NCBI GenBank assembly: GCA_963844715.1
Contig: CAWJPJ010000006.1
Span: 32,001 to 96,000 of the forward strand
Reading direction: 5' to 3'
Source of the DNA: an uncultured Phycisphaerales bacterium
GTDB lineage: Bacteria > Planctomycetota > Phycisphaerae > Tepidisphaerales > Tepidisphaeraceae
DNA: 64,000 nucleotides
Shown piece after piece: positions 1 to 64,000 of the stretch. A program made the translations under genes and the position numbers. The notes under the pieces were generated by a model that worked only from the letters and a program-made list of their open reading frames with translations, was not told the origin of the DNA and did no database searches. The number at the start of each line of letters is the position of its first letter. Positions within the stretch are counted from its first letter, which is position 1.

Positions 1-246
1 ATAACACCGAAACTAAGTCAAACTGGGCCGCTTGCGACTGGGCAATTTTGGATCAGCGGTGTCTTGTGGTTGGATGAGGCTGGAGAACGTGTTAGCTATG
101 CGGTTCCTCAGCAGCCAGAATTTAACTTGCCGGAACTCAATCGCGGTTTACGAACTATATTGGAAGAGCTTTGGGCTGAAATGGAAAAAATAGATGCTAA
201 CAAATTGAAGAAAGTTGGCCGCCGGTCAGCGTTGAGTTCTCCGTAA
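1..246 (+). CDS. 3' end of hypothetical protein running in from outside the window; possibly immunity gene of a preceding Rhs cassette
   Basis: Frame 1 is open from base 1 to TAA at 244-246; lower GC than core genes; CTGTAGC follows 9 bp later as at other cassette ends. Confidence 0.45.
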   Translation: MTPKLSQTGPLATGQFWISGVLWLDEAGERVSYAVPQQPEFNLPELNRGLRTILEELWAEMEKIDANKLKKVGRRSALSSP

Positions 247-546
247 CATCACCCCTGTAGCGTGCTATGCGCCTATCAGCCGCAAAAAAGCTACGAGCCG
301 ATTGGGCCGAGTCAACGCGGTACGCCCACCAGCTCATCGCGCAAAGATCGCGGCTGCCATCCCGCCTACCGCATGAATGATCCAAACGACAGATGCGGCA
401 ACAAGGAGGCCAATCACGAGTATCGCAATAGTCTTCCACCGGACCTTTTTGATATCTTTTTCCATCCACTTCATCTTTAACGGGCCGCTTGCTTCATCAA
501 GCCAGTCGTAACATTCTCCCCCGTCGTCCCTTCTATGAGCCGAGCC

Positions 547-872
547 GTGTCAAGTGTGTTGACGTTGCCAGGGAGCGAGTCGGTCGTTTTAACCTTCTAT
601 TCAGAGCTTCCGCGTCCGGCATGGCGGAAGGGCAAGCCCTCCGTTTGTGCCGGGAATCGCGGGCCTATTCAACTGTACAATGCGGCAGGATGCGGAGGGC
701 AAGCCCTCCGAATGCCCGCCAGCGCGACGCCCATTCTGTAGCGCGAGCTTTGCGAAGGGTTTTGCGCCTCCGATGGCTCAGGGACGACAACGGGCTGTCG
801 CTGATGACGACCGGCAAACTCCGCCAACGCAACATCATTGACCTTTCCTCTTTAGCTGCCTTCTTCCGATCA
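547..872 (-). ncRNA. Candidate bridge RNA / seekRNA of the IS1111-type element (exact ends unknown)
   Basis: Internal loop (726-799) carries two 9-mers matching the two flanks on opposite strands; two near-identical hairpins at 625-643 and 693-710 read G(CUUG)C on the minus strand. Confidence 0.7.
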
Positions 873-1950
873 TCACGCCGGCGTCGGCATTCCCGTCGCC
901 GCCGCGTGGTCTTTCCAATCGGTTCCGTCCGCAACATGGCCCACAGCTTGACCAGCAGCCTCCGGGCCACGGCGACGATGGCAATCTTCTTTCGCTTGTC
1001 GCTGCCGCGGCGGACGTTCTCATACACCTGCTTCATCCAGGTATTGGCACGCACGCCCAGCCAGGCGACCTCCACCAGCAATCCCCGCAGCAGGCGGTTG
1101 CCGGCGTGGCTGATGTGGCCCTGGCGATCGCTTTCGCCGCTCTGCCAGCGCCGTGGCGTCAGGCCCGAATAGCTGCTGACCTGCCGGGCACTCTTGAAAC
1201 GATGGGGATCGTCAATGATCGTGACCACCGCCTCGCTGAGGCGCGGGCCGACCCACGGGGCGGTCCTCAATTGCTTCACGCGCTGATCCGCCCTGGCCAG
1301 TTCCGCCAGCTTCAATTCCACCTGCCTGATCTGTTCTTCCAATCCCTCCAGCAGCTTGCAGTTCCACATGCAACTGGAAACAGCCACAACTGTTCCGCCG
1401 GCGCTGACGCATCCTGCGCCGCCTTGCTCCATTCGACGATTCCCGCCGCCGCCCAGGCTTTGTCACCGGCGGGCAGCTTCAAACCCTGGCGCTCGAAGAT
1501 GGCGCGGATGTTGTTCTTGATCATGGTTCTTCGGCCCACCAGGCCGTGGCGGTATTCGATAAACGACCGCCATTGCCTCACCTTCGTCGCCGGCACGTGG
1601 ACCGTCGGCAGGCATCCCATCTCCGACATCTGCGCCAGCTTCAGGGCATCGGTGCGGTCGGTCTTGTTCTTCACCAGCTTCCACTGCCAACGCTCGTCGT
1701 TGCCGTTGGCGACCTGGATCGGGATGCCCAGTGTTTCGGCTAGGTCGTGCACCCATCCTGCCGCCGGTCCCGCCTCAATCACCAGGCGATCGGGGGCGCG
1801 GTGGGTGAGCAAGTCGTGAATGGCAGCGGGATCAGTGGCCACCTTGCCGAACTCATGTTCGGCGGCTTTGCCTTCCATCGTGCCGTGATCGGTGATATAA
1901 TCCACAAAAACGCTCTTGTTCTTACCGAGATCGATAGCGAGAATCTTCAT
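873..1950 (-). CDS. IS110 DEDD transposase/recombinase, frameshifted near 1355-1380 and 925 (probable indel errors)
   Basis: ILAIDLGK, VIEAG, KNKTDRTDA, PWVGP, YSGLTPRRWQSG, GNRLLR, AIVAVARRLL motifs; GAAAGGA RBS before ATG 1950; one added G gives the ending MLRDGTDWKD..PA* at 873. Confidence 0.9.
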
Positions 1951-2074
1951 GGCCGAGTCCTTTCTCAAAGGATGACGTTTGAGCCGCCCCACGCGGGGTG
2001 AGCTCGTTAATAACCGGGGATTTTATGCTCCGTGTTCAACGTCCCGAGGAAGGCTCGGCTTCATAGTTTCTGTA

Positions 2075-2157
2075 GCTCCGTCGCGTCGGCGTCGGCCCTC
2101 GCCCGTGGAGCGCACGCGCCGGGGGCCGACGCTGATGCGATGGAGCGGAAGGGCGAC
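2075..2157. repeat. Long GC-rich imperfect palindrome (REP-like), insertion site of the IS110
   Basis: GCTCCGTCGCGTCGGCGTCGGCCC pairs with GGGCCGACGCTGATGCGATGGAGC; GAAGGGCGAC (2148-2157) pairs with GTCGTCCCTTC on the far side of the IS (523-533). Confidence 0.75.
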
Positions 2158-2259
2158 TCCCTGGTAGCTCCAGAGCGGAGCGCCGAGGTCCGGCTGTATC
2201 CTTCCACGTCCAGCCATGTCCAGCATCGCGCGGGTGCAACGCCGGCGTGCGCGCTGAAG

Positions 2260-2307
2260 CCCAACCCACTTCTTTTTTAGCTGCTGTAGCTGCCGCCGCC
2301 GTGTTCA
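2260..2307 (+). repeat. Junction repeat J1; other copies at 12071-12116 and partial at 462-479
   Basis: CCCAACCCACTTCTTTTTTAGCTGCTGTAGCTGC vs CCCAACCCACTTCATCTTTAGCCGCTGTAGCCGC vs CCATCCACTTCATCTTTA. Confidence 0.8.
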
Positions 2308-2319
2308 AGACGCGCGGAA

Positions 2320-2721
2320 TTATCCGGCTCTCTTGCCGGCGTGCTGCGCGGCCAGGGCGTCGATGAACTTCAACACGGCCTTTTGATCGTGGGCGGGGAA
2401 GCGCTCGAGCAATTGCATGCGCCGAAGCACGCGGCGGCTGACGCCGTTGCCGTTGGCTTTGTGGGATTGCGCCGGCGCGATGCCCAACAACTCATCGGCG
2501 CTGACGCCCAAAGCCTGGGCGAGTTGGCCGATCATCGCGGCGTGGGGCCTGACGCGGCCGCACTCATAGCTGGAGATAACGGCCTGGATCGTGCCGGCCT
2601 TCTCGGCCAGTTCGATCTGAGTGAAGCCGCGCTCTTTGCGCAGCCGCGCCATCCGCTGGCCGATGGTCTCGGCGTCGGTTCTGCTGCGCGTCGGGCTGTT
2701 GGCGATCCTGGGCATGGGCAC
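2320..2721 (-). CDS. XRE-family helix-turn-helix transcriptional regulator
   Basis: IGQRMARLRKERGFTQIELAEKAGTIQAVISSYECGRVRP...LAQALGVSADELLG. Confidence 0.92.
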   Translation of the reverse strand: MPMPRIANSPTRSRTDAETIGQRMARLRKERGFTQIELAEKAGTIQAVISSYECGRVRPHAAMIGQLAQALGVSADELLGIAPAQSHKANGNGVSRRVLRRMQLLERFPAHDQKAVLKFIDALAAQHAGKRAG

Positions 2722-2800
2722 AATTATACGGGCGACTGGGCGCGGGAGGGGTTGGGGACACCTTGCAAATACAATAGGACGTTGTAATACTGGCTACAAT

Positions 2801-4301
2801 GCGTATACCTATGACCTCGTCGGCAATCGAAAGTCGGACGTCCTAAGCGGAAGCGAGGACGGTACGGCCGGCACGACCACTTACTCATACAACAGCGATA
2901 ACGAACTGACCAGCCAAACCGTCGGTTCCACCACAACGACGTTCACGTTCGACAACAACGGCAGTCAATTGACCAGCACGACGGGAAGCAACGTCACAAC
3001 GAACACGTACAACGTTCGTAATGAACTAAACAGCGTTGCCACCGGCGGCTCGACCACCACCTATGTCTACAACGACGCAGGGAATCTTGTGCAGGAAACG
3101 ACGAGCGGGACGACGACTTACTATCTGGTCGATGACAACAATCCGACGGGGTATGCCAAGCCGATCGAGGTGCGGGTCGGGTCAGCGAGCGGCACGCCAA
3201 CCACGACGTACATCCTTGGTGACCGCGTCATCGGTCAGGCGAATAGCTCCGGCGCCGTGAGCTACTTGCTGACTGACGGCGAAGATAACACCCGCGCTCT
3301 CGTCAGCTCGTCGGGCACCATCACGGCTGCATACAACTACGATCCGTTCGGTGATCCGATTGGCTTTAGCCTCTCCACGGCCTCGACGCGGTTGCTGTTC
3401 CAGCAAACGATGTTCGATGCGCCGTCAGGGTTGAACATCTTCGGCGACGGTCAGCGCGAAGCAGAAGTCGGAGAGGACAACTTCATCGAGGCCGATTCCC
3501 CCGGATACAGCGACAACGTCGATCCATTAACGCTCAACGGATATCTATTGGACGGGGCCAATCCGATCAGCAACGTCGACCCCAGTGGGCACGATCTGAC
3601 CGACATTCTTGTGTCGTTAGGACTAAGCGAAACGATCGCATCGGCGACATCGGGATTCGCAATCAGAGCCGCTATTGGGGGAGCCACAAACGTCGCAATT
3701 CAATGGACATTGACGGCGACATTGACGCCCAACCAATATACCGTCCAGCAGGGCATCTATGATTTTTTAACAGGTGGACTAACGGCTGGCGCATCGAATG
3801 CTCTCATGGCACCACTCAAGTCCATCCTCGGTGGCCTCGGCTTGTCGGAAGCATTTCAGATCCTAGGCAGCGTGTCGGGAGGCTGGATTACTGCAGCAAT
3901 TGGTGACACTATTTCGTATGTTGGACGATCCGAACTATTTAGTCACGAGACACCCTCCGATAAAGAGATTGCCGAAGCCTTTGCATTCTCCCTTGTCGGC
4001 AACGCGATCGGAGGAACGGCAAGCAGCGCTATTCAGTCGCAATTTGCCGACAGCGCGAGAGGCAGCCCCAGAGCATGCTTTAACAGCGTACAATCAGTTT
4101 GAGGCCCGCATAAGCGGGAGCGGAAATGATTTTCTGGAGCTTGTATCTCAAGCTCTCGATCAGGGTTATCCTTATGCTCGGTCGCTGGGACTATATATTA
4201 TTGACAACGTGCAGCCAATTGCGAAGGCCATAGGTTATGGAGTCGAGGGTGCCGTCGATGCCGCGGCAGACTTGCTCAAGGAGGCAATCAACCAGCAATA
4301 G
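2801..4301 (+). pseudogene. Orphan Rhs cassette A: 5'-truncated YD-repeat core plus hydrophobic C-terminal toxin domain (frameshift ~4060)
   Basis: YTYDLVGNR, YDPFG, NPISNVDPSGHD cleavage motif, then Gly/Ala-rich tip; no credible start codon; tip continues in ORF 3900-4301. Confidence 0.85.
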
Positions 4302-4346
4302 CTGAACCCGGCCTGCCTATTTGATTTAAATCGAGCAGAGCTTCCC

Positions 4347-5030
4347 ATGCCGCAAGTATTCAAGATAAACAACTTTTCGACTGCGGATAGTTTAATCGTT
4401 GCCTCAACTGTCGTCGTAATGGCGCTCGGCTTCTTTTTCTCCGCTCGTACGCTGGTTAGGGCAATCGTTGATTTAATAAAGGAAAGAGCCCCAAAGGGGG
4501 CTTGGGAGTGGGCAGGAACTTTCCTCATACTTTGGTTCGTCTTAGTAGCAGTTGCGGCGAGGGCCGCGATTGCCGTCGCCGCGCGCGGTGGTGCGGGTGC
4601 CAGTTCGGGGATGGTCGGGGTCGGTGTGCCCTCTGCAAGTTCCGCGGCCGTGCGCACTTCCGCAGGGAAAAACCGGGCCGGCGGCTGGCTCGCCGTCTCG
4701 ATCATTATGGTTTTTCTGCTGCCCGCCTTATTTGTTCGGACCATCTTGTTTGAGCAGCCGCAACGTATGGCCGTCTCAAATTCCGGAATCGAATTACTTT
4801 ATCGGCTTCCCTGGCGCAACCTTTCGATCAATTGGTCTAACATTAGTGATATCCAACTCGATCGCAAAGAATATTACGTGCAAGGCATCACGAAAGCTCA
4901 CAATTACACGATCGTTATCGATCACGATGGAGCCGAGACTAGGATTGTGACCGATCCGTGGTATGAGGACCAAGTGAATGCCGCGTATCAAGCTGCGAAG
5001 GCGAAGTTAAAAGATTATAAAGGAGAATGA
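4347..5030 (+). CDS. Membrane protein, putative immunity for cassette A
   Basis: Directly after the toxin tip; about three hydrophobic segments then a beta-rich tail (LSINWSNISDIQL). Confidence 0.65.
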   Translation: MPQVFKINNFSTADSLIVASTVVVMALGFFFSARTLVRAIVDLIKERAPKGAWEWAGTFLILWFVLVAVAARAAIAVAARGGAGASSGMVGVGVPSASSAAVRTSAGKNRAGGWLAVSIIMVFLLPALFVRTILFEQPQRMAVSNSGIELLYRLPWRNLSINWSNISDIQLDRKEYYVQGITKAHNYTIVIDHDGAETRIVTDPWYEDQVNAAYQAAKAKLKDYKGE

Positions 5031-5060
5031 AAAAGTCATGTGGCTAGTTGCCGACGCGCC

Positions 5061-8000
5061 TTTAACCCCGACGGCACCGTACAGAGCGCGACGGATGCGG
5101 ATGGCCTGACCACCGCTTACACCTATTATCCCAACGGCCAGCAGGAAACCGTGACGCAAGAATCTGTGTCGGTTTACAATGCAACCACGAGTACGACCAG
5201 CGACTTCAACAATTACGGCGTTCCCGCCGGGCTCTTGATCAGCGAGTCCAGCCTCGGGCCCACCGGCCAGATGGTGCAGCAGTCGTACAACTCCTACTAT
5301 GGCAATGATGTCGCCGCCTCCAGCCCCAGCTACGTGGCGGCCATTCCTTCCGGCAGCTTCGACGTGGCCGGCGAACTGGCCGGCACCACGGACGTCAGCG
5401 GCGTCACCCACTCTTACAATTATGACGCCGATGGGAATCAGATCAGCGACAGCTATGTCTGGCACGATCCTTCCGCTCCCAACGACCCCTCGCAGGACGA
5501 AATCGTCACCACCACAACCGTCTACGACGCCGCCGGGCGGGTCATTTCCACGACCACCGGTACGGTCACCACTTTGAACAACGCGACCCTTGTGTCGGGC
5601 GTCACCACCAGCACCGATTACAACGCCGCGGGCCAGGTGGAATCGACCACCGATGAATACGGCCAGGTCACCCAATACGTCTACGACGCCGACGGCAACC
5701 TCATCCAAACCCTCTATCCCGACAACACCAGCACGGAAACCATCTACGATTCGGAAGGCAGAGCGATCCTGACCACCGATCGGCATGTCGTGGGCGACTC
5801 CGGGAATGCCACACTCACTGTTTATAACAGCCTGGGCCAGGTTGCCGAGACCCAGCGCGTCGCCGACGTCGCCGCAACCGTCGGCGCGGTATCCGGAATG
5901 ACTGGTGTGGACCAGGTCACGGCGGTCAGCGGCGCCGGCCTCACTTCCACGGAAACCGGCGGGATTTACGTCTGGGCCGTGAACCCGACTTTCACCGGCT
6001 GGTTCTCGCAGACCAGCACCACCTATAACCCCGACGGCACGGTCGCCAGCACCACGGATGCGGACGGCCTGACCACGGACTACACCTATTATCCCAACGG
6101 CCAGCAGGAAAGCGTCACGCAGGTGAGCGTTCCGGTGTATGGCGCGACTGGCGGCGTCGAAAACCTCACCACGACCTACCAGTACAACTCCATGGGCCAG
6201 CAGAGCGACGTGACCGATCCCCTCGGCAACACGACCTCGTATGAATATGATCCCCTCGGCCGGCTGATCTCCACCGGCTACGCCCCGGCGGTCAGCGTGG
6301 GGTCCACCTCCCTCGTCTCGACCACGACCAGCGAAACCTACGATCCGGCGGGGAATAAGATCACCGAGACGGATCAGCTTGGCCGGGTCACGCAGTATAA
6401 GTATGACGATGCCGGCGATCTGATTGAAGTGGATCAGCCGGAGGTTTTGAACCCGGCCACCAATACGATGACCCCGCCGACGACGAGTTACGTCTACGAT
6501 CAGTACGGCGACGAGTTGATGCAGATCGACGCCAACGAACAGGCGGCGTATCAGGCCTGGATCAGCGCCGGCAACACGCCGGAAAGCTTCGCCGGCCCGG
6601 CCACGCGGTATACCTACAATGCCCTCGGCCAGGAAACCTCGGAAACGCTCCCCGACGGCGAGCAGGAAACGACCCAGTACGATCAATTCGGGCGTGTTTC
6701 CTACTCCGTCGACTTCGACGGGAACGTGACGGCTTACACCTACGACGACTCCGCCACCGGCGACGGCCGCGTGACGGGAGAATATTTCTTCCTCCCCGGT
6801 GTCGTGTTCGAAAGCAACAGCGGCGCCGTCATCACGACGAACGCGTCGGAGAGCACAACTTACACTTACACCTTGCTCGGGCAGCAGGAGAGCGTGACCG
6901 ACTCGAGTCCCACCGGCGCCTATACCGCCGATGGCGCGACGACTTACACATACGACGCCAGTGGTAACGTGATTGAGGAAAACACGCCGGAAGGGATTAT
7001 CAATTATTATTACAATGCCCTGAACCAGCAGACGGACATGTGGACGGGGAACGTCACGTATGCCAATCGCGACACCGCCGAGACGTGGACGCAATATGGC
7101 TACGATTCCCTCGGCCGCCTGACCACAGTGACCCAAAGCCGCCTCAATGACCAAACCGTGAATCTGGTGACCACCTACGCCTACGACGCCAACGGCAACA
7201 AAGCCTACGAAATGGACCCTAATGGGGACATCACCACGTATGTATATGATGCACAGAATCGCCTCACCGGCGAGTTGGTCAAGAATGGCAGCACGACGCT
7301 TTATAGCGTGACATACACGCTGAATAAGGACGGCACCCGCGCCAGCGCAACGGAGATGAACGGGTCGACTTCGATCAGCACCAGTTGGACCTACGACAAC
7401 CTCGACCGCCTGCTCGCCGAAACGATCGTCAGCGGCGGCACTTCAACCGATACCTATACCTACGATCTGGTCGGCAACATCGTCACCAAGAACCACGTCG
7501 TCGACGGCTCCGGGGCCGAAACAACGACGTATCACTACAACGGTGACAATGAACTTTACCAGCAGGTGGACAGCGTCACCGGTACGACCAACTTCACCTA
7601 CGACGCGAACGGAGACCAGACCGGCAGCACAGCGAGCACCACGATCACGACCTACACGTATGACCTCGAGAACAAGATGATCTCCGAAGCCGTCAACGGC
7701 GCGACGCAGGCGAGCTACATTTATGACGAGGCAGGCAACAGGGTTCAGGAGACCGTCGGCAGCACGACCAGTTACTACCTGACCGACGACGATAATCCGA
7801 CGGGTTATGCCGAGCCGTTGGAGGTCAGAACCTACACCGGCTCAACCCCATCCCTTGGTGCCGCGTCGCTGTCGATGACGTATCTGATTGGGGACAACGT
7901 TTTCGGGCAGGTGAACTCTTCCGGGACGGCCAGTTACTTCGTCATCGACGGCCACGGCAGCACCCGCGCTCTGGTCAGTTCTACAGGCTCGGTAACCGCC

Positions 8001-8956
8001 ACATTCAACTACTTTGCCTATGGCAACCCTTTGGGCTCCTGGAGCCTGAACACCGCCGGCACGATCTTTCTCTATGGCGGCGACGCCGTGTACGACCCCG
8101 CCAGCGGGCTGTACATGAACGGCGACGGCACGCGGGATCGGTCTGGGTTTGAGTTTATTCAGAGGGATACGAGCCTTGGGGAAAACGCGGATCCGCTTAG
8201 CCTCCACACGTATTTGTACGCGGATGCGGACTCGATCAACGGGTTTGATCCAAGCGGGCACGATGATCTCGATGATATCGAGAATTTTATTGGCAACTTT
8301 GCCATCGCGGCTTTCCAGTCTTCGACACCGTACATGCTATTGCATTACACCTATGAGAGTAATTTCATGCCGAATTGGAATAATGCCGTCGGCGATGTCA
8401 TGCATGGATTTGCTAGCATTGGGTTATCATTTCCCAGCGGGTCCGCGTCGGCGATCGCCGCTCAGATCTATCAAGGGTTGCAGAACTTTAACTATTTGCG
8501 CCAAATATCGCTTCGGTCAGTGTTTCGGGGGGTAAGCTTGCTTCCTTTACTATGAATGGACTACTGATGCAATACGGGATGTCGCGATTTAATGCTGCTA
8601 ATCCCACCGTGCAGCTGGTGCAGGGACCCGGCCAATACGAGCTCACAGGCGTGACTCTTGGGAGTCATATGCTCGTAGGCGTCCGTCGGTGGAGAGTGCT
8701 GATAATTCGGCAGTCGCCGCCGGTGCTTTCCGTCGAAACGGAGGCATATGAGCAGAACAGTAGCTATGCAAATGCGGCCGGCCGTTGGGCTCTCGGGCAA
8801 TCGGCACAATACGCGGTCTGGGACAACTATTTGAACAATATCGGGGCGGCTTGGGTTACAAAGGGTGCCACATTAACGCCTGCAAGGCATATCCCTGAAG
8901 TAGACGTCGGCGCTGTAAATCCGTGGAGGGCGCAGTTGCCGCTTACGCTACAGTAG
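5061..8956 (+). pseudogene. Orphan Rhs cassette B: long 5'-truncated YD-repeat region plus C-terminal domain (frameshift ~8500-8550)
   Basis: Many YD repeats (YDAAGR, YDPLGR, YDSLGR); DSINGFDPSGHD; tip apparently continues in ORF 8552-8956. Confidence 0.85.
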
Positions 8957-8968
8957 AACTGAGGAACG

Positions 8969-9580
8969 TTGCGAACCTTTTTGATCATAGTTGCGAGCGT
9001 ACTATTGTCATTGTTAATTACCTTCGCAATACTTATTGCGTTGCCTCGCGCCATCTTGAATCATGAGGAGGATATGCTCGACCGTATGGCGAAGTGGCGG
9101 GATCAGGCAGTCGCAAGCCCGCACAGTCAGGAAGCGCTGAATGAGTTGTTGGGCGAGTTGCATTCGAGTGATGATATTGAGAGGGGGAACGCGGCTGCAT
9201 ACCTCGGCCAGGTTGGCAGTCGCGCACCTGATATCGCCACCTCCCTGGTTATGCCTCTCGTTCAGACTTTACAAAACGACGATCCGGGGGTCTCAAAATC
9301 GGCCGCCGAGGCGCTCGGTGAAATCGGTCCGGCGGCAATTCAAGCCGTGCCCGCCCTAATCGCATCTGTCGTGAAATACCCTAGTTCGAGCCCGGGGTAT
9401 GAATCGGCCCAGGCTTTGGGCGAAATTGCTGATCCGGGCGATTTGAAAGTGCATCAAGTACTAAATAACGCGGCTAGTGGAGGAGACCGATTAATGCAGT
9501 CGGACGCCCAGCAGGCGATTGACGCGCTCAAATCGCGCCGGCAGTCGGCCGTGACCCGGACTTCGCCGAAACCGGTGTAG
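8969..9580 (+). CDS. HEAT-repeat protein with N-terminal membrane anchor, putative immunity for cassette B
   Basis: Hydrophobic N-terminus; AAAYLGQVG, AAEALGEIGPAAIQAVPAL, AQALGEIA repeats; GAGG RBS before TTG. Confidence 0.75.
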   Translation: MRTFLIIVASVLLSLLITFAILIALPRAILNHEEDMLDRMAKWRDQAVASPHSQEALNELLGELHSSDDIERGNAAAYLGQVGSRAPDIATSLVMPLVQTLQNDDPGVSKSAAEALGEIGPAAIQAVPALIASVVKYPSSSPGYESAQALGEIADPGDLKVHQVLNNAASGGDRLMQSDAQQAIDALKSRRQSAVTRTSPKPV

Positions 9581-9686
9581 TGGCCCAGCACTTTGTATGG
9601 CGGTTTTGTTCTCAGGGTGTTAGGTATTTTTGGATACGTTGTAGCGGCCCGGCAGCTTGTCGGGCGGTTTTGTTCTCAGGGTGTTA
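9576..9686 (+). repeat. Junction repeat J2, tandem: full 64-bp unit 9576-9639 and a unit from 9640 cut by IS5
   Basis: TGTAGYGGCCCRGCA..TTGT..GGCGGTTTTGTTCTCAGGGTGTTAGGTATTTTTGGATACGT; third copy 17396-17459. Confidence 0.9.
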
Positions 9687-9836
9687 GGGCCTGTCTGATG
9701 AATCCAAAATCCTGAAATAGCGACGGATCATGGCGAGCTTGGCCATGGCCTGAAAGTTCACCGCCAGTTTCTCGTAACGCGTGCCCAGGCGGCGATTCTC
9801 CTTCATCCAATTCACGCAACGCTCCACCACGTTCCG
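9687..9836 (-). mobile_element. 150-bp right-end fragment of the 887-bp IS5 element
   Basis: Matches the reverse complement of the 3' end of the copies at 43702, 45988 and 61045 (one synonymous-type base aside); starts with IR GGGCCTGTCTGATGAATC after TA. Confidence 0.92.
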
Positions 9837-11526
9837 CGTCAGTTACATCCTCAACGCCGACGGCACCAGAAAGTCCGACGCCGAGACCGAGTTACAGCCC
9901 GGCGGGACCACGGCGACCCTATCTACGGCATGGACGTATGACGCCCTGGACCGGCTGACGGGCGAGGCGATCACCAGCAGCTTGTCGGGTGGAAGCCAGA
10001 CCGAGACCTGGTCGTACGATATGGACGGCAACCGGGTGAAGCAGGTCAAGGTCGCCGGCGGCGTGACCGACACCACGACTTACACGTACAACGGCGACGA
10101 CCAGATGACCCAACAGGTGGACAGCGCCACCGGGACCACCACGTTCGGGTATGACGCCAATGGCAGTCAGACGACCACGACGGTCGGCGGCACGGTCACC
10201 CAGACCGATTCCTACGACGTGCGGAACCGGCTCCAAAAGGTCGTCAACAGTTCAGGCACGACGACCTACGTTTATGACGACGCCGGAGACCGGGTTCAGG
10301 AGACGACCGGCAGCACGACGACCTACTACCTGATCGACGACAACAACCCGACCGGTTACGCCAAGCCGATTGAAGTGCGCGTCGGGTCGGCGACAGGCAC
10401 GCCCACCACCACGTACATCCTGGGCCTGGACGTGATCGGGCAGGCGAACAGCAGCGGCGCGGTCTCGTACCTGGTCATCGACGGCCGGGACGATACGCGG
10501 GCGCTGGTCAATTCCAGCGGAGCGGTGACCGCGACGTTCAACTACGATGCCTTCGGCAACCCGATCGGGTTCACCGCCGCGACCGCGCCGACGGTCTTCC
10601 TGTTCCAGCAGATGATGTTTGACGCGCCGTCGGGGACGAACTTCACCGAGAGCCGCCAGGAACCGCTGGGCGCGCCCTACTGGCTCGAAGCGGATTCGCC
10701 GGGATACAGCAACAATGACGATCCCCTGACGCTTAACGGCTACCTGTTTGATGGCGTGAATCCCATCAGCAACATCGATCCGAGTGGGCATGACTTCTCA
10801 TTAGGGGATATCCTGGTAACGGCCGGTATCAGCGCCACACTTATGGGCTCGCTATCGGGCGGTTTGGCTGCTGTAAGCGGCAGGAATGTAATTTACAACG
10901 CGGTTGTAGGCGCTGGCGGCGGTTTGGCTCTAGCTTCTGCGTTCTTTGATGGGCAATTGCCGGAGGTTGGAGCGAACGCGCTCGTGGTATCAGCCATGAC
11001 CTCAATTTTGCTGGCGACCCTTGATGCCGTCACGAAAGGTCGGAGTTACGTACAAAATCACTTGACCACCTACGAGAGTGTAGCGGTGGAAACCTTCTCA
11101 TGGGCTTCTATCTCAGAAGCGTGGTTTCCAGCAAAGAGCTATACGTCGTTAGATGGTAATCAGGACGAAGGGGTCGGAAAGCTCCTTCAGGATATAACTC
11201 TTGCGTTCGGACAAGGTGTAGCGGAAGGTGTGGCGTTGCTTGGTGATGTGTCATTGCTCGCCAGCGGCGCAATAACTCAATCGACAGCCAAGATTGAGCT
11301 GACGGATGCGTTTAAAACGATCGCGGGAAATCTTCTGTCGTCGGGCGTTTCTTTGGCAGTCGATACACTGTTCATGTCATCATTTGGAGGTGAGGTTCCC
11401 TCCGATGTTAAATCCGACGTCATTACGGATTTGAAGGGCGGCTTATTTTCCAATACGCTGTCGGCGGGAATCAACGACATTTGCAGCGAACTTGCCGACC
11501 TGATTGTTGATAAAGTCGCAGGCTAA
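9837..11526 (+). pseudogene. Orphan Rhs cassette C: truncated core plus hydrophobic C-terminal toxin domain
   Basis: WTYDALDRL, YDAFGNP, NPISNIDPSGHD; core close to cassette A; Gly/Ala/Leu-rich tip. Confidence 0.87.
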
Positions 11527-11542
11527 CTGTGGTGGCAACCAT

Positions 11543-12091
11543 ATGCGGGCCGTCAATCGCGATACCTTGGAAGTAGGGGGAGTTTTTGTTTGGGTTGAGA
11601 CTTGGAAACTTCGACAAGCGATAGCTGGTCCCTTTTACGTTTCAAAAGTAGCTAAACGCGTCATCTGGTGGGCGTTGGGCTTCCCGCTAGCACTTATGGC
11701 AGCGCTTGGCTTAGGGACGATTTGCGGACGGCGCGGGCAGTTTAGCCCTTTATCCGACGTTTTCTATTTGCTCGGAATCTGGCTTGTCGTAGGCGGGATT
11801 ACCGGCCTCGCATTTGAGTTTGCCGCGCTTAGCATTCAGATATACAAAAATCAGGTCTATGTAATTCAGTCATATCGCGTATTTTGGCGTTTATTATTTA
11901 GCCATAAGACGCTAGTTCGGGTCACGCCTGTCGCCCCGCAGGTTACACGCATGGAGTTTTACTCACAGGGACGGGCGCGCCCGAAGATGGTTCGGGCCTG
12001 CCCTTTTGAAGCGGCCAAGGTCGTCGAATGGTTCCAAAACGCCGGAATCAATGTTGAACTGGAGAGCGGCCCCAACCCACTTCATCTTTAG
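11543..12091 (+). CDS. Two-TM membrane protein, putative immunity for cassette C
   Basis: Starts 16 bp after the toxin stop; two hydrophobic segments; last codons (NPLHL*) are supplied by repeat J1. Confidence 0.65.
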   Translation: MRAVNRDTLEVGGVFVWVETWKLRQAIAGPFYVSKVAKRVIWWALGFPLALMAALGLGTICGRRGQFSPLSDVFYLLGIWLVVGGITGLAFEFAALSIQIYKNQVYVIQSYRVFWRLLFSHKTLVRVTPVAPQVTRMEFYSQGRARPKMVRACPFEAAKVVEWFQNAGINVELESGPNPLHL

Positions 12092-12116
12092 CCGCTGTAG
12101 CCGCGGCCATATTCAC
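12071..12116 (+). repeat. Junction repeat J1 between immunity C and cassette D
   Basis: Aligns with 2260-2307; homology to the Rhs B core starts at 12119. Confidence 0.8.
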
Positions 12117-12602
12117 GCGGCAGGCAACAGAGTTCAGGAGACCGTCGGCAGCACGACCAGCTACTACCTGACGGATGACAACAACCCGACGGGTTATGCC
12201 GAGCCGTTGGAAGTCAGGACCTACACCGGCTCAACGCCATCCCTTGGCGCCGCATCGTTGTCGATGACGTATCTAATCGGGGACAACGTCTTCGGGCAGG
12301 TCAACTCTTCCGGGACGGCCAGTTACTTCGTCATCGACGGCCATGGAAGCACCCGCGCCCTGGTAAGTTCAACTGGCTCGGTAACCGCCACATTCAACTA
12401 CTTCGCCTACGGTAACCCATTGGGTTCCTGGGGCCTGAACACCGCCGGCACGATCTTCCTCTTTGGCGGCGACGCCGTGTACGACTGTCAGCGGCGCGCA
12501 AAACCGGCCACTGAGGGCGCGCGCCAAAACCGGCCATTTTGAAGCACAGGAGATTCGATCATTACCGTTGGTTCCCGGTTCTAACCGGGAGACGACGGCA
12601 CG

Positions 12603-14134
12603 ATGGCGAATCAGCTCAAAATGGCGGAAGTTCAAGCAATTCTTTCACTTGCACGCAATGGTTGGTCCAACCGGCACATCGCCCGCCAGCTTGGCGTTCA
12701 CCGCGAGACGGTTGGACGCCATCTCCGGCTGGCGGCGCGGGAAGATTCAAAACCGGCCAGCGCCGCCCTCGGCTCGGAGGGCGCGCCCACCGGGTTGGTC
12801 AGCGCCGCCAGCGCCTGGCGTGAAGTGATCGTTCAGAAGCTGGGCATGGGGCTGACCGCCCAGCGGATTTACCAGGACCTCTGCTCCGATCACGGTTATG
12901 CCGGCAGCTATTACAGTGTTCGCCGGCTGGTTGGGAAGTTGACCTCGGCGGCGCCAACGCCATTCCGGCGGATGGAGTGCGAGCCGGGCGCCGAGGCCCA
13001 GGTCGATTTTGGACGGGGCGCGCCCATCGTCGGTTCCGACGGCAAGAGGAGAAGCACCTGGGTCTTCCGCATCGTGCTGAGCCACAGCCGCAAGGGGTAC
13101 GCCGAGGCGGTGCACCGTCAGACCACCGATGACTTTCTGCGTTGCCTGGAGAATGCGTTCGCGCACTTCGGCGGATTGCCGCGGACGCTGGTGATCGACA
13201 ATCTTCGGGCGGCGGTGAAGCGGGCGGACTGGTTCGACCCGGAGTTGTGTCCCAAGGTCCGCTCGTTTGCCGAGCATTACGGAATCGCCATTCTGCCGAC
13301 CAAGCCCTACACGCCCCGGCACAAGGGGAAGATCGAACGGGGCATCGGCTATGTGAAGGGCAACGCCCTCAAGGGACGGACCTTCAGTTCTCTGGCCGAT
13401 CAGAACCAGCATCTTCAGGCCTGGGAAGCGACCGTCGCCGATACGCGCATCCATGGAACGACGCGCCGGCAGGTGAAGGAAGTGTTCCAGCAGGCGGAGC
13501 AGCCGGCGCTCTTGCCGTTGCCGGCGGCGAGATTCGATCTGTTTGCCGAAGCGTTGCGCAGCGTCAGCCGGGACGGACACGTGCAGGTCAAAGGCGCGTA
13601 TTACTCGGTCCCACCGGAGTTTTTGGGCCGGCAGCTTTCGGCGCGCTGGGATGGGCGCTGATCCGCTTGCTGGATCAGAAGATGCGCCCCGTCGCGGTGC
13701 ACGTGCAGCGTCCGCCGGGGACCTTCTCCACGCTGGATGCCCATATCCTGCCGGAGAAGATCAGCGGGATCGAAAAAGGAACGGCCTGGCTCCTGCGCCG
13801 GGTCGAATCCATCGGACCGCACGCCACGCAGTGGGCGCGGTCCATGCTCCAGAATCGCGGCATCGAGGGCGTGCGCGTGCTCCTGGGCCTTATGTCCCTG
13901 ACGAACAAGCATTCCCGCCGCGTCATCGAGCAGGCCTGCCAAGTCGCCCAGGGGCATGGGGCGTATCACCTCCGTTCATTGCGCCAACTCCTCGAACAAC
14001 AGAATCCGCCCGCCCTTCAGCGGAACTTCGAGTTCGTCCAAGAACATCCGATCATCCGCGACCTGGGCGACTACGGCCGATTCGTGCGACAGGCCATTAC
14101 CCAACAACCACCTTCACAGGAGTCCATTCCATGA
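12603..14134 (+). CDS. istA: IS21 transposase IstA (frameshift ~13655)
   Basis: N-terminal HTH; EAQVDFG, LVIDNLRAAV, PRHKGKIERGI DDE motifs; TGA overlaps istB ATG. Confidence 0.92.
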
Positions 14135-15012
14135 GACCTTCATTGTTACAGACGCTCAAACAGCTTCGGCTTTCGGGCCTGGCCCAGAGCCTTGAAGTCC
14201 GATTGAGCGAGGCGGCTGGCAATCGGCTCGATCACGCCGAGTTTTTGGAACTGATTCTCCAGGACGAACTGAACGTGCGGTCCAGCCGATTGGTGAGCCG
14301 CCGCGTCAAGGCCGCCCTGTTCGGCGAAGTCAAAAACCTCGACGAGTTCGACTTCTCCTTCAATCCCTCCATCAAACGCAAGCAGATCCACGACCTGGCC
14401 GGCTGTCAGTTCATCCGCGAAAAAGCCGACGTGCTTCTATTGGGCCCACCCGGCGTCGGCAAAACGTTCCTGGTCCAGGCCATCGGGCATCAGGCGATCA
14501 AAGCCGGACACCTGGTTCTGTACCGCTCCATCTTCGATCTGGCCCGCGACTTCCTCGGCGACGACGAACTCGGCCAGCAGGACAAAACGCTGAATCGTTA
14601 TCTCAAACCCGACCTGCTCATCATCGACGACATGGGAATGCGACAACTTCCGCGTCGCTCCGGCGAATGCCTGCTGGAGATCATCATGCGCCGCCATGAG
14701 AACCGCTCGACGATGATGACCAGCAACCGGCCGCTGGAAGACTGGGCCAAGCTGATCGGCGACGTCCCGGCGGCCACGGCGATCCTCGACCGCTTCCTTC
14801 AGCACGCCACCCTCCTCAACATCACCGGCAAAAGTTATCGTTTGCGCCATGGCGGCGCCGGGGAGGCCGTGGAGGCGAAGCCTTCCACAAAGGCAAATTC
14901 AAAAGGACGGCGGAGTACCGCCGACGATGGAGGGTGCTCCCCTCCGGAAGACACCGTGGCAGAAAGCACGGTCTCTTCTTGTGCTGGGGCGCCCGCCGAT
15001 CAGGCGTCCTGA
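14131..15012 (+). CDS. istB: IS21 helper ATPase IstB
   Basis: FDFSFNP, GPPGVGKT, LLIIDDMG, TSNRP, AILDRFL. Confidence 0.95.
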   Translation: MRPSLLQTLKQLRLSGLAQSLEVRLSEAAGNRLDHAEFLELILQDELNVRSSRLVSRRVKAALFGEVKNLDEFDFSFNPSIKRKQIHDLAGCQFIREKADVLLLGPPGVGKTFLVQAIGHQAIKAGHLVLYRSIFDLARDFLGDDELGQQDKTLNRYLKPDLLIIDDMGMRQLPRRSGECLLEIIMRRHENRSTMMTSNRPLEDWAKLIGDVPAATAILDRFLQHATLLNITGKSYRLRHGGAGEAVEAKPSTKANSKGRRSTADDGGCSPPEDTVAESTVSSCAGAPADQAS

Positions 15013-15714
15013 TGCGCGGCTGATAACTCAACAGAAAGTTGCATGGAACTGAACGGATGATGTATACGAAGCGTCACAACACTGGCCGGTTTTGAGCGCC
15101 CATTGATGGCCGGTTTTGGCGCGCCCCGCGACAGTACGACCCCGCCAGCGGCCTGTACATGAACGGCGACGGCACGCGCGATCGGTCGGCGTTTGAGTTT
15201 ATTCAGCGCGATCCGACCAGTGGAGAAAATGCTGATCCGGCGAGCCTGCATACCTACTTGTACGCGGATGCGGATCCGGTCGATGGCAGCGACCCAACTG
15301 GATTCGACGACTATGGTGATGACTTGGAAGTCGGTGGGCCTGACACTGGAAATCTCGGCATAGGAGGACCTGAAGCCACCGTCGGCACTATAGAAATGAC
15401 TCCCGGCGACACATCAGCGTTCCAGACACTCGAATCGCAAGAAGCCACGTGGCGAACTCGGGGATGGGATATAGCAGCCGACATGCTCTATCACTTTTTG
15501 TATGGCCAAGGACAAGATTTAACTTCCCTCCCGAATACGGATATTGCGGAATTAGCAAACGATTCACATTTTGTGGACGTTCTAATTAACGGAATTCAGG
15601 CCCAATATCCGAATGCGATGAACGGAAATCAGATCAACATTCCTACACCCCTGAAGATCAATGCGCGGTTTCTGGCTCTAGACGATCAACTTGCTTGGGC
15701 GTTCGGTAGCCTAA

Positions 15715-16608
15715 GAGCCTCTAACAAAAATGCGAATGGAGCCTGTTCCAACAGATCATTGCCTCACCCACGGTCATGAACGCGGCGTGGATGTCGGGCC
15801 GTTTTTCGTAACGGACTCGCAGTCGGCGATTCTGATGCAACCAACTCAGCGTACGCTCCACCGGCCAGCGGGTTTTGCCAAGACCACTTCCGTGCGGGCG
15901 GTTGCGTCGGGCCAGCAACGGGCGGCTGCCACGCTGACGCAACGCCTTTCGGTGCGGTTCGGAGTGATACGCCCGGTCTCCCTGCACCACCTCGAACCGC
16001 CAGCGCGGCCGGCCCGGTTTGCCCGAGACCTTTGGAATCGCATCGATCAGCGGCAGCAGTTGCGTGATGTCGTGGCGGTTGGCCGCCGTCAGGAGGGCAA
16101 CCATCGGCGTGCCGTTGCCATCGGTCAATACATGGTGCTTGGAACCGTTTTTCCTGCGATCTACCGGGCTCGGACCCGTTTTTTTCCCCCGTGCACGGCC
16201 CGCACGGAAGCAGAATCCACCAAGGCCCGCGACCAGTCGATGGCATTCGACCGCCGCAATCGATTCAGCAATAGTCCGTGCAGCTTCGTCCAAACCCCAC
16301 GATGGTTCCAATCGCGCAGTCGACGCCAGCAACTCATGCCGCTGCCGCATCCCATCTCCTGGGGAAGGTATTCCCACGGAATGCCGGTTTTGAGCACGAA
16401 CAGAATACCCGACAACGCCGCGCGATCGTCCAGCGGCGGCCGGCCGCGCTTTCCTGGACCACTGCGGTGCTTGGGAAGCAGGGGTCGGATCAACTCCCAA
16501 AGCTCGTCGGTCACCAACGGCTTGGTCATAAAGCCCTCCATGGCTAAGACCAAGCCGTATTGTCCGATCAACCATAAACATGGGGAAGTGCATTTTTGTT
16601 AGAGGCTC
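15715..16608 (-). mobile_element. IS5-family element (two-ORF, IS427-like), 894 bp
   Basis: Perfect 19-bp IR GAGCCTCTAACAAAAATGC; TAA duplicated at 15712-15714 and 16609-16611. Confidence 0.95.
15721..16529 (-). CDS. IS5 transposase, two ORFs joined by a probable programmed -1 frameshift at GGGGGAAAAAAAC (~16178-16190)
   Basis: LVTDELW, TGIPWEYLP, LVDSAS, GSKHHVLTD, GDRAY, RWPVERT, RRLRVRYEK. Confidence 0.9.
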
Positions 16609-16939
16609 TAAATATCGAAGCGACAGGTTGGTTTAAAGCGACGAGGGTGCCCAAAAAAGCCGGTTCATATCAATTGCATTATGATCTATCAGTTAAGATA
16701 AGTAAGTTCTATAATTTCTATGCTACCAATTTATGGCATATATTACCGTCGTTTGTCGCCCCGATCGATTATGCATCTGCGTGGACGTTGGAAAACGATG
16801 GTGTGGCCCAGCCGTACAAGGTAAACGTTGACTTCAAAATGAATTCTTAGAACGATTCCAAGGCTGAGGCAGGAGTCCGCCTATTGGCCTGCACAGCGGA
16901 GGCAATTAGGATGCTGCTGCAGTTCCTCCCGATAAAGGC

Positions 16940-17350
16940 ATGTGCGACGCAGAGAGGGCACCGCGCGAATTGAATTTACGTAGAAAAATCATCGCGTCCG
17001 CTATATGCGTTACCGTTCTGGCAATTGTCTGGATGGTCTGGCACTTGCGTACGCGAAATAATGTCATACAAGCGGTCGACGATACGACTGCGGCACCCCT
17101 CCCCATTGAGACCGATATTGACCTCGCATTCGTAGATCTTGCCGATCCGACTTTGAACTATGCCTTATGGAGTCCAGATGTGCCGGGCAACGATATGTTG
17201 GGGGTCACGACGATCTTAAACGTGAGATGGAGCAGACCTTTGCGAATCTTCGTAAGCTCCAAGGGGTACGACAAGGTCCCGGTCATCGTTGACGATGACT
17301 CACCGACTCTGATCATTGTGCCCCTGCACAAGAAAGAGGACACAAAATAA
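16940..17350 (+). CDS. Single-TM hypothetical protein, putative immunity for cassette D
   Basis: Follows the toxin tip; RRK then hydrophobic helix; VSSKGY..V.V beta-rich tail. Confidence 0.55.
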   Translation: MCDAERAPRELNLRRKIIASAICVTVLAIVWMVWHLRTRNNVIQAVDDTTAAPLPIETDIDLAFVDLADPTLNYALWSPDVPGNDMLGVTTILNVRWSRPLRIFVSSKGYDKVPVIVDDDSPTLIIVPLHKKEDTK

Positions 17351-17395
17351 CCCGAGGAAGAGTCGAAGAGATCAGGAATGTTGTAGTGTAGCGGC

Positions 17396-17459
17396 TGTAG
17401 CGGCCCGGCAGCTTGTCGGGCGGTTTTGTTCGCAGGGTGTTAGGTATTTTTGGATACGT
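17396..17459 (+). repeat. Junction repeat J2, third copy, preceded by stacked TGTAG/TGTAGCGGC (17382-17395)
   Basis: One mismatch to the 9640 unit over its length; 3' part identical to the 9576 unit. Confidence 0.9.
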
Positions 17460-17587
17460 GTATGGTGTTCATATATGACACAAGGAACTCAAAATGGGCG
17501 GGAGAGGACTTTTGGGATGCGAATTATCGCCTTGAGTGCGCGGAATCGGCGCGGAACGCTCTTTGACAATTGAGTAAGCATCCTCCG

Positions 17588-18877
17588 TCAGGCGGCGCGT
17601 CGCACGGTGATGTGGACCACCGGCAGCCCAGGATCGCCGCGGCAGTTGACGCGGCGAATGCGGATGTACGGCTTGAGCGGGTCGCGGCAGCGGATAGGGC
17701 CCGGCTCCGGAATCGCGATTCCTTGCCAGGCCTCATCTGGCGTTCTGCCATCCAGGGCGCTGTGCGGCCGATGTTGATTGTACCAGTGCCGATAGTCATC
17801 CAACCGCCGCTGTAGTGCCGGTATCGATAGTCCGCACAGGACGAGGCTCCACCAGATGCGGAAGGTGCGGAACGCACGTTCGATCTTGCCGTTGAGATAA
17901 GGCGCCCGGACGCGGCCTTGGACGTGATGAATGCCGCGGCGCTTCATGTCGGCGTGAAAGCGGCGGCGGAACTGTGGGCCGTGGTCAGTAATGACAAAAT
18001 GCGGCATGCCCTGCTCCTTGGCGGCGCGATGAACCAGGGCGGTCATCTCGCGATGGCACGGCGTGCGCGAATAGATACGTAGATGCAGGAGCCGCCGAGA
18101 AAAGCCGTCGAGGAGGGCGGCAAGCGTAAATTTGAACCAGAGGATGCGGAGGGAAGTAAGGTCCAAATGCCAGACGCGGTTGGGATGCTTAGGCAGGAGC
18201 AGATGGTGTGGCTGAACGCTGGCGATCGCGGCCATGGGCGGCCGCGGCCGGCGCGGCCGCTTTGGAAGCGCTTCTCGGATGACGCGTTGCACCGTGGATC
18301 GGCTGATGGCGATCCCGGCGGCGCACGATATGGCGGGCAATCGAGCGGGTACCCAACTCCGGCTCCGGGCAGAGCCGCTTCAGTTCATGAACCGTCCATC
18401 GGACCAGATCGTCGATGCGGTTCCAGACGACCGCATCGGCGAGGAGTGCACGTTGCCGCGTCCTTCGCTGGCTTTGATCCAGGATCGGACGGTATTGGGA
18501 TGCAGGACAAAACGGCGTGCGGTTTTGCGGATGCTCCAGCCGCGTATGCGAAGGATTTGAAAGATGGCCAATCGCTGCTCAGGACCATAATCGGGTCTTT
18601 TGTGCGGCGGCATTTGATGCCGCTGAGCCCGAAGGATCGCCAGTTCGCGCCGGAGGAGTTCCGACCCAGTCCGGGCATGGTCACGTTGCATCAGCAGACG
18701 CAGGACAGGCGAGGCCGCGGATGCCAGGCGAGTTCGGGCTAACTGATACGCTTGGCTGAGCACGGTAGCGACGGTATCAACAAAGCGCAGGGCATATGCG
18801 GTAGATATCGACGGCACGCGGCGCTCCAGAAGAGGGGTCGGCGCGGGCAATCTAACGGCGCATCGAATGTGGATCAA
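17588..18877 (-). CDS. DDE integrase-core (rve) transposase with N-terminal HTH, IS481-like; frameshifts ~18320-18430
   Basis: WSIRKTARRFVLHPNTVRSW; PNRVWHLDLT, LLDGFSRR, ITDHGPQF, NGKIERAFRT, WYNQHRPHSALDGRTP. Confidence 0.85.
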
Positions 18878-18898
18878 AAATGCGATGGGGAAGCGACA

Positions 18899-19187
18899 AG
18901 ATTACCGTCGACCAGACCGTCGACCTCTACGACGCCGGCGGCAACCTGCTCGAGACACAGCTCCACGATTCAAAGGGCAATCTCCTCAGCGATTCCATCT
19001 ATACGTATACGACGACGAGCGACTTCAACAGTTACGGCGTTCCCGCCGGGCTCTTGATCAGCGAGTCCAGCCTCGGGCCCACCGGCCAGATGGTGCAGCA
19101 GTCGTACAACTCCTACTATGGAAACAATGTCACCGGTTCCAGCCCCAGCTACGTGGCCGGCGAACTGGCCAGTACCATGGACGTGAG
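18899..19187 (+). pseudogene. Rhs internal fragment E
   Basis: TTSDFNSYGVPAGLLISESSLGPTGQMVQQSYNSYYG nearly identical at DNA level to ~5193-5340. Confidence 0.85.
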
Positions 19188-19189
19188 CG

Positions 19190-19306
19190 ACGATCGAGCA
19201 AGCTCGGTAAATGGTCTTTGAGTACATCGAAGTGTTTTACAATCGCCAGAGACGTCACTCGGCGATAGGCTACAAAAGCCCCGAAGCGTTCGATGCAAGC
19301 CTCAAT
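19190..19306 (+). pseudogene. IS3-family transposase C-terminal remnant
   Basis: VFEYIEVFYNRQRRHSAIGYKSPEAF. Confidence 0.85.
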
Positions 19307-19597
19307 TCGCGGGGAAGCTCATTATTGGAATTGACGCGGTACGTGGGATTCGTAGCCATTATTTTTACTTTTGTCAAAAGTGCCGAGAGCACAACACTAG
19401 CCAGAGCACCAGGTCATGCGTCGGGTGTTCTGTACCGCCTTTTTATACCGTTTTATTACCGGTTTATCTTTTGAATACCGCGATCGCATGCGAATAAACG
19501 CGACGGTATGAGACGAATTGCGAATCGCGCGGATTTTGATAATATGCCCGAAAATCAGGCCATTCCTGAGATTTTCAGTAGCCTTCCTGGAGCTTCC

Positions 19598-19637
19598 GAT
19601 AAGGGCGAGGTCACAAGTTCGAATCTTGTCAGGCCTA
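19598..19637 (+). other. 3' half of tRNA-Ile(GAT); att-like boundary of an integrated island
   Basis: GATAAGGGCGAGGTC ACAAG TTCGAAT CTTGT CAGGCCTA: anticodon onward with perfect T-arm; no D-arm or 5' acceptor strand upstream. Confidence 0.8.
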
Positions 19638-19869
19638 TTGTATTGCTTTTTAAATGCCGGCCATTCACGTGGTTTTCCGCTTGGCACTTCCGACCAATTG
19701 ACACATTTGACTCTGGTTTTGTTCATTCCTAGTGTACGCGGAGTGATGTCGAACCCCACCGCGCGTATTTGCACGTCGTATGCCGCGAATCGGCCGCGCT
19801 CAGGGAAAGAATCGTGCCTTCGATTAGGCGTTGCTGCGATCTGAGCGATTTAGCTCTGGAGAAGCGTTG

Positions 19870-21196
19870 ATGACGTGGGATGTTAGGAAGGCATTTCCGC
19901 CGGGAGGTTGGAGGAAGTGGGCACAACAGTGCGGAGTTTCTGTATTGGCTGGTGTCATCGGGGTGGGTTTATCTGGATGTGACGGTAAGCGCCTGCGGCG
20001 GAGCGCCGCCGCCGGCGGCCGTGACCGTTGCGCTGCCGATACAAAAGGAAGTCGTCGAGTGGGACACCTACACCGGGTACCTGGAAGCCCCCGAGTCGGT
20101 GAGTGTGGCGGCACGGGTCAGCGGATTGATCACGGAAGCGCCATTTGTCGAGGGGTCCATCGTTAAAAAGGGGGACCTGCTGTTTGTGATAGATGATCGG
20201 CCGTTCAAGGCCGATCTGGATGTGAAGCTCGCGGCTGAACAGGTGGCCGAAGCGCAGGCGGCGATCGCCACAATAACCTATAAGCGGTTGCAGGGATTGC
20301 GGAGCAGCGACGCGGTATCGCAACAGGACCTGGACAACGCCAAGGCGGGGATAGATCAGGCCGTTGCCGCGGTGGCAGGCGCGAAGGCGGCGGTGGAGTC
20401 ATCGCGGCTGAATTTGGAGTGGTGCAGGGTGTTGTCCCCGATCGACGGGCGCGTCAGCAATAAGATGGTGACGGTGGGCAATCTGGTCAATGGCGGGCAG
20501 GGCCAGGCAACACAGTTGACGACCATCGAATCGGTGACGCCGATGTATTGCTACGTCGATATCGATGAGCACTCGGTGCTGAAGTATGAAAAACTGGCGG
20601 CGGAGAATAAACGCGTCAACTCCCGCGATGGAACTGTTCCCTGCTACGTTCAACTCAGCGATGAAAGCGGATTTCCGCACCAGGGTGTGATCGACTTCGT
20701 CGACAATCACGTCGATCCGACGACGGGCACGCTGCGCGAACGAGGCGTCCTTGAAAACCGTTCCGGACTGCTCACGCCGGGATTTTTTGCCAGACTGTGC
20801 ATTCCCGGCAGCGGTCGATATCAGGCGTTGCTCGTGCCGGACGATGCCATCGGCAACGATCAGAGCCATCGGAACGTGCTGGTCGTGAATAACAATAACG
20901 TGGTTGAAGCGCGCGTGGTGGAGCCGGGAGCGCTGTTCGGCGGATTGCGATCGATCGTCTCGGGGCTGGGGCCGGAGGATCGCGTCATTATCAACGGGCA
21001 GATGCATGCGCGTCCCGGCGCGACGGTTGCTCCCACGGACGGGACGATACAGGTTGATTCGGCGGCGTTTTCCGACCCTGGGGGGGCCGAGGCGCACACC
21101 ATTCCGTCAACCGACGTGACCCCATCGGATGAGACGACGAATTCGGCCCCTGCCACCCAGCCGACCGCCGATCCCACGACGGGAAGCAGACCATGA
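19870..21196 (+). CDS. RND efflux periplasmic adaptor subunit (lipobox LSGC in another frame; frameshift ~19990)
   Basis: VAARVSG, EGSIVKKGDLLFVID, SPIDGRVS, FVDNHVDPTTGT. Confidence 0.92.
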
Positions 21197-24100
21197 AATT
21201 CGCTCACTTTTTCATTGAGCGACCGGTCTTTGCCGGCGTGCTGTCGATCGTCACGATTGTTGTGGGCGCCATTGCCATCTTCACGCTGCCGATCGCGCAA
21301 TATCCGGAAATCGCGCCGCCAACGGTCACGGTGAGCGCGAGTTATCCTGGCGCCAATGCCAAGACCGTCGCCGAGACGGTTGCAACGCCGATCGAGGAAC
21401 AGATCAACGGCGTTGAAGGCATGATTTACATGTCGAGCCAGAGCACGAACGACGGCAACATGAAGTTGACGGTGACGTTCAAGCTGGGGACCAATTTGGA
21501 TATTGCCCAGGTGCAGGTGCAGAATCGTGTCGCGATAGCGATTCCGGTTCTGCCCTCGGATGTGCAGCGGGCGGGGATTGTGGTGAAGAAAGCGTCGCCG
21601 GACATCACGCTCGCGGTGGCGATTTATTCCCCGGACGGCAGCCGCGATCCGCTTTACCTGAGCAATTATGCGACGCTTCAGGTCAAGGATGAACTGGCGC
21701 GATTGCCGGGCGTTGGGGATATCTACATATTCGGAGCCAGGGATTACTCGATGCGCCTGTGGTTGAATCCCAACCAGTTGGCATCCCGCAACCTGACAGT
21801 CGGGGATCTGATTAGTGCGGTGCAGGAGCAGAACGTGCAGGTTGCCGCCGGCATCGTCGGCGGGCCTCCGCTTCCGCGCGGGACCGTGCCGTTTCAATAC
21901 ACCGTGAACGCTCAGGGGCGTTTGGTCGACCCGAAACAGTTTGGCGACATCATCATTAAGACGGGCTCCGATGGGAGGCTGACACGCGTAAAAGATGTGG
22001 TGCGCGTGGAACTGGGGGCGGCGGATTACACGACGACGACACATTTCGATGGCTTGCCCGCCGTAGGCATTCCCATCTTTCAGTTGCCGGGATCCAATTC
22101 CATCGCCACCGCGAACGCGGTTTATAAGAAGATGGAAGAACTGAAGGCGTATTTTCCGAAAGGGGTGGCTTACTCGATCCCTTACGACACAACCATCTTC
22201 GTTCGCGCCAGTATCAAGGACGTGGTCAAGACCCTGTTCGAAGCCGTCGGGCTGGTGGCGCTGGTCGTGCTGGTATTCCTTCAGAGCTGGCGGGCGTCGC
22301 TGGTCCCCCTTCTGGCCATTCCGGTCTCGCTCGTCGGGACCTTCGCCGTGATGGCGATCTTCGGGTTTTCGCTCAATAACCTTTCGCTCTTCGGGCTGGT
22401 GCTGGCGATCGGCATTGTCGTGGACGACGCGATCGTTGTGGTGGAGAACGTGGATCGATGGATCGAGCACGGGCTTTCGCCGCATGAAGCGGCGCACCGG
22501 GCCATGGATGAAGTGACGCCGGCGGTCATCGCGATCGCGTTTGGGCTGACGGCGGTATTCGTTCCGGTCGCGTTCATCAGTGGAATCACCGGACAGTTTT
22601 ACAGACAGTTCGCGCTGACCATTTCATTCTCGACGCTGTTGTCGGCGTTCAATTCGCTTACTCTTAGCCCGGCGCTGGCGGCGCTGATCCTTAAGCCTCA
22701 CGCCGCGAAAAGGGATTGGCTGACCCGCGCCATCGACTTTGTTCTGGGATGGTTCTTTCGCCTGTTTAACGGGGGACTGAACAAGTTCAATGCCGGATAC
22801 GTGCGGACATTGCAGCATGTGGTGCGGCTGTCGGTGGTGGTGCTGGCCGTTTACGTCGGCTTGATCGCTCTAACCTATCTCGGGTTCAAGACGGTGCCTT
22901 TGGGATTCATTCCGCAGCAGGACCAGGGATATCTCATCGCGGCGGCGCAATTGCCTGACGCTTCATCGATCGATCGAACCGACGCGGTGGTCGATCGGAT
23001 GGCCGACATCGCCCGAAAAATACCGGGGATTCACGACACTTTCGGAGTCACGGGATTTAATTTGCTGACCGGGACGAACCAGACGAATACCGCGACGATG
23101 TTTCTGCCGCTGGATGATTTCAGCGAGCGTGCCGGCAAACCGGGGGAATCGGCGGCGGCGCTGACCGGCCGCCTGATGGGGGCGTTCAGCCAGGTCCAGG
23201 AGGCGTTTACGCTGGTTCTGGCGCCGCCGCCGGTGCGCGGGATCGGCCAGGCGGGCGGATTCAAGATGCAGGTGGAAGATCGGTCCGGGCTTTCGACCCC
23301 GCAGGAACTCCAGGCGGCGACCGGCGCGCTGATCGCGGACGCGAGCAAGGATCCGCGCATCACCGCACTATTCAGCACGTTCCGGGCCAACGTCCCGCAG
23401 CTTTACGCGGATGTGGATCGAACCAAGGCCAAGAAGGAAAATGTAGCCGTCACGGATATTTTCCAGGCGCTGCAGGTGTACCTGGGAAGTTATTACATCA
23501 ATGACTTCAACTACCTGGGCAGGACTTTCAAGGTGGTGGCGCAGGCGGACGCTCCGTTTTGCGCTCTTGCTTCGGACGTTGCTCAATTGAAGACCCGCAA
23601 CGGGTTCGGAGCGATGGTGCCGCTGGGGACGGTGATGGAGTTGAAGGACGTGAACGATGCGGACCGGATCAATCGATATGACCTTTATCCGTCGGCGGAA
23701 ATCAACGGCGCCGGCGTGCCTGGGGTCAGCAGCAGGCAGGCGATCGACATCATGGCGGCTTTAGCGCAGAAGGATTTACCCGCCGGATTCACATATGAAT
23801 GGACCGAACTGGCGTATCAGGAAGAGACCGCGGGCAACACGGCGCTCTTCATTTTTCCACTTTGCGTGCTGTTCGTCTTTCTTACCCACTCGGCGGAATA
23901 CGAGAGCTTCGCGCTCTCATCGGCGATTATCCTGATCGTGCCGATGTGCTTGTTGTGCGGCATCGCCGGCGTTCACTTCAGCGGGCGGGATAACAATATC
24001 TTTACTCAGATCGGGTTTGTGGTGCTTGCCGGGATGAGCGTGAAGAACGCCGTGCTGATCGTGGAATTTGCCAAGCAGCAACAGGAACACGATCAGAAAA

Positions 24101-24396
24101 TGCGCGCCGGCGCGGCGGCGATCGAAGCGGCGCGGCTGCGGCTGCGGCCGATTCTGATGACCAGCTTCGCTTTCATCTTCGGCGTCCTGCCGCTGCTGGT
24201 CGCTACCGGGGCCGGGGCTGAAATGCGTCAGGCGCTGGGAACCGTGGTGTTCTACGGAATGATCGGCGTCACGTTCTTCGGCCTGTTTCTTACACCGGTG
24301 TTTTATACGGTTATCCGCAGGCTTGGCGGGGATAAGCCGATTATCGCGCCGGGGGCAGGCAGGCCGCCGGAAGCAAAACCTCCGCCTGAGGCGTGA
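21193..24396 (+). CDS. HAE1-family RND efflux permease (MexF/AcrB-like)
   Basis: FFIERPVFAGVLS, LPIAQYPEIAPP, AIGIVVDDAIVVVENV, KNAVLIVEFA, RLRPILMTS. Confidence 0.97.
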   Translation: MKFAHFFIERPVFAGVLSIVTIVVGAIAIFTLPIAQYPEIAPPTVTVSASYPGANAKTVAETVATPIEEQINGVEGMIYMSSQSTNDGNMKLTVTFKLGTNLDIAQVQVQNRVAIAIPVLPSDVQRAGIVVKKASPDITLAVAIYSPDGSRDPLYLSNYATLQVKDELARLPGVGDIYIFGARDYSMRLWLNPNQLASRNLTVGDLISAVQEQNVQVAAGIVGGPPLPRGTVPFQYTVNAQGRLVDPKQFGDIIIKTGSDGRLTRVKDVVRVELGAADYTTTTHFDGLPAVGIPIFQLPGSNSIATANAVYKKMEELKAYFPKGVAYSIPYDTTIFVRASIKDVVKTLFEAVGLVALVVLVFLQSWRASLVPLLAIPVSLVGTFAVMAIFGFSLNNLSLFGLVLAIGIVVDDAIVVVENVDRWIEHGLSPHEAAHRAMDEVTPAVIAIAFGLTAVFVPVAFISGITGQFYRQFALTISFSTLLSAFNSLTLSPALAALILKPHAAKRDWLTRAIDFVLGWFFRLFNGGLNKFNAGYVRTLQHVVRLSVVVLAVYVGLIALTYLGFKTVPLGFIPQQDQGYLIAAAQLPDASSIDRTDAVVDRMADIARKIPGIHDTFGVTGFNLLTGTNQTNTATMFLPLDDFSERAGKPGESAAALTGRLMGAFSQVQEAFTLVLAPPPVRGIGQAGGFKMQVEDRSGLSTPQELQAATGALIADASKDPRITALFSTFRANVPQLYADVDRTKAKKENVAVTDIFQALQVYLGSYYINDFNYLGRTFKVVAQADAPFCALASDVAQLKTRNGFGAMVPLGTVMELKDVNDADRINRYDLYPSAEINGAGVPGVSSRQAIDIMAALAQKDLPAGFTYEWTELAYQEETAGNTALFIFPLCVLFVFLTHSAEYESFALSSAIILIVPMCLLCGIAGVHFSGRDNNIFTQIGFVVLAGMSVKNAVLIVEFAKQQQEHDQKMRAGAAAIEAARLRLRPILMTSFAFIFGVLPLLVATGAGAEMRQALGTVVFYGMIGVTFFGLFLTPVFYTVIRRLGGDKPIIAPGAGRPPEAKPPPEA

Positions 24397-24507
24397 GGTT
24401 GTTTGAGTTCGCTTTCGGGTGCGTCTGATCTGCGCTCCCGTCAAATCTCTGCGTGCAGGGAATCCTATTTGATTTGTGCGGATCATCCGGACAGTTTTGC
24501 GACAATT

Positions 24508-25709
24508 TCAATTCTTCGTCGGCTGCATCGCCGTCCAGGTCGTGGAAGAGGCCGTTGGGTCGTTATTGGGATTGTATTGCGGGTCGTTGCTCATGGTGAT
24601 TGTGCCGTCCGCGCCGGTCCACGCATAACTGTAGATCGTCGGAAGTTTGTAGGTCGTCCCATCGCTGGCTTGCCAGGGGGCGACATCACGCTCGCTGTCG
24701 GCTTCGTTCTCGAACTGGGTGTTCTGGTCGGCCACGTGGTTCCAATAGTCCGCATGCTGCGCGTCGTTCGCCTGGGTTTCTGAACTGATTCTGTTTTCGA
24801 TATTGTTAAAAGTGGTTTGCTGCTGCGCCGCCTGCTGCTGTTGCTGCTGCTGGATCAATTGGTTGAATTTCTGCTGCCAGACTGGGTTTTGCTGGATGGA
24901 TTTGAAGATGACGGCGCTGATGGGGTTGAGCGAGTCGAAAGCGCCGTTGGCAGCGCATCGGGACGAGGCGTTTTGGATTGCCCAATAGCCGCCGCCGAGG
25001 CGCCGGTCGGCCACTGCCGCGACGACCACGGAGACCATTTCCTGCACCGTCTGGCCGTTCGCCTGGTATTGGAATGTTTCTGTTCCGGCCCATGCCGCGA
25101 CTTGATATCTGGGGGCTGGATGAGTCTGAACGACCTGAGCCATCGCCTGCTGGGCAAGCTGCGGCTGTTTCTCCTTGCTCAGGACCGTCGCGTTTGCCAG
25201 GGCAGGGCGATATCGCTGAACGATGAACCGGTCAATGACGTCCCACTGATCCGACGGAAACGGCTCGATTTCGAACCCGCCGACGATCTGCCCGGGTTGA
25301 AATTGTGCGCTGCCCGGCCCGTTTCCTACAGCGCGGAAATGCTGGCTTGGATAAACATAAAACCCGTTCGCATTTTGCGCGTCGCTCCACCCCATTAGAA
25401 CCAGGCCCCGAAAGCCCCGCTTCCAAAGCACGCCACCGTTGACAGTCCAATCGATCGGCATGATGCCGGTAAGGAAGACCGTCCCGGGGAAGCCCTGATT
25501 GTCCGTGACGACGTAGCGCCTTGAGGCGCATGACCGCCGGTTGCGTGGCGGGAGGATTGGCTGGCGTGGGAGCGGACGGGTTGCCGGTCGCGCCGCTGGC
25601 ACCGGGGGCCGGGGTTGCCTGCGCGGGCCGCGGGGGTCAACGAGAGCGGTAAGGCGGCGATCCCCGAACACAAAGCGACTCGAAGAAGGAAGCGGATTGA
25701 GTGTCGCAT
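24508..25709 (-). CDS. Exported hypothetical protein with Gln-rich C-terminal coil (frameshifts ~25520-25600)
   Basis: Signal peptide MRHSIRFLLRVALCSGIAALPLSLTPAARA in ORF 25395-25709; body in ORF 24508-25767. Confidence 0.6.
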
Positions 25710-25825
25710 TAATGGAAGCCCTTTCGGCAGAGTTGAGTGCAGTTGGCGATCCGGAAACCGAATTCACCGGCTCGGGAAAATCGATCTGTCGCGGTTCGGG
25801 CCGATTTCATAATGGTTCGATTTTT

Positions 25826-26209
25826 TTATATCACGGAGTCCGGGTCGATGAACGCCCGGATTCGCTCCATCACGTCGATCAGGAAGTCGTCGTCGCCCAG
25901 CTTGGCCACGAATGTCACCGCTCGATCGCGATAGTCGAGCGACTTAATTTGGTGCGGGTAAAGCCATCCGTCTTGTGTGAGCTTTGAAATCGGAGGCAAT
26001 TTTACCATGAGCTGCTGCCCGGCGAGACGTTGTTCGGCGTGATATTTGGTCGTACCGGGGACGACGATCGCAAATCCGGTTGCCTTGGAAAAGCGCACCG
26101 TGCTGATCACCAGCGCAAAATGAGGACCCGTCAGTTCGCGCCCGGCGGAGGGTGAAAGATTTAAATGAACGATATCGCCCCGCTCGGGATGATAGGTCTC
26201 CCTGCTCAA
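25826..26209 (-). CDS. mazF: PemK/MazF-family toxin
   Basis: YHPERGDIVHLNLSPSAGRELTGPHFALVIS...HQIKSLDYRDR; TTG start overlaps antitoxin stop. Confidence 0.9.
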   Translation of the reverse strand: MSRETYHPERGDIVHLNLSPSAGRELTGPHFALVISTVRFSKATGFAIVVPGTTKYHAEQRLAGQQLMVKLPPISKLTQDGWLYPHQIKSLDYRDRAVTFVAKLGDDDFLIDVMERIRAFIDPDSVI

Positions 26210-26469
26210 ATCAGTTCCCTGCCTTTGCGGTCTGGGATCAGGTCCGGTCCGCAGATCGCCGGCGTAACGCCTTTGAGGAGGTCCTTTTCCGTCCATTTCT
26301 TTCGGGACTTGGCGCGGCGGATAGTGATGGCGTCCCCTTTGATGCGCACGTCCACTTCTTCGCCCTCCTTCAGCTTAAGACGGTCCACGCCTTCCTGCGG
26401 AATGCGAAACCCGAGGCTATTTCCCCAGCGCGCCACTTTGCTGACCTTCTCGATGGCTCCAGATCCCAT
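26206..26469 (-). CDS. mazE: AbrB/MazE-family antitoxin
   Basis: VARWGNSLGFRIP...LKLKEGEEV; GGAG RBS. Confidence 0.92.
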   Translation of the reverse strand: MGSGAIEKVSKVARWGNSLGFRIPQEGVDRLKLKEGEEVDVRIKGDAITIRRAKSRKKWTEKDLLKGVTPAICGPDLIPDRKGRELI

Positions 26470-26484
26470 GCACAACTCTCCTTG

Positions 26485-26505
26485 AGGATATACTTAGGAT
26501 ATACT
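26485..26505. promoter_or_regulatory. Candidate mazEF operator, 10-bp direct repeat
   Basis: AGGATATACT at 26485-26494 and 26496-26505 immediately upstream of the mazE RBS. Confidence 0.5.
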
Positions 26506-26673
26506 CTTATCGACCATTCGTCCAGGCCGGTTGATTCGCGCCTTTGTGATGTCATCCGATACCACGGCTCTTTGCCTCCATCAGGTTTTACGGGCTCCTC
26601 TCTGTCGCGGTTTGGGGGATTATAGAGGGTGTCTTGAGAATCCTCATATCGCACTATTCCTTCAACTGCGTAA

Positions 26674-27189
<516 letters not shown>

Positions 27190-27254
27190 TTGGCGGCGGG
27201 CATGATGCCGGCGGTGACGATTCCGGTTGCGACAACCCGGCCCCAGTCGGATTG

Positions 27255-30200
27255 TTACTGAAGCCAAGAATCTTGATCGTTGTTGGAATCGTCGGAGTTG
27301 TTGGAATCCAACGTGTTGGTCGACGACGGGGACGAAGCGCCGAACGCTGAGGAGACACCCGACCCGGTGGCGGGGGCGGCGCTGGAAGATGATCCGCTGG
27401 AATCGGAACCGTCGTTGGCGGCCTGCCGGAAGGGGTCGGGGATGGGTACCGGCGGGGCGACGGAAACGTCGCTGAACCACCAGCGGAATTTCATCGGGAT
27501 CCGCACCACCGGAATGGGGTCGTCTATGACGACGGTGGTCGCCGCTTCACCGTTGTTGAAGGTGAGCGTGTAGGTCCCGGCGCGGTCGACCGAGAGGCGT
27601 GTGAAGACGACGTATCCATCGGAGAAGGTCTCGGAGGTGTCGCCGGAGAGAGCTGCGCCGGCGGGGCCGGACGATAGGGTTACGTTGCAGGTGGACGTAT
27701 CGGTGGTGATGATGTTCCCCGATTCGTCCGTGATTTCGAGTTTCACGTTCGCAAAAACGTCGCCGAACTGCTCGGCGGTGATGGTTTGCCTGACGACGAC
27801 CAAATGCCGGATGGGGGGGATGTCATCGAAAGAGTTCGAGGTGATCACCGGGAAGCTGCTGTCGGTGGCCTGAAGCTTATAAGTGCCGACTTCGCTGAGC
27901 GAAAGATTGTTGAAACTCGCCGCGCCGCTCTGCGCGGTCTGGGTTAGCGTTCCGGTGAGCTGTCCCGGCCCGCTGGCAAGCGTCAGGGTAACGGTGGAAT
28001 TGTCGCTGGTGACGCGATTTCCGTATTGGTCCTCGATATCGACGACGACGGGAGGCGTCATCGTGAAGCCCGTCGCGACGGTGGAAGGTTGCTGTGCAAA
28101 CGCCAGCTGCGATGCCGCGGCCGGGCTCACGGTAAACGAGTTGGAGACCGCCCCGAGGAGATCGCCGTCCACGACTTCGACCGAGTATGTTCCGGCAGTG
28201 GTGATGGAAAGGTCGCCGAATGTCGCGACGCCGTTCACCGCCTGGACGGTCAAGGTTCCGCTTAGAGTTGCCGAACTGGGACCGGTCGCGATGGAGATGG
28301 TGACGTACGAATCGTCGGCCGTATCCAGCGCGCCCGTCGAGTCTTCCACGTCCACGGTCACGTCGGGCATGGTATTTCCGGCGGTTATATTGCTGGGCTG
28401 CTGTTGGAAGGCCAACTGAACCGGGGCCGTTAGAGTAATGTGGAAGCTGTCGGACACCGCGCCGGTGAGGGAACCGTCGCTGGCGCCGAGGGTGTAGAGG
28501 CCGACCTGGTCGAGCGCCACATTATCAAAGGTCGCGATTCCGCCGGATGTGGCGACGGTCGTCGTCCCGCTGATATCACCCGGCCCGCTGGCAACAGAGA
28601 GCGTCACATCCGACGAATCGGTGGTAACAAGATTCCCGAAGGCGTCTTCAACATCCACGACCACCGGCGGACTGATCGGCGTGCTGATGACCGTATTGAT
28701 CGGCTGAGCCGTGAAAACAAGCTGCGCCGACGCGGCGGGAGAGATGGTAAAGCTGCTGGTCGTGGCGGTGGCGAGGCTGCCGTCGGTGGCAGTGAGCGTG
28801 TAGTCGCCGGCGGTGTCCAGAATCACATTGTCGAACGTGGCCACGCCGTTAACCGCGGCGACCGAGACCGTTCCGCTGAGCGTTCCCGGCCCGCTGTGGA
28901 CGGAGAGCACGACCGTTGACGTGTTGCCCGCGACAATCGCGCCTGTGGGGTCCTCAACGTCAACGACAATGGCCGGGCTGTTGGGATCGCCGGCGATCGC
29001 GTCGCTGGGCTGCTGCGCAATGCCCAATTGAGACGCGGCGCCGTTGCTGACGGTGAAGCTGCTGGAGATCGCCGAGGTCAGGCTCCCGTCGGTGGCGGCC
29101 AGCGTGTACGTTCCGGGTGAATTCACAATGACATTGCTGAAAGTCGCAACGCCTTGGCTGGCGGCGACGGTCGTCGTTCCGCTCAGGGATCCGGAGCCGG
29201 TGTGGATAGCCAGCGACACATTTGAGCTGTTTCCCGTGACGATGTTCCCAAACGCGTCCTCGACGTCCACCACGACGGCAGGGCTGATGATGGCCCCGGT
29301 GGCGACGTCGCTGGGTTCAGTAAAATAAGCGAGCTTGGCCGCGGCGGCGGCGCTGACCGTAAACGAACTGGAATTCGCCGCCGTGAGGCTGCCGTCGGAA
29401 GCGGTGAGGGTGTAGCTGCCAGCGGTGTCGATGAGCACGTTGCTGAAAGTCGCGACGCCGCTCGATGTGCCGACCGTGACGGTGCCGCTGAGCGTCCCCG
29501 GCCCGGAATGGACGGACAGTGTCACGTTGGATGGACCGGCGGTAACAATATTTCCGAAGTGATCCTCAACATCGACGGTCATCGCGGGGCTGATCGCGAT
29601 GCCGGCGGTGACGCTGGAAGGCTGCTGGTTGAAGACAACCTGGCTTGCGGCGGCGGGGCTGATGGTGAAGCTGCCCGATGTAGCCGCGGAATCGGTTCCA
29701 TCGGTCGCGTTGAGCGAATAGGTTCCGGCAGTGTCGAGGGAGACGTTGCTGAAGGTTGCGACGCCATTCACGGCCTGAACGGAGACGTTTCCCGAGAGAA
29801 GCCCGGGGCCGCTGTGCACGGACAGGGTGACGGTGGAATTGTCGGAGGTGTCGATGTTTCCGTATTGATCCTCGACGTCGACGGTAAAAGAAGGGAGGAC
29901 TCCGGCGGTGGTACTCACGGGCTGGGAAGTGTAAACCAACTGGGTAGAGGAAGTGATCTCGAAGATCGTGCCGGGGTTGGAGACGCCGACCGTGTTGCCG
30001 CCTGTGGTGGTGCCGAAAAGGTCTCCGTTGCTATCCATGCGAAGGCCAACCTGCGGTTGTGCGCCGTCCTGACCGGCGGTGCCGCCAGTAAACGAATGGA
30101 GGATGGTGATGGCGGTAGCGCCAACGGGAAGCTCCCAGACGTCGCCTTGTCCGCTTGGGCCGCCGCCTGTTTCGGTGGTGCCAAAGATGTCTCCCACGCT

Positions 30201-31289
30201 GTCTATAATGGGAGCGCCCCAGGGGAACTGTCCCGGATCAGCTCCGCTGTTACCTGTGAAGGCGATAAGGATCGTGGGAGCCGAGGCGTAGCCGTTGCCA
30301 ACTCTGGGAAGCTCGAAGAGTTCACCGAGGTTCCCGGAGGAGCCGCCTGACTGGGTGGTACCGAAGAGGTCGCCGTTGGCGTCCATAACGAGCCCGGAGT
30401 CGGGCTCGCGGCCGTCGGGTTTACCCGTGGAATTTGGGTCCCCGAGAAACGTATAGAGAACATTAACGGACATCGCGCCGGGGGTGTACTCGTAAATAGT
30501 CCCGCTGCCGGTTACGCCCAGAGTGGCATTTAAATTACCACCTTGGCGTGCGGTGCCGTAGAAATTTCCATTGTAGTAGAGAAGTCCCCCGTATGGATTT
30601 TTTCCGTCGGCTTCTCCCGAGAAGGAATAGACGATTTGTGCGGCAGTGGCAAAGCCGCCGGAGCCGTTGGAGGCCAGTTCGTAAATCGCGCCATGTCCCG
30701 CGGTGCCACCGATCTTGGTTGTCCCCCAAATGTTTCCGCTCGCGTCGAAGGTGACCCCGCTGTAGGGCTCGTAGTCAGCCGGTAAGCCATTCACGAGGAC
30801 GGTGGGAAATTGATACAGCTCGGTAAAGGTGCTGGTGGCGATATTATAATCGTAGATAGTTCCCGAGCCCTCCGCTCCGCCGGCGAAGGTCGTACCGTAA
30901 AGAGTATTTCCCACGAGTTTGGGGCCGGACATCGGGTCGGAGCCGTCGGCGGCTCCGCTGAAGTTGTAGAGGGTGGTAATTGTGCTGGAACCCGCGGCAA
31001 GTTCCCAGACTGTTCCGTCGTTGTTGGCGCCGCCGGTGGAAGTGGTTCCGTAGAGATTGCCGCTGCTGTCGACGGCGGGCTTGGAGTAGGGGTCGGAGCC
31101 GTTAGCTCCGGTAAAAGTCGCGAGTTGGCTATACCCGCTAAGAAGCATTCGGCATTCCAGCGGCTCGACGCGGTATTCTGCGCCGCGGAGCTGATTGAAA
31201 CGCCGGGTAAGCCGCGCCAGACAACAGCGCGCGGATGCGGACAGCTTGGGACCGATGCAGCCGGAGACGAATCGCTCAACGATGGACAT
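27255..31289 (-). CDS. Large extracellular protein: LEPRxLL-type motif, LYGTT..GG..GT repeats (GloVer choice-of-anchor-like) and ~8 Ig-like repeats
   Basis: VEPLECRMLLS; repeated GNLYGTT/GDLFGTT; repeated QLxFxQQPS..VxVDVED..GVATFSN..GTYxL units. Confidence 0.85.
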   Translation of the reverse strand: MSIVERFVSGCIGPKLSASARCCLARLTRRFNQLRGAEYRVEPLECRMLLSGYSQLATFTGANGSDPYSKPAVDSSGNLYGTTSTGGANNDGTVWELAAGSSTITTLYNFSGAADGSDPMSGPKLVGNTLYGTTFAGGAEGSGTIYDYNIATSTFTELYQFPTVLVNGLPADYEPYSGVTFDASGNIWGTTKIGGTAGHGAIYELASNGSGGFATAAQIVYSFSGEADGKNPYGGLLYYNGNFYGTARQGGNLNATLGVTGSGTIYEYTPGAMSVNVLYTFLGDPNSTGKPDGREPDSGLVMDANGDLFGTTQSGGSSGNLGELFELPRVGNGYASAPTILIAFTGNSGADPGQFPWGAPIIDSVGDIFGTTETGGGPSGQGDVWELPVGATAITILHSFTGGTAGQDGAQPQVGLRMDSNGDLFGTTTGGNTVGVSNPGTIFEITSSTQLVYTSQPVSTTAGVLPSFTVDVEDQYGNIDTSDNSTVTLSVHSGPGLLSGNVSVQAVNGVATFSNVSLDTAGTYSLNATDGTDSAATSGSFTISPAAASQVVFNQQPSSVTAGIAISPAMTVDVEDHFGNIVTAGPSNVTLSVHSGPGTLSGTVTVGTSSGVATFSNVLIDTAGSYTLTASDGSLTAANSSSFTVSAAAAAKLAYFTEPSDVATGAIISPAVVVDVEDAFGNIVTGNSSNVSLAIHTGSGSLSGTTTVAASQGVATFSNVIVNSPGTYTLAATDGSLTSAISSSFTVSNGAASQLGIAQQPSDAIAGDPNSPAIVVDVEDPTGAIVAGNTSTVVLSVHSGPGTLSGTVSVAAVNGVATFDNVILDTAGDYTLTATDGSLATATTSSFTISPAASAQLVFTAQPINTVISTPISPPVVVDVEDAFGNLVTTDSSDVTLSVASGPGDISGTTTVATSGGIATFDNVALDQVGLYTLGASDGSLTGAVSDSFHITLTAPVQLAFQQQPSNITAGNTMPDVTVDVEDSTGALDTADDSYVTISIATGPSSATLSGTLTVQAVNGVATFGDLSITTAGTYSVEVVDGDLLGAVSNSFTVSPAAASQLAFAQQPSTVATGFTMTPPVVVDIEDQYGNRVTSDNSTVTLTLASGPGQLTGTLTQTAQSGAASFNNLSLSEVGTYKLQATDSSFPVITSNSFDDIPPIRHLVVVRQTITAEQFGDVFANVKLEITDESGNIITTDTSTCNVTLSSGPAGAALSGDTSETFSDGYVVFTRLSVDRAGTYTLTFNNGEAATTVVIDDPIPVVRIPMKFRWWFSDVSVAPPVPIPDPFRQAANDGSDSSGSSSSAAPATGSGVSSAFGASSPSSTNTLDSNNSDDSNNDQDSWLQ

Positions 31290-31575
31290 GGCACTCAGTT
31301 GTTTTTCAAAACCCTAATCGGACACCACTACGCCGCGTGCCCAGTCGCGGCGTATTCCTTGTTACGCGCAAAATTTATCGGCACGCGGCGCAAATCGAAT
31401 AAATGCGATTCTTTGGGCCGCAATGAGCCGGTAAAACCTTCACAGGCAAGGCAGATACACGATGCAAAATTTCGCACGAACCCCGTTATCAGTATTGAAA
31501 CCGGGGTTGATTCAAACCCGGCTTCGGCAGCTCGTGGAAGGCACATGGCTGGGGTGATAGCGGTAAAATGTCGCG

Positions 31576-32532
31576 ATGCGAAACTTTGACAGCCTTTCGG
31601 AGCGCGAAGTTCTGGCTTTGGCGATTGGTATGGAAGAGGAGGACGCCCGCGTCTATGCCGACTATGCCGACGGACTTCGGGAAAAGTTTCCCGCCTCGGC
31701 GGAAGTCTTCTTGAAAATGCGCGACCAGGAAATCGGTCACCGAAAGCGACTCACTGAACTCTACCAACAAAAGTTCGGAGACCACATCCCGCTGCTTCGG
31801 CGGCAAGACGTCAAAGGATTCATCAAGCGGCGCCCCATCTGGCTGGTCCGCCCGCTGGGACTGGAAGCCGTCCGCAAGCAGGCGGCGACCATGGAAGCGG
31901 AGGTGCAACGATTTTACTCGGCCGCCGCAAAACGCGCGACGGACATGGGCGTGCGGAGTCTTCTGATTGATCTGGCCGAGGAGGAACGCGGGCACGAACA
32001 ATTGGCGGAGCAGCTCGAGAAGGAAAATCTCACGCCGGATGTGCGAGCCGAGGAGGATGAAGCGAACCGGCGATTATTTGTGCTTCAGGTCATCCAGCCA
32101 GGTCTGGCGGGATTGATGGATGGATCGGTCTCGACCCTCGCGCCGGTGTTTGCCGCGGCGTTCGCCACGCATCGCAGCGAATATGCGTTTCTGGTTGGCC
32201 TCGCGGCGTCCGTTGGGGCGGGGATCAGCATGGGATTTGCCGAAGCGCTCAGCGACGACGGGAGCCTGACCGGGCGCGGGCGGCCGCTGTTGCGCGGGAT
32301 CATCTGCGGATTGATGACGGCTTTGGGTGGGATCGGGCACACGGTCCCGTTCCTCATCCCGCGCTTCGGAGTCGCGTTTGCCGTGGCGGTGGGGGTTGTC
32401 GCGCTCGAGCTGGGAGTGATCTCCTGGATTCGCTATCGCTTCATGGACACGCCGTTTCTCTCGGCGGCGTTTCAGGTTGTCGTGGGAGGGGTGTTGGTTT
32501 TTATCGCGGGAATCGTGATCGGGTCATCATGA
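31576..32532 (+). CDS. mbfA: Iron exporter MbfA (rubrerythrin-like plus VIT1/CCC1)
   Basis: LSEREVLALAIGMEEED, EExxH, QPGLAGLMDGSVSTLAP, ISMGFAEALSDDG. Confidence 0.93.
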   Translation: MRNFDSLSEREVLALAIGMEEEDARVYADYADGLREKFPASAEVFLKMRDQEIGHRKRLTELYQQKFGDHIPLLRRQDVKGFIKRRPIWLVRPLGLEAVRKQAATMEAEVQRFYSAAAKRATDMGVRSLLIDLAEEERGHEQLAEQLEKENLTPDVRAEEDEANRRLFVLQVIQPGLAGLMDGSVSTLAPVFAAAFATHRSEYAFLVGLAASVGAGISMGFAEALSDDGSLTGRGRPLLRGIICGLMTALGGIGHTVPFLIPRFGVAFAVAVGVVALELGVISWIRYRFMDTPFLSAAFQVVVGGVLVFIAGIVIGSS

Positions 32533-32593
32533 GCCCGACGGCGGCAATTTTGCCGCCTTGCCGGAATCCACCATCGTGTTTCAAATGTGGGGG

Positions 32594-33475
32594 ATGCCAT
32601 TGCCGAGCATTTCGATTGTCGTTCCGAATTTCAATGGCGCGAAAACGCTTGAGAAGACTTTGCGGTCTTTGGTGGATCAGAAGTATCCGGAGTTGGAAAT
32701 CATCGTCGTTGATGGGGGATCGACGGACGGGAGCCTGGAGATCATCCGCCGGTATGAGCCGCACATCGCGTGGTGGGTGAGCGAAAAGGATCGCGGGCAA
32801 AGCAACGCCATCAACAAAGGGTTGGCGCCAGCCGCGGAAAGATCGTCAATTGGCTGTGCAGCGATGATTATCTTTGCCCTGGGGCGCTTGATATCGTTGG
32901 GAAGACGTTTGCGGAAAAGCCGGAGATCGACGTCTTGGCCGGCGCGAGCGAGCAGGTCTGGATGGATAGCGATCATCGCAGTCCGATGAAGATCAAGCCG
33001 CACTGGCTCGATCTGATGCCATGCTGGGATCCCATTCCGCAGCCGAGTTGTTTCTTCCGGCGGAGCCTGCTCGATCGAAAACCGGCCATTGATGAGCGGT
33101 ATCATTATTCGATGGATTTTGAATTGTGGTGCTATTTCCGGTCGAGGAAGGCGAACTTTCACATCATTGACGAGCAATTGAGCGTCATTCAAAACAGCGA
33201 TTCGAACAAGACTAGCATTGCCGGCGATGCGCAGGATTCCGGAATGGGAACTGCTCTACCGAACCTATGTCGGGGAAAGAATCCCGCTGATCTTCTGGCA
33301 TCGCTATTTCCGGTATCCGGTTGAGCGATTCCGCCAGAAACATCGCGGCAACAAGACGATCTTCTACGCGACGCGCGTCTATACCGGGACGTTTCGCCGA
33401 TTCTTCGGGTTGTTTTATGGCCAGGAACGCGTTCGGATCATGAATTGGGAATGGTTTGTCCGCCCGCCTTCTTAA
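32594..33475 (+). CDS. Glycosyltransferase family 2 (frameshifts ~32825 and ~33230)
   Basis: ISIVVPNFN, VVDGGSTDGS, SEKDRGQSNAINKG, WLCSDD, MDFELW. Confidence 0.88.
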
Positions 33476-33539
33476 AATGCGGGGTTGGGAATAAATTTCC
33501 GCTGGATTCGTCTGGTAAGGGGAAGTCTCGGAGGCGTAT

Positions 33540-34115
33540 TTGGACGCGCACCGCTTGGCAGGCGGATATGAAGAGGTGTCGGGTTCGGACGAGGCCGCGG
33601 GCATCGTCGACGCTTCGCTTGCGCATCTGGATACGGCGTATAACCTGGCGCGATGGCTCACCGGCTCGGATCACGATGCGGAGGATATGGTTCAAGAGGC
33701 ATATCTTCGCGCCCTGCGCGCCGCTGGAACGTATCGCGGGAGGAGCGCCCGGTCGTGGATTTTGACGATCGTTCGCAACGCCTGCTTCGATCGCCTTCGG
33801 CGTCAGAAAATCGCGCCATTCGATGATTCTGAAGGAGACGCGCCACCGGATGTGTCGGCAGTTGAAAGCGATCCGGCGGTCATCCTCGAGCGCGCGGAGG
33901 ACGTTGCCAGAACCCGTCAGTCGATTGCGCAATTGGCCCCAAATCTTCGAGAAGCGGTCGTGCTCCGAGACCTGGAGGGAATGTCGTACAAGGAAATCGC
34001 GGCGATCAGCGGCGTGCCGATGGGGACGGTGATGTCGCGATTGGCCCGGGGGCGAACTCAGTTGGTGGCGATGTTGAGCGAGGATCGAACCAGATCGCAG
34101 GGGGTGAAGCCATGA
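33540..34115 (+). CDS. ECF sigma factor
   Basis: AYNLARWL, DAEDMVQEAYLRA, WILTIVRN, SYKEIA...GTVMSRLARGR. Confidence 0.95.
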   Translation: MDAHRLAGGYEEVSGSDEAAGIVDASLAHLDTAYNLARWLTGSDHDAEDMVQEAYLRALRAAGTYRGRSARSWILTIVRNACFDRLRRQKIAPFDDSEGDAPPDVSAVESDPAVILERAEDVARTRQSIAQLAPNLREAVVLRDLEGMSYKEIAAISGVPMGTVMSRLARGRTQLVAMLSEDRTRSQGVKP

Positions 34116-34912
34116 CAAATATGAATTGCCAGGATGTTCGCGGACTGCTGCACGCCTACACGGACAATGAGTTGGATGCGATGGCGGCGCAGCAGATTGA
34201 GGCACACATGGCAGAATGCGCGGTGTGCCGCCGGGCGTTTGAAGCGGATCGGGCGGTAAAGAGCGTTCTGGCGAATCCGGCGCTGTTGCACGCCGCGCCG
34301 GCGAGTTTGCGCGGGAGAATCCGCGCCGCCGCAATCGTCGCCGATCCGCAACGGGCCGCGGGGAATAGTCCGATATCGGCCGCGGCGCGGCGGCCCAGCA
34401 CCTTCTGGCGGAATCTGGCCGTGGCGGCTGCGGTGCTGATCGTCATTGGTTTGGCCTGGGTCGGGCCGGGCGAATTTTCGCATTTGGGCGGCGCTGGCAC
34501 CGATGGTCAGGAAGCGCTGGCCGCGCATTTGCGATCGTTGCAGACCGAATCGCATTTGTTCGACGTGGCGTCGTCGGATCAGCATACGGTGAAGCCTTGG
34601 TTTGCCGGGCGCGTGGATTTTTCGCCGCCGGTGTTTGATCTGTCTGATAAGGGTTTCCCGCTCATCGGCGGCAGGTTGGATTATCTGCACCAGAGACCGG
34701 TGGCGGCTTTGGTTTATCGGCGCAACAAGCACATCATCAACGTCTTTGTCTGGCCGGGCGAAAGTGGGGAATCGTCGATGGATCAGGACGGGTATCACCT
34801 GGTTCATTGGAGCGACGGGGGGATGACGTTCTGGGCGGTGTCGGATTTGAATCCCGCCGAATTGGGGCAATTCGCGGGTTTATTCAGATCCGAATCTTCA
34901 ACTCGGCCGTAA
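34112..34912 (+). CDS. Zinc-finger (HxxxCxxC) membrane anti-sigma factor
   Basis: HMAECAVC; TM helix; SSDQHTVKPWF, GGRLDY, AVSDLN. Confidence 0.93.
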   Translation: MTNMNCQDVRGLLHAYTDNELDAMAAQQIEAHMAECAVCRRAFEADRAVKSVLANPALLHAAPASLRGRIRAAAIVADPQRAAGNSPISAAARRPSTFWRNLAVAAAVLIVIGLAWVGPGEFSHLGGAGTDGQEALAAHLRSLQTESHLFDVASSDQHTVKPWFAGRVDFSPPVFDLSDKGFPLIGGRLDYLHQRPVAALVYRRNKHIINVFVWPGESGESSMDQDGYHLVHWSDGGMTFWAVSDLNPAELGQFAGLFRSESSTRP

Positions 34913-34999
34913 AAAGCGCACTACAAAGCGGGCTGGAAACAATTCCGGGAATATCCGCGCCGGCAGTTCGTCCGGTTTATTGAAAGGACGAAATGCCAA

Positions 35000-35371
35000 A
35001 TGAGAATAATCAACCTCGCGCTGGTTTTGGTATGTGCGGCGGCGATTGCCGGAATTGCCCTTGGCGACGAACCGGCGACCGCGCCAACGACGGAGCCTTC
35101 GATGGGGCCATCGTCGAATCCAACCGTCACCATCGACAACTTCAGCTACAGCCCGAAGGAATTGACGATTCGCGCCGGGACGACGGTCACCTGGGTGAAT
35201 CAGGACGACGTTCCCCACACCGCGACGGCGGATGGCGACTCGCCACTGTTTGATTCCAAGGCCCTGGACACGGACGACAAGTATTCCTTCACGTTTAATC
35301 AGCCGGGGAAATACCCCTACTACTGCAAAGTGCACCCGCACATGCACGGCTTGGTCATCGTTAACCCATAA
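35000..35371 (+). CDS. Cupredoxin (amicyanin/plastocyanin-like)
   Basis: Signal peptide; WVNQDDVPHT; YYCKVHPHM type-1 copper ligands. Confidence 0.93.
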   Translation: MRIINLALVLVCAAAIAGIALGDEPATAPTTEPSMGPSSNPTVTIDNFSYSPKELTIRAGTTVTWVNQDDVPHTATADGDSPLFDSKALDTDDKYSFTFNQPGKYPYYCKVHPHMHGLVIVNP

Positions 35372-35386
35372 CGCACGGAGACCCAT

Positions 35387-36370
35387 ATGCCTGAATATAT
35401 TGACCGGGACGATGCGCACGACGGAATCGATCGGCGCGGTTTTTTAAAGTGCATGGCCTGGGCCGGCGCGGGAGTGGTCTGGGCAATGAAAGGCGGGATT
35501 CTCCAGTCGCGCGCGTTCGGTGCGGATATGGGCGGAATGGCCGGCGCGGATTTCACGTTCGTACAGGTGAGCGACAGTCATATCGGATTCAACAAGGGCG
35601 TTTATACCGACGTCGTGGGAACATTTCGCACGGCCGTGGATCGGATCAACGCCCTCCCGCAAGCGCCTTCGCTGGTGTTGCATACGGGGGACCTGACGCA
35701 CCTTTCCAGGCCGGCGGAGTTTGACACCGTCGGGCAAATGATGAAGTCGATCAAGACGGATCAAACGTTTTACGTGCCGGGGGAGCACGACTACTTCGTG
35801 GACAACGGCCAGCAATATCTCGAACGCTTCGGCAAAGGGACGCGCGGAACGGGTTGGCAAAGCTTCGATTTTCACGGCGTGCATTTCATAGGGTTGGTAA
35901 ATGTCGCAAATCTCAGCAACGGCAAGACCTCGCTGGGTCTGCTTGGCGACGAGCAGCTTGAGTGGATGGAAAAAGATGTTGAAGGCCTCGCCGACAGCAC
36001 GCCGGTCGTTGTCTTCGCACACGTGCCGCTTTGGACGGTTTATGGGGACTGGGGCTGGGGCACGCAGGACAGCGGGCGGACCCTGGGATATCTGCGGCGG
36101 TTTGGATCGGTGAGCGTGCTCAACGGACACATTCATCAGATACTTCAAAAAGTGGAGGGGAATATCACGTTTCACACCGCGCGCTCGACCGCTTTTCCGC
36201 AGCCGGAGCCAGGGAAAGCGCCGTCGCCCGGGCCGATGAAGAATATCGCGGCGGATCGAGTTCGAAGCATGCTGGGAATCACGCGCGTGGATTACGTGGA
36301 GCACGCGGGAACCCTCGCGACGACGGATACGGCGCTGGCCGCTGCACCGCCGGCGACGCAGCCGGGCTAG
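35387..36370 (+). CDS. Tat-exported metallophosphoesterase
   Basis: DRRGFLK; SDSHIG, TGDLT, PGEHD, NGHIH. Confidence 0.92.
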   Translation: MPEYIDRDDAHDGIDRRGFLKCMAWAGAGVVWAMKGGILQSRAFGADMGGMAGADFTFVQVSDSHIGFNKGVYTDVVGTFRTAVDRINALPQAPSLVLHTGDLTHLSRPAEFDTVGQMMKSIKTDQTFYVPGEHDYFVDNGQQYLERFGKGTRGTGWQSFDFHGVHFIGLVNVANLSNGKTSLGLLGDEQLEWMEKDVEGLADSTPVVVFAHVPLWTVYGDWGWGTQDSGRTLGYLRRFGSVSVLNGHIHQILQKVEGNITFHTARSTAFPQPEPGKAPSPGPMKNIAADRVRSMLGITRVDYVEHAGTLATTDTALAAAPPATQPG

Positions 36371-36373
36371 CGG

Positions 36374-36833
36374 CTAGCGCGCCAGCATGTAGGGCTTGGC
36401 GATTCCGTTGCCGATGATTTGCTCGCGGATTTCCTGGATCGAGCGACGGTCGCCGGGCCACATGAAATGCTCCTCCGCGGATTCAATCGGCAGCCAGCGA
36501 AATTGATCATGCTCATGATCCATGACAACCACGGCGTTGCGTTTGACGACCGCGCAAAATTGAATCGAATGCCAGAGTGTGTCGTGCGCGGCGATGTAGA
36601 AAACATGAGCGTCACTGAGTTTGTAAAACTCGTCGGGAGCAAGGCCGGCTTCCTCGCGCGAGCTCGCGCAAGGCGCCGTCCGCAGGCCATTCGCCGGGAT
36701 TGGATTCACCATAGACGGTTTGCCACGTGCCGCCAAGGAAATCCTCGGGGCTGCGGCGAAGCTGGAGAATCTCCCAACCCGAACCGGCGGGCCGTATCAC
36801 AAAACAGCACACCATGTCGTAGCGGATTTTCAT
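36374..36833 (-). CDS. NUDIX hydrolase (frameshift ~36660)
   Basis: GTWQTVYG...GE...ALREL|REEAGL Nudix box; HEHDQFRW. Confidence 0.85.
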
Positions 36834-37993
36834 GATTGGGTTGCGCCGATAACGTAATTCTGCCCGCCGACGCGTTTGACCCAGCCGCGCAGGGTCATCA
36901 TGGTGAGTTCCGGCAGAATCGTCTCGGCGGGTAAATCGGTCCGGGCAATGATCAGATCCAGGCCGATGGGGTCGCGGGTGATTTCGCGAAGGATGCGAGT
37001 TTGCTGATCGGTCAGATTGAAGGCCGCGACGAGTTTTGGGGTGGTCTCCTCGGCAAGCGTCGCGGTTGGCTCTGGTGGAATTTCGGGTTGCTCGATTTCA
37101 ATGGCTTGCTGCGGGAGGGGCCCGAGGCCGTCGAGGATTTCTTCGAGATTGGTGACCAGCGTCGCGCCGTCGCGGATGAGCGCGTGCGGGCCGGCGGACA
37201 TGGGATTGTCCACGCGGCCGGGGAGCGCGAAGACGGTGCGTCCGTGCTCGTCGCCGGCTTGTCTGGCGGTGATGAGCGCACCGCTGGCGACATCCGCCTC
37301 GACGACCAGCACGCCGCGCGACAGGCCGCTGATGATCCGGTTGCGGCGCGGGAAATTCTCCTTCGCCGGAGGCGTGCCGAGGGGAAATTCACTCACCACG
37401 GCGCCGCGCGCGGCGAGTTGTTTAAAGAGGGACTCATTTTCGGGCGGATAGGCGACGTCCACGCCGCACCCGAGGACGACGATGGTGCGCCCGTCGGGAA
37501 TCGCCAGAGCCCCGCGATGGGCGGCGGAGTCGACGCCTCGCGCGCCGCCGCTAACGACAGTTGCCCCCGCCTGGGCAAGAAGCGATCCGAATCGCTCCGC
37601 CTGTTCGCGGCCGTAGAGGCTGCATTTTCGGCTCCCGACGATGGCGACGGCGTTGAGATCGCGCGGCTGGAGCGTGCCGCGAATAAAAAGCACGGCGGGG
37701 GGATCAGGGATGACTTTCAGCAGCATCGGGTATTCCGCATCGTCCTGACAAATGAGATTCACGCCCATCTCGCGGCAGCGGGCGAGTTCCCTCTCAGCCG
37801 CGTCCGCCGCGGCCCGAATCGACCGCAAAATCTGCGAGGTCTTGATCGTTCCGATCCCCTCGACCGCGCCCAGCAGAGTCGCCCCCGCATCGCACGCGGC
37901 TTCGGCGCTTCCGGCGGCGATCACCAGCCGGCCCAGAAGAATCGGGCCGATTCCGTCGGTCATCGAGAGTTGCAGCCAGTGCCGAAGCGCCAC
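36830..37993 (-). CDS. dprA: DNA-processing protein DprA
   Basis: VAIVGSR, VSGGARGVDSAAH, FPRRNRIISGLS, SGALITA. Confidence 0.96.
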   Translation of the reverse strand: MALRHWLQLSMTDGIGPILLGRLVIAAGSAEAACDAGATLLGAVEGIGTIKTSQILRSIRAAADAAERELARCREMGVNLICQDDAEYPMLLKVIPDPPAVLFIRGTLQPRDLNAVAIVGSRKCSLYGREQAERFGSLLAQAGATVVSGGARGVDSAAHRGALAIPDGRTIVVLGCGVDVAYPPENESLFKQLAARGAVVSEFPLGTPPAKENFPRRNRIISGLSRGVLVVEADVASGALITARQAGDEHGRTVFALPGRVDNPMSAGPHALIRDGATLVTNLEEILDGLGPLPQQAIEIEQPEIPPEPTATLAEETTPKLVAAFNLTDQQTRILREITRDPIGLDLIIARTDLPAETILPELTMMTLRGWVKRVGGQNYVIGATQS

Positions 37994-37996
37994 GGT

Positions 37997-39088
37997 TCAC
38001 CCCTTCAAACTTATCACGGCTTCGCGAACCAGTTCAGGCTGAACGTTGTCCGCCACAAACGCCTTGCCGATTCCTTCGAGAAGCACAAACCGGAGTTTTC
38101 CGTTTTTGACTTTCTTGTCGAACCGCATCGTTTCGAGAACTTTGTCGATGTCGAGTGTAAGGCCCGCCGTGGGCAAGCCGGCTCTTTGCAGAATCGCGCG
38201 AATGCGCGAAAGGGAAGATTCGTCCAGCAAGTCCAGCTTATAGGAAACGAAGGCCGCGGCGCACATGCCCAGCGAGATCGCTTCACCATGCGAGTAGGAA
38301 TAGTTGGAGACCGATTCGATGGCGTGCCCGAAAGTATGCCCGAAGTTGAGATGGGCTCGATCGCCTTTTTCCAACGGGTCGGCTTCGACGACCTTTGCCT
38401 TGATCCGCACGTTGTGGGCAATCAACTCGCTAAGAACGCTCATATCCAGGGCAAGAATACTGTCGAGCGTGCTTTCGAGTTCGGAAAATCCTTTCGCGTC
38501 GCGAATGAGATCGTGCTTGATGCATTCGGCCAAGCCGCTGCGAAGTTCGCGCGGCGGAAGAGTGACGAGACTTTGCGGATCGATCAGAACCCCCGTCGGC
38601 TGGTAAAACGCGCCAATGAGATTTTTCCCCACCGCATGATCCACACCGGTTTTCCCGCCGATGCTGGCGTCCACCATGGCCAGCAGACTTGTGGGAATCT
38701 GCACCAGAGGCACGCCGCGCAGAATCGTGGCGGCAACGAAACCCGCCATGTCCGTGACCACCCCGCCGCCGAGGGCCAACACCGGCGTGGACCGCTCGAT
38801 CTTCGCACCAAGCAATTGATCGTATAAGGGCATAATATGGCGGAGATTCTTGTGCTGCTCACCGGCGGGAATAACCGCGGTGATCGCTTCGATCCCAACG
38901 GCCGAAAGCGAATCGGCTAGCGTTTTGCCATGCAGCGGCTCAACATGAGAATCCGTCACCACGGCGGCCTTGCCCTGGCTGAATTTCGATTTCATCCACT
39001 CGCCCACGGAGGAAAGCAAACCGGGTTTCACGATGACGTCATATCCCTGCTTGGCAAGTTTGACGTGGATTGTGGTTCCCTCGGTCAT
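37997..39088 (-). CDS. aroB: 3-dehydroquinate synthase
   Basis: ALGGGVVTDMAGF, PTSLLAMVDASIGGKTG, KNLIGAF, LNFGHTFGHAIE, HGEAI. Confidence 0.97.
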   Translation of the reverse strand: MTEGTTIHVKLAKQGYDVIVKPGLLSSVGEWMKSKFSQGKAAVVTDSHVEPLHGKTLADSLSAVGIEAITAVIPAGEQHKNLRHIMPLYDQLLGAKIERSTPVLALGGGVVTDMAGFVAATILRGVPLVQIPTSLLAMVDASIGGKTGVDHAVGKNLIGAFYQPTGVLIDPQSLVTLPPRELRSGLAECIKHDLIRDAKGFSELESTLDSILALDMSVLSELIAHNVRIKAKVVEADPLEKGDRAHLNFGHTFGHAIESVSNYSYSHGEAISLGMCAAAFVSYKLDLLDESSLSRIRAILQRAGLPTAGLTLDIDKVLETMRFDKKVKNGKLRFVLLEGIGKAFVADNVQPELVREAVISLKG

Positions 39089-39273
39089 GGACTCGCATTG
39101 TAACCGCAGCCCGAAAGTTCTCGAAATAGCGCTCCGTGCGCGTCTTAAGCGTCGGGGCGGCGATTGTTAAGAACCGCAACAGCATAAACCCGCAAAAAAT
39201 ACTTCTCCAACCATCATCGCACTTTACTTGTCGAACCGCCCCCTGCGAATACGATATCGTATTAGGAGAAAGC

Positions 39274-40122
39274 ATGACCGAATGGATTTGGTTGAACGGA
39301 GAGATCGTGCCCATGGGGGAGGCGTGGGTCTCGGTCGAGGACCGCGGCTTTCAATTCGCCGACGGCGTGTATGAAGTCATCCGCATCTACAACGGAAAAC
39401 TCTTCACCCTTCCCCAGCATCTCCAGCGCCTGGAAAAATCGGCGTCGGCGATCCAGCTAGCCGTGCCGATGGACTCCGCGAGCCTGACCGCCGAAATCGC
39501 CAAGCTGATCGACCGCAGCGGCCTTCGCGAAGGGATGATCTATCTCCAGCTGACGCGCGGCGCCGCGCCGCGAAATCACATTTACGGGCAACTCAAGCCG
39601 ACGCTTTTATTTTACGCCAGGCCCCTGCCCCCGGCGTCCGCCCCCGGCGATGGCGAGGGCGTGAAGCTCCTCACCGTCCCGGATGAGCGCTGGAAACGAT
39701 GCTGGATCAAGTCGATCGCGCTGCTCCCCAATATTCTGGCCAAAAACCAGGCCGTCGCCTCGGGCTCGGACGAGGCGGTCTTCATCGCCAACGATACGGT
39801 GACCGAATGCTCCGCCAGCAACATTTTCGCCGTCATCGGAAAAAAGTTGGTGACCCATCCCGTAGGGAGCAAGGTCCTCCCCGGCATCACGCGGGCAATC
39901 CTGCTGGAGCTTGCGCCATCGGTCGGGCTGGAGTCCGACGAGCGCGCCCTGCGCGAAGAAGAAGCCCGCCGCGCCGATGAACTATTCATCACCAGCACAA
40001 CGCGGGAAATTTCCTGGGTCGCCCGCTGGAACGACCGCTACATCGGCCAGGGCCGCTGCGGGCAGATGACCAAAAAGCTCCACGCCGCCCTGCGCGAGAA
40101 AATTGTGAGGGAGACGTCATGA
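39274..40122 (+). CDS. dat: Class IV PLP aminotransferase, D-amino-acid transaminase-like
   Basis: DRGFQFADGVYEV, YLQLTRG, IKSIALLPN, LPGITR; AGGAG RBS. Confidence 0.88.
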   Translation: MTEWIWLNGEIVPMGEAWVSVEDRGFQFADGVYEVIRIYNGKLFTLPQHLQRLEKSASAIQLAVPMDSASLTAEIAKLIDRSGLREGMIYLQLTRGAAPRNHIYGQLKPTLLFYARPLPPASAPGDGEGVKLLTVPDERWKRCWIKSIALLPNILAKNQAVASGSDEAVFIANDTVTECSASNIFAVIGKKLVTHPVGSKVLPGITRAILLELAPSVGLESDERALREEEARRADELFITSTTREISWVARWNDRYIGQGRCGQMTKKLHAALREKIVRETS

Positions 40123-40307
40123 AAGAATCGCGTCGCTCCAGAGCATTTGCGGATGCCGCGCGAAAGTATCTTGCCCGTTACGGCCGGCAAGGGCTGATTA
40201 CGCAAATCAATAGTGCAAACGGGGATGGCCCGACTGCGCTGGAACGAAGGCACTCGAAAGCGCTGCGGCGCTATTTGGTGAAAAATTCGAAAAACGATCC
40301 TTGGTGA
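40119..40307 (+). CDS. Small basic hypothetical protein
   Basis: ATGA overlap with upstream stop; GGGAG RBS. Confidence 0.45.
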   Translation: MKESRRSRAFADAARKYLARYGRQGLITQINSANGDGPTALERRHSKALRRYLVKNSKNDPW

Positions 40308-40347
40308 TCCGGCCCGCGGATTTTTTCAGCCCATTCGCTTCCAGGCG

Positions 40348-40686
40348 CTAGGCGACCGCATTTCGTCCCTGTCGGCGCGGACCGATTGTTCCGTGGCGCT
40401 TTCCGAATAAATCTGATTCGCCGGAGAGCTTTAGAATCTCAAAATACATCAGCAGAGTCGCTCGATCGACGGTTTGCTCATATTCTCCCGCGTCATTTAC
40501 TAGCCACAGGCAATCAAGACCGTCTTTTTCGGAATAGAAGCCGACGCGGTACTTTCGGCCGATCAATGTTTTCCAATGCGGAGTGCCGTCGTCGTACCGT
40601 TTGAGTTGTACGAGAGTCTTGGGCGGGATGACCGTCGGAATTCGCATTTCAGGAGCTATTATATCGTGATTATTTGGGTCAGCCAA
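40348..40686 (-). CDS. Hypothetical protein
   Basis: 112-aa ORF, lower GC, starts 2 nt after the upstream stop. Confidence 0.55.
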   Translation of the reverse strand: MADPNNHDIIAPEMRIPTVIPPKTLVQLKRYDDGTPHWKTLIGRKYRVGFYSEKDGLDCLWLVNDAGEYEQTVDRATLLMYFEILKLSGESDLFGKRHGTIGPRRQGRNAVA

Positions 40687-40688
40687 AT

Positions 40689-40883
40689 TTACGATTTCGC
40701 TTTAGCCGCTTCAGCCATGAATCTTGTCCAATCCGAAACTGGAATCGATGGCGGCATAATGCCATTATGCGGGATTGGACTACCATCTAAACGATAACGC
40801 CCGACATTTCTTTTTTTCCGGTACCGATCAACGTGGGGCGATCCATGCCTGACCTTGTCTAGCTTATAGACATCGCGGGACAT
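40689..40883 (-). CDS. Small basic hypothetical protein
   Basis: ATG overlaps the UbiD-family stop (TGATG); MSRDVYKLDKVRHGSPHVDRY. Confidence 0.55.
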   Translation of the reverse strand: MSRDVYKLDKVRHGSPHVDRYRKKRNVGRYRLDGSPIPHNGIMPPSIPVSDWTRFMAEAAKAKS

Positions 40884-42451
40884 CAGAACCCATATTCCTT
40901 CCACCGCGACGCAACCAACTCAATCGTCTTCCTATCCATCTCCAATTCCCTCGGCCACCGGCGGACTTTCCCTTCGCCCGGCCATTTCGCCGTTGCGTCA
41001 AACCCGATTTTGCTCCCCGTCCCGTGATCGGGGCTGGCGTGATCGAGAATGTCGACGGGGCCGTGCACAATTTCCGCGTCGCGCTGGGGATCGCAATTGG
41101 CGAACCAGTGGAAAAGAACGTCCTGCTCGTTGTGCACGTCGACGTTTTCGTCCACGACGATGATGAATTTCGTGAACGCCATCTGCCCCGCGCCCCAGAC
41201 GGCGTGCATGACTCGCCGCGCCTGCATCGGGTATTCCTTGCGGATTTTCAGAAAAGCGCAATTGTGGAACACGCCGCTGATCGGGAGGTTGTAGTCGACA
41301 ATATCCGGAATGATCGTTTGCAACAGCGGCAGGAAGATGCGCTCGGTGGCTTTGCCGAGGAAATAGTCCTCCATCGGCGGCTTGCCGACGATCGTCGTCG
41401 GATAGATCGGATCCTTGCGATGGGTGATCGCCGTGATGTCGTAGGCGGGATAAAAATCCGCCAGGCTGTAGAAACCCGTGTGATCGCCGAAAGGGCCTTC
41501 GAGTAGAGTTTCTTTCGGATCGACCCAGCCTTCAATGACGATCTCCGCATTGGCCGGAACTTCCAGCGGAATGGTCCGGCAAGGCACCAGTTCGATTCCG
41601 CCGCCGTTCAGGAAACCCGCGAACAGCAACTCCTCAATTCCCGGCGGCAGCGGCGCGGTGGCGGCGTAGGGCAAAACGCTCTCACCGCCGAGGACGATGG
41701 CCAGCGGCATTTTCTCGCCGCGGGCGGCGTATTTGCGGAAATGCCGCGCCCCGTCGTGGTGCATGTGCCAGTGCATGGCGCAGCGGCGTGACGAGTATTG
41801 CTGCACGCGATACATCCCGATATTGCGGTCGCCGCTATCCGGGTCCTGAGTGAAAATGCCCCCAAAGGTGATATACCGCCCCGTCCCGCGCGGCGCCGCG
41901 GCTATTCTCGCCGCATCCGCGTGATCGATGATCTCCCCGCTCCCCACATCGCCATCCAGCGGCCAGCATTGAATCAGCGGCAATCGATTCAAATCCGCCT
42001 TCTCCCCCTCCAGCACAACCTGCTGGCAAATCCCGCTCCGCACACTCCGAGGCGGAAAGCTCCCCAGCTTCAGCAAATCCGGCAGCTTCTTCATCTTCTC
42101 AATCAGCGTCGTAGGAATCTCCGGCTTAACCAGCGCCGCCACGCGCTGTGCCAGCTCCCCCAGCGACCGGCTGCCCAGCGCCTGGTTGATCCGCCAATAG
42201 GACCCAAACGTGTTGATCGCCACAGGCATGTCCGACCCGCGCACATCCTGAAAGAGCAGCGCCTTCCCACCAAGGGAAGCGGCGGGGGATTTGTCCGGCT
42301 CCGAATGCCCATGCGGCGCAGCCGTCTTGCACATCCGATCGCAAATCCCGGCGATTTCAAGCTTGGGTTCGACAGGGGCGGCGACTTTGGCGAGTTCGCC
42401 TTCTCTTTCGAGGAGCTTGAGGAAGTCGGAGAGGGTTTCGGTCGCCGCCAT
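40883..42451 (-). CDS. UbiD-family decarboxylase (menaquinone/futalosine-pathway type)
   Basis: NIGMYRVQ, VPANAEIVIEG, EGPFGDHTGFY, GKPPMED, LDHAS, GSKIGFDAT. Confidence 0.95.
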   Translation of the reverse strand: MAATETLSDFLKLLEREGELAKVAAPVEPKLEIAGICDRMCKTAAPHGHSEPDKSPAASLGGKALLFQDVRGSDMPVAINTFGSYWRINQALGSRSLGELAQRVAALVKPEIPTTLIEKMKKLPDLLKLGSFPPRSVRSGICQQVVLEGEKADLNRLPLIQCWPLDGDVGSGEIIDHADAARIAAAPRGTGRYITFGGIFTQDPDSGDRNIGMYRVQQYSSRRCAMHWHMHHDGARHFRKYAARGEKMPLAIVLGGESVLPYAATAPLPPGIEELLFAGFLNGGGIELVPCRTIPLEVPANAEIVIEGWVDPKETLLEGPFGDHTGFYSLADFYPAYDITAITHRKDPIYPTTIVGKPPMEDYFLGKATERIFLPLLQTIIPDIVDYNLPISGVFHNCAFLKIRKEYPMQARRVMHAVWGAGQMAFTKFIIVVDENVDVHNEQDVLFHWFANCDPQRDAEIVHGPVDILDHASPDHGTGSKIGFDATAKWPGEGKVRRWPRELEMDRKTIELVASRWKEYGF

Positions 42452-42528
42452 GAGGGGGGATGGTAAAGGGGGAGGTTGCGATTAACAAATTCCAGCTGGC
42501 GCCGAGGGGAACCTCGTTGTAACGTGTG

Positions 42529-42573
42529 CTTCCCCTCGCCATGTACTCGGGGAGAGGGCACGGGTGAGGGGTC
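42529..42573. repeat. REP-like element (CCCTCACCC..CCCTCTCCCC..GAGGG type)
   Basis: CCCCTCGCCATGTACTCGGGGAGAGGGCACGGGTGAGGGG in intergenic DNA. Confidence 0.5.
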
Positions 42574-42824
42574 CTTGTCTGCCCGAGGTCCCAAAATATC
42601 CCATGCCCTGCGCGAGAGGAGGGGAGCAGGGGAACATTTGATCAGCTGAGCAGTAGACGATGCGGGACAAAGGCGGACAAAAGTTTACAGTCTTGTTGCG
42701 TTTGGCGGGTTGGGGGGAGTTTGGCTGTTGACTAACTATCAGACTTCTGCGCGGGGGCCAATTGATAGATCGCTCAATTCGCCGGGTCGGCGGTTAGGGT
42801 CGCCTTGCCACTCCCTTTCCCCCT

Positions 42825-45119
42825 TTATTCCTCTGAGCGCTCCAACCACAGTTCGCGCTGGGATGTAATAGGCGCTTTTTCCTGCAATTCGTTGACCGTC
42901 TCTAGCATCTTGTTTAGCCGCTCCGCGTCCGCCTCGTCGCAGGTAGTATTCGTCATAAGTCGCAAAATGATGCTGCGCATTCGATGGAAAAACCACCTCG
43001 GCCGATCATTGAGGCGCTGGGCGTCTAGATATTCGAGGAGCGCCTCGCAAAACACGTGGTGGTTTCCCTGAATTATTTCACTTACGTCCTCCAAACCCTT
43101 TTGGATCCTCACGTTTCCCAAACCGTCGAATGCTTCGGGCATCGCGATTAGAATAATCTTCTTATACTTCTCTTCATTTACCAGCATCGCCAGTCTGGGT
43201 AGCACAACGAGAAACTCTTTTTTCGCCGAGCGGAGGTTGTCCTGGTCCTTGCTGACGACGTCCATCGCTTTATTGAGAAATGCAAGGCGCTGACCGTGCG
43301 GTAACTGCAAAAACTCTTGGGCGTCGAGCTTTTGAATTGCCAAAATAATCTCGTGTAGCTGTCCGTCCACTAACACTTCGGAAAGCTTGTACGGCGCCAC
43401 CAGCGACCGCTTCAGCATTCGCTCGAATTCGGATGCCTTCTTTATTCTTTGGGCTCGTGGCAAAATGCAATCTTGGATTAACTTGTCGATGGAAGGTGGA
43501 ATTGCCTCGTTTATGGTACTTAGCGCGACATAATCGCCGGGAGGAATTCTGTGGCCGGACAGAGCCTCATAAAGGCAGTTCGCGAGCACGTAAATATCAT
43601 CCGATGGTTCGGGTTTCTCGCCATTTTCTTGCTCCGGCGACATGTAGCCCGGAGTCCCAATTATGTCACCAGATGGTGTCACTCTTCGCTGATCGTCGCT
43701 AGGGCCTGTCTGATGAATCGCTTTTGGTTATAAATAGCGGTTTTCAGACGAGGTGTCACGGATGCGACGTTATGAGCTCACGGATGAGCAGTACGAGTTG
43801 ATCGGCGATCTGCTGCCCGGCAACGGCAAGCGCGGCGGGCAGTGGAACGACCACCGCACCACGCTCAACGGCATGTTCTGGATTCTGCACTCGGGCGCTC
43901 AATGGCGCGAGATGCCCGAACGTTACGGCAGATGGCAAAGCGTCTACGACCGCTTCAACCGCTGGAGAAAGGACGGAACGATTGATCGAATCCTCCAGCG
44001 GCTGCAGATGAGGTTGGACAAGCAAGGACGAATCGACTGGGACCTGTGGTGCATCGACGGCACCAATGTGCGAGCCAGTCGATCCGCCGCCGGAGCCAGA
44101 AAATCAAAACCGCCCCGGAAGAACCGGCGGATCACGCGTTGGGCCGCAGCCGAGGCGGGTGGGGCAGCAAGCTCCACCTGGTTACTGACGGCCAGGGAGT
44201 TCCGCTCGCCGTCGAGGCCAGCGCCGGCCAATGCCACGAGAGCCGGTACGTGGAGCCGGTGATGAACGCGATGCGCATCGGTCGCCGCCGTCGTCGCCCC
44301 AGGAGGCTGGCGGGCGACAAGGGATACAGTTACGGAAATGTGCGGCGATGGCTGCGTCGCCACCGAATCCAAGCGGTGATCCCGGCGAAATCGAATCAGC
44401 CGCCGCAGGAGAACTTTGATCGCAAGGCGTATCGCCGACGGAACGTGGTGGAGCGTTGCGTGAATTGGATGAAGGAGAATCGCCGCCTGGGCACGCGTTA
44501 CGAGAAACTGGCGGTGAACTTTCAGGCCATGGCCAAGCTCGCCATGATCCGTCGCTATTTCAGGATTTTGGATTCATCAGACAGGCCCTAGATAGCGCGA
44601 TGCCAAAGTCGACCAAATAACAGTGCGTCCTATTGGCCGTCACGATTATGTTCTCGGGTTTTATGTCCCTGTGAATAATATTCTTGTCGTGTGCGTGGCC
44701 CAAGGCCGAGGCTATCTGTCCAAAACAGACCTGGACCTCAGCCAGCGTTAGCACCCCATCCTTCAAAAGTTCACGCAAGTTATTTCCGTGAACATACTCA
44801 AACACTATTAAAAAGTGTCCGTCGTCGCCAAATTTAACGTCGTAGACGGATGGAATATTGGGATGTCTAAAGCCAGCCAGAATGCGGGCTTCTTTCCTAA
44901 ATCTTTCCTTGTCTGTATCGTTAGCGGATCCCCAGAGCGGGTCCAGAATCTTTAAAGCCACGTCCCTTTGTAGGTCGTTATCGAATGCTTTTTTTATGCG
45001 CCGAACCCCCCTCGTCCCTCATCTTGTTTTTCAACCGTAAAACGCTCTTGGCCGGGTGGAGACGTACCGGAGCTAGCGCTTACGCGTTTCGGAGGTGTCG
45101 CACGTGTAGTATCGCCCAT
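42825..45119 (-). pseudogene. Hanks-type Ser/Thr kinase with helical C-terminal domain, interrupted by IS5 (plus frameshift ~44998)
   Basis: GRGGFG, VALK, HPNIP, HRDIKPEN, DFG; removing the IS and one TA gives in-frame DFGIALS|SDDQRRVTPSGDIIGTPGYMSPE. Confidence 0.93.
43702..44588 (+). mobile_element. IS5-family element (IS427-like), 887 bp, copy 1
   Basis: 18-bp perfect IR GGGCCTGTCTGATGAATC; TA duplicated; two overlapping ORFs (ELTDEQ, IDGT, GRSRGG, GDKGY, RNVVER). Confidence 0.96.
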
Positions 45120-45194
45120 GGCACTTTTTCCTTATGCTGGGGGACCAATTACGATACAGAAGGGGCTAACGCAAGCGATACGTGTAATCACTCC

Positions 45195-45707
45195 TCATAG
45201 AAGGGTAAACAACTTAATAGCGACCATACAACCCAGGGCCGGCAGTTGAACAATCAGAATCAGTAGAATGCCTACGCGCATCCACCAGAATTTCTTCAAC
45301 ACTCCTTTCGCCATTGCATAGGTTTGAGTCGCCAAATCTCGTTCAAGCGCCTCTTCACTGACAAGTCGCGCTTCGTCGATATAGCCTGCCGCATTTTCGT
45401 GTCCCGCAACATCGCCGTAGAAAAGTGCTGAGTTCGCTTTCCGGGGCGACCACAAATACGGCAGCACCATAAAGAACGTCAGCCAAATCGACGCGAGGGA
45501 GATCGCCGTAACGATGCAGAGCAGAAACGCAGCCAAATGAATCTCAACCGTGTGGCCCGCGTAAAGGCTCAAGATGTCGCCCTGCTTAAGTACGATGCCG
45601 CCGACGATTATTGTGTTGTACCCGATAACCACCGCGCCCTTTTGGTTGGTCGACATGGCGTATGAATCGAAACGACCGATAATTTTCCAGAGAGATTCCG
45701 ATGTCAT
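45195..45707 (-). CDS. pycTM: Pycsar-type membrane effector (PycTM / DUF5706-like)
   Basis: RFDSY..STNQKG, two TM helices, P....S..ALFYGDVA, DLATQTYAMAK..KKF, C-terminal TM; ATG overlaps the cyclase stop. Confidence 0.8.
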   Translation of the reverse strand: MTSESLWKIIGRFDSYAMSTNQKGAVVIGYNTIIVGGIVLKQGDILSLYAGHTVEIHLAAFLLCIVTAISLASIWLTFFMVLPYLWSPRKANSALFYGDVAGHENAAGYIDEARLVSEEALERDLATQTYAMAKGVLKKFWWMRVGILLILIVQLPALGCMVAIKLFTLL

Positions 45708-45987
45708 CGGTATCCCTCGGGCGCAGTTGCATAATCACCATCCGCAAGCATATCGTCAGGATAGATGATTTTGTGATCGTCGTAGCTTGCTTGCTCGATC
45801 CTTACAGTTCCTCCCACACTCTTGGGGAACAGGTCGAAAACGTGATCCGTGCAATGGGCGTAATCTTGCGCTGCCGACGCCAGCTTGCACGCTTTATTCA
45901 CCGCATCTGCGTAGGCCGTGATTTCATGTGCGTTTGTCAAGCCGATGCGCGTGAAAATTATGTCTCCCGCCGCGACACCAGCACCTA
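45704..45987 (-). pseudogene. pycC: C-terminal remnant of a class III nucleotidyl cyclase (PycC-like), 5' part lost at IS5
   Basis: GAGVAAGDIIFTRIG...AYADAVNKACKL fits the GIGIxxG..IG..GxxVNxAxKL cyclase motif. Confidence 0.75.
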
Positions 45988-46874
45988 GGGCCTGTCTGAT
46001 GAATCGCTTTTGGTTATAAATAGCGGTTTTCAGACGAGGTGTCACGGATGCGACGTTATGAGCTCACGGATGAGCAGTACGAGTTGATCGGCGATCTGCT
46101 GCCCGGCAACGGCAAGCGCGGCGGGCAGTGGAACGACCACCGCACCACGCTCAACGGCATGTTCTGGATTCTGCACTCGGGCGCTCAATCGCGCGAGATG
46201 CCCGAACGTTACGGCAGATGGCAAAGCGTCTACGACCGCTTCAACCGCTGGAGAAAGGACGGAACGATTGATCGAATCCTCCAGCGGCTGCAGATGAGGT
46301 TGGACAAGCAAGGACGAATCGACTGGGACCTGTGGTGCATCGACGGCACCAATGTGCGAGCCAGTCGATCCGCCGCCGGAGCCAGAAAATCAAAACCGCC
46401 CCGGAAGAACCGGCGGATCACGCGTTGGGCCGCAGCCGAGGCGGGTGGGGCAGCAAGCTCCACCTGGTTACTGACGGCCAGGGAGTTCCGCTCGCCGTCG
46501 AGGCCAGCGCCGGCCAATGCCACGAGAGCCGGTACGTGGAGCCGGTGATGAACGCGATGCGCATCGGTCGCCGCCGTCGTCGCCCCAGGAGGCTGGCGGG
46601 CGACAAGGGATACAGTTACGGAAATGTGCGGCGATGGCTGCGTCGCCACCGAATCCAAGCGGTGATCCCGGCGAAATCGAATCAGCCGCCGCAGGAGAAC
46701 TTTGATCGCAAGGCGTATCGCCGACGGAACGTGGTGGAGCGTTGCGTGAATTGGATGAAGGAGAATCGCCGCCTGGGCACGCGTTACGAGAAACTGGCGG
46801 TGAACTTTCAGGCCATGGCCAAGCTCGCCATGATCCGTCGCTATTTCAGGATTTTGGATTCATCAGACAGGCCC
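45988..46874 (+). mobile_element. IS5-family element, 887 bp, copy 2
   Basis: Same as copy 1 except G>C at 46190 (W>S); TA on both sides but the flanks belong to different genes. Confidence 0.96.
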
Positions 46875-46990
46875 TAATTGAATTTCCCGATAAATTTATA
46901 CAACCGGGCAAGTATACGCTTGAAATTTATGTAACCGACGATGATCACGGACTTTATGCAGAACAATCGGTCGACGTTGTTTTTCAGTAG
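46875..46990 (+). pseudogene. 3' remnant of an unrelated plus-strand gene (Ig/PKD-like tail)
   Basis: PGKYTLEIYVTDDDHGLYAEQSVDVVFQ*, followed by a plus-strand terminator. Confidence 0.5.
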
Positions 46991-47097
46991 ACGATCAGCA
47001 TAAGATCACGGTCGAAAGAACAGCGCGAAAGGAGGCTGTATGTGCGTCTGCTCGCGTAAGTAGGGCTAATCTGGCCCGTTAATTTGTGCCTATAAGT

Positions 47098-47122
47098 AGC
47101 CCGTCCATCGACGGGCTTTTTT
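47098..47122 (+). terminator. Rho-independent terminator
   Basis: AGCCCGTC-CATC-GACGGGCT followed by a T-run. Confidence 0.85.
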
Positions 47123-47246
47123 GTCAGCCTTTGGAGAGGGGGTTATGAAGAGGGCCAATTCCCGAGATGAACATGGATGCGGAATAACAACAAACGGGGT
47201 GAAGTAACTAAAGTTTAGCGACGCATCTGGAATGCCAGGATAGCGA

Positions 47247-47320
47247 GGGACAGTCATCTATTTGTGGAGGTTAAATTAATGGGTGGCTGTCCCTGGTTCC
47301 CTGGTTCCCCCTGGTTCCCC
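47247..47320. repeat. GGGACAG..CTGTCCC palindrome with CCCTGGTT tandem tail (REP-like)
   Basis: GGGACAGTCATCTATT pairs with AATGGGTGGCTGTCCC; three CCCTGGTT units. Confidence 0.6.
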
Positions 47321-47887
47321 CAGCCCCCCCCCGTTGCGATGTGTAGGATCGAAGATTTATGATTTCCATCGGCATTTGCAGAGTGGCTACCGTCGTGACT
47401 TCCGACGGCGAAAATAAGCAAATAAATCCCGCAGGCGAAGCCATGCAATGAAAATGTTTATCAGCGCTGATAGGCCGAAGGGAGCGGCGGCGAAGATCAG
47501 CATTGGAGGTCCCCGTGAATGAATTTTGCCAGAAGCTGATTCGTACGGCAGAAGCCTCCTTGGGTTCGGCCGCTGCGATAATCGCACTCGTTTGCACCAT
47601 AGATTCTATTCGCGGGGATCAAAATCCGCTGATTAACAAGATGTGGATTACTGCGGCAGCATTGCCGCTGGAAAATCGTGGTTCTCTGCGGGTTGCTGGC
47701 GGCTATTCCAAAGTTTGTTGAATGTAAATTATATTCCTCGCAAGCCACCCCGTTTCCCTATTCCCCCATTCACAACAAAAGTGTCAAGTTTTGTCGGCGC
47801 GGGCTCCACGCATCCAAAAGATTTCCGCAAGTCACGATCAAAAAACATTTCGCGGGCTGCAGCGCACGCATTCCTATCGCGGCAAGT

Positions 47888-49510
47888 CTACGCGCTCGCT
47901 TTCTTGCGCACGATCACACTCGGCCCCGCGACGGCGCGGACGATTATTTCCGACCCGGCGGGGAGGAAGCCGGTTTCGCTTACCACCGACGTGATTCTTT
48001 TATCGGCAATCGCCGGGTCGAAGAACTCCGCCGAGCCGCCGGGGCGTAACTCGAGATAGCGCTTTTCCTACCGCGCCGATAGGCGGCCAGCCTATGGCGG
48101 GGGAGGGATCGCGCGGGGCGGATTGGGGGGTTGGGCCGCCGCTGGTGGCGGTGAGGATTAATCGATTCAGAAGCGGGACTTTGGGCATGTATCTTCCGAT
48201 CCAAATCCACAGGGCCAGGGAGATTCCCGTCGCGGCGGCGACGACGATGATGCCTTTTTGCATTCCGATCCAGAGGGCGCGCCAATTTTCCGGGGCGAAG
48301 GGGACGCCGTTGCTCTGGGGGACGAAGGTCATGACCAGGCCGAACATGACGAAGAGGCCGCCGGTGATTCCGGGGAAGAAATGGCCGGGGAGGACGATCT
48401 CGACGGCGACGAGTCCGAGGCCGACGAAGATGACGAGGATTTCCCACCACTGGGCGTATCCGGTGAGCATGGGGACGCCGAGCATGAGGAGCAGGGCGAG
48501 CAGGCCGACGGTTTCGGCGACGCCGTGGCCGGGGGCGTGGAGGACGATGTAGAGGCATTGGAGGAAGATGACGATGAGCAAGCCGCGGACGGCGGCGCCG
48601 CTGAGGACGCTGACCAGTTCGTCCCCAAATCCGGGCGAAATGTCGGCGATGACCGTCCAGCCGCGCTGATGCGCCAGGTCTTGCGGGCTGGCGGCGATCC
48701 CGCTCGCCAGCCCGTATTGCACGGCTTGCTGGCTGTCCACCGTGAGCAAAGCGTCGGAGCCGACGATCGGGACGGAAGCGCCGGGGACATCGTGCCACTG
48801 TTTGGTGGCGATCAGGTCGGCGTATTGTTTGTCATCCACGAATCGCTTCCCGCCCTTGTCATTTTGCACCCAGTAGACGGAATGCTTTACGGCGACCATG
48901 GCGGCAGCGAGTAGCGGATCATGATGATTTCGCGCCGCGCTTTCTGCGAAGTCGAGCAGGACAGGCGCCTCCGCCTTGGCGCGCTCGGTTTCGGGCATGG
49001 CCTCGAGGCCTTCGGGGCCGAAGACGATGGGGCGCAATCGCCGAGGGAGGCGGAATCGCTCATGACGATCTCATCGCAAGCCATGGCGATCATCGCTCCG
49101 GCGGAGATGGCTTTGTCCTTCACATAGGCGACGATATGAAGATCGCTCTGGCGTTTGATGAAGCGGGACATGTCCAAGCCGTCGGTGAGGATTCCGCCGT
49201 AGGTGTCGATGCTGAGAATGACGGTGCCGCCGCCCATGCCGCGGACCTGGTCGATGCGCTGCTCGAGTTGATCGCGGGTGTAGTCATTGATCTCGCCCTG
49301 GATTTGGATGATGACGGCTTTGGTGTTCACCGACGGAGCCGTGGTCGGAGCATCGGCCTTCGCGACGGTAGAAAATAAAAATGCAACCGCGGAGACGCAG
49401 AGGCACAGAGACAGACGCGGAGAAGACAAGAAATTCAATGAAAGGAATTTCCTCCGCGTCTCCGCGTCTCTGCGGTTGAATTGGCCTTTCTTTAGCGCGG
49501 GGGGCCTCAT
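47888..49510 (-). CDS. NfeD-family protein (ClpP-like protease, membrane and OB domains); frameshifts ~49030 and ~48050
   Basis: IQGEI, IDTYGG, AISAGAMIAMACDEIVM; EIVLPG; LRPGGSAEF tail. Confidence 0.85.
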
Positions 49511-49562
49511 GCCGATATTTTACGCTGAAGATCACCTAAGTACATGATTAGAATGGATTCCC

Positions 49563-50129
49563 ATGCGGCGGGTTTTTCTGGTGTTTTCGGCGGTTTGCCT
49601 GGCGGCGTCCATTATGTTGGCCGTGATGTGGGTGCAGAGCTATCGGGCGGAGGATGACTGGTATGTCGCATGGCACTCGAAAGCCGGATCGGACAATATT
49701 CTTTATGGCCTCGGTGCGCGCTCGATACGAGGCGGCATCGAAATCACCTTTGGTCGCACGCTCATACCGGCGAGATACACTCCCGGCGCGGTTGTGCGGC
49801 ACAACCGGTATCGTCCGCCGCTGGCGGGGCGGGGCGTTTTTGGATTTCGCTGGATCCTCGACTTGTCGCCAAATTCGATCAACCATTACCTCCTTAAGCT
49901 CTGGCATCCCACGCTGCTGACGGATTTTCCTTATTGGGCGGCCGTCGTCGCGCTCGCTCTTCCAGCGATTATTTATCTGCCGTTTTATAAACGGGCAGCA
50001 AGACCGGGATGCTGTGCGGTGTGCGGCTACGACTTGCGGGCTTCGCCGCAGAGATGTCCGGAATGCGGCACACCTACGCCGGGTCATTTGAGCAGCGGAT
50101 CAGGGACTCCAACGCCGCGTGGGCTTTGA
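49563..50129 (+). CDS. Membrane protein with C-terminal zinc ribbon
   Basis: N-terminal TM; CAVCGYDLRASPQRCPECG. Confidence 0.8.
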   Translation: MRRVFLVFSAVCLAASIMLAVMWVQSYRAEDDWYVAWHSKAGSDNILYGLGARSIRGGIEITFGRTLIPARYTPGAVVRHNRYRPPLAGRGVFGFRWILDLSPNSINHYLLKLWHPTLLTDFPYWAAVVALALPAIIYLPFYKRAARPGCCAVCGYDLRASPQRCPECGTPTPGHLSSGSGTPTPRGL

Positions 50130-51100
50130 ATGTGTCCAGGGCATTGGCGCCAGTTGCAGACCTTCTTCGAGAGTTTCGGCGCCTTCGGCTACTACCAAAG
50201 CGGCGGCGGCGTTTAGGAGGGAGATGTCGCGCTTGGGGCCGGGTTTGGCGGCTAGGACATCCTGCAAGGCGGCGGCGGCTTCGTCGATGTTGTTCACCTG
50301 GAGATCGCTTAGCTTGGCGTAGGGGATGCCGAATTCGGCGGGGTCCAGGGTCCAGGTGTGGATTTGGCCTTCGCGGAGTTCGCTGATGCGGGTGGGGCCG
50401 AGGGTGGAGATTTCGTCGAGGCCGTCCTCGGCGTGGACGACCCAGGCGCGATGGCTGCCCAGGTCGCGGAGGACGGCGGCGAGGCGATCGGTTAGTTCCG
50501 GGGCGAAGACGCCTAGGAGTTGGTGTTTGGCGCGGCCGGGGTTGGTGAGGGGGCCGAGGAGATTGAAGATGGTGGGGATGCCGAGGGATTTACGGGCCTC
50601 GGCGACGAATTTCATGGCGGGGTGATGGGCGCGGGCGAAGGCGAAGCAGATGTTGGCTTTATCGAGGCAGTGAGAGAGGGTTTCGGGGGAGACTTCGAGT
50701 TTTAGGCCGAGTTTTTCCAGGACATCGGCGGAGCCGGCGCGGCCGGAGGCGGAGCGATTGCCGTGCTTGACGACTTTGACGCCGCATGCGGCGGCGATGA
50801 GGGCGGCGGCGGTGGAGACGTTGAAGGTGTGGCGGACGTCGCCCCCGGTGCCGCAGGTGTCGAGCAATATGCCGGCTTCTTCGCAGGGAACGGGGATGAC
50901 TTTTTGCGCATGACGGTGGCGGCGCCGACGAGTTCCTCGACGGTGGTGCCCTTGGCGGCCAAACCGACGAGCAGGCCGCCGATTTGGGCGTCGTTGGCCT
51001 GGCCGCACATGATGTGGGTGAAGGCATCGCGGGCTTCGTCGCGCGTGAGGTCCTCGCGGCGGGAAAGTTTTAGGAGGATGTCGGGGATGGAGAGAGACAC
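50074..51100 (-). CDS. trpD: Anthranilate phosphoribosyltransferase (frameshifts ~50905 and ~50150)
   Basis: DTCGTGGD, FNVST, KHGNRSASG, TIFNLLGPLTNP, DGLDEIS. Confidence 0.95.
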
Positions 51101-51105
51101 GTTTT

Positions 51106-51250
51106 GAATGACGAATGATAAATGATAAATGACGAATGAAATTCCAATGTTCGAATGATCGAAGGGGCATTCGGTCATTCGGACATTGGGTCATTGATTC
51201 GTCCCGCCACGGCGGATGCTGCGCACATTTATCATTTATCATTCGTCATT
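51106..51250. repeat. Inverted heptamer (RAATGAY)n intergenic repeat
   Basis: GAATGAC GAATGAT AAATGAT AAATGAC facing TCATTTATCATTCGTCATT. Confidence 0.75.
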
Positions 51251-51260
51251 TCCTTTTGGA

Positions 51261-52451
51261 TTATTCGATCACACTCGCGCCGCCTGTCGCGGCGGTTACC
51301 AACGTCGCGGGTTGGCGGCCGAACTTTTCTGTGTACGTTTTGTGCAGTTGCTCGCAGAGCGATTCTACGCATCTTGGCTGGGCGAGAGCGACGATGCAGC
51401 CGCCGAAGCCGCCGCCGGTCATTCTGGCGCCGTAGACGCCTTTGATTTTGATCGCTTCTTCGACCAGGAAATCGAGTTCGGGGCAGCTTACCTCGTAATC
51501 GTCGCGCAGGGAATTGTGGCTTTGGACCATGAGTTCGCCGGCGGCTTCGTAATACATGCGGCGAAGCTGCTCGACCATGCTTACGGTGCGGGCGTTTTCG
51601 GTGATGACGTGACGGACGCGGCGGAAGTGGGTGTCGCTCATGTGGTCACGGGCGGATTCGAGCTGTTCCATCGTCACGTCGCGCAATGATCTGAGCTTGG
51701 GATGGGTGCGATGGAGGATGATCAGGGCTTCCTCGCATTGTTTGCGGCGCAGGGCGTATTCGCCGCCGCTGAGTTCGTGCTTGACCATGCTGTTGACGAT
51801 GACGACGCGCAGGTCTTTTTCGTGCAGATCGACAAACTGTTTGGCGAGATTTCGGCAATCCAAAAACATGGCGGTGCCCGGGTGTGCGCCGGCGACGATC
51901 ATCTGGTCCATGATTCCGGATGGAACTTGGGCGAATTCGTGCTCGGCGCGCTGGCAGATCAGAGCGAGCCGATCGGCGTCCATGTTCAATCCAGCGAGGA
52001 GGAGCATGGCTTTCCCGACGCCGACTTCCAGGGCGGCGCTGCTGGAGAGGCCGCCTCCGACGCTGAGGGAATTGCTGATGAGGATGTCCATGCCGGAGAG
52101 GGGGATGCCGGCTCCGATCAGTTCGGCGGCGATGCCGCGGACGTAATTGCCCCACTGCGGTTTGGATCGCTCGATTTTCTTCTGGACGGAAAACTCCACG
52201 GCGTCTTTGGGGAAAACCGTCGAGACGACGCGGACCAGGTCGTCGTTGCGGGTGCGGCAGGCGACGACGATCTCGGGCTCGATCGCCATGGGGAAGACGA
52301 AGCCTTCGCTGTAATCGGTGTGCTCGCCGATAAGATTCACGCGGCCGGGGGCGCGGACGAGATGGACGCGGCGGGCTTCCTTTGACGGATCGTCGGGGAA
52401 GGCTTCGGCGAATCGCTTTTTTATGCCTAGATAGTGCTCCGATTGAACCAT
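51261..52451 (-). CDS. galK: Galactokinase
   Basis: APGRVNLIGEHTDY, GGLSSSAALE, GIMDQ, GARMTGGGFGG. Confidence 0.97.
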   Translation of the reverse strand: MVQSEHYLGIKKRFAEAFPDDPSKEARRVHLVRAPGRVNLIGEHTDYSEGFVFPMAIEPEIVVACRTRNDDLVRVVSTVFPKDAVEFSVQKKIERSKPQWGNYVRGIAAELIGAGIPLSGMDILISNSLSVGGGLSSSAALEVGVGKAMLLLAGLNMDADRLALICQRAEHEFAQVPSGIMDQMIVAGAHPGTAMFLDCRNLAKQFVDLHEKDLRVVIVNSMVKHELSGGEYALRRKQCEEALIILHRTHPKLRSLRDVTMEQLESARDHMSDTHFRRVRHVITENARTVSMVEQLRRMYYEAAGELMVQSHNSLRDDYEVSCPELDFLVEEAIKIKGVYGARMTGGGFGGCIVALAQPRCVESLCEQLHKTYTEKFGRQPATLVTAATGGASVIE

Positions 52452-52701
52452 GTTATTTTGGTGGGAGCGACTGTATGGAGGGGGGGTGGGATGGTCAAGG
52501 TAAGAGCAATAATAGTGGATCGATGTTTGAGGGAAGGATTTGGGTCGGGTGTGTCGCTTGTGCCGAGGAAATGCGTGGGCTCGTATGCGAGAGAGCGTTG
52601 CCGATGCGATAGGTGTTGGCTGGCCTGGTGGAGGAGGGGTGAGCCTTCGCGCGAGGGGGCGGCAAATCGGTTCTTATCGGTCTGCTTTCTGGGGTCATCT
52701 A

Positions 52702-53688
52702 ATGCTATACTTAACCATCATGTTTTCGCGTCGTCGGGCGGTTTATTCCATCGCTTCGGTGCTTGTGCTGGCGCTGGGGATTTCTGCGCGGGGGGATCAG
52801 GCGGCTTCGCGGCCTAGCGTGCCGGATTGTTTTATGCGGTTTTTGGATGATGGGCAGGGGGGCGGGTCGCTGCAATCGGCGGAAGTTGTGTTTGTGAATC
52901 CGCAGGGCGTGAAAGTCCATTTGGTCGCAGCGATTCATATTGGAGAGAGGGCATACTACGACGGACTGAACAAGGATTTTCGGCAGGATGACGCGGTTTT
53001 GTATGAGATGGTTATGCCTAAGGACGCCCATCCGCCGGCGCCGGCGGGGAGTGGGGATTCGGATGACGACGCGCGGGAGCAGAACCCGATTTCGGATTTT
53101 CAGCGGTTTCTGAAGGATTCGCTGCAATTGGATTTTCAGCTCGACGACATCGATTACACGGCTCCCAATTTTGTGCATGCCGATCTGGACAGCGAAACCT
53201 TCGAGCGGATGCAGGCGCAGCGCGGGGAATCGTTTGAAACGCTGATGCTTCAGCAGTTGGTCAACGCGCTGAATCGAAAGCCTCAGAACGGGGACAATGC
53301 GGATGCGCAGTCTTTGTCGGACATGGTTCACGTTTTGACGCGGCCGGATATGGAGAGGCAGATCAAGATCGTTCTGGCTCGGCAACTGGGGCAGATGGAT
53401 TCGGCGGCGATGGGGCTGGACGGGCCGCAGGGGTCGGTCATTCTCACCGAGCGGAACAAGGCGGCAATGGCCGCGCTGGCGGATGTACTCACGGATGGGA
53501 AGAGGAATATCGCGATTTTCTTCGGGGCGGCGCATATGCCGGATTTGAGCAAGAGGCTGGAAGCTTAGGGGTTCGCGATCGATTCGGTTCAGTGGCGCAT
53601 GGCCTGGGATTTGAAGATTCGCGCGGATCAGCCATCGGCGGTGGAACTTCTGTTTGACAAAGTATTCGGCCCAGCCGATCAAAAATAG
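52702..53688 (+). CDS. Exported conserved hypothetical protein with in-frame TAG at 53566-53568
   Basis: Signal peptide; HIGERAYY, VLYE, ERN, FGAAHMPD; same frame continues 40 codons past TAG. Confidence 0.75.
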
Positions 53689-53723
53689 TAGAATCCCGCC
53701 CGAGTTAAAATGAATCCAGCCAC

Positions 53724-54346
53724 ATGAACCAACTGCGCGGAAAATTCATCGTTCTGGACGGCGGCGAAGGGTGCGGGAAAAGCACCCAGGCGCAGCTTCT
53801 CAAGGAATCTTTGGAAAACTCCGGCGTGGCCACGCTGCTGGTCCGCGATCCCGGCTCGACGCGCATTGGGGAAATGATTCGCAAAATTCTTCTCGATCCG
53901 GACAATCGCGAAATGTCGATGCGGCTGCGAAATGCTTTTATACATGGCGGCCCGAGCGCAGCTGATGCGGGAATTGATATTGCCGGCTTTGGCTGCAGGG
54001 GAAATGCGTGGTTTGCGACCGGTTCGTTTCCAGCACGCTGGCTTATCAGCTTGGAGGGGACGGTTTGACCGAGGCGGAAATTCGCAGCACGGCGGATTCG
54101 GCGATAGCGGGGCGCTGGCCGGATTTGACGATCATTTTGGATATGCCTGTGGAAAAGAGCGAGGCGAGGCTTCAGCGGGCGAAGGATCGGATTGAGCAAA
54201 GGCCGGCGGAGTATCACCGGAGGGTGAGGGAGAATTATCTGGCGCAGTCGAGGAAAGATTCGGAGAAGGTGAAGTGGGTCGCCGCGGATCGGGATCGAGA
54301 ATCTGTCCACAAGGATATTCTGGCGTTGATCGGCAGTATCGCTTAA
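53724..54346 (+). CDS. tmk: Thymidylate kinase (two frameshifts, ~53930 and ~54005)
   Basis: FIVLDGGEGCGKST, RDPG, LLYMAARAQ, CDRFVSSTLAYQ, PDLTIILD. Confidence 0.93.
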
Positions 54347-54482
54347 ACCCGAAACCAGAAACCCGAATCAAATCCGAATGACTGAATGAGCGAAGGGCCG
54401 GACGGCTGAGGGACATGGACTCTTCATTCGGGTTTTGGGCATTCGGATTTGATTCTGGTTTCTGGTTTCGGAATTTTGGTTT
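54346..54482. repeat. Inverted heptamer (AAACCMG/AATCCGA-type) intergenic repeat
   Basis: AAACCCGAAACCAGAAACCCGAATCAAATCCGAATG vs CATTCGGATTTGATTCTGGTTTCTGGTTTCG. Confidence 0.75.
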
Positions 54483-54487
54483 CCCCT

Positions 54488-55509
54488 ATGGTCTCACTGA
54501 AAAGCATCTTCGGGCAAGACAAGGCGATTGAGGATTTGAAATCGGCTTTTGAATCAGATCGGCTTCCGCATGGTTTGATTTTTGCCGGGCCTTCGGGGGT
54601 GGGGAAGCGGACCACGGCGGAGGGGCTGGCGGCTTTGTTTTTGTGCGAGAAGCCGCGCGGGGGGAGGCTTGCGGGAAGTGTCAGAGTTGCCAGGGGATGC
54701 AAGCCGGGTCGCATCCGGATTTTCATTTTATCACTAAGGAGCTTGCGAGGCTGCATGATAAGTCGGGGACGAGCAAGGCGACGCAGATCGCGATTCAGGT
54801 GATTCGGCAGGAGTTGACGGCGCCGGCGGGGCGGAAGCCTTCGCTGGGGCGGGGGAAGGTGTTTCTCATCGAGGAAGCGGAATTGATGACTGTCGCGGCG
54901 CAGAATGCGCTGCTGAAAACACTTGAGGAGCCGCTGGGGAGGACGCTGGTTGTTTTGCTGACGGTGAGTTCGGCGGCTCTTTTGGCGACGGTGCGTAGCC
55001 GATGCCAGACGATTCGGTTTGGGGGGCTGGATTTGAAATGGATTGCGCGACAGCTTGCGGAGCGCGGGAACGACTCAGCGACGGCGAAAGTCGCGGCGGA
55101 GATGAGCGATGGATCGATCGGGGACGCCATTCGATGGATCGAGGATGCGGCGATCGAGCCGGCGGAGGCGGTCATCGAGCGCGTCGACGCGGTGCTGGCG
55201 GGGAAGAAGGCGGAGGATTTGCCGGAACTTCTGAAGAAGTCGGCCGAGGGGCTGGCGCAGAAGAGGCTGGATCGCGATCCGCTGGCCAGCAAAGACGCGG
55301 CGACGCGCAACGGGTTGGAAGTGTTTTTATCCGTTGTCTCTCGGCGGTTGCGGCGCGATCTTGCCGAGCAGAAGGATTCGGATCGTTTGGAGAAGACTTG
55401 CCGGTGCATCGAAGCCGTTGCTCTGGCGGAAAAATATCTGGATGCGAATGTGAACGTCTCTTTGGTGCTGGAGCAGTTGGGGTTAACTTTGGGCCGCAAG
55501 CCCGCGTAG
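54488..55509 (+). CDS. holB: DNA polymerase III delta' subunit (frameshift ~54660)
   Basis: GPSGVGK, CGKCQSC, HPDF, AQNALLKTLEEP, TVRSRC; follows tmk. Confidence 0.93.
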
Positions 55510-56542
55510 AAGCTCGGCGATTTTGACGTGCGGGCGAGGAAGAGGGTAATTCGATAAGTCGTCCAGCGTGACCCATCGGCGGTTTCCCGGGTCGAGCTTC
55601 CCGTTTAGGCTGGCCACGAAAATATTGAAGACATAGCGGCGATGGGTCAGGGCGTGACGAATCTGGCCAAGGGGTTGTGGGTCCGCAACGGAAATGGAAA
55701 GGGGGTCTTTGGCGGGGATGGTGACAAATTGCCAAAGACCGGCCCATCGCCCGGGGATTGGGCGCTGCTCGATCAGCCAGCGTGAGCCGTCTTGGATGCA
55801 ATACGTTTGCCGGCGGACGATCGGGGTTTTCTTGATTACTCGGGGCACGGGGATTTGATCGACTAAATTCGTTTTGAATGCTTTGCAGAACTTGCGAACG
55901 GGACATTGGCGGCATTTGGGTGCCTTGGGGGTGCAGACAGTGGCGCCCAATTCCATGAGAGCGGAGTTGAAGTCGCCGGTGCGGCTGGTTCGGGAGGATT
56001 TCTTCCGCGCGAATCCAGAGGTGTTGCCGCACTTTGCGCAATCGGGGATCAGATCGCAGGCAATCGAGGCGGCAAAGGACGCGCGAGACGTTGCCGTCGA
56101 GAATTGGGGCGCGGGCGTCAAAGGCAATGGAAGCGATGGCGCCGGCGGTGTATTGCCCGATTCCGGGCAGAGTTTGCAGTTCCGCTACGGTTTGGGGGAT
56201 GGTTCCAGAGAAATCGGTAGTGACTTTTCGAGCGGCCGCCAACAGGTTGCGGGCCCGCGAGTAATACCCCAATCCCTGCCAGAGGCGGAGGACCTCCTGC
56301 TCGTCCGCCGCCGCGAGAGTGGCGACGGCGGGGTATCGTTTCATAAACGCATCATAGTAAGGGATAACTGTAGATACCTGCGTTTGTTGGAGCATGAATT
56401 CGCTGACGAGAATCGCAAAGGGGTCGCGGGTCCGCCGCCAGGGCAAATCGCGGCGGTTTTTGTCGTACCAGGCGAGGAGTTGTTTGCCGAAAGCAGATCG
56501 ATTGAAGCGAGTTGAGATCGGTGAGAGTCGCGCTGAAGTCAT
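55483..56542 (-). CDS. mutY: A/G-specific adenine glycosylase (frameshift ~55990)
   Basis: RDLPWR, SEFMLQQTQV, WQGLGYYSRARNL, LPGIGQYTAGAI, DGNV, MELGATVC..P.C..CP. Confidence 0.95.
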
Positions 56543-56702
56543 GAGCTTGGCCGGCAACTTAGTGCGAGTTTTCACAAAAGCAAAATAATTTTGAAATACC
56601 CGTAACCTATTCTGTCGAGGCGTGATTATAATGTTGTGCGAAGCGGTCAGGAGGATCGCGCGGGGCGGGAGGAAGTGCTGAGGTACTGTCACGGAGGAAC
56701 TC

Positions 56703-56940
56703 ATGACCCGAGCGCCGCACGTGGATGATTTTGTTCGCCTCACCCGGGACATTCCCGAGCTATCGTTAAACTGCGGTGAAGTTGGGGTCGTTCGCAGCAC
56801 GTGGTTCTCGCCATCGGTTGCGTACGAAGTGGAATTTCACCAGATCGGACACGACTATCAGACGCTGCGCTTTGTTGCTGGCGGAGCAGTTGACCGTTGA
56901 AGAAGGTTCGCTGTTCGCCACCGATGGGGCGGCCGTTTGA
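56703..56940 (+). CDS. Small DUF4926-like protein (frameshift ~56870)
   Basis: DFVRLTRDIPELSL..GEVGVV...AYEVEF. Confidence 0.65.
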
Positions 56941-56948
56941 TTTCGGCG

Positions 56949-58221
56949 TCAGTTGTTCTGCGGGTTGGGCGGAATCAAATTGCTTTGGCCGTTTAAATCG
57001 GCAGGGGGCCATCGCTGCACATTTTCCATCCAGGGGGAAGAGTGAAAGAAGTAGGTGTCGTCTCCCTGCGCGGGCGCGACCAGTCCAAGCCAGGTTTGTC
57101 TCCAGCCGCCTTCGAATTCCACGGTTACATTATGAGTTCCCGGCGCGACATGCAGGGGAATGACGTACACCGTGGCGCGGGAGCATTTCCCATTGGCGCA
57201 GATCCGCCTGGCTGGTCGCTTTCAGGAGCAAGCCGCCGGCGATGAGGGCTAGCCCGAGTTCCTGATTCGACTGCCGATTGCTGGTTAATCCCTCGACAGC
57301 GCCGGCGGCGATCAAGCCGGTCCCGGCGATTGACTTGACGGCGCGAATTGTATCGATGCTCTGCCAGCGGCGATCCTGAGCCAGGGCGAGCAAATCGACG
57401 GGCGGGATGGCGAATGATTCCGTATCGTAACTGGCTCCATCGACGATGACGCGCGGGAGATAAATGGGTCCAGCCTCGCGCGGGCGGGGGGCGAAGCCGA
57501 CGAATGCGCCGTCACCGTTGGCGACTTTCCGCGGACCCTGGCCCCATTCGACGATGAGCAAAAGATTGGCGTCGCGATTCATGGTTGGATCGGCCAGATA
57601 CGCCAGGTCGGGGCGCAGATCGCGCACCTTGACGAAGAGGGATTGGGCTTTGTCGTCCTCGCCGAGGCGCTGCCAGGACTTGGCGAGCATGAGATAGCCG
57701 AGGGCGAAATTGCTGTCGACATCGGCGTATTTGTCTTCGTCCGAGCCCTGGTAGTCGCGGAGTTTGAAGAGCGCGTTTTCGAAAGCGGCGCGGGCGTTGT
57801 TGTAGTCGTGGCGCATGTAATAGATCACGCCGAGGTAGAAATTGACCATGGCGCGCTCGAAAGGCTCGCCTTTCCAGACTTTGATGTTTTCGGAGACGAG
57901 CACCGCGCCGAGGGAGCGGCCGCCGTCGTTTACGCCGACGCTGTTGATGACTTCATAGGCGCGAAGGAAAGCGTCTTCCGCGCCGGCGAGGTCGTAGTCG
58001 GCCATATTGGTGGAACCGAGGCGGACGTTGTTGAGGACGAAATCGCCGTTGGTTTTTCTGGCCAGGGGGTCGAGCAGAGCGCGGGCCTGGCCGAAATCTC
58101 CCTCGTAATAGTCGATCACGGCGCTGTTGGCGTGCTGATCATCCGCGGACTCACAGCCGGCGAGGAGGAGGGTCGCCAAAACCACGGCGCAGATCCAGGT
58201 TTTTGCGGTGGGTCGCTTCAA
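56949..58221 (-). CDS. COG3014-like TPR lipoprotein (frameshift ~57175)
   Basis: Lipobox LAGC; WKGEPFERAMVNFY; ADLRQWEMLP. Confidence 0.75.
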
Positions 58222-58796
58222 TCCAAGAATCCTTTCACGGCATTTTTCTTAACTTTATACGATCCGCTCCAAAGTTCGCGGCGATGATCCAGGTCGGTCA
58301 GGCGATAGACGCACAAGTAATAGGCGCTGCGATGCGAGGAATCCTCCTGGGTGAGGGAATCGAAGCGGGCCGTCAGGGCATACTGGGGATTCACGGCATC
58401 CGGGCTGGGGCCGAGGGGGACATTGATTAGTTCGCTTTGGCGGAGGGCGTAAAATTCATCGCGATTCATGATCCACATGAACGAGTCGGGATCGTGCTGC
58501 GAAAGGAGGGCGCGAACATTTGCAGTGTAGGCCTGGGCCTGCCCGGTGGGGAGGATTTCGGCGGTCATGCGGTTTTCGACCGGCTCGCAGACGACGCGGA
58601 GGGGGCCATTCGCTTTGATCTCCGCCTGAACGGCGGGCGAGGCCATGATCGACGCCGCCATTTGGGAAGTCATCGCCTGGAGATCGATGGAATCGAGGGC
58701 GGTATTGTACCCGCTGGACACGGCGGAGCTGCATCCGGCAAGCCAGCCGAACATCAGGGGGCAGAATAGGCTCAGAACTCGCATGGACCGCATCAA
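58218..58796 (-). CDS. LpoB-like lipoprotein
   Basis: Lipobox LAGC; DLQAMTSQMAASI, VENRM, YRLTDL..RELWS...VKK. Confidence 0.65.
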   Translation of the reverse strand: MMRSMRVLSLFCPLMFGWLAGCSSAVSSGYNTALDSIDLQAMTSQMAASIMASPAVQAEIKANGPLRVVCEPVENRMTAEILPTGQAQAYTANVRALLSQHDPDSFMWIMNRDEFYALRQSELINVPLGPSPDAVNPQYALTARFDSLTQEDSSHRSAYYLCVYRLTDLDHRRELWSGSYKVKKNAVKGFLD

Positions 58797-58806
58797 GTGT
58801 CCCCTT

Positions 58807-59401
58807 TTACAACTTTACCGGGCGACTTTCACTTGATACGTGCGCGACCAGACTTGGACGCGTGTGTGGGCGTTCACGATGTTGAACTGAAGGAGATAAA
58901 AGTTTGTGCTGCGGTTGGGCATGTCGATCGCCTTGCCGTAGAGGATGTAATCCGGATTGACGGCTTGGGGCGCGGGGGCGTTGGGGCTGCCGCCCTGGCC
59001 GTAGGGGTCGGAGGCGCCATCCAGTTCTGAAGAGCGCAGATTGTTGAAGGTTGCCTTGTTCTCGATGAGGGCAATGCGCCCTGGGCCTTTTCGCTGATGG
59101 CGCTGCGGAGTGACTCGGTGAAGATGTCATAATTGGTGGCGAACATGTGGTCGATGGTTTCGTCCTGCACGCCGGTGACGACCAGGGTCCATTGCGTTGG
59201 CGACGAGTTGAGTTGCTGGGAGGAGAGAAGGTCGCTGACAAGCTGGTTGGTGCAGGCGATGACATCCTTGCTCTGCAGGCCGCTGTCGTCGGGACTGAGC
59301 TGTGCGGCATCGGGGCGCTGGTCTCCATAGTCGCTGGAACAGCCCCACAGGGGGAGGGCCAATAATCCCAAAGTGATTGCTGCGATGCTGGCGCGGTTCA
59401 T
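58807..59401 (-). CDS. Second LpoB-like lipoprotein (frameshift ~59080)
   Basis: Lipobox LWGC; GLQSKDV; alternative-frame tail FNIVNAHTRVQVWSRTYQVK. Confidence 0.65.
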
Positions 59402-59616
59402 TTCGATATCTCCTTTTTCCTCATCGTCCACGTGGCGGCAATTAGTTTACGTCAAGGTGACCGGGTGACAACCCATGCGCGGGCGGCTTGACACCCCATT
59501 TTTCGCGCTTACGGTTACTAAGGCGTCGGCCATCCATATTTAGACACGCCAATGGCATAAAAGGCAGGCCAACCTTTTAAGCCCGCGGGTGTCTAATCCT
59601 AGGCAGGAGGTGCGCA

Positions 59617-60551
59617 TTGAGACGGGCTATAGTTTGCACAATTGCCGGTGGAATGCTGGCGCTGCTTGGCGCCTGCGAAGATAAGCCAGTGGGTCCGACG
59701 CCGGCGAACGTTCCGGTGCAGGGTCCACCGCCGACGGCGGTTTACCCGGCGGACGTTCCCAAGCCGATGCCGGCGCAGGATACGGAGCCGCCGCCGCCCG
59801 CGTATGACGATCCGCCTTTGGTGGATCAGCAGTTGCCGGAGGAGGCGTGGTTTCTCGGAACGTATAACAAGGTGGGGCGTCCGCGCATCGCGGTGTTTGT
59901 CAATCGGTCGCTGGATGGGAATCTGATTGGGGACACCGGCGAGCCGATCATTACAACCAATACCGAACAAGGAAGCAGCGGCTCCGTGAATGTGCAGCAT
60001 TCCTCGGACAGCGGGTATTACGGGTATTGGTCGAGCAGCCATTCGCAACAGTCCGATCAGTTCTCGACGACCGGGCCGGCGGAATATCACCAGAGCACGA
60101 CCGTCTATCTTCACCCCGGGCAATACGACGACGCTTCGCTGGCGGCTCTTGATTATCAGGAAATGGAATCGCTTCTGTCCGATTGGATAAGCTGCGACGG
60201 GCAGGTGACACTGGTCTCGCCCGGATTCATTCGGTCGCACATGAGCGATCAGGATGTTCAGGCGTTGCAGGACGGGAAATCCTCGGGGCTGGATGCGCTG
60301 AGCAAAAATACCAACGCCGATGTGCTGATTCAGGTGCAGGCGCATCCGGCGCAGCGGCAGGGGGTGGTGGTGCTGCTGGTGGCGGAGGCGATTAACGTGC
60401 GCGGCGGGGAATCATTGGCGCACGCTTCGGTTGAGATGCCCACGCCGGTCGATCGATATGCTTTGAATAATTACACGCGCTTCCTGCGCGAAAAGTGATT
60501 CATGAGATGACCAATACGTGGAACGCCGCCGCGCCGACGACGCAGCCGTGA
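59617..60551 (+). CDS. Lipoprotein, Pro-rich N-terminus, CsgG/TolB-N-like fold suspected (frameshift ~60485)
   Basis: Lipobox LGAC; GRPRIAVFVNR; ADVLIQV...AEAINVRGGESLA. Confidence 0.6.
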
Positions 60552-60574
60552 TTCCGCGAAGGATACCAACGCAC

Positions 60575-60975
60575 ATGAAGATCAAATTGCTTCTGAGTTT
60601 GGCGAGTCTTGGATTGGCTTTGAGTTTTCTGGCGCCTGTACGCAGGATAACTCGCCGACGTACGGGCGGGCGGAGAAATACCAAGTGCAGCATCTTCAGT
60701 TTGCCAACGATGACCTGGCGGGCAACACGCGCGTCGAGCCGGTGCAGGCCATGCGCGATACCTTTGGCTTGCTGCACGTGACGCTCAACATCCGCTCGAC
60801 GACCAACGCCCAGCAATACGTCGATGGATACATCACCTTCACGCGCGAGGGGCAATTCGTTGAAAAATTGGGGCCGAAAACCGTCACGCTCCTGCCCAAT
60901 GCGTTCGATACGATCCTGTTCGACAGCACGCAGCCGGCGGATGATTATTTCATTACGCTGGATTATGCGAAATGA
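60575..60975 (+). CDS. YcfL/DUF1425-like lipoprotein (frameshifted signal region)
   Basis: GLLHVTLNIRS...YVDGYITF..G....KTVTL.P. Confidence 0.6.
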
Positions 60976-61044
60976 AGAATAGTTGCTGGTAAATGCGGTC
61001 GGCGCGTCGGTGGTTTGTTTCTAGCAAGTTACAACTAGCAACTA

Positions 61045-61931
61045 GGGCCTGTCTGATGAATCGCTTTTGGTTATAAATAGCGGTTTTCAGACGAGGTGTC
61101 ACGGATGCGACGTTATGAGCTCACGGATGAGCAGTACGAGTTGATCGGCGATCTGCTGCCCGGCAACGGCAAGCGCGGCGGGCAGTGGAACGACCACCGC
61201 ACCACGCTCAACGGCATGTTCTGGATTCTGCACTCGGGCGCTCAATGGCGCGAGATGCCCGAACGTTACGGCAGATGGCAAAGCGTCTACGACCGCTTCA
61301 ACCGCTGGAGAAAGGACGGAACGATTGATCGAATCCTCCAGCGGCTGCAGATGAGGTTGGACAAGCAAGGACGAATCGACTGGGACCTGTGGTGCATCGA
61401 CGGCACCAATGTGCGAGCCAGTCGATCCGCCGCCGGAGCCAGAAAATCAAAACCGCCCCGGAAGAACCGGCGGATCACGCGTTGGGCCGCAGCCGAGGCG
61501 GGTGGGGCAGCAAGCTCCACCTGGTTACTGACGGCCAGGGAGTTCCGCTCGCCGTCGAGGCCAGCGCCGGCCAATGCCACGAGAGCCGGTACGTGGAGCC
61601 GGTGATGAACGCGATGCGCATCGGTCGCCGCCGTCGTCGCCCCAGGAGGCTGGCGGGCGACAAGGGATACAGTTACGGAAATGTGCGGCGATGGCTGCGT
61701 CGCCACCGAATCCAAGCGGTGATCCCGGCGAAATCGAATCAGCCGCCGCAGGAGAACTTTGATCGCAAGGCGTATCGCCGACGGAACGTGGTGGAGCGTT
61801 GCGTGAATTGGATGAAGGAGAATCGCCGCCTGGGCACGCGTTACGAGAAACTGGCGGTGAACTTTCAGGCCATGGCCAAGCTCGCCATGATCCGTCGCTA
61901 TTTCAGGATTTTGGATTCATCAGACAGGCCC
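61045..61931 (+). mobile_element. IS5-family element, 887 bp, copy 3, intergenic
   Basis: Matches copy 1; inserted at TA within a CTAGCAA heptamer repeat. Confidence 0.96.
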
Positions 61932-61940
61932 TAGCAACTT

Positions 61941-62432
61941 TCAAACTTTTTTCCGTAAGTCTTCCAATAGACCGCCTATCGTCATTTGCAGAACGGGATG
62001 GACCGCTTCCGGTGCGATTTCGGCCAGGGGTTGTAGGACGAAAAGTCGCTCGTGCATGAGGGGGTGGGGGACGACGAGGTCCTGGGTGCTGATGATTTGA
62101 TCGGCCCAGAGGAGAAGATCCAGGTCAATTACCCGGGGCTCCCATTTGCGGCGGCGCTTGCGGCCTAGTTCCTTTTCGATTTTCATCAGGCGGCGTAGAA
62201 AAACGGCGGGCGCGAGGGAAGTTCGCACTTCGGCGACGGCGTTGAGGTAGGGGGGGGAATTGGCGGGGCCACCGACGGCGGGGTTTTCCAGCAGCGACGA
62301 GACGCGGAGGACTTTGACGCTTTCGGTGTCGCGGAGTTTTAAGAGGGCGGCGTGAATGTTGCGGCGACGATCACCCAGATTGGCCCCCAGGCCAATATAA
62401 GCGGTCACCGTCGGCCTCGGCGCCTTCCCCAT
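61941..62432 (-). CDS. folK: 2-amino-4-hydroxy-6-hydroxymethyldihydropteridine diphosphokinase
   Basis: AYIGLGANLGD, YLNAV, KWEPRVIDLDLL, PHPLMHERLFVLQPL. Confidence 0.95.
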   Translation of the reverse strand: MGKAPRPTVTAYIGLGANLGDRRRNIHAALLKLRDTESVKVLRVSSLLENPAVGGPANSPPYLNAVAEVRTSLAPAVFLRRLMKIEKELGRKRRRKWEPRVIDLDLLLWADQIISTQDLVVPHPLMHERLFVLQPLAEIAPEAVHPVLQMTIGGLLEDLRKKV

Positions 62433-62442
62433 GGGCGATAAT

Positions 62443-63688
62443 CTAGAACTCGAAGGCGCAATTCGCCAGTCGGGCGCCGATTTCCGCCAGGACGCGCTGC
62501 TCGTCCGCCGCGTCGCGGGCGGCGAAGGTGACGCTGAATCGCACGTACGCCCCGGCATCGTCCCAGGGGACGGTGCTGATCAATTTTTGGGTGATCAGCC
62601 ATTGGCTGAAGGCCTCGGCGGTTTCGAAGGCGACGCGATGTCCGCCCGTGGTTGCGCCGCGCGGCGATTTTACGTAGAGAAAGAACGATCCCTTGGGCTT
62701 TTTGGCGGTGAGGCCGGCGCGATTGAGGGCGGCGACCAGGCCGTCCATGCGCCGGGAATATTTGGCGGCGATTTGCGCGCGTGATCTCGGGATGTTCCAG
62801 TGCGAAGGCGCAGGCTTCCTGAATGGCGAGGAATTGGCCGGAGTCGGTGTTGTCTTTCACATCGGCATAGGCGCGGACGATGAGTTCGTTGCCGGCGACC
62901 CATCCGAGGCGCCAGCCGGTCATGTTAAACGCCTTGCTCATGGAGTGCAGTTCGACGGCGACGTCCATGGCGCCGGGCGTGGCCAGGATCGAAAGGGGTT
63001 TGCCTTCGAAGACGAGGGCGGCGTAGGCGGCGTCGTGGATGAGAATGAGATTGTTTTTTCGCGCAAAGGCGACTGCACGGGCGAAGAACTCGGGGGTGGC
63101 CGACGCGCCGGTGGGATTGTTGGGGTAATTGATGACCAGGGTCTTGGCGCGGATGAGTTTGTCGTGTGGGACGGAATCCAGGTCGGGGAGAAAGTTGTTC
63201 TTCTCGAGAAGAGGGATATTGAAGACCTCGCCGCCAAGGTATTTGGCGTGCGTGCCGAAGACCGGGTAGCCGGGCGTGGTCATGAGAGTCACGTCGCCCG
63301 GGTTGATGAAACACGCGGGCAAAATGGAGAGTGCGGCCTTGGAGCCTATTGAGTGCAGGATGTGCTTTTCCGGGTCGAGCCCTTCCACGCCGCAGACGTT
63401 TTTCATCCAGCGCGCGGCGGCTGCTTTGAACAGGGACGCGCCGTTGTCGGCATAGGTGCGATTCTCAGGGTTCCTGGCCGCGGCGGCCAGGGCGTCCACG
63501 CAATCGGGGAAAGCCATTTCATCCGGCTCGCCCACGCCCATGTCGATGAGTTCGCCTTTTGGATTTGCGGCCATGGCGGCGCGCTTGGCGCGCTTGATCT
63601 TCTCGAATTTGTAGATGGCGGTGCCTTTGCCGTACGTCTTGCCGCCGATGCGTTCGGCGAAGAGGTTTTGTATGGGCGATTCGCTCAT
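62443..63688 (-). CDS. dapL: LL-diaminopimelate aminotransferase (frameshift ~62780)
   Basis: YKFEKIKRAK, DMGVGEPD, NYPNNPTG, DAAY, HSMSKAFNMTGWR, DSGQF. Confidence 0.9.
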
Positions 63689-63773
63689 ATCGATCCGGGA
63701 CTATAGGCGAAGGGGCGGGGAATTTCATCTTGGGATTGGAGGCCGCTGCGGGCAGGGGAATATCAGGGAGATT

Positions 63774-64000
63774 CTATGGCCGTGTCGCGGCGTGAAGATC
63801 GCGCCAGGTCTTCCCGCCATCCGTCGTGTGCAAAATAGCTTTGTCGTGATGGTCGTCTGTGTCCGTCAGCGCCCATCCGGAATCTGAATCGACGAAATCC
63901 AACTGGAAGAGCCCGTTGTCCTCGATCGGCGAGGTTTTCGACCAGTGTTTCCCGCCGTCTTCGGTGTGATAGAGGTTGCGGTCGTCCGTCCAAATCCAGC
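63774..64000 (-). CDS. 3' end of BNR/Asp-box repeat protein (YCF48-like)
   Basis: Own translation: HTEDGGKHW...LDFVDSDSGW...HTTDGGKTW, TAG at 63774-63776. Confidence 0.8.
   Translation of the reverse strand, partial: WIWTDDRNLYHTEDGGKHWSKTSPIEDNGLFQLDFVDSDSGWALTDTDDHHDKAILHTTDGGKTWRDLHAATRP

Follow-up and report, generated by a model that had tools for sequence, protein, structure and literature searches.

The window, by which we mean the whole stretch of 64,000 nucleotides that was analysed, carries on its minus strand an insertion sequence of 1,540 bp, which is a member of the IS110 family and of the IS1111 type (Table 1). The two halves of the minus-strand open reading frame match PF01548 and PF02371 above cutoff, and the 358-residue protein of an intact second copy in the genome (copy B, gene at C6:10289-11365) passes the NCBIfam model NF033542 with 205.7 bits against a cutoff of 140, bearing out the IS110-family transposase proposed in a preliminary description of this DNA. 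An alignment of 30 proteins revealed D7, E59, D98, D101 and S270 to be invariant; with the roles of these residues assigned by analogy to IS621, the predicted protein is an IS110-family recombinase with an N-terminal DEDD RuvC-like domain and a C-terminal catalytic-serine domain. Near 1382, 1359 and 929, where the gene in the window departs from that of copy B by single-base indels, contigs from all four of the runs X1-X4 have the copy-B form, and the same contigs also carry copy-B substitutions. The indels in the window may represent either real decay or assembly errors.

In the orientation of the gene, the element reads from a core AG through AAACT to a repeat beginning with ATG, and closes with a repeat ending in CAT, followed by AGA and a second core AG. 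The inverted repeats, 13 and 12 bp long with one indel between them, are within the range of about 11-13 bp typical of the IS1111 group. They lie inside terminal extensions of 7 bp on the left (AGAAACT) and 3 bp on the right (AGA), the ends being fixed by the empty site described below; such 7-bp and 3-bp extensions outside a subterminal inverted repeat are given as the IS1111 convention in the part of the seekRNA study considered here (PMC11187229). The left end spans 122 bp and the right end about 340 bp, so that a long non-coding region follows the gene, as it does in the IS1111 group. In these features the architecture is that of an IS1111 element.

The genome has three copies, namely that in the window (copy A), copy B (C6:9944-11520) and copy C (C6:535682-536962, L003), which has two single-base deletions and is truncated soon after the gene, lacking the guide RNA region and the right end. 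Copies A and B are identical in the non-coding region. All three adjoin the same flank in one orientation and precise empty alleles exist, pointing to site- and orientation-specific insertion at a short shared core with no target duplication. Three more distant IS110 genes of 34-38% identity are also present (C6:17723-18821, C7:950831-951786 and C7:955190-956026), two of them split into two frames. A search of window positions 1-3000 against Rfam returned one chance match alone (E 0.37, inside the gene), and no relative was found in the viral contigs searched. The transposase is 25-28% identical to those of IS5075, IS4321 and IS5708. In quick trees, from which IS621, ISEc21 and IS1111 itself were absent, it belongs to a clade of its own (100% SH-aLRT) outside the tight IS5075/IS4321 clade (100%), and a topology joining both was not rejected (p-AU 0.26). 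The IS1111 membership of IS5075 and IS4321 was taken from a reference title, the other members of their clade being grouped by the tree.

Table 1. Features of the element and its insertion site, in window coordinates
Feature	Position	Strand	Remarks
Left target half GTCGTCC (target positions 1-7, + strand as top)	523..529	+	
2-bp core CT, left copy	530..531	+	joint 529->2070 with 2 shared letters
Whole element including one core copy	532..2071	-	1,540-base skip in contig; boundaries common with copy B
Right end: 3-bp terminal extension (532-534) and 12-bp subterminal inverted repeat (535-546)	532..546	-	
TTGACA, predicted -35 box of circle-junction promoter	548..553	-	putative function
Predicted donor-loop handshake bases GU	592..593	-	first base matches target position 7; 35/55 vs 23.3 expected
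Predicted right donor guide AUAGAAG (5 nt of right end + core)	594..600	-	exact in 54/55 clusters
Predicted donor-loop stem (658-667 with 601-614) closing variable hairpin	601..667	-	helices 3, 4
Predicted short left donor guide AGUU (donor positions 3-6)	671..674	-	
Extra hairpin between the two loops	682..719	-	absent in 49 other aligned elements
Outer stem of target loop, 3' arm	724..733	-	helix 1
Predicted target-loop handshake bases AA	734..735	-	match element left end 2068-2069, not target
Predicted right target guide GCUACAG (5 nt + core)	736..742	-	4.50/5 own vs 1.55 other
Inner stem (776-779 with 745-748) and apical hairpin	745..779	-	helix 2
Predicted left target guide GUCGUCCCU (7 nt + core)	780..788	-	5.88/7 own vs 2.81 other
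Outer stem of target loop, 5' arm	791..801	-	helix 1
IS110-family DEDD/serine recombinase gene	873..1950	-	single-base indels near 1382, 1359, 929 vs intact copy B
Left end: 13-bp subterminal inverted repeat (2052-2064) and 7-bp extension (2065-2071; core copy 2070-2071)	2052..2071	-	
Right target half GTAGC (target positions 10-14); start of conserved non-coding stretch beside HTH gene	2072..2076	+	

The insertion site can be delimited from its unoccupied forms. The 14-mer GTCGTCCCTGTAGC (GTCGTCC-CT-GTAGC) is found once in the genome, exact and empty, at C6:23557, and is followed by the same downstream flank. In run X4, a contig at depth 4.4 passes directly from 529 to 2070, skipping 1,540 bases and sharing 2 letters, and run X3 has the same empty allele at the window locus in the form of a loose end. 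The reverse situation is also encountered: one contig of run X4 (depth 3.4) has the element end directly beside the flank of the site found unoccupied in the genome (C6:23557), and run X1 has another filled site, with 6 of the 7 left bases matching. The runs come from one study, perhaps the source of the assembly, and these alleles are hence evidence of polymorphism rather than of independent occurrence. Near-perfect empty sites were further detected in G034, G001 and G004 (G004 unpublished). Among the relatives collected below, the two sides of the element have an equal 2-nt core in 90 of 160 loci, and no further base is shared 3' of this core in 49 of 55 element clusters. A 4-bp AGAA core, which we had considered, was rejected on the empty site in the genome, the X4 joint and those 49 clusters. 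In a side branch (L067, L134, L135, L136, L174) the junction dinucleotides are unequal, with AG on the left and CG or CA on the right, and the RNA of L067, L136 and L174 has ATAGTCG, a match to the right end.

The preliminary description had drawn attention to an internal loop in the region downstream of the gene, whose strands it took for target guides of a bridge or seekRNA. All the strings that it quoted are at the places given for them: GACGCCC (726-732), which pairs with GGGCTGTC (792-799) with one bulged base, GAGC (745-748), GCTC (776-779) and TTCTAT (595-600). Its proposals that the RNA would lie downstream of the gene and that the loop strands would serve as target guides on opposite strands are upheld, and the guide role is strongly supported by the comparisons below. 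The strand AGGGACGAC (780-788) is the reverse complement of 523-531 and constitutes a predicted guide of 9 nt, that is 7 nt plus the core. The other strand, TTCTGTAGC, does occur at both 734-742 and 2068-2076, but 2068-2069 (TT) belongs to the element and not to the flank, leaving a predicted 7-nt guide of the core plus 5 nt, followed in the RNA by two bases that match the element end. No extension of this 7-nt guide past the 5 flank bases was detected. Across the 55 clusters, the counterpart of 734-735 agrees with the donor end in 46 and with the target in 4, and these putative handshake bases are nearly constant (AA/AA in 44 of 55), with a matched change in 2 clusters and with AA or GA kept in 4 clusters that have a TA donor. 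On folding the minus strand as had been proposed, the single-sequence minimum-energy structure pairs the guides in part and does not open the loop (z -2.29); the alignment consensus does open it.

To collect relatives, the 30-protein alignment was used as a query, and 80 of 489 metagenome loci and 78 of 137 genome loci were fetched, mostly from Planctomycetota where named. Together with the window and copy B these make up the 160 loci examined, of which 70 were dropped on account of ends beyond the fetched DNA, truncation, an unequal core or an unusual extension; the 90 with both ends and an equal core fall into 55 clusters. Fifty of these were aligned, leaving out the distant L082, L146, L154 and L161 and the mis-anchored L143. 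Regions were cut out using each element's own target and a scaffold word as anchors, and the scored columns were taken from the alignment. In a fixed-column test on these 50 elements with 48 distinct targets, which counts non-core matches and slides the left register equally for all pairs, the left guide matched its own target at 5.88 of 7 positions as against 2.81 for other targets, and the right guide at 4.50 of 5 as against 1.55 (0 of 50,000 permutations). An anchor-free test, using both guide words over the whole non-coding region of the 55 clusters, gave 14.3 of 16 for the own target versus 11.4 for others (0 of 100,000 permutations). In 23 of 55 clusters no other target scored as high as the own one, a number kept down in part by several clusters having near-identical targets. 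It should be noted that the relatives are not independent and the permutation values consequently overstate significance; the effect is large nonetheless. The expected covariation of guide and target is thus seen in both guides, and the result that had been named as adverse, homologues at different targets keeping the same 9-mers in the loop, was not observed: relatives at other targets carry other guides, and neither guide of the window element recurs in any other of the 50.

The scaffold around the guides, including the stems quoted in the preliminary description, is conserved by compensatory change, with 90.2% of cells paired, two-sided changes in 17 of 20 pairs and slid controls at 32-44%. 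This alignment was also the source of the structure so tested, to which 5 pairs were added by hand. There is accordingly, as in IS621-type RNAs, a predicted target-binding internal loop with two guides that covary with the target. In all 50 aligned elements, as in the window where 780-788 precedes 736-742 on the minus strand, the top-strand match comes before the bottom-strand match, which is the order of the IS1111 group. In many relatives (L004, L008, L013, L016, L036, L046, L122 and others) the target lies in short tandem-like repeats, such as units of CGCCAAG or CACAGAG flanking the core on both sides; these are likely planctomycete intergenic repeats. In two clusters of 14 copies each, variation is found in the outer bases that the left guide reads and none in the 5 bases matched to the right guide; copy B, with the same RNA and a left flank matching at 2 of 7 bases, fits this pattern, and half-match insertion has been reported for IS621 in the part of a preprint considered here (10.64898/2026.08.31.748434). 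The left flank of copy B (L001), CATCACC-CT, equals the empty site of G034 (L164), CATCACC-ATCGTCC-CT, minus 7 bases, so that an imprecise event or subsequent deletion may lie behind it instead of simple tolerance of mismatches.

Between the target loop and the right end of the element we noted a second predicted loop facing the element's own junction. This donor loop had been called weakly visible, and is clearer than that, having a 7-nt right guide, a short left guide and a base that tracks the target. The right donor guide, exact in all clusters save one, follows the changed donor ends in 5 of the 6 clusters that have them (by best-match search), so that, as in IS621-type RNAs, donor-loop bases covary with the predicted circle junction. 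The left donor guide spans about 4 nt, and at donor positions 4-6 it gives 131 of 150 matches versus 117.5 when permuted; among 9 elements with other donor ends the own donor was favoured in 7, with one tie and one failure. TAGGC, which follows it, was considered as a further piece of donor guide and rejected, since covariation identifies it as stem. The base that follows the right donor guide agrees with target position 7 more often than expected (0 of 100,000 permutations), and the next base equals target position 6 in 25 of 55 clusters (16.1 expected, p 0.004). The first of these two putative handshake bases is G in 41 of 55 clusters, in 14 of which it is mismatched. Helices 3 and 4 of the donor-loop stem have 93-97% of cells paired, with two-sided changes. 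A 14-bp word occurs twice, at 629-642 and 696-709, in two hairpins. Beyond the loop, every one of the 55 clusters has TTGAC, and in 40 of them it stands 17 bp away from the last base of the core. The -10 element was judged against the sigma-70 consensus, and the match across the predicted circle junction is weak. No circle junction was found among the contigs of runs X1-X4, a kind of data that drops rare forms. The 18 sequencing runs listed included none of RNA, a result that is neutral as to expression.

Element ends, a 2-bp core, an empty 14-bp site and four guide-like segments that covary with targets and ends can thus be read directly from the sequences. We favour, at a probability of roughly 85%, the interpretation that the downstream non-coding region encodes a two-loop bridge or seek RNA, which would guide the element's own recombinase to the 14-bp site GTCGTCC-CT-GTAGC. 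The originally suggested pair of 9-nt guides reading a target of about 17 bp, GTCGTCCCTTCTGTAGC, has in its favour that both 9-mers match the junctions letter for letter. However, the empty site is 14 bp long both in the genome and in run X4, 49 of 55 clusters have a core of 2 nt, the rebuilt 17-mer has no match in the genome with fewer than three mismatches, and the AA that it counts as guide hardly varies between elements inserted at different targets and is identical to the element end; the empty alleles refute this reading, to which we give practically no credence. That the matches in the loop are passive copies of the flanks or chance resemblances, with no guiding role, is very improbable, although the case for guiding is built on sequence comparison. 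Sequences resampled from the non-coding region 547-872 under a first-order Markov model contain the 9-mer and the 7-mer together in only 5 of 200,000 cases, so that the double match is not due to chance. The matches, placed on opposite strands at fixed positions of a scaffold that covaries, also differ in step with the target among the 50 aligned elements.

A simpler RNA, by contrast, has several points that speak for it. A seekRNA of about 80 nt (724-801) might read the target alone, with the protein recognizing the ends through the inverted repeats and the matches in the donor loop being dispensable. In the part of Siddiquee et al. considered here, an 82-nt ISEc11 seekRNA was enough and worked best (PMC11187229); the inverted repeats of the present element are long, its left donor guide is weak, and an extra hairpin separates its two loops. 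Yet 54 of 55 clusters retain the right donor guide, which changes along with the ends where these differ, the donor-loop stems covary, and the base after the right donor guide tracks the target, which requires the donor loop to be in the complex. We regard a purely target-reading RNA as unlikely and the two-loop bridge RNA as the better account of these patterns.

If the two-loop RNA operates as work on IS621 and ISEc11 suggests, the element would form a circle whose junction, ATAGTTT-CT-TCTAT, would be the donor and would create a promoter for both the gene and the RNA. Top strands would be exchanged at the CT core, after which the 2 bases following each right guide would pair with the incoming partner in a handshake. 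The broken gene in the window would depend on the intact copy B acting in trans; if the indels are assembly errors, no such help would be required.

Within the portions of Siddiquee et al. 2024 considered here (PMC11187229), the IS1111-family seekRNA elements ISEc11, ISKpn4, ISPa11 and ISPst6 share with the present element the subterminal inverted repeats with 7- and 3-bp extensions, the long downstream non-coding region, the top-strand match 5' of the bottom-strand match in the transposase orientation, a G-L-x-P...SG motif and natural reprogramming between relatives. They differ in having transposases of 330-350 residues compared to 358 here, and those portions describe target matches alone, whereas donor guides and putative handshake bases are visible here. 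With IS621, as presented in the parts considered of Durrant et al. 2024 (PMC11208160) and Hiraizumi et al. 2024 (PMC11208158), the predicted RNA shares two loops with four guides, each with the CT core, a 9-nt left target guide, a core that takes up positions 8-9 of 14, and the DEDD and serine active site; the two bases that follow each right guide, which are handshake bases in IS621, are candidates for that role here. In IS621, as far as those parts go, the RNA lies upstream of the gene and not downstream, the geometry is not on the strand opposite the gene as it is here, the wild-type right target guide pairs 4 nt and not 7, and the long inverted repeats seen here are a further difference; the match between the proteins is weak (E 3.7e-12, C-terminal part alone). 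When the strand that does not encode the transposase is taken as top, the predicted layout is the 7+2+5 arrangement of IS621, with the left guide on positions 1-9 and the right guide on 8-14. By our inference, the "reversed order" described for IS1111 seekRNAs is this IS621 arrangement seen from the opposite strand.

An identical order of the four segments was recovered, by best-match search with no null control, in IS5075, IS4321 and two elements grouping with them, which are plasmid elements. These resemble the window element in their ends (ATG...CAT-AGA), in the 7/3 extensions, in the scaffold word before the right donor guide and in a target within another mobile-looking element, but have another target and host, one core base common to both sides and a distant transposase. 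In the part of Durrant et al. considered here, bridge RNAs are predicted in 93% of IS1111 elements, often with the donor-binding bases in a multiloop, and donor guides are drawn for some of them (PMC11208160), so that the surprise is modest. It is well supported that the present element is a new example of a type of RNA-guided system known since 2024, and not a new mechanism.

The target lies at the edge of a conserved non-coding stretch that is found four times in the genome, each time beside an HTH gene. This stretch of about 95 bp (window 2072-2170; L162-L166, L169) begins at the target, has an internal inverted repeat and is matched in 5 of 60 relatives; it is possibly an end or recombination site of a toxin module. 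At copy B the target falls between an Rhs/SMI1-KNR4 pair and an HTH/CHC2-primase module. The region C6:1-45000, which includes window 1-8600, has a repeated module comprising an Rhs-repeat gene, an SMI1/KNR4-type immunity gene, the non-coding stretch with the target and an HTH gene, continuing with a CHC2 zinc-finger primase and then large ORFs that by eye resemble an ATPase and a tyrosine recombinase. Many ORFs in the copies of this module are broken, at differing places in each copy, and the region looks like a tandemly repeated mobile toxin element. With its target at the edge of the repeated stretch, the insertion sequence appears to target a mobile-looking toxin module while leaving the genes unbroken.

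These results add about 50 natural pairs of guide and target from a lineage outside the enterobacterial models of IS1111, and they fix an exact substrate for a test, namely the 14-bp target, the CT core, the 14-bp donor junction and an intact copy of the gene. They bear on the question whether IS1111-type RNAs have an IS621-like donor loop and handshake pairing or a target-seeking loop alone. On balance, with odds somewhat better than even, we see here a deep-branching, Planctomycetota-rich lineage of IS1111 type, with four-guide handshake bridge RNAs and a fully paired 14-bp target, that has been naturally reprogrammed to at least 48 sites on a near-constant donor. Should this be true, the intact copy B would be a ready candidate for a tool, and the "reversed guide order" would be the IS621 7+2+5 arrangement on the opposite strand, giving one mechanism for both groups.

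Follow-up and report, generated by a model that had tools for sequence, protein, structure and literature searches.

Comparable known systems include prophages and integrative elements that insert inside a gene and supply its replacement end, satellites such as P4 and PICIs, and IMEs. The R64-type shufflon (Rci, sfx) uses a tyrosine recombinase to invert segments in place, which changes the C terminus of an exported protein, and integrons (IntI, attI, attC) hold an ordered array that grows at its proximal site through circular cassettes. IS481/IS3-type elements terminate in TGT..ACA. Integrase genes beside toxin arrays form a further set of reports, to which rAID (Ross et al., in 2019) is said to belong. 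For rhs genes, Jackson et al. (2009; PMC2935791) explained C-terminal displacement by homologous recombination with a hypothetical circle, the origin of which is left open in the available portion of that paper. Integrase or XerC/D genes beside orphan toxin or poly-immunity arrays are described in the available excerpts of Ruhe et al. (2016; PMC4927057) and Zhang et al. (2012; PMC3482391), and Martinkus et al. (2026, Curr Biol), as cited in bioRxiv 10.64898/2026.07.13.738213, is grouped with these reports.

The window analyzed here comprises 64,000 nucleotides, positions 32,001–96,000 of contig CAWJPJ010000006.1 (C6), from a 4.55-Mb source genome (G000). It contains a row of Rhs tips, each consisting of a core fragment, a C-terminal domain, and an immunity-like gene. 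We regard the window as the decayed distal section of an array of Rhs tips whose builder was likely an integrative element with an XRE repressor, a primase-ATPase, and a tyrosine recombinase. Judged from sequence, the repeats between the spare toxin ends would be remnants of two mobile elements, this recombinase element and a DDE element, which for the J2 repeat is the most likely reading. J1 and J2 are unrelated to one another, and neither is a cassette joint. An earlier note had placed both in one class of joint with a TGTAG core, made by a site-specific or transposase-driven process; a site-specific process acting on these Rhs cassettes is supported and apparently undescribed, whereas the single class is not upheld. 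No earlier description of the recombinase element was found in the accessible parts of the literature; Martinkus et al. (2026) could overlap with it, and Additional File 1 of PMC3482391 may list such loci.

Inspection of the left arm of the island, as the earlier note had advised, revealed the recombinase. Two near-complete element copies lie between Rhs tips upstream of the window (E1, C6:~11480–17640; E2, C6:~23550–29800), with recombinase genes at C6:~15700–16760 and C6:27877–28950, and deleted relics, E3 among them, lie inside it. The element encodes an XRE repressor, a divergent DnaG-type primase with a P-loop ATPase, and a tyrosine recombinase, and it ends on the right in four boxes. The recombinase scored 406.9 bits against NCBIfam PRK01287 (cutoff 371), identifying it as a member of that subfamily, and fell below the cutoffs for the chromosomal XerC and XerD (TIGR02224, 220 vs 335 bits; TIGR02225, 226 vs 330 bits) and for the IntI family (107.8 vs 265 bits). 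Its catalytic R-K-H-R-H-Y residues (R, K, H-x-x-R, H, Y) are intact in E2. XRE, CHC2, and Toprim matches were obtained, and Walker A and B motifs were read from the translation of the ATPase, which matched no Pfam, NCBIfam, or PHROG family. Both E1 and E2 contain frameshifts, possibly read errors, and no relaxase was found in the G000 copies. No trace of the element is visible at an Rhs gene at C8:906–911 kb or at the small remnant near C6:669 kb, and Rfam gave no matches in the window or in loci L001 and L002.

Features of the window lie on the plus strand unless stated otherwise. It opens with the 3′ part of an immunity-like gene (1–246, no Pfam match) from the tip downstream of E2 (C6:31785–32246), followed by a diverged copy of the left module of the element (255–479) that runs from TGTAG to a J1-like end at 462–479, with a spacing of 211 bp compared with 174–204 bp in three others. 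An IS110-family element (528–2070, minus strand) is inserted at the CT between ..CC and GTAGCTCC, a left-module start, and all three genomic copies of this IS110 occupy that site. The left module of relic E3 (2071–2310) comprises a long hairpin (~2075–2146, z = −5.3) and J1 (2260–2307), which sits just beyond the stop codon of an XRE-family repressor gene (2320–2721, minus strand) whose product is 86% identical to that of E2. The XRE/primase intergenic region (2722–2793) is joined at ~2790 directly to Rhs core; E3 is without primase, ATPase, recombinase, and right end.

J1 is the XRE-side (left) flank of the recombinase element. The copies reported earlier at 2260–2307, 12071–12116, and, in part, 462–479 are all present, and three outside the window (C6:11690, 23738, and 535512) bring the genomic total to six. 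The earlier description is partly confirmed overall: the positions of J1 and J2, the covarying doublet TAGCNGC-TG-TAGCNGC (T/T at 2278, C/C at 12089, G/G at 17389), and the codons and stop contributed to immunity genes all hold, whereas the copy at 2260 reads CTTCTTTTTTAGC, not CTTCATCTTTAGC, and the second J2 copy is shorter than claimed. The rule that the repeats sit where a gene ends and unrelated DNA begins fails at 2260, where window 2070–2793 is 81% identical to C6:23564–24247, the left part of the mobile element. TAGCYGC within J1 is one copy of a TTTAGCYGC motif that is found 21 times in C6:1–52000 (0.85 expected by share) and in 126 of 156 related loci (421 copies vs 24 in shuffles). 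With regard to an integron-type attC hairpin after each cassette, folding of J1 and J2 is weak (z between +0.7 and −2.3). A REP/RAYT origin for TGTAG and the hairpin was rejected; J2 and the left-module hairpin have four genome copies each, all at Rhs loci, and are not spread genome-wide. Across phyla, no strong left-end motif was seen among 43 non-redundant XRE flanks.

Tip A (2793–5030) consists of a core fragment, a C-terminal domain, and an immunity-like gene (4347–5030), and tip B (5040–9580) of a long core fragment 90% identical to the main Rhs, a C-terminal domain, and a HEAT-repeat immunity-like gene (8969–9580); the caveat raised earlier, that the A/B junction lacks the motif, stands. 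A tandem J2 (9576–9688, 64 bp + 49 bp), most likely the isolated end of the rve/HTH DDE element, is followed by the terminal 152 bp of an IS5-type element (9685–9836, no strand assigned), which is cut off and joined to Rhs core at 9836. Tip C (9836–12091; immunity-like gene 11543–12091) begins between TATA and GCGTCAG, the core position at which the E2 right end meets its own tip. Its last codons come from J1 (ORF 11504–12091, ending ..GPNPLHL and stop), here a scar (12071–12119) in which the left-module end meets immunity C on one side and the tip D core on the other. Tip D (12115–17350; immunity-like gene 16940–17350) is split by IS21-family (12483–15101) and IS5-family (~15750–16600) elements. 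Beyond it lie J2 with the remainder of a ~190-bp terminus downstream of the rve gene (17382–17587), an IS481/IS3-like HTH + rve (DDE) transposase gene (17588–18877, minus strand; single genome copy) with a candidate far end, ..GCGACA, at ~18893, and a short Rhs core fragment (18894–19193). A 43-bp copy of the 3′ half of tRNA-Ile(GAT) (19598–19640, 93% to C3:9684–9726) is the likely right boundary of the island; the window holds no whole tRNA.

Most likely, J2 represents the TGT terminus of an IS481/IS3-like DDE transposase element that favors the ends of Rhs immunity genes. Its copies at 9576, 9640, and 17396 were located as reported; that at 9640 is 49 bp rather than 64 bp because the IS5-type end follows at 9685. 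J2 supplies the TAG stop of immunity B (ORF 8969–9580), and TGTAG is stacked three times at 17382–17400. An rve DDE transposase with an HTH, as in IS481/IS3-type elements, is present, and the 5′ TGT is invariant in nine of nine aligned copies; of the two ends, the far one shows only weak similarity, and no target duplication across the element was found. We tentatively suggest, as an idea compatible with the recombinase reading and one that we would not yet bet on, that this element forms a second tip-associated system, inserting directly behind Rhs immunity genes, often beside its own old end, and may mobilize tips by intramolecular transposition. Nine of 14 traced J2 sites, in eight genomes, follow an Rhs tip and small gene, and at six of the 14 the sequence immediately inward is an rve or HTH gene or a remnant of one; tandem ends recur in G000, G028, G405, and G663, and Rhs fragments begin 130–200 bp after J2 in G744, G018, and C7. 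Against this, two of the three G018 sites are not at Rhs, three further sites have no Rhs within 1.5 kb, and the break points after J2 vary between cases. BLAST of J2 against 400 genomes of the class gave 17 weak matches, several by chance, and the exact pattern had no match in metagenome contigs. A resemblance of J2 to a MOB-F oriT was considered and set aside: the J2 profile matched nothing in the 76 recombinase loci, nor anything ahead of the relaxase genes in them, and scanning with a loose motif was uninformative. A single 16-bp match between J2 and the main Rhs (C6:7905) raised the option of a guide to Rhs core, which was dropped as seven other J2 copies have no such match in their own genomes.

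The conserved crossover is the right end of the recombinase element, not J1 or J2. Four boxes ~33 bp apart (offsets 0, 33, 67, and 101) precede a sharp junction into toxin coding sequence. This end was detected in 57 of 72 copies, with 15 lacking a detectable one, and 26 of 68 right-end scores in held-out copies fell under the threshold; none of the five tips in the window retains it. The junction site is weakly conserved (TTG, 6 bp, CAAAG). Toxin-side columns outside the scoring matrix are conserved, with CAA at 18 of 36 sites compared with a 2.6% background, and the same consensus recurs in held-out metagenome loci (16/28 vs 2.0%). From the junction, a frame of at least 60 codons is open in 26 of 28 cases, compared with 7 of 28 on the reverse strand and 26% of shuffles. 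A fixed reading-frame phase was not supported, two or more phases being found. For 11 of 24 units, the 12-mer right of the junction recurs at 11/12 or better in the upstream flank or toxin gene (reverse-strand control, 0/24), so that the same core site stands at the element end and in an intact target gene, as it does in L015 and L051; the other 13 have no upstream match at this level. The matching site in the upstream toxin gene lies in frame, and the 12 nt left of the junction match the upstream flank at two to seven positions. The G000 junctions are themselves poor fits to the cross-phylum target matrix, which places 90% of core positions above E2 and 48% above E1′. The E1 right end is joined, in the same register, inside an IS110. 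With registers chosen by eye, the starts of the window tips fall within the top 1.7% (D), 3.9% (A), and 15.5% (C); the matrix does not account for the start of tip B or for the last core fragment.

Exact tandem copies of a unit of tip, immunity gene, and element, joined at the right end, were found in L015 (7101 bp, 99.93%) and L051 (7496 bp, 99.98%), in which the intact gene and older tips share just 10–13 bp. A circular 11,289-bp Lonsdalea record consists of this system alone, and both of its tips begin at the Rhs DPIG motif behind a right end. Of 60 whole contigs measuring 6.5 kb or more, 10 have terminal repeats; none of 57 shorter contigs does. A contig from the source-habitat run X1 joins the E2 right end through TATAGC to a core site 8258 bp upstream of it, the core position that also begins tip C; this join is absent from the G000 assembly. 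The contig has six differences in 341 bp and may therefore come from another strain or a paralog, not a circle. Run X1 may be the source sample itself. The tandem duplications, circular record, and X1 join fit a circular intermediate; the terminal repeats and the circular record could equally be collapsed tandem arrays.

We propose that the recombinase would connect the right end with the matching site of the toxin gene lying upstream, releasing a circle with core fragment, tip, immunity gene, and element; this model gives no route joining a new immunity gene to the left module. Replication of the circle would fall to the primase-ATPase, and its mobilization to a relaxase in units that carry one. 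On re-entering an Rhs or cdiA gene at a matching site, the circle would fuse its own tip to that gene in frame, and the former tip would come to lie farther downstream, preceded by a right end. J1 would remain as the XRE-side flank when the rest of a unit is deleted, in some cases probably through use of a secondary site by the recombinase. On sequence grounds, the element probably integrates into toxin genes and brings a replacement tip and immunity gene, acting as the circle that the 2009 displacement model had postulated.

Integration could be the work of RecA, given that core stretches of hundreds of bases persist in many tips. The recombinase might then make the right-end/core junction only, by excision or first capture, leaving integration and tip exchange to RecA between core fragments, as in the 2009 model. 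The G000 tips, with 0.4–3 kb of core at 65–93% identity, agree with this division of labor, as do five of the 11 site-matching units, in which homology continues through 36–56 of the next 60 nt. In the other six no more than 29 of these 60 nt match, i.e., there is often no longer homology. Tips that start at the toxin domain share only 10–20 bp (L017, L156, and L198; GGCGCAAAAT in L039, L045, L048, and L051), too short for RecA by textbook thresholds, and we consider a RecA-dependent integration unlikely.

Beyond G000, the recombinase element was found across many phyla, adjoining Rhs or CdiA tips. Its genes run in the order XRE/primase/ATPase/recombinase in 42 of 51 and in 33 of 40 of the copies whose upstream sequence exceeds 4.5 kb. 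No recombinase was detected in 40 close relatives (E ≤ 1e-60), and 14 of 400 other genomes of the phylum have one (E ≤ 1e-80). Among loci having 3 kb or more of other DNA, Rhs is present at 34 of 61 and at 18 of 52; the background of 4 of 451 G000 windows is an underestimate because the profile missed most G000 cores. Rhs matches share the strand of the recombinase in 52 of 52 loci, one of which has an additional opposite match. Other loci carry CdiA, Hint, EndoU, or HNH tips (the Pfam search covered 279 of 555 flanking ORFs, hand-picked). Relaxase genes lie between immunity gene and XRE in four loci (TrwC in L047, L054, and L059; MobA/L in L056). A selfish integrative element for which toxin genes are a safe landing site, with tip exchange a side effect and arrays the fossils of repeated insertion, would suit the unrelated cargo of some units (ParDE, PIN or RelE modules, relaxases) and the 27 of 61 and 34 of 52 loci without an Rhs match by the tests used. 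We think it improbable, given that tip and immunity gene lie inside the duplicated unit (L015, L051, and L100), that the junction is in toxin coding sequence, and that different tips follow near-identical right ends (L072, L075, L076, and L081). The model of the earlier note, J1 and J2 as dedicated joints with one TGTAG(C)NGC core at which one enzyme captures or trims cassettes, can draw on the doublet (exactly three genomic occurrences, all at cassette ends), on the start of both left module and J2 with TGTAGC shortly after an immunity gene, and on a 9-mer that resembles the right-end crossover consensus TGTWGCSSC (11 of 36 sites within one mismatch, a likeness that for J1 may exceed chance), but it is very improbable, and TGTAG was rejected as a common crossover, since four of the six J1 copies (C6:11690, 23738, and 535512 and window 462) lack the doublet, J1 and J2 have nothing else in common, homology of J1-type modules begins 10–14 bp before TGTAG, and J2 is present in G018, G028, and G405, where the recombinase was not found.

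The wider reading, which we favor by a narrower measure than the identity with the 2009 circle, is that these are cross-phylum, self-replicating, sometimes mobilizable integrative elements with polymorphic toxin genes (Rhs, CdiA, and Hint-type) as attachment site. Each integration would re-arm the host, exchanging the toxin domain in frame through 10–20 bp without RecA, and the elements would be the machinery dedicated to C-terminal displacement and responsible for orphan arrays; in Phycisphaerae there may be another version, based on DDE and with J2 as its end. Tip replacement in Rhs and CdiA toxins and the rise of orphan arrays, so far put down to homologous recombination, thereby gain a candidate enzyme and a replication module, and with the 120-bp end defined and the crossover position predicted, the displacement step becomes testable. 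Our data also suggest that many "xerC" and "DNA primase" annotations beside toxin loci may belong to a single mobile family and that even tips nearly devoid of core sequence can be brought back into use. Mechanistically, a tyrosine recombinase site that is one-sided and has a relaxed target inside a gene would be of interest in its own right.

Compared with IS481/IS3 elements, the J2 element has the same HTH + rve transposase and conserved 5′ TGT but is strongly biased to the 3′ end of Rhs immunity genes. Like an integron, the recombinase element would let an ordered array grow at its proximal site through circles; it differs in having one recombinase gene per unit, not per array, and a crossover inside the receiving gene. 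As in the shufflon, a short in-frame site is where the C terminus of an exported protein changes; here, every tip lies in direct orientation and no invertible segments were found, each tip has a replicative module, and units duplicate in tandem. The array reports share a tyrosine recombinase or integrase adjoining toxin/immunity arrays and the suggestion of site-specific recombination, and their available excerpts name no element, primase, end structure, or site inside a toxin gene. The 2009 model (PMC2935791), in its available portion, likewise has a circular intermediate that holds a core fragment, a tip, and the genes between them, an old tip shunted downstream, and tandem tip arrays; here, a recombinase, a primase-ATPase, and a fixed junction are present. 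With P4, PICIs, and IMEs the element shares a tyrosine recombinase, a divergent repressor and primase-ATPase, an att site in coding sequence, and, in some members, a relaxase. Unlike them, it has conserved boxes on one side only, target positions that differ between hosts, and no packaging genes seen (no helper-phage packaging or interference genes among the annotated genes of L099–L101), and because the end that it supplies codes for another toxin together with that toxin's immunity gene, its integration would alter function.

The earlier note proposed that a site-specific process assembles Rhs toxin cassettes at two repeat families, J1 and J2, and advised inspecting the island's left arm for a recombinase; a tyrosine recombinase gene is indeed present there, in C6:1–32000 (C6 being contig CAWJPJ010000006.1, of which positions 32001–96000 form the window). 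This arm contains the 3′ portion of a large Rhs gene, together with the C-terminal toxin cassette (tip) of that gene and an SMI1/KNR4 immunity gene, followed by more tips, between which lie two copies (E1 and E2) of one element at 90–96% identity. The element consists of an XRE repressor gene on the minus strand and, on the plus strand, a CHC2/Toprim primase, a P-loop ATPase and the tyrosine recombinase, which scores above the PRK01287 cut-off and below those of chromosomal XerC, XerD and IntI. Both copies contain frameshifts, possibly read errors, and the recombinase gene of E2 is intact. A third copy, at window 2070–2793, is cut down to the XRE gene and the adjacent left module (a hairpin and J1 stretch), and a fourth relic lies beside an Rhs fragment at C6:535 kb. 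An IS110-family element occurs three times (window 528–2070, C6:9944–11486 and C6:535716–536962), always inserted at one CT, where the left module begins; it is an IS110 that targets a specific, known sequence, and a contig from sequencing run X1, possibly of the source sample, has the same join at the E2 left flank. A second IS110-family element follows the recombinase gene at C6:17643–19110 and is found in tandem on another contig (C7:950500–956320). Both IS110s carry the element motif GCRGCTAAAG just 3′ of the transposase gene.

The 3′ flank of the recombinase gene forms a right end of four GCRTCNGG boxes at offsets 0, 33, 67 and 101, detected in 57 of the 72 copies examined among the matches listed, with a model trained on 26 of them. 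A search with this model located right ends in the source genome at C6:17507, 19422 and 29669, and none in the window. Approximately 8 bp past the last box is a site composed of TTG, six bases and CAAAG, within which the toxin coding sequence starts. The CAA lies outside the scoring matrix and was conserved in 18 of 36 sites compared with a rate of 2.6%. When the matrix was frozen for a held-out test, 42 of 68 copies (among the matches listed) scored above threshold, including 28 new sites with C in 24, A in 25 and CAA in 16, the last compared with 2.0%; an open reading frame extended from the junction in 26 of the 28, compared with 7 on the reverse strand. The place of the junction in the toxin varies with the host (TGKERD, GEQYD, ARYY, DPIG, VENN, a Hint domain or AAK), the AAK junction being just 5′ of the toxin domain. 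The 12 bases to the right of the junction recur in the upstream flank with at least 11 matches in 11 of 24 units, compared with 0 of 24 on the reverse strand; 13 units had no upstream match at this level. In the units with a match, the bases left of the junction had none in the upstream flank, and to the right of it similarity faded over the following 60 bases in 6 of these 11. One right end of the source genome is joined inside an IS110 with its register unchanged, which points to a relaxed target.

The anatomy of the element suggests a mechanism in which the recombinase would assemble on the four boxes, and strand exchange between the right end and a matching site in the upstream toxin gene would release a circle of core fragment, tip, immunity gene and element. 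The primase-ATPase would copy this circle, and integration at a matching toxin-gene site would install the tip in frame, with the old tip left behind the right end. We regard the whole scheme, from recombinase-made circle through copying to in-frame installation, as likely, and the main rival, that RecA carries out the integration, as improbable. Several observations would fit a circular form. Two related loci (L015, from Allorhodopirellula solitaria CA85, and L051) carry exact tandem copies of tip, immunity gene and element with the right end as the joint, and there the intact gene and older tips have only 10–13 bp in common. A circular Lonsdalea record of 11,289 bp has only genes of this system in its (incomplete) gene table, and terminal repeats are present in 10 of 60 whole contigs that are 6.5 kb or longer, compared with 0 of 57 shorter contigs. 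In a contig from X1, the E2 right end is joined via TATAGC to the core site located 8258 bp upstream, and the genome assembly does not contain this join; the X1 piece differs from the assembly at 6 of 341 bases, and all four sequencing runs come from one study. Each of these signs of a circle, the tandem units, circular record, terminal repeats and X1 join, could alternatively represent a tandem array or a strain variant.

Within the window, tip C starts at the core position where the E2 and X1 junctions also lie, and an IS5 fragment occupies the place expected for a right end. Tip D starts at a target-like site directly after J1 and tip A after an XRE promoter, in the top 1.7% and 3.9% of core positions, respectively, with the register set by eye. 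These three starts hint at element losses, some of them probably the work of the recombinase at a secondary site. This is a weak reading because genuine junctions of the source genome score poorly on the same target matrix, and it does not account for the starts of tip B and the last Rhs fragment. Enterobacter tips have the same start site with or without a right end, so such losses do occur. At the A/B junction (window 5034–5063), TAG-TTGCCG resembles the family's commonest crossover hexamer and may represent the degraded tail end of a former right end.

Two scans for relatives of the element returned at least 565 and at least 583 relatives, at least 76 and at least 80 loci, which among the matches listed come from Myxococcota, Proteobacteria, Acidobacteria, Planctomycetes, Verrucomicrobia and others. 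Again among the matches listed, 42 of 51 and 33 of 40 copies with sufficient upstream DNA keep the gene order, and of the loci that include 3 kb or more of other DNA, 34 of 61 and 18 of 52 contain Rhs sequence, counted with an Rhs profile seeded on the first locus set; the Rhs and recombinase strands agree at all Rhs-positive loci, one of which has an extra opposite match. Pfam assignments, available for 279 of 555 flanking ORFs, revealed CdiA, Hint, EndoU, Ntox28 and HNH tips beside the element, immunity families, small toxin-antitoxin modules and, in four loci, relaxase genes between the immunity gene and XRE. A non-coding stretch that includes an inverted repeat and precedes the mobilisation genes is common to four loci (L047:2500–3320, L059:1700–2330, L068:4860–5200 and L073:4590–5200) and is a candidate oriT for these units. 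Annotated plasmid records repeat the element unit behind cdiA or FHA genes. Near the host its distribution is patchy: a search for the recombinase gave no match in 40 relatives and matches in 14 of 400 other genomes from the phylum. Three loci (L031, L044 and L055) with recombinase and right end beside Rhs, and no primase or XRE upstream, are reduced forms of the element.

The positions of the J1 and J2 repeats were correct in the earlier note, and the doublet TAGCNGC-TG-TAGCNGC occurs three times genome-wide, every time inside the window. J1, thought to be limited to three copies, has six, with the doublet on only two; the second J2 copy is 49 bp long, not 64, and is cut by an IS5-type end; and the two families, treated as one class of joint, have nothing in common past a 9-mer. 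The note was right that a site-specific system is present and about where to look, and mistaken about the identity of the joints. J1 adjoins the XRE stop codon, just past it, in four element copies (E1, E2, window 2070–2793 and C6:535 kb). Its core, TTTAGCYGC, occurs 21 times in C6:1–52000 and is present in 126 of 156 related loci among the matches listed; the primase-ATPase or the repressor would be our guess as its binder.

J2 is the first 64 bp of a stretch of approximately 190 bp located 3′ of an HTH and rve transposase (window 17588–18877); its 5′ TGT is invariant, and a profile search found it in other genomes of the class. Nine of 14 traced sites, from eight genomes, come after an Rhs tip and a small gene, two in genome G018 are away from Rhs, and at three others no Rhs was seen within 1.5 kb; a transposase or remnant lies directly inward at 6 of the 14. 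Stacked ends like those at window 17382–17400 also occur in G028, G405 and G663, and J2 is found in G018, G028 and G405, where the recombinase search found none. J2 is thus most likely the terminus of an IS-type element, though one that does not insert at random. On a G405 contig (L122, G405:C13), J2 and the rve 3′ end are in tandem in a unit of approximately 290 bp, as if the element had re-inserted at its own end. An exact 16-mer is common to two J2 copies (window 9652–9667 and 17408–17423) and the main Rhs core (C6:7905–7920); other J2 copies have no such match to their own Rhs. At a second Rhs locus (C7:941500–950500), a J2-like end is accompanied by an immunity-like gene in duplicate and by a remnant of the stretch that follows the recombinase gene.

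The 3′ half of tRNA-Ile is repeated at the array end (window 19598–19640 and C3:9684–9760), and contig C3 runs from tRNA-Ile towards the start of the contig into genes for large exported proteins. Given this repeat and reading direction, C3 may adjoin C6, in which case the whole array would be a single island; no integrase was recognised among the long ORFs of C3:1–9684. The IS5-type element, an end of which is also at window 9685, has three full copies (window 43691–44590, 45977–46877 and 61034–61936) and about 28 copies genome-wide. On the minus strand, MazE-like and MazF/PemK-like ORFs (window 26206–26475 and 25826–26296) form, as judged by eye, a type II toxin-antitoxin module, and window 27255–31289 encodes an exported protein of 1344 amino acids with 306-bp repeats and an N-terminal VEPLECRMLLS, which we take to be a planctomycete-type motif.

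The element bears on the long-open question of toxin-tip exchange, for which Jackson et al. (2009; PMC2935791) put forward C-terminal displacement by way of a hypothetical circle carrying core fragment and tip. In the portions of text available, Ruhe et al. (2016; PMC4927057) pointed to integrase and transposase genes among orphans and raised the possibility of site-specific recombination, Zhang et al. (2012; PMC3482391) placed XerC/D beside poly-immunity loci, and a 2026 preprint (bioRxiv 10.64898/2026.07.13.738213) refers to Martinkus et al. (2026) on Xer-dependent systems that lie next to Rhs poly-immunity arrays. A term search of the accessible text of the tyrosine recombinase survey PMC8138268, PMC11278526 and PMC4758244 gave no mention of a primase, and the literature searched, as far as its text was available, held no description of the element, right end or target, although Martinkus et al. 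(2026) may overlap. The genes of the element were already annotated; its right end, in-gene site and proposed role are new as far as we searched, and they point to an integrative element that would provide the gene it enters with a replacement end.

Follow-up and report, generated by a model that had tools for sequence, protein, structure and literature searches.

The window, by which we mean the whole stretch of 64,000 nt that was analysed, carries three minus-strand genes, verified in the sequence: a remnant of a cyclase gene (pycC), an intact effector gene (pycTM) and a gene for a Hanks Ser/Thr kinase (Table 1). We interpreted them as two likely independent modules, a Pycsar/Pucsar-type pair and a kinase that likely stood alone in defence, which lie in an acquired island and whose enzymes were broken by IS5 elements. 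This interpretation as a whole is about evenly balanced. Its central part, the independence of the two modules, is highly probable.

Table 1. Features of the locus, with positions in the window.
Feature	Position	Strand	Basis or remark
ubiD	40883-42451		Flanks the island
Accessory island, limits approximate	42470..47900	.	~5.4 kb, between ubiD and the nfeD-like gene
Kinase C-lobe (GTPGYMSPE, DDIY) and ~190-aa alpha-solenoid tail	42825..43701	-	Sequence, AlphaFold
IS5-family element, 887 bp, two-ORF transposase	43702..44588	+	NF033580, PF13340, PF01609
Hanks Ser/Thr kinase, N-terminal part	44589..45119	-	PF00069 89 bits, six-frame reading
pycTM, intact, 170 aa	45195..45707	-	PF18967 and PADLOC
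pycC/pucC-like class III nucleotide cyclase, C-terminal 93-aa remnant	45704..45987	-	PADLOC, alignment, profile
Second IS5 copy (1 nt different)	45988..46874	+	Borders the pycC remnant on its truncated (5') side
Unrelated gene, 37-aa C-terminal remnant, Ig/PKD-like by eye	46877..46990	+	PF07495 E 0.019
Terminator-like hairpin	47098-47117		3' of the 37-aa remnant
nfeD-like gene (nfeD by Pfam)	Ends near 48000		Other flank of the island

The earlier note had described the three genes as co-oriented and lower in GC. Both points held: the GC of the island genes was 0.47-0.54 vs 0.57-0.65 in the five flanking genes, and their GC3 was 0.55-0.61 vs 0.62-0.80. In G001, a genome of the same genus, ubiD and the nfeD-like gene were ~250 bp apart, and 42470-47900 gave no alignment. 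The interval was therefore taken to be an acquired island. This empty-site evidence comes from G001 only, the two flanking genes not being neighbours in G002, G003, G016 and G018. Both modules lie in this one small island, which now holds known defence parts in decay. The runs that contained this DNA were soil metagenomes.

The counts of promoters and terminators at the locus were no different from those of shuffled sequences. The PF07495 match of the 37-aa remnant was below the cut-off, and there was no NCBIfam match. Direct repeats of 20 nt (42677-42696 and 47775-47794, 80% identical) lie near the edges of the island, and may be attachment-like scars or chance. Downstream of ubiD, a 112-aa minus-strand ORF (window positions 40348-40686) had no Pfam or PADLOC match.

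The effector, which had been read as intact and PycTM-like, was placed in the PycTM family by PF18967 (41.9 bits, cut-off 27.2), a check that had been proposed for it. PADLOC gave a PycTM model at E 2.5e-26 and a generic 2TM Effector model, which scores higher, at E 1e-33. The hydrophobicity profile showed two strong stretches and a weaker N-terminal one, with a maximum Kyte-Doolittle 19-mer of 2.5. The cyclase stop overlaps the pycTM start in an ATGA at 45704-45707, the overlap that the earlier note had pointed out.

No relative of PycTM came up in word-indexed protein searches. A pattern scan of GTDB contigs produced 52 matches, none of them confirmed, and a plasmid search produced two distant ones. 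PF18967 genes without a nearby cyclase were seen in the host's family at L279, L281-L283 and L286, including a tandem pair in G533. A PycTM match alone is therefore no marker of a Pycsar system.

Both enzymes had been called fragmented. This was correct for the kinase, which is split by an IS; the cyclase is truncated and not merely interrupted, with 93 codons (45704-45985) remaining. The remnant had no Pfam match, and PF00211, also suggested as a check, did not recognize it; the single match of this model in the genome was an unrelated gene of 735 aa. PADLOC gave PycTM models on the effector and only PycC models on the remnant (E 2e-4 to 0.02). The remnant was 35% identical over 78 aa (E 1.6e-11) to the cyclase of G451, which is encoded directly upstream of a pycTM, and matched a profile of seven other cyclase domains, built with the remnant left out, at E 8.8e-13. 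The PF18967 score, the PycC matches and the similarity to the G451 cyclase bore out the Pycsar-like identity. No relatives of the cyclase fragment were found by word-indexed protein searches, and a plasmid search gave no match. For the intact G451 cyclase, the closest one, the best sequence match in the PDB was 6YII (E 5e-6), which is the clade A PaPycC (PMC11224242).

The alignment showed that the remnant keeps the GxG strand and the NxAxKL motif and lacks the base pocket and the two Asp that bind metal. Homology to a PycC-type class III cyclase is present next to pycTM and a complete two-Asp cyclase is absent, and the gene was interpreted as a relic, not an intact Pycsar member. The residues for cUMP/cCMP specificity are in the lost region (PMC11224242), and related cyclases make cGMP for the same effector family (bioRxiv 10.64898/2026.08.12.744502). 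For these two reasons the product may have been cUMP, cCMP or cGMP, and not necessarily the cyclic pyrimidine of the earlier note.

PF00211, tblastn, the cyclase profile and the IS flanks yielded no N-terminal half of the cyclase in the assembly, which is 85% complete; tblastn and the profile returned only the C-terminal piece and the unrelated 735-aa gene. On the pycC side, only seven codons stay open beyond the second IS, and the far flank reads as the last part of another, unrelated gene on the plus strand. A simple IS insertion with read-through past the second IS was rejected on these seven codons and on the cyclase profile, which gave nothing over 46875-47950 (best E 0.044, wrong strand). 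Three residues adjoining the second IS happen to resemble the expected cyclase strand. As the assembly lacks the catalytic half, removal of the IS would not restore the cyclase. We infer that a deletion associated with the IS took away the promoter of pycC together with the 5' part of the gene. PycTM is now left without a cognate cyclase, and we predict that the locus has no activity today.

In an intact Pycsar pair, a cyclic mononucleotide is made on phage infection, the membrane effector PycTM opens, and the infected cell is killed. The pair at this locus, when intact, would have followed the same order, from phage infection through the cyclic mononucleotide and PycTM opening to cell death. 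Like Pycsar with PycTM (PMC11224242), the locus has a gene for a class III cyclase that overlaps one for a PF18967 effector; it differs in that the cyclase is truncated and a kinase follows. The cyclase superfamily and the 3TM effector family are shared with the Pucsar TM systems (bioRxiv 10.64898/2026.08.12.744502), whose guanine-pocket residues fall in the half that is lost here or can be placed only with it.

Three-gene units were also seen in four genomes of the host's family (L292:4936-7915, L296:2492-5369, L297:4721-7759 and L299:2305-5118). Each is composed of a dual-domain cyclase (526-580 aa), a middle gene and pycTM; the middle genes are E2-like by eye, and that of L292 had no Pfam match. 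They fit 'Pycsar-like-4' of the Pucsar preprint (bioRxiv 10.64898/2026.08.12.744502), and the unit is the recurrent three-gene Pycsar-like form in the host's family. These four relatives have an extra gene between cyclase and pycTM, whereas the present locus has none at that position, the only one compared, since any genes upstream of pycC are lost. At L290:1721-5447 (G477), pycTM comes before pycC, and the pair adjoins a large serine recombinase.

The element in the kinase was assigned to the IS5 family by NF033580 (162 bits, cut-off 110), its IS5 DDE transposase, terminal inverted repeats of ~17 bp and a short TA duplication. It sits directly after the kinase DFG, with flanks CTA/TAG; the flanks of the second copy are CTA/TAA. 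The genome (4.55 Mb) contains 28 full copies, with CTA/TAG flanks in 26/28 and CTA/TAA in 2/28. By simple arithmetic a stretch of 3.2 kb would be expected to hold ~0.02 copies. Two were observed, each in an enzyme gene. Local hopping and the dispensability of island DNA can account for the IS pair; it is possible that the insertions were selected because they silence toxic genes. Elsewhere in the window there is a third full copy (61045-61931) and a 150-bp partial one (9687-9836). Many of the 28 copies target CTAG within heptamer-like CTAGCAA repeats.

The kinase ATG at 45119 is exactly 75 bp past the pycTM stop, the spacing given in the earlier note, and is preceded by AAGGA, a ribosome-site-like motif. 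Length arithmetic gave 468 aa, against the ~470 aa reported before. The N-terminal part (PF00069 cut-off 31.7) contains the Gly loop, VALK, HRDIKPEN and DFG. Across the two halves and the family alignment, the full Hanks set was recovered: Gly loop, beta3 Lys, alphaC Glu, HRD-K-N, DFG, (A/S)PE and the subdomain IX Asp. The helical tail of ~200 aa without a TM segment was also there: ~190 aa, all helical, with maximum Kyte-Doolittle 19-mers of 0.91 and 1.39 in the two halves of the kinase.

In the assembly the kinase is broken twice, by the IS5 element and, near 45000, by a frameshift of one base. One contig of run X1 (assembled separately, depth 4.9; X1 is possibly the source sample) has one extra base at this point, which gives a Gly loop like that of the homologues. 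From this sequence comparison the frameshift is probably an assembly error. Because the X1 contig has the extra base, only the IS break is likely real. Among the X1 contigs the IS-kinase junction is present, and none of them has the joint without an IS. The kinase is interrupted in the activation segment and is predicted to be inactive today. P0006, the C-half of a kinase (272 aa, 99% identical) from another contig (440 kb), suggests a close strain or a second assembly with the same break.

AlphaFold predicted 12 helices in the tail (pLDDT 92.7). The model suggests a solenoid of helical hairpins resembling HEAT/ARM repeats, the scores being generic only: the fold search gave HEAT/ARM-like matches with a best Z of 10.1, within the generic range for helical repeats, and no match at E <= 0.001 in PDB and BFVD. 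A sequence match to 3AQB (E 0.007) was taken as chance. No model of Pfam, PADLOC, PHROGs or NCBIfam matched the tail, word-indexed protein searches found nothing, and there was no usable ESM Atlas match. A HMMER library search, on the other hand, vs these searches, gave 66 representatives at E <= 0.001, of which 15 reach back to the HRD motif and most others are shorter pieces. P0012 (604 aa) has the helical tail and a non-kinase N-terminus, primase-like by eye; it is a fusion or an assembly chimera.

A full-length family homologue was predicted as a PknB-like kinase with a helical tail. The P0013 kinase domain superimposed on PknB with a TM score of 0.77-0.81, depending on the target, at ~32% identity. 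The kinase-domain fold is thus that of PknB-type Hanks kinases, which the locus kinase departs from in having no TM helix or PASTA domain and a soluble alpha-solenoid tail; NF033483 gave 199.6 bits, far below 450.

PD-T4-6 is a Ser/Thr kinase used in phage defence, and the kinase activity of Stk2 arrests the cell. The PADLOC PD-T4-6 model matched the kinase at 222 bits, in the kinase domain only. An unrelated control kinase scored higher (270 bits), and the PD-T4-6 matches were therefore considered non-specific. The likeness to Stk2, KKP and PD-T4-6 is that of phage-defence Ser/Thr kinases, with no specific profile match here and a tail that matches no model. Stk2 of staphylococci is a single locus and KKP is prophage-borne (PMC11341870). 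KKP consists of two kinases and a phosphatase; the island has no second kinase or phosphatase, which argues against KKP.

The relatives of the kinase were 32-55% identical to it, and the named family members came from candidate division KSB1 and Magnetococcales. The family is rare and its spread patchy. The tail was found in 3/141 genomes of the order and 1/261 of the class sample, the 260 further class genomes being without it. In the phylum sample, full-length family matches were found in 2/401 genomes, with four candidates scored per genome. The tail was found in 0/301 and 0/261 genomes sampled in the phyla of G560 and G563, respectively. Kinase-motif scans of genome and metagenome contigs showed the tail in 0/78 and 1/77 of the loci listed, which were mostly generic kinases, and are therefore of little use for judging the family. 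In viral contigs, 25 loci were picked by a degenerate DNA pattern, one of them real and the same as one already found; further viral-contig scans added no member. The tail had no match in plasmids or GenBank phages, and none of 36 plasmid kinase matches was a full-length family member.

Three of the six other kinase loci were in a mobile context, two of these three coming from a viral collection that was searched deliberately. The L026 kinase is in a provirus, between terminase and portal; that of L025 is on a viral contig, with an AbiJ_NTD4 gene and a DNA methylase nearby; and that of L236 is in an element beside tRNA-Ser, together with genes for an integrase, a ParA-like protein and an HNH protein. 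The L235 kinase follows groEL, and L214 has no mobile marker; with the deliberate choice of the viral collection, this makes the case for a defence role weak.

A defence role and a non-defence role for the kinase are about equally probable. As a stand-alone defence kinase, it would be soluble, with the helical solenoid binding a trigger protein, perhaps a phage-made one; binding would release the kinase activity and arrest the cell, by analogy with Stk2. It may have landed behind pycTM through the build-up of defence cargo in such islands, and perhaps shared its transcript without needing the pair. We tentatively propose, at somewhat less than an even chance, an undescribed one-gene family of anti-phage Hanks kinases, present in proviruses and integrated elements of several phyla, in which the HEAT-like tail senses a phage protein and which here served as a back-up behind the Pycsar pair. 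Two observations were counted against two independent modules with a stand-alone defence kinase: the lack of a terminator-like site after pycTM, and the IS hits in both enzymes.

The two modules could also be independent with the kinase an ordinary accessory signalling kinase, without a defence role and beside the Pycsar relic by chance; we regard this as possible and somewhat doubtful. It would be expected from the tens to hundreds of Ser/Thr kinase candidates per genome in the phylum, and agrees with the lack of a defence profile specific to the family or of any model for the tail in the four libraries, and with L235 and L214, which have no defence neighbours. The patchy spread across distant phyla, the insertion of single genes into the head module of a provirus and into a tRNA-integrated element, the low GC3 of the kinase and its lack of a TM or extracellular sensor speak against it. 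The kinase family is a lead, since few kinase-based defences have been described and the tail has no family model. Intact members exist in a provirus and an integrated element and are open to cloning.

The earlier note had also considered a three-gene variant in which the kinase regulates the signalling, with two adjacent systems as the alternative, and had asked for recurrence of tailed kinases beside pycC-pycTM. None was seen in the samples reached. Cyclase and PycTM profiles matched at 0/6 other kinase loci (L025, L026, L137, L214, L235 and L236), and PF18967 in 0/5 whole genomes or records with the kinase family. Conversely, the kinase and tail profiles matched at 0/7 loci with cyclase and pycTM (G451, G152, G477, G033, G495, G468 and G501), which include G451, the closest cyclase relative. 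These seven were the ones with a detectable cyclase beside pycTM among 27 stretches around PF18967 matches (17 and 10; two G067 matches and a sub-cut-off G522 match were not extended). Three other stretches contained generic kinases without the tail. Among the 141 genomes of the order, PycTM was found in 12, the tail in 3, and both only in the present genome (G000). With 6 and 7 loci the samples are small; completeness is 82-93% for several of the genomes, L137 covers 1.1 kb upstream only, and L235 ends 0.9 kb downstream. The overlap expected by chance is ~0.2 genomes in 141, so the counts show no obligatory link, not avoidance.

These separate distributions agree with two adjacent systems and not with the three-gene variant. 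A functional trio, in which PycC or PycTM is a substrate of the kinase, or the kinase and the pair act in synergy, is unlikely, and direct regulation of Pycsar signalling by the kinase is improbable. The trio would account for the shared orientation, the short gap, the similar GC3, the inactivation of both enzymes and the failure to find a terminator-like site between pycTM and the kinase. It also has a precedent in the synergistic hybrid operon of clade F Pycsar and type IV Thoeris, where a second module is encoded in the Pycsar operon (PMC13069673). That pairing was tested and recurs, however, in 107/149 systems (PMC13069673), whereas the pairing here was seen once. The kinase gene does not overlap pycTM and is preceded by a ribosome-site-like motif of its own, whereas pycC and pycTM overlap, which supports independent modules. 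No description of a system of Pycsar, PycTM and kinase was found in open-access full text, and the word 'kinase' was absent from the main texts of the Pycsar papers searched. Given the 32-55% identity of the relatives, a young kinase sub-lineage may be tied to Pycsar.

That the locus is in part an assembly artefact, with a misjoin at the second IS hiding an intact pycC or with breaks absent from the living strain, is very improbable: the 28 near-identical IS copies invite misjoins, at least one indel error is likely in this part of the incomplete genome, and the CTA/TAA junction is the rarer one, but no IS flank or other genome site encodes the cyclase N-half, and the X1 contigs carry both the IS-kinase and IS-right-flank junctions (the latter with a loose end at 44590), the pycC-IS junction being known from the assembly alone.

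The locus shows that an IS burst and an assembly indel are able to hide defence islands. The nfeD-like gene (48000-49510) and the genes at 50100-51242 and 53679-54068, which we take to be trpD-like and tmk-like, respectively, look split over two frames, which suggests more assembly indels.
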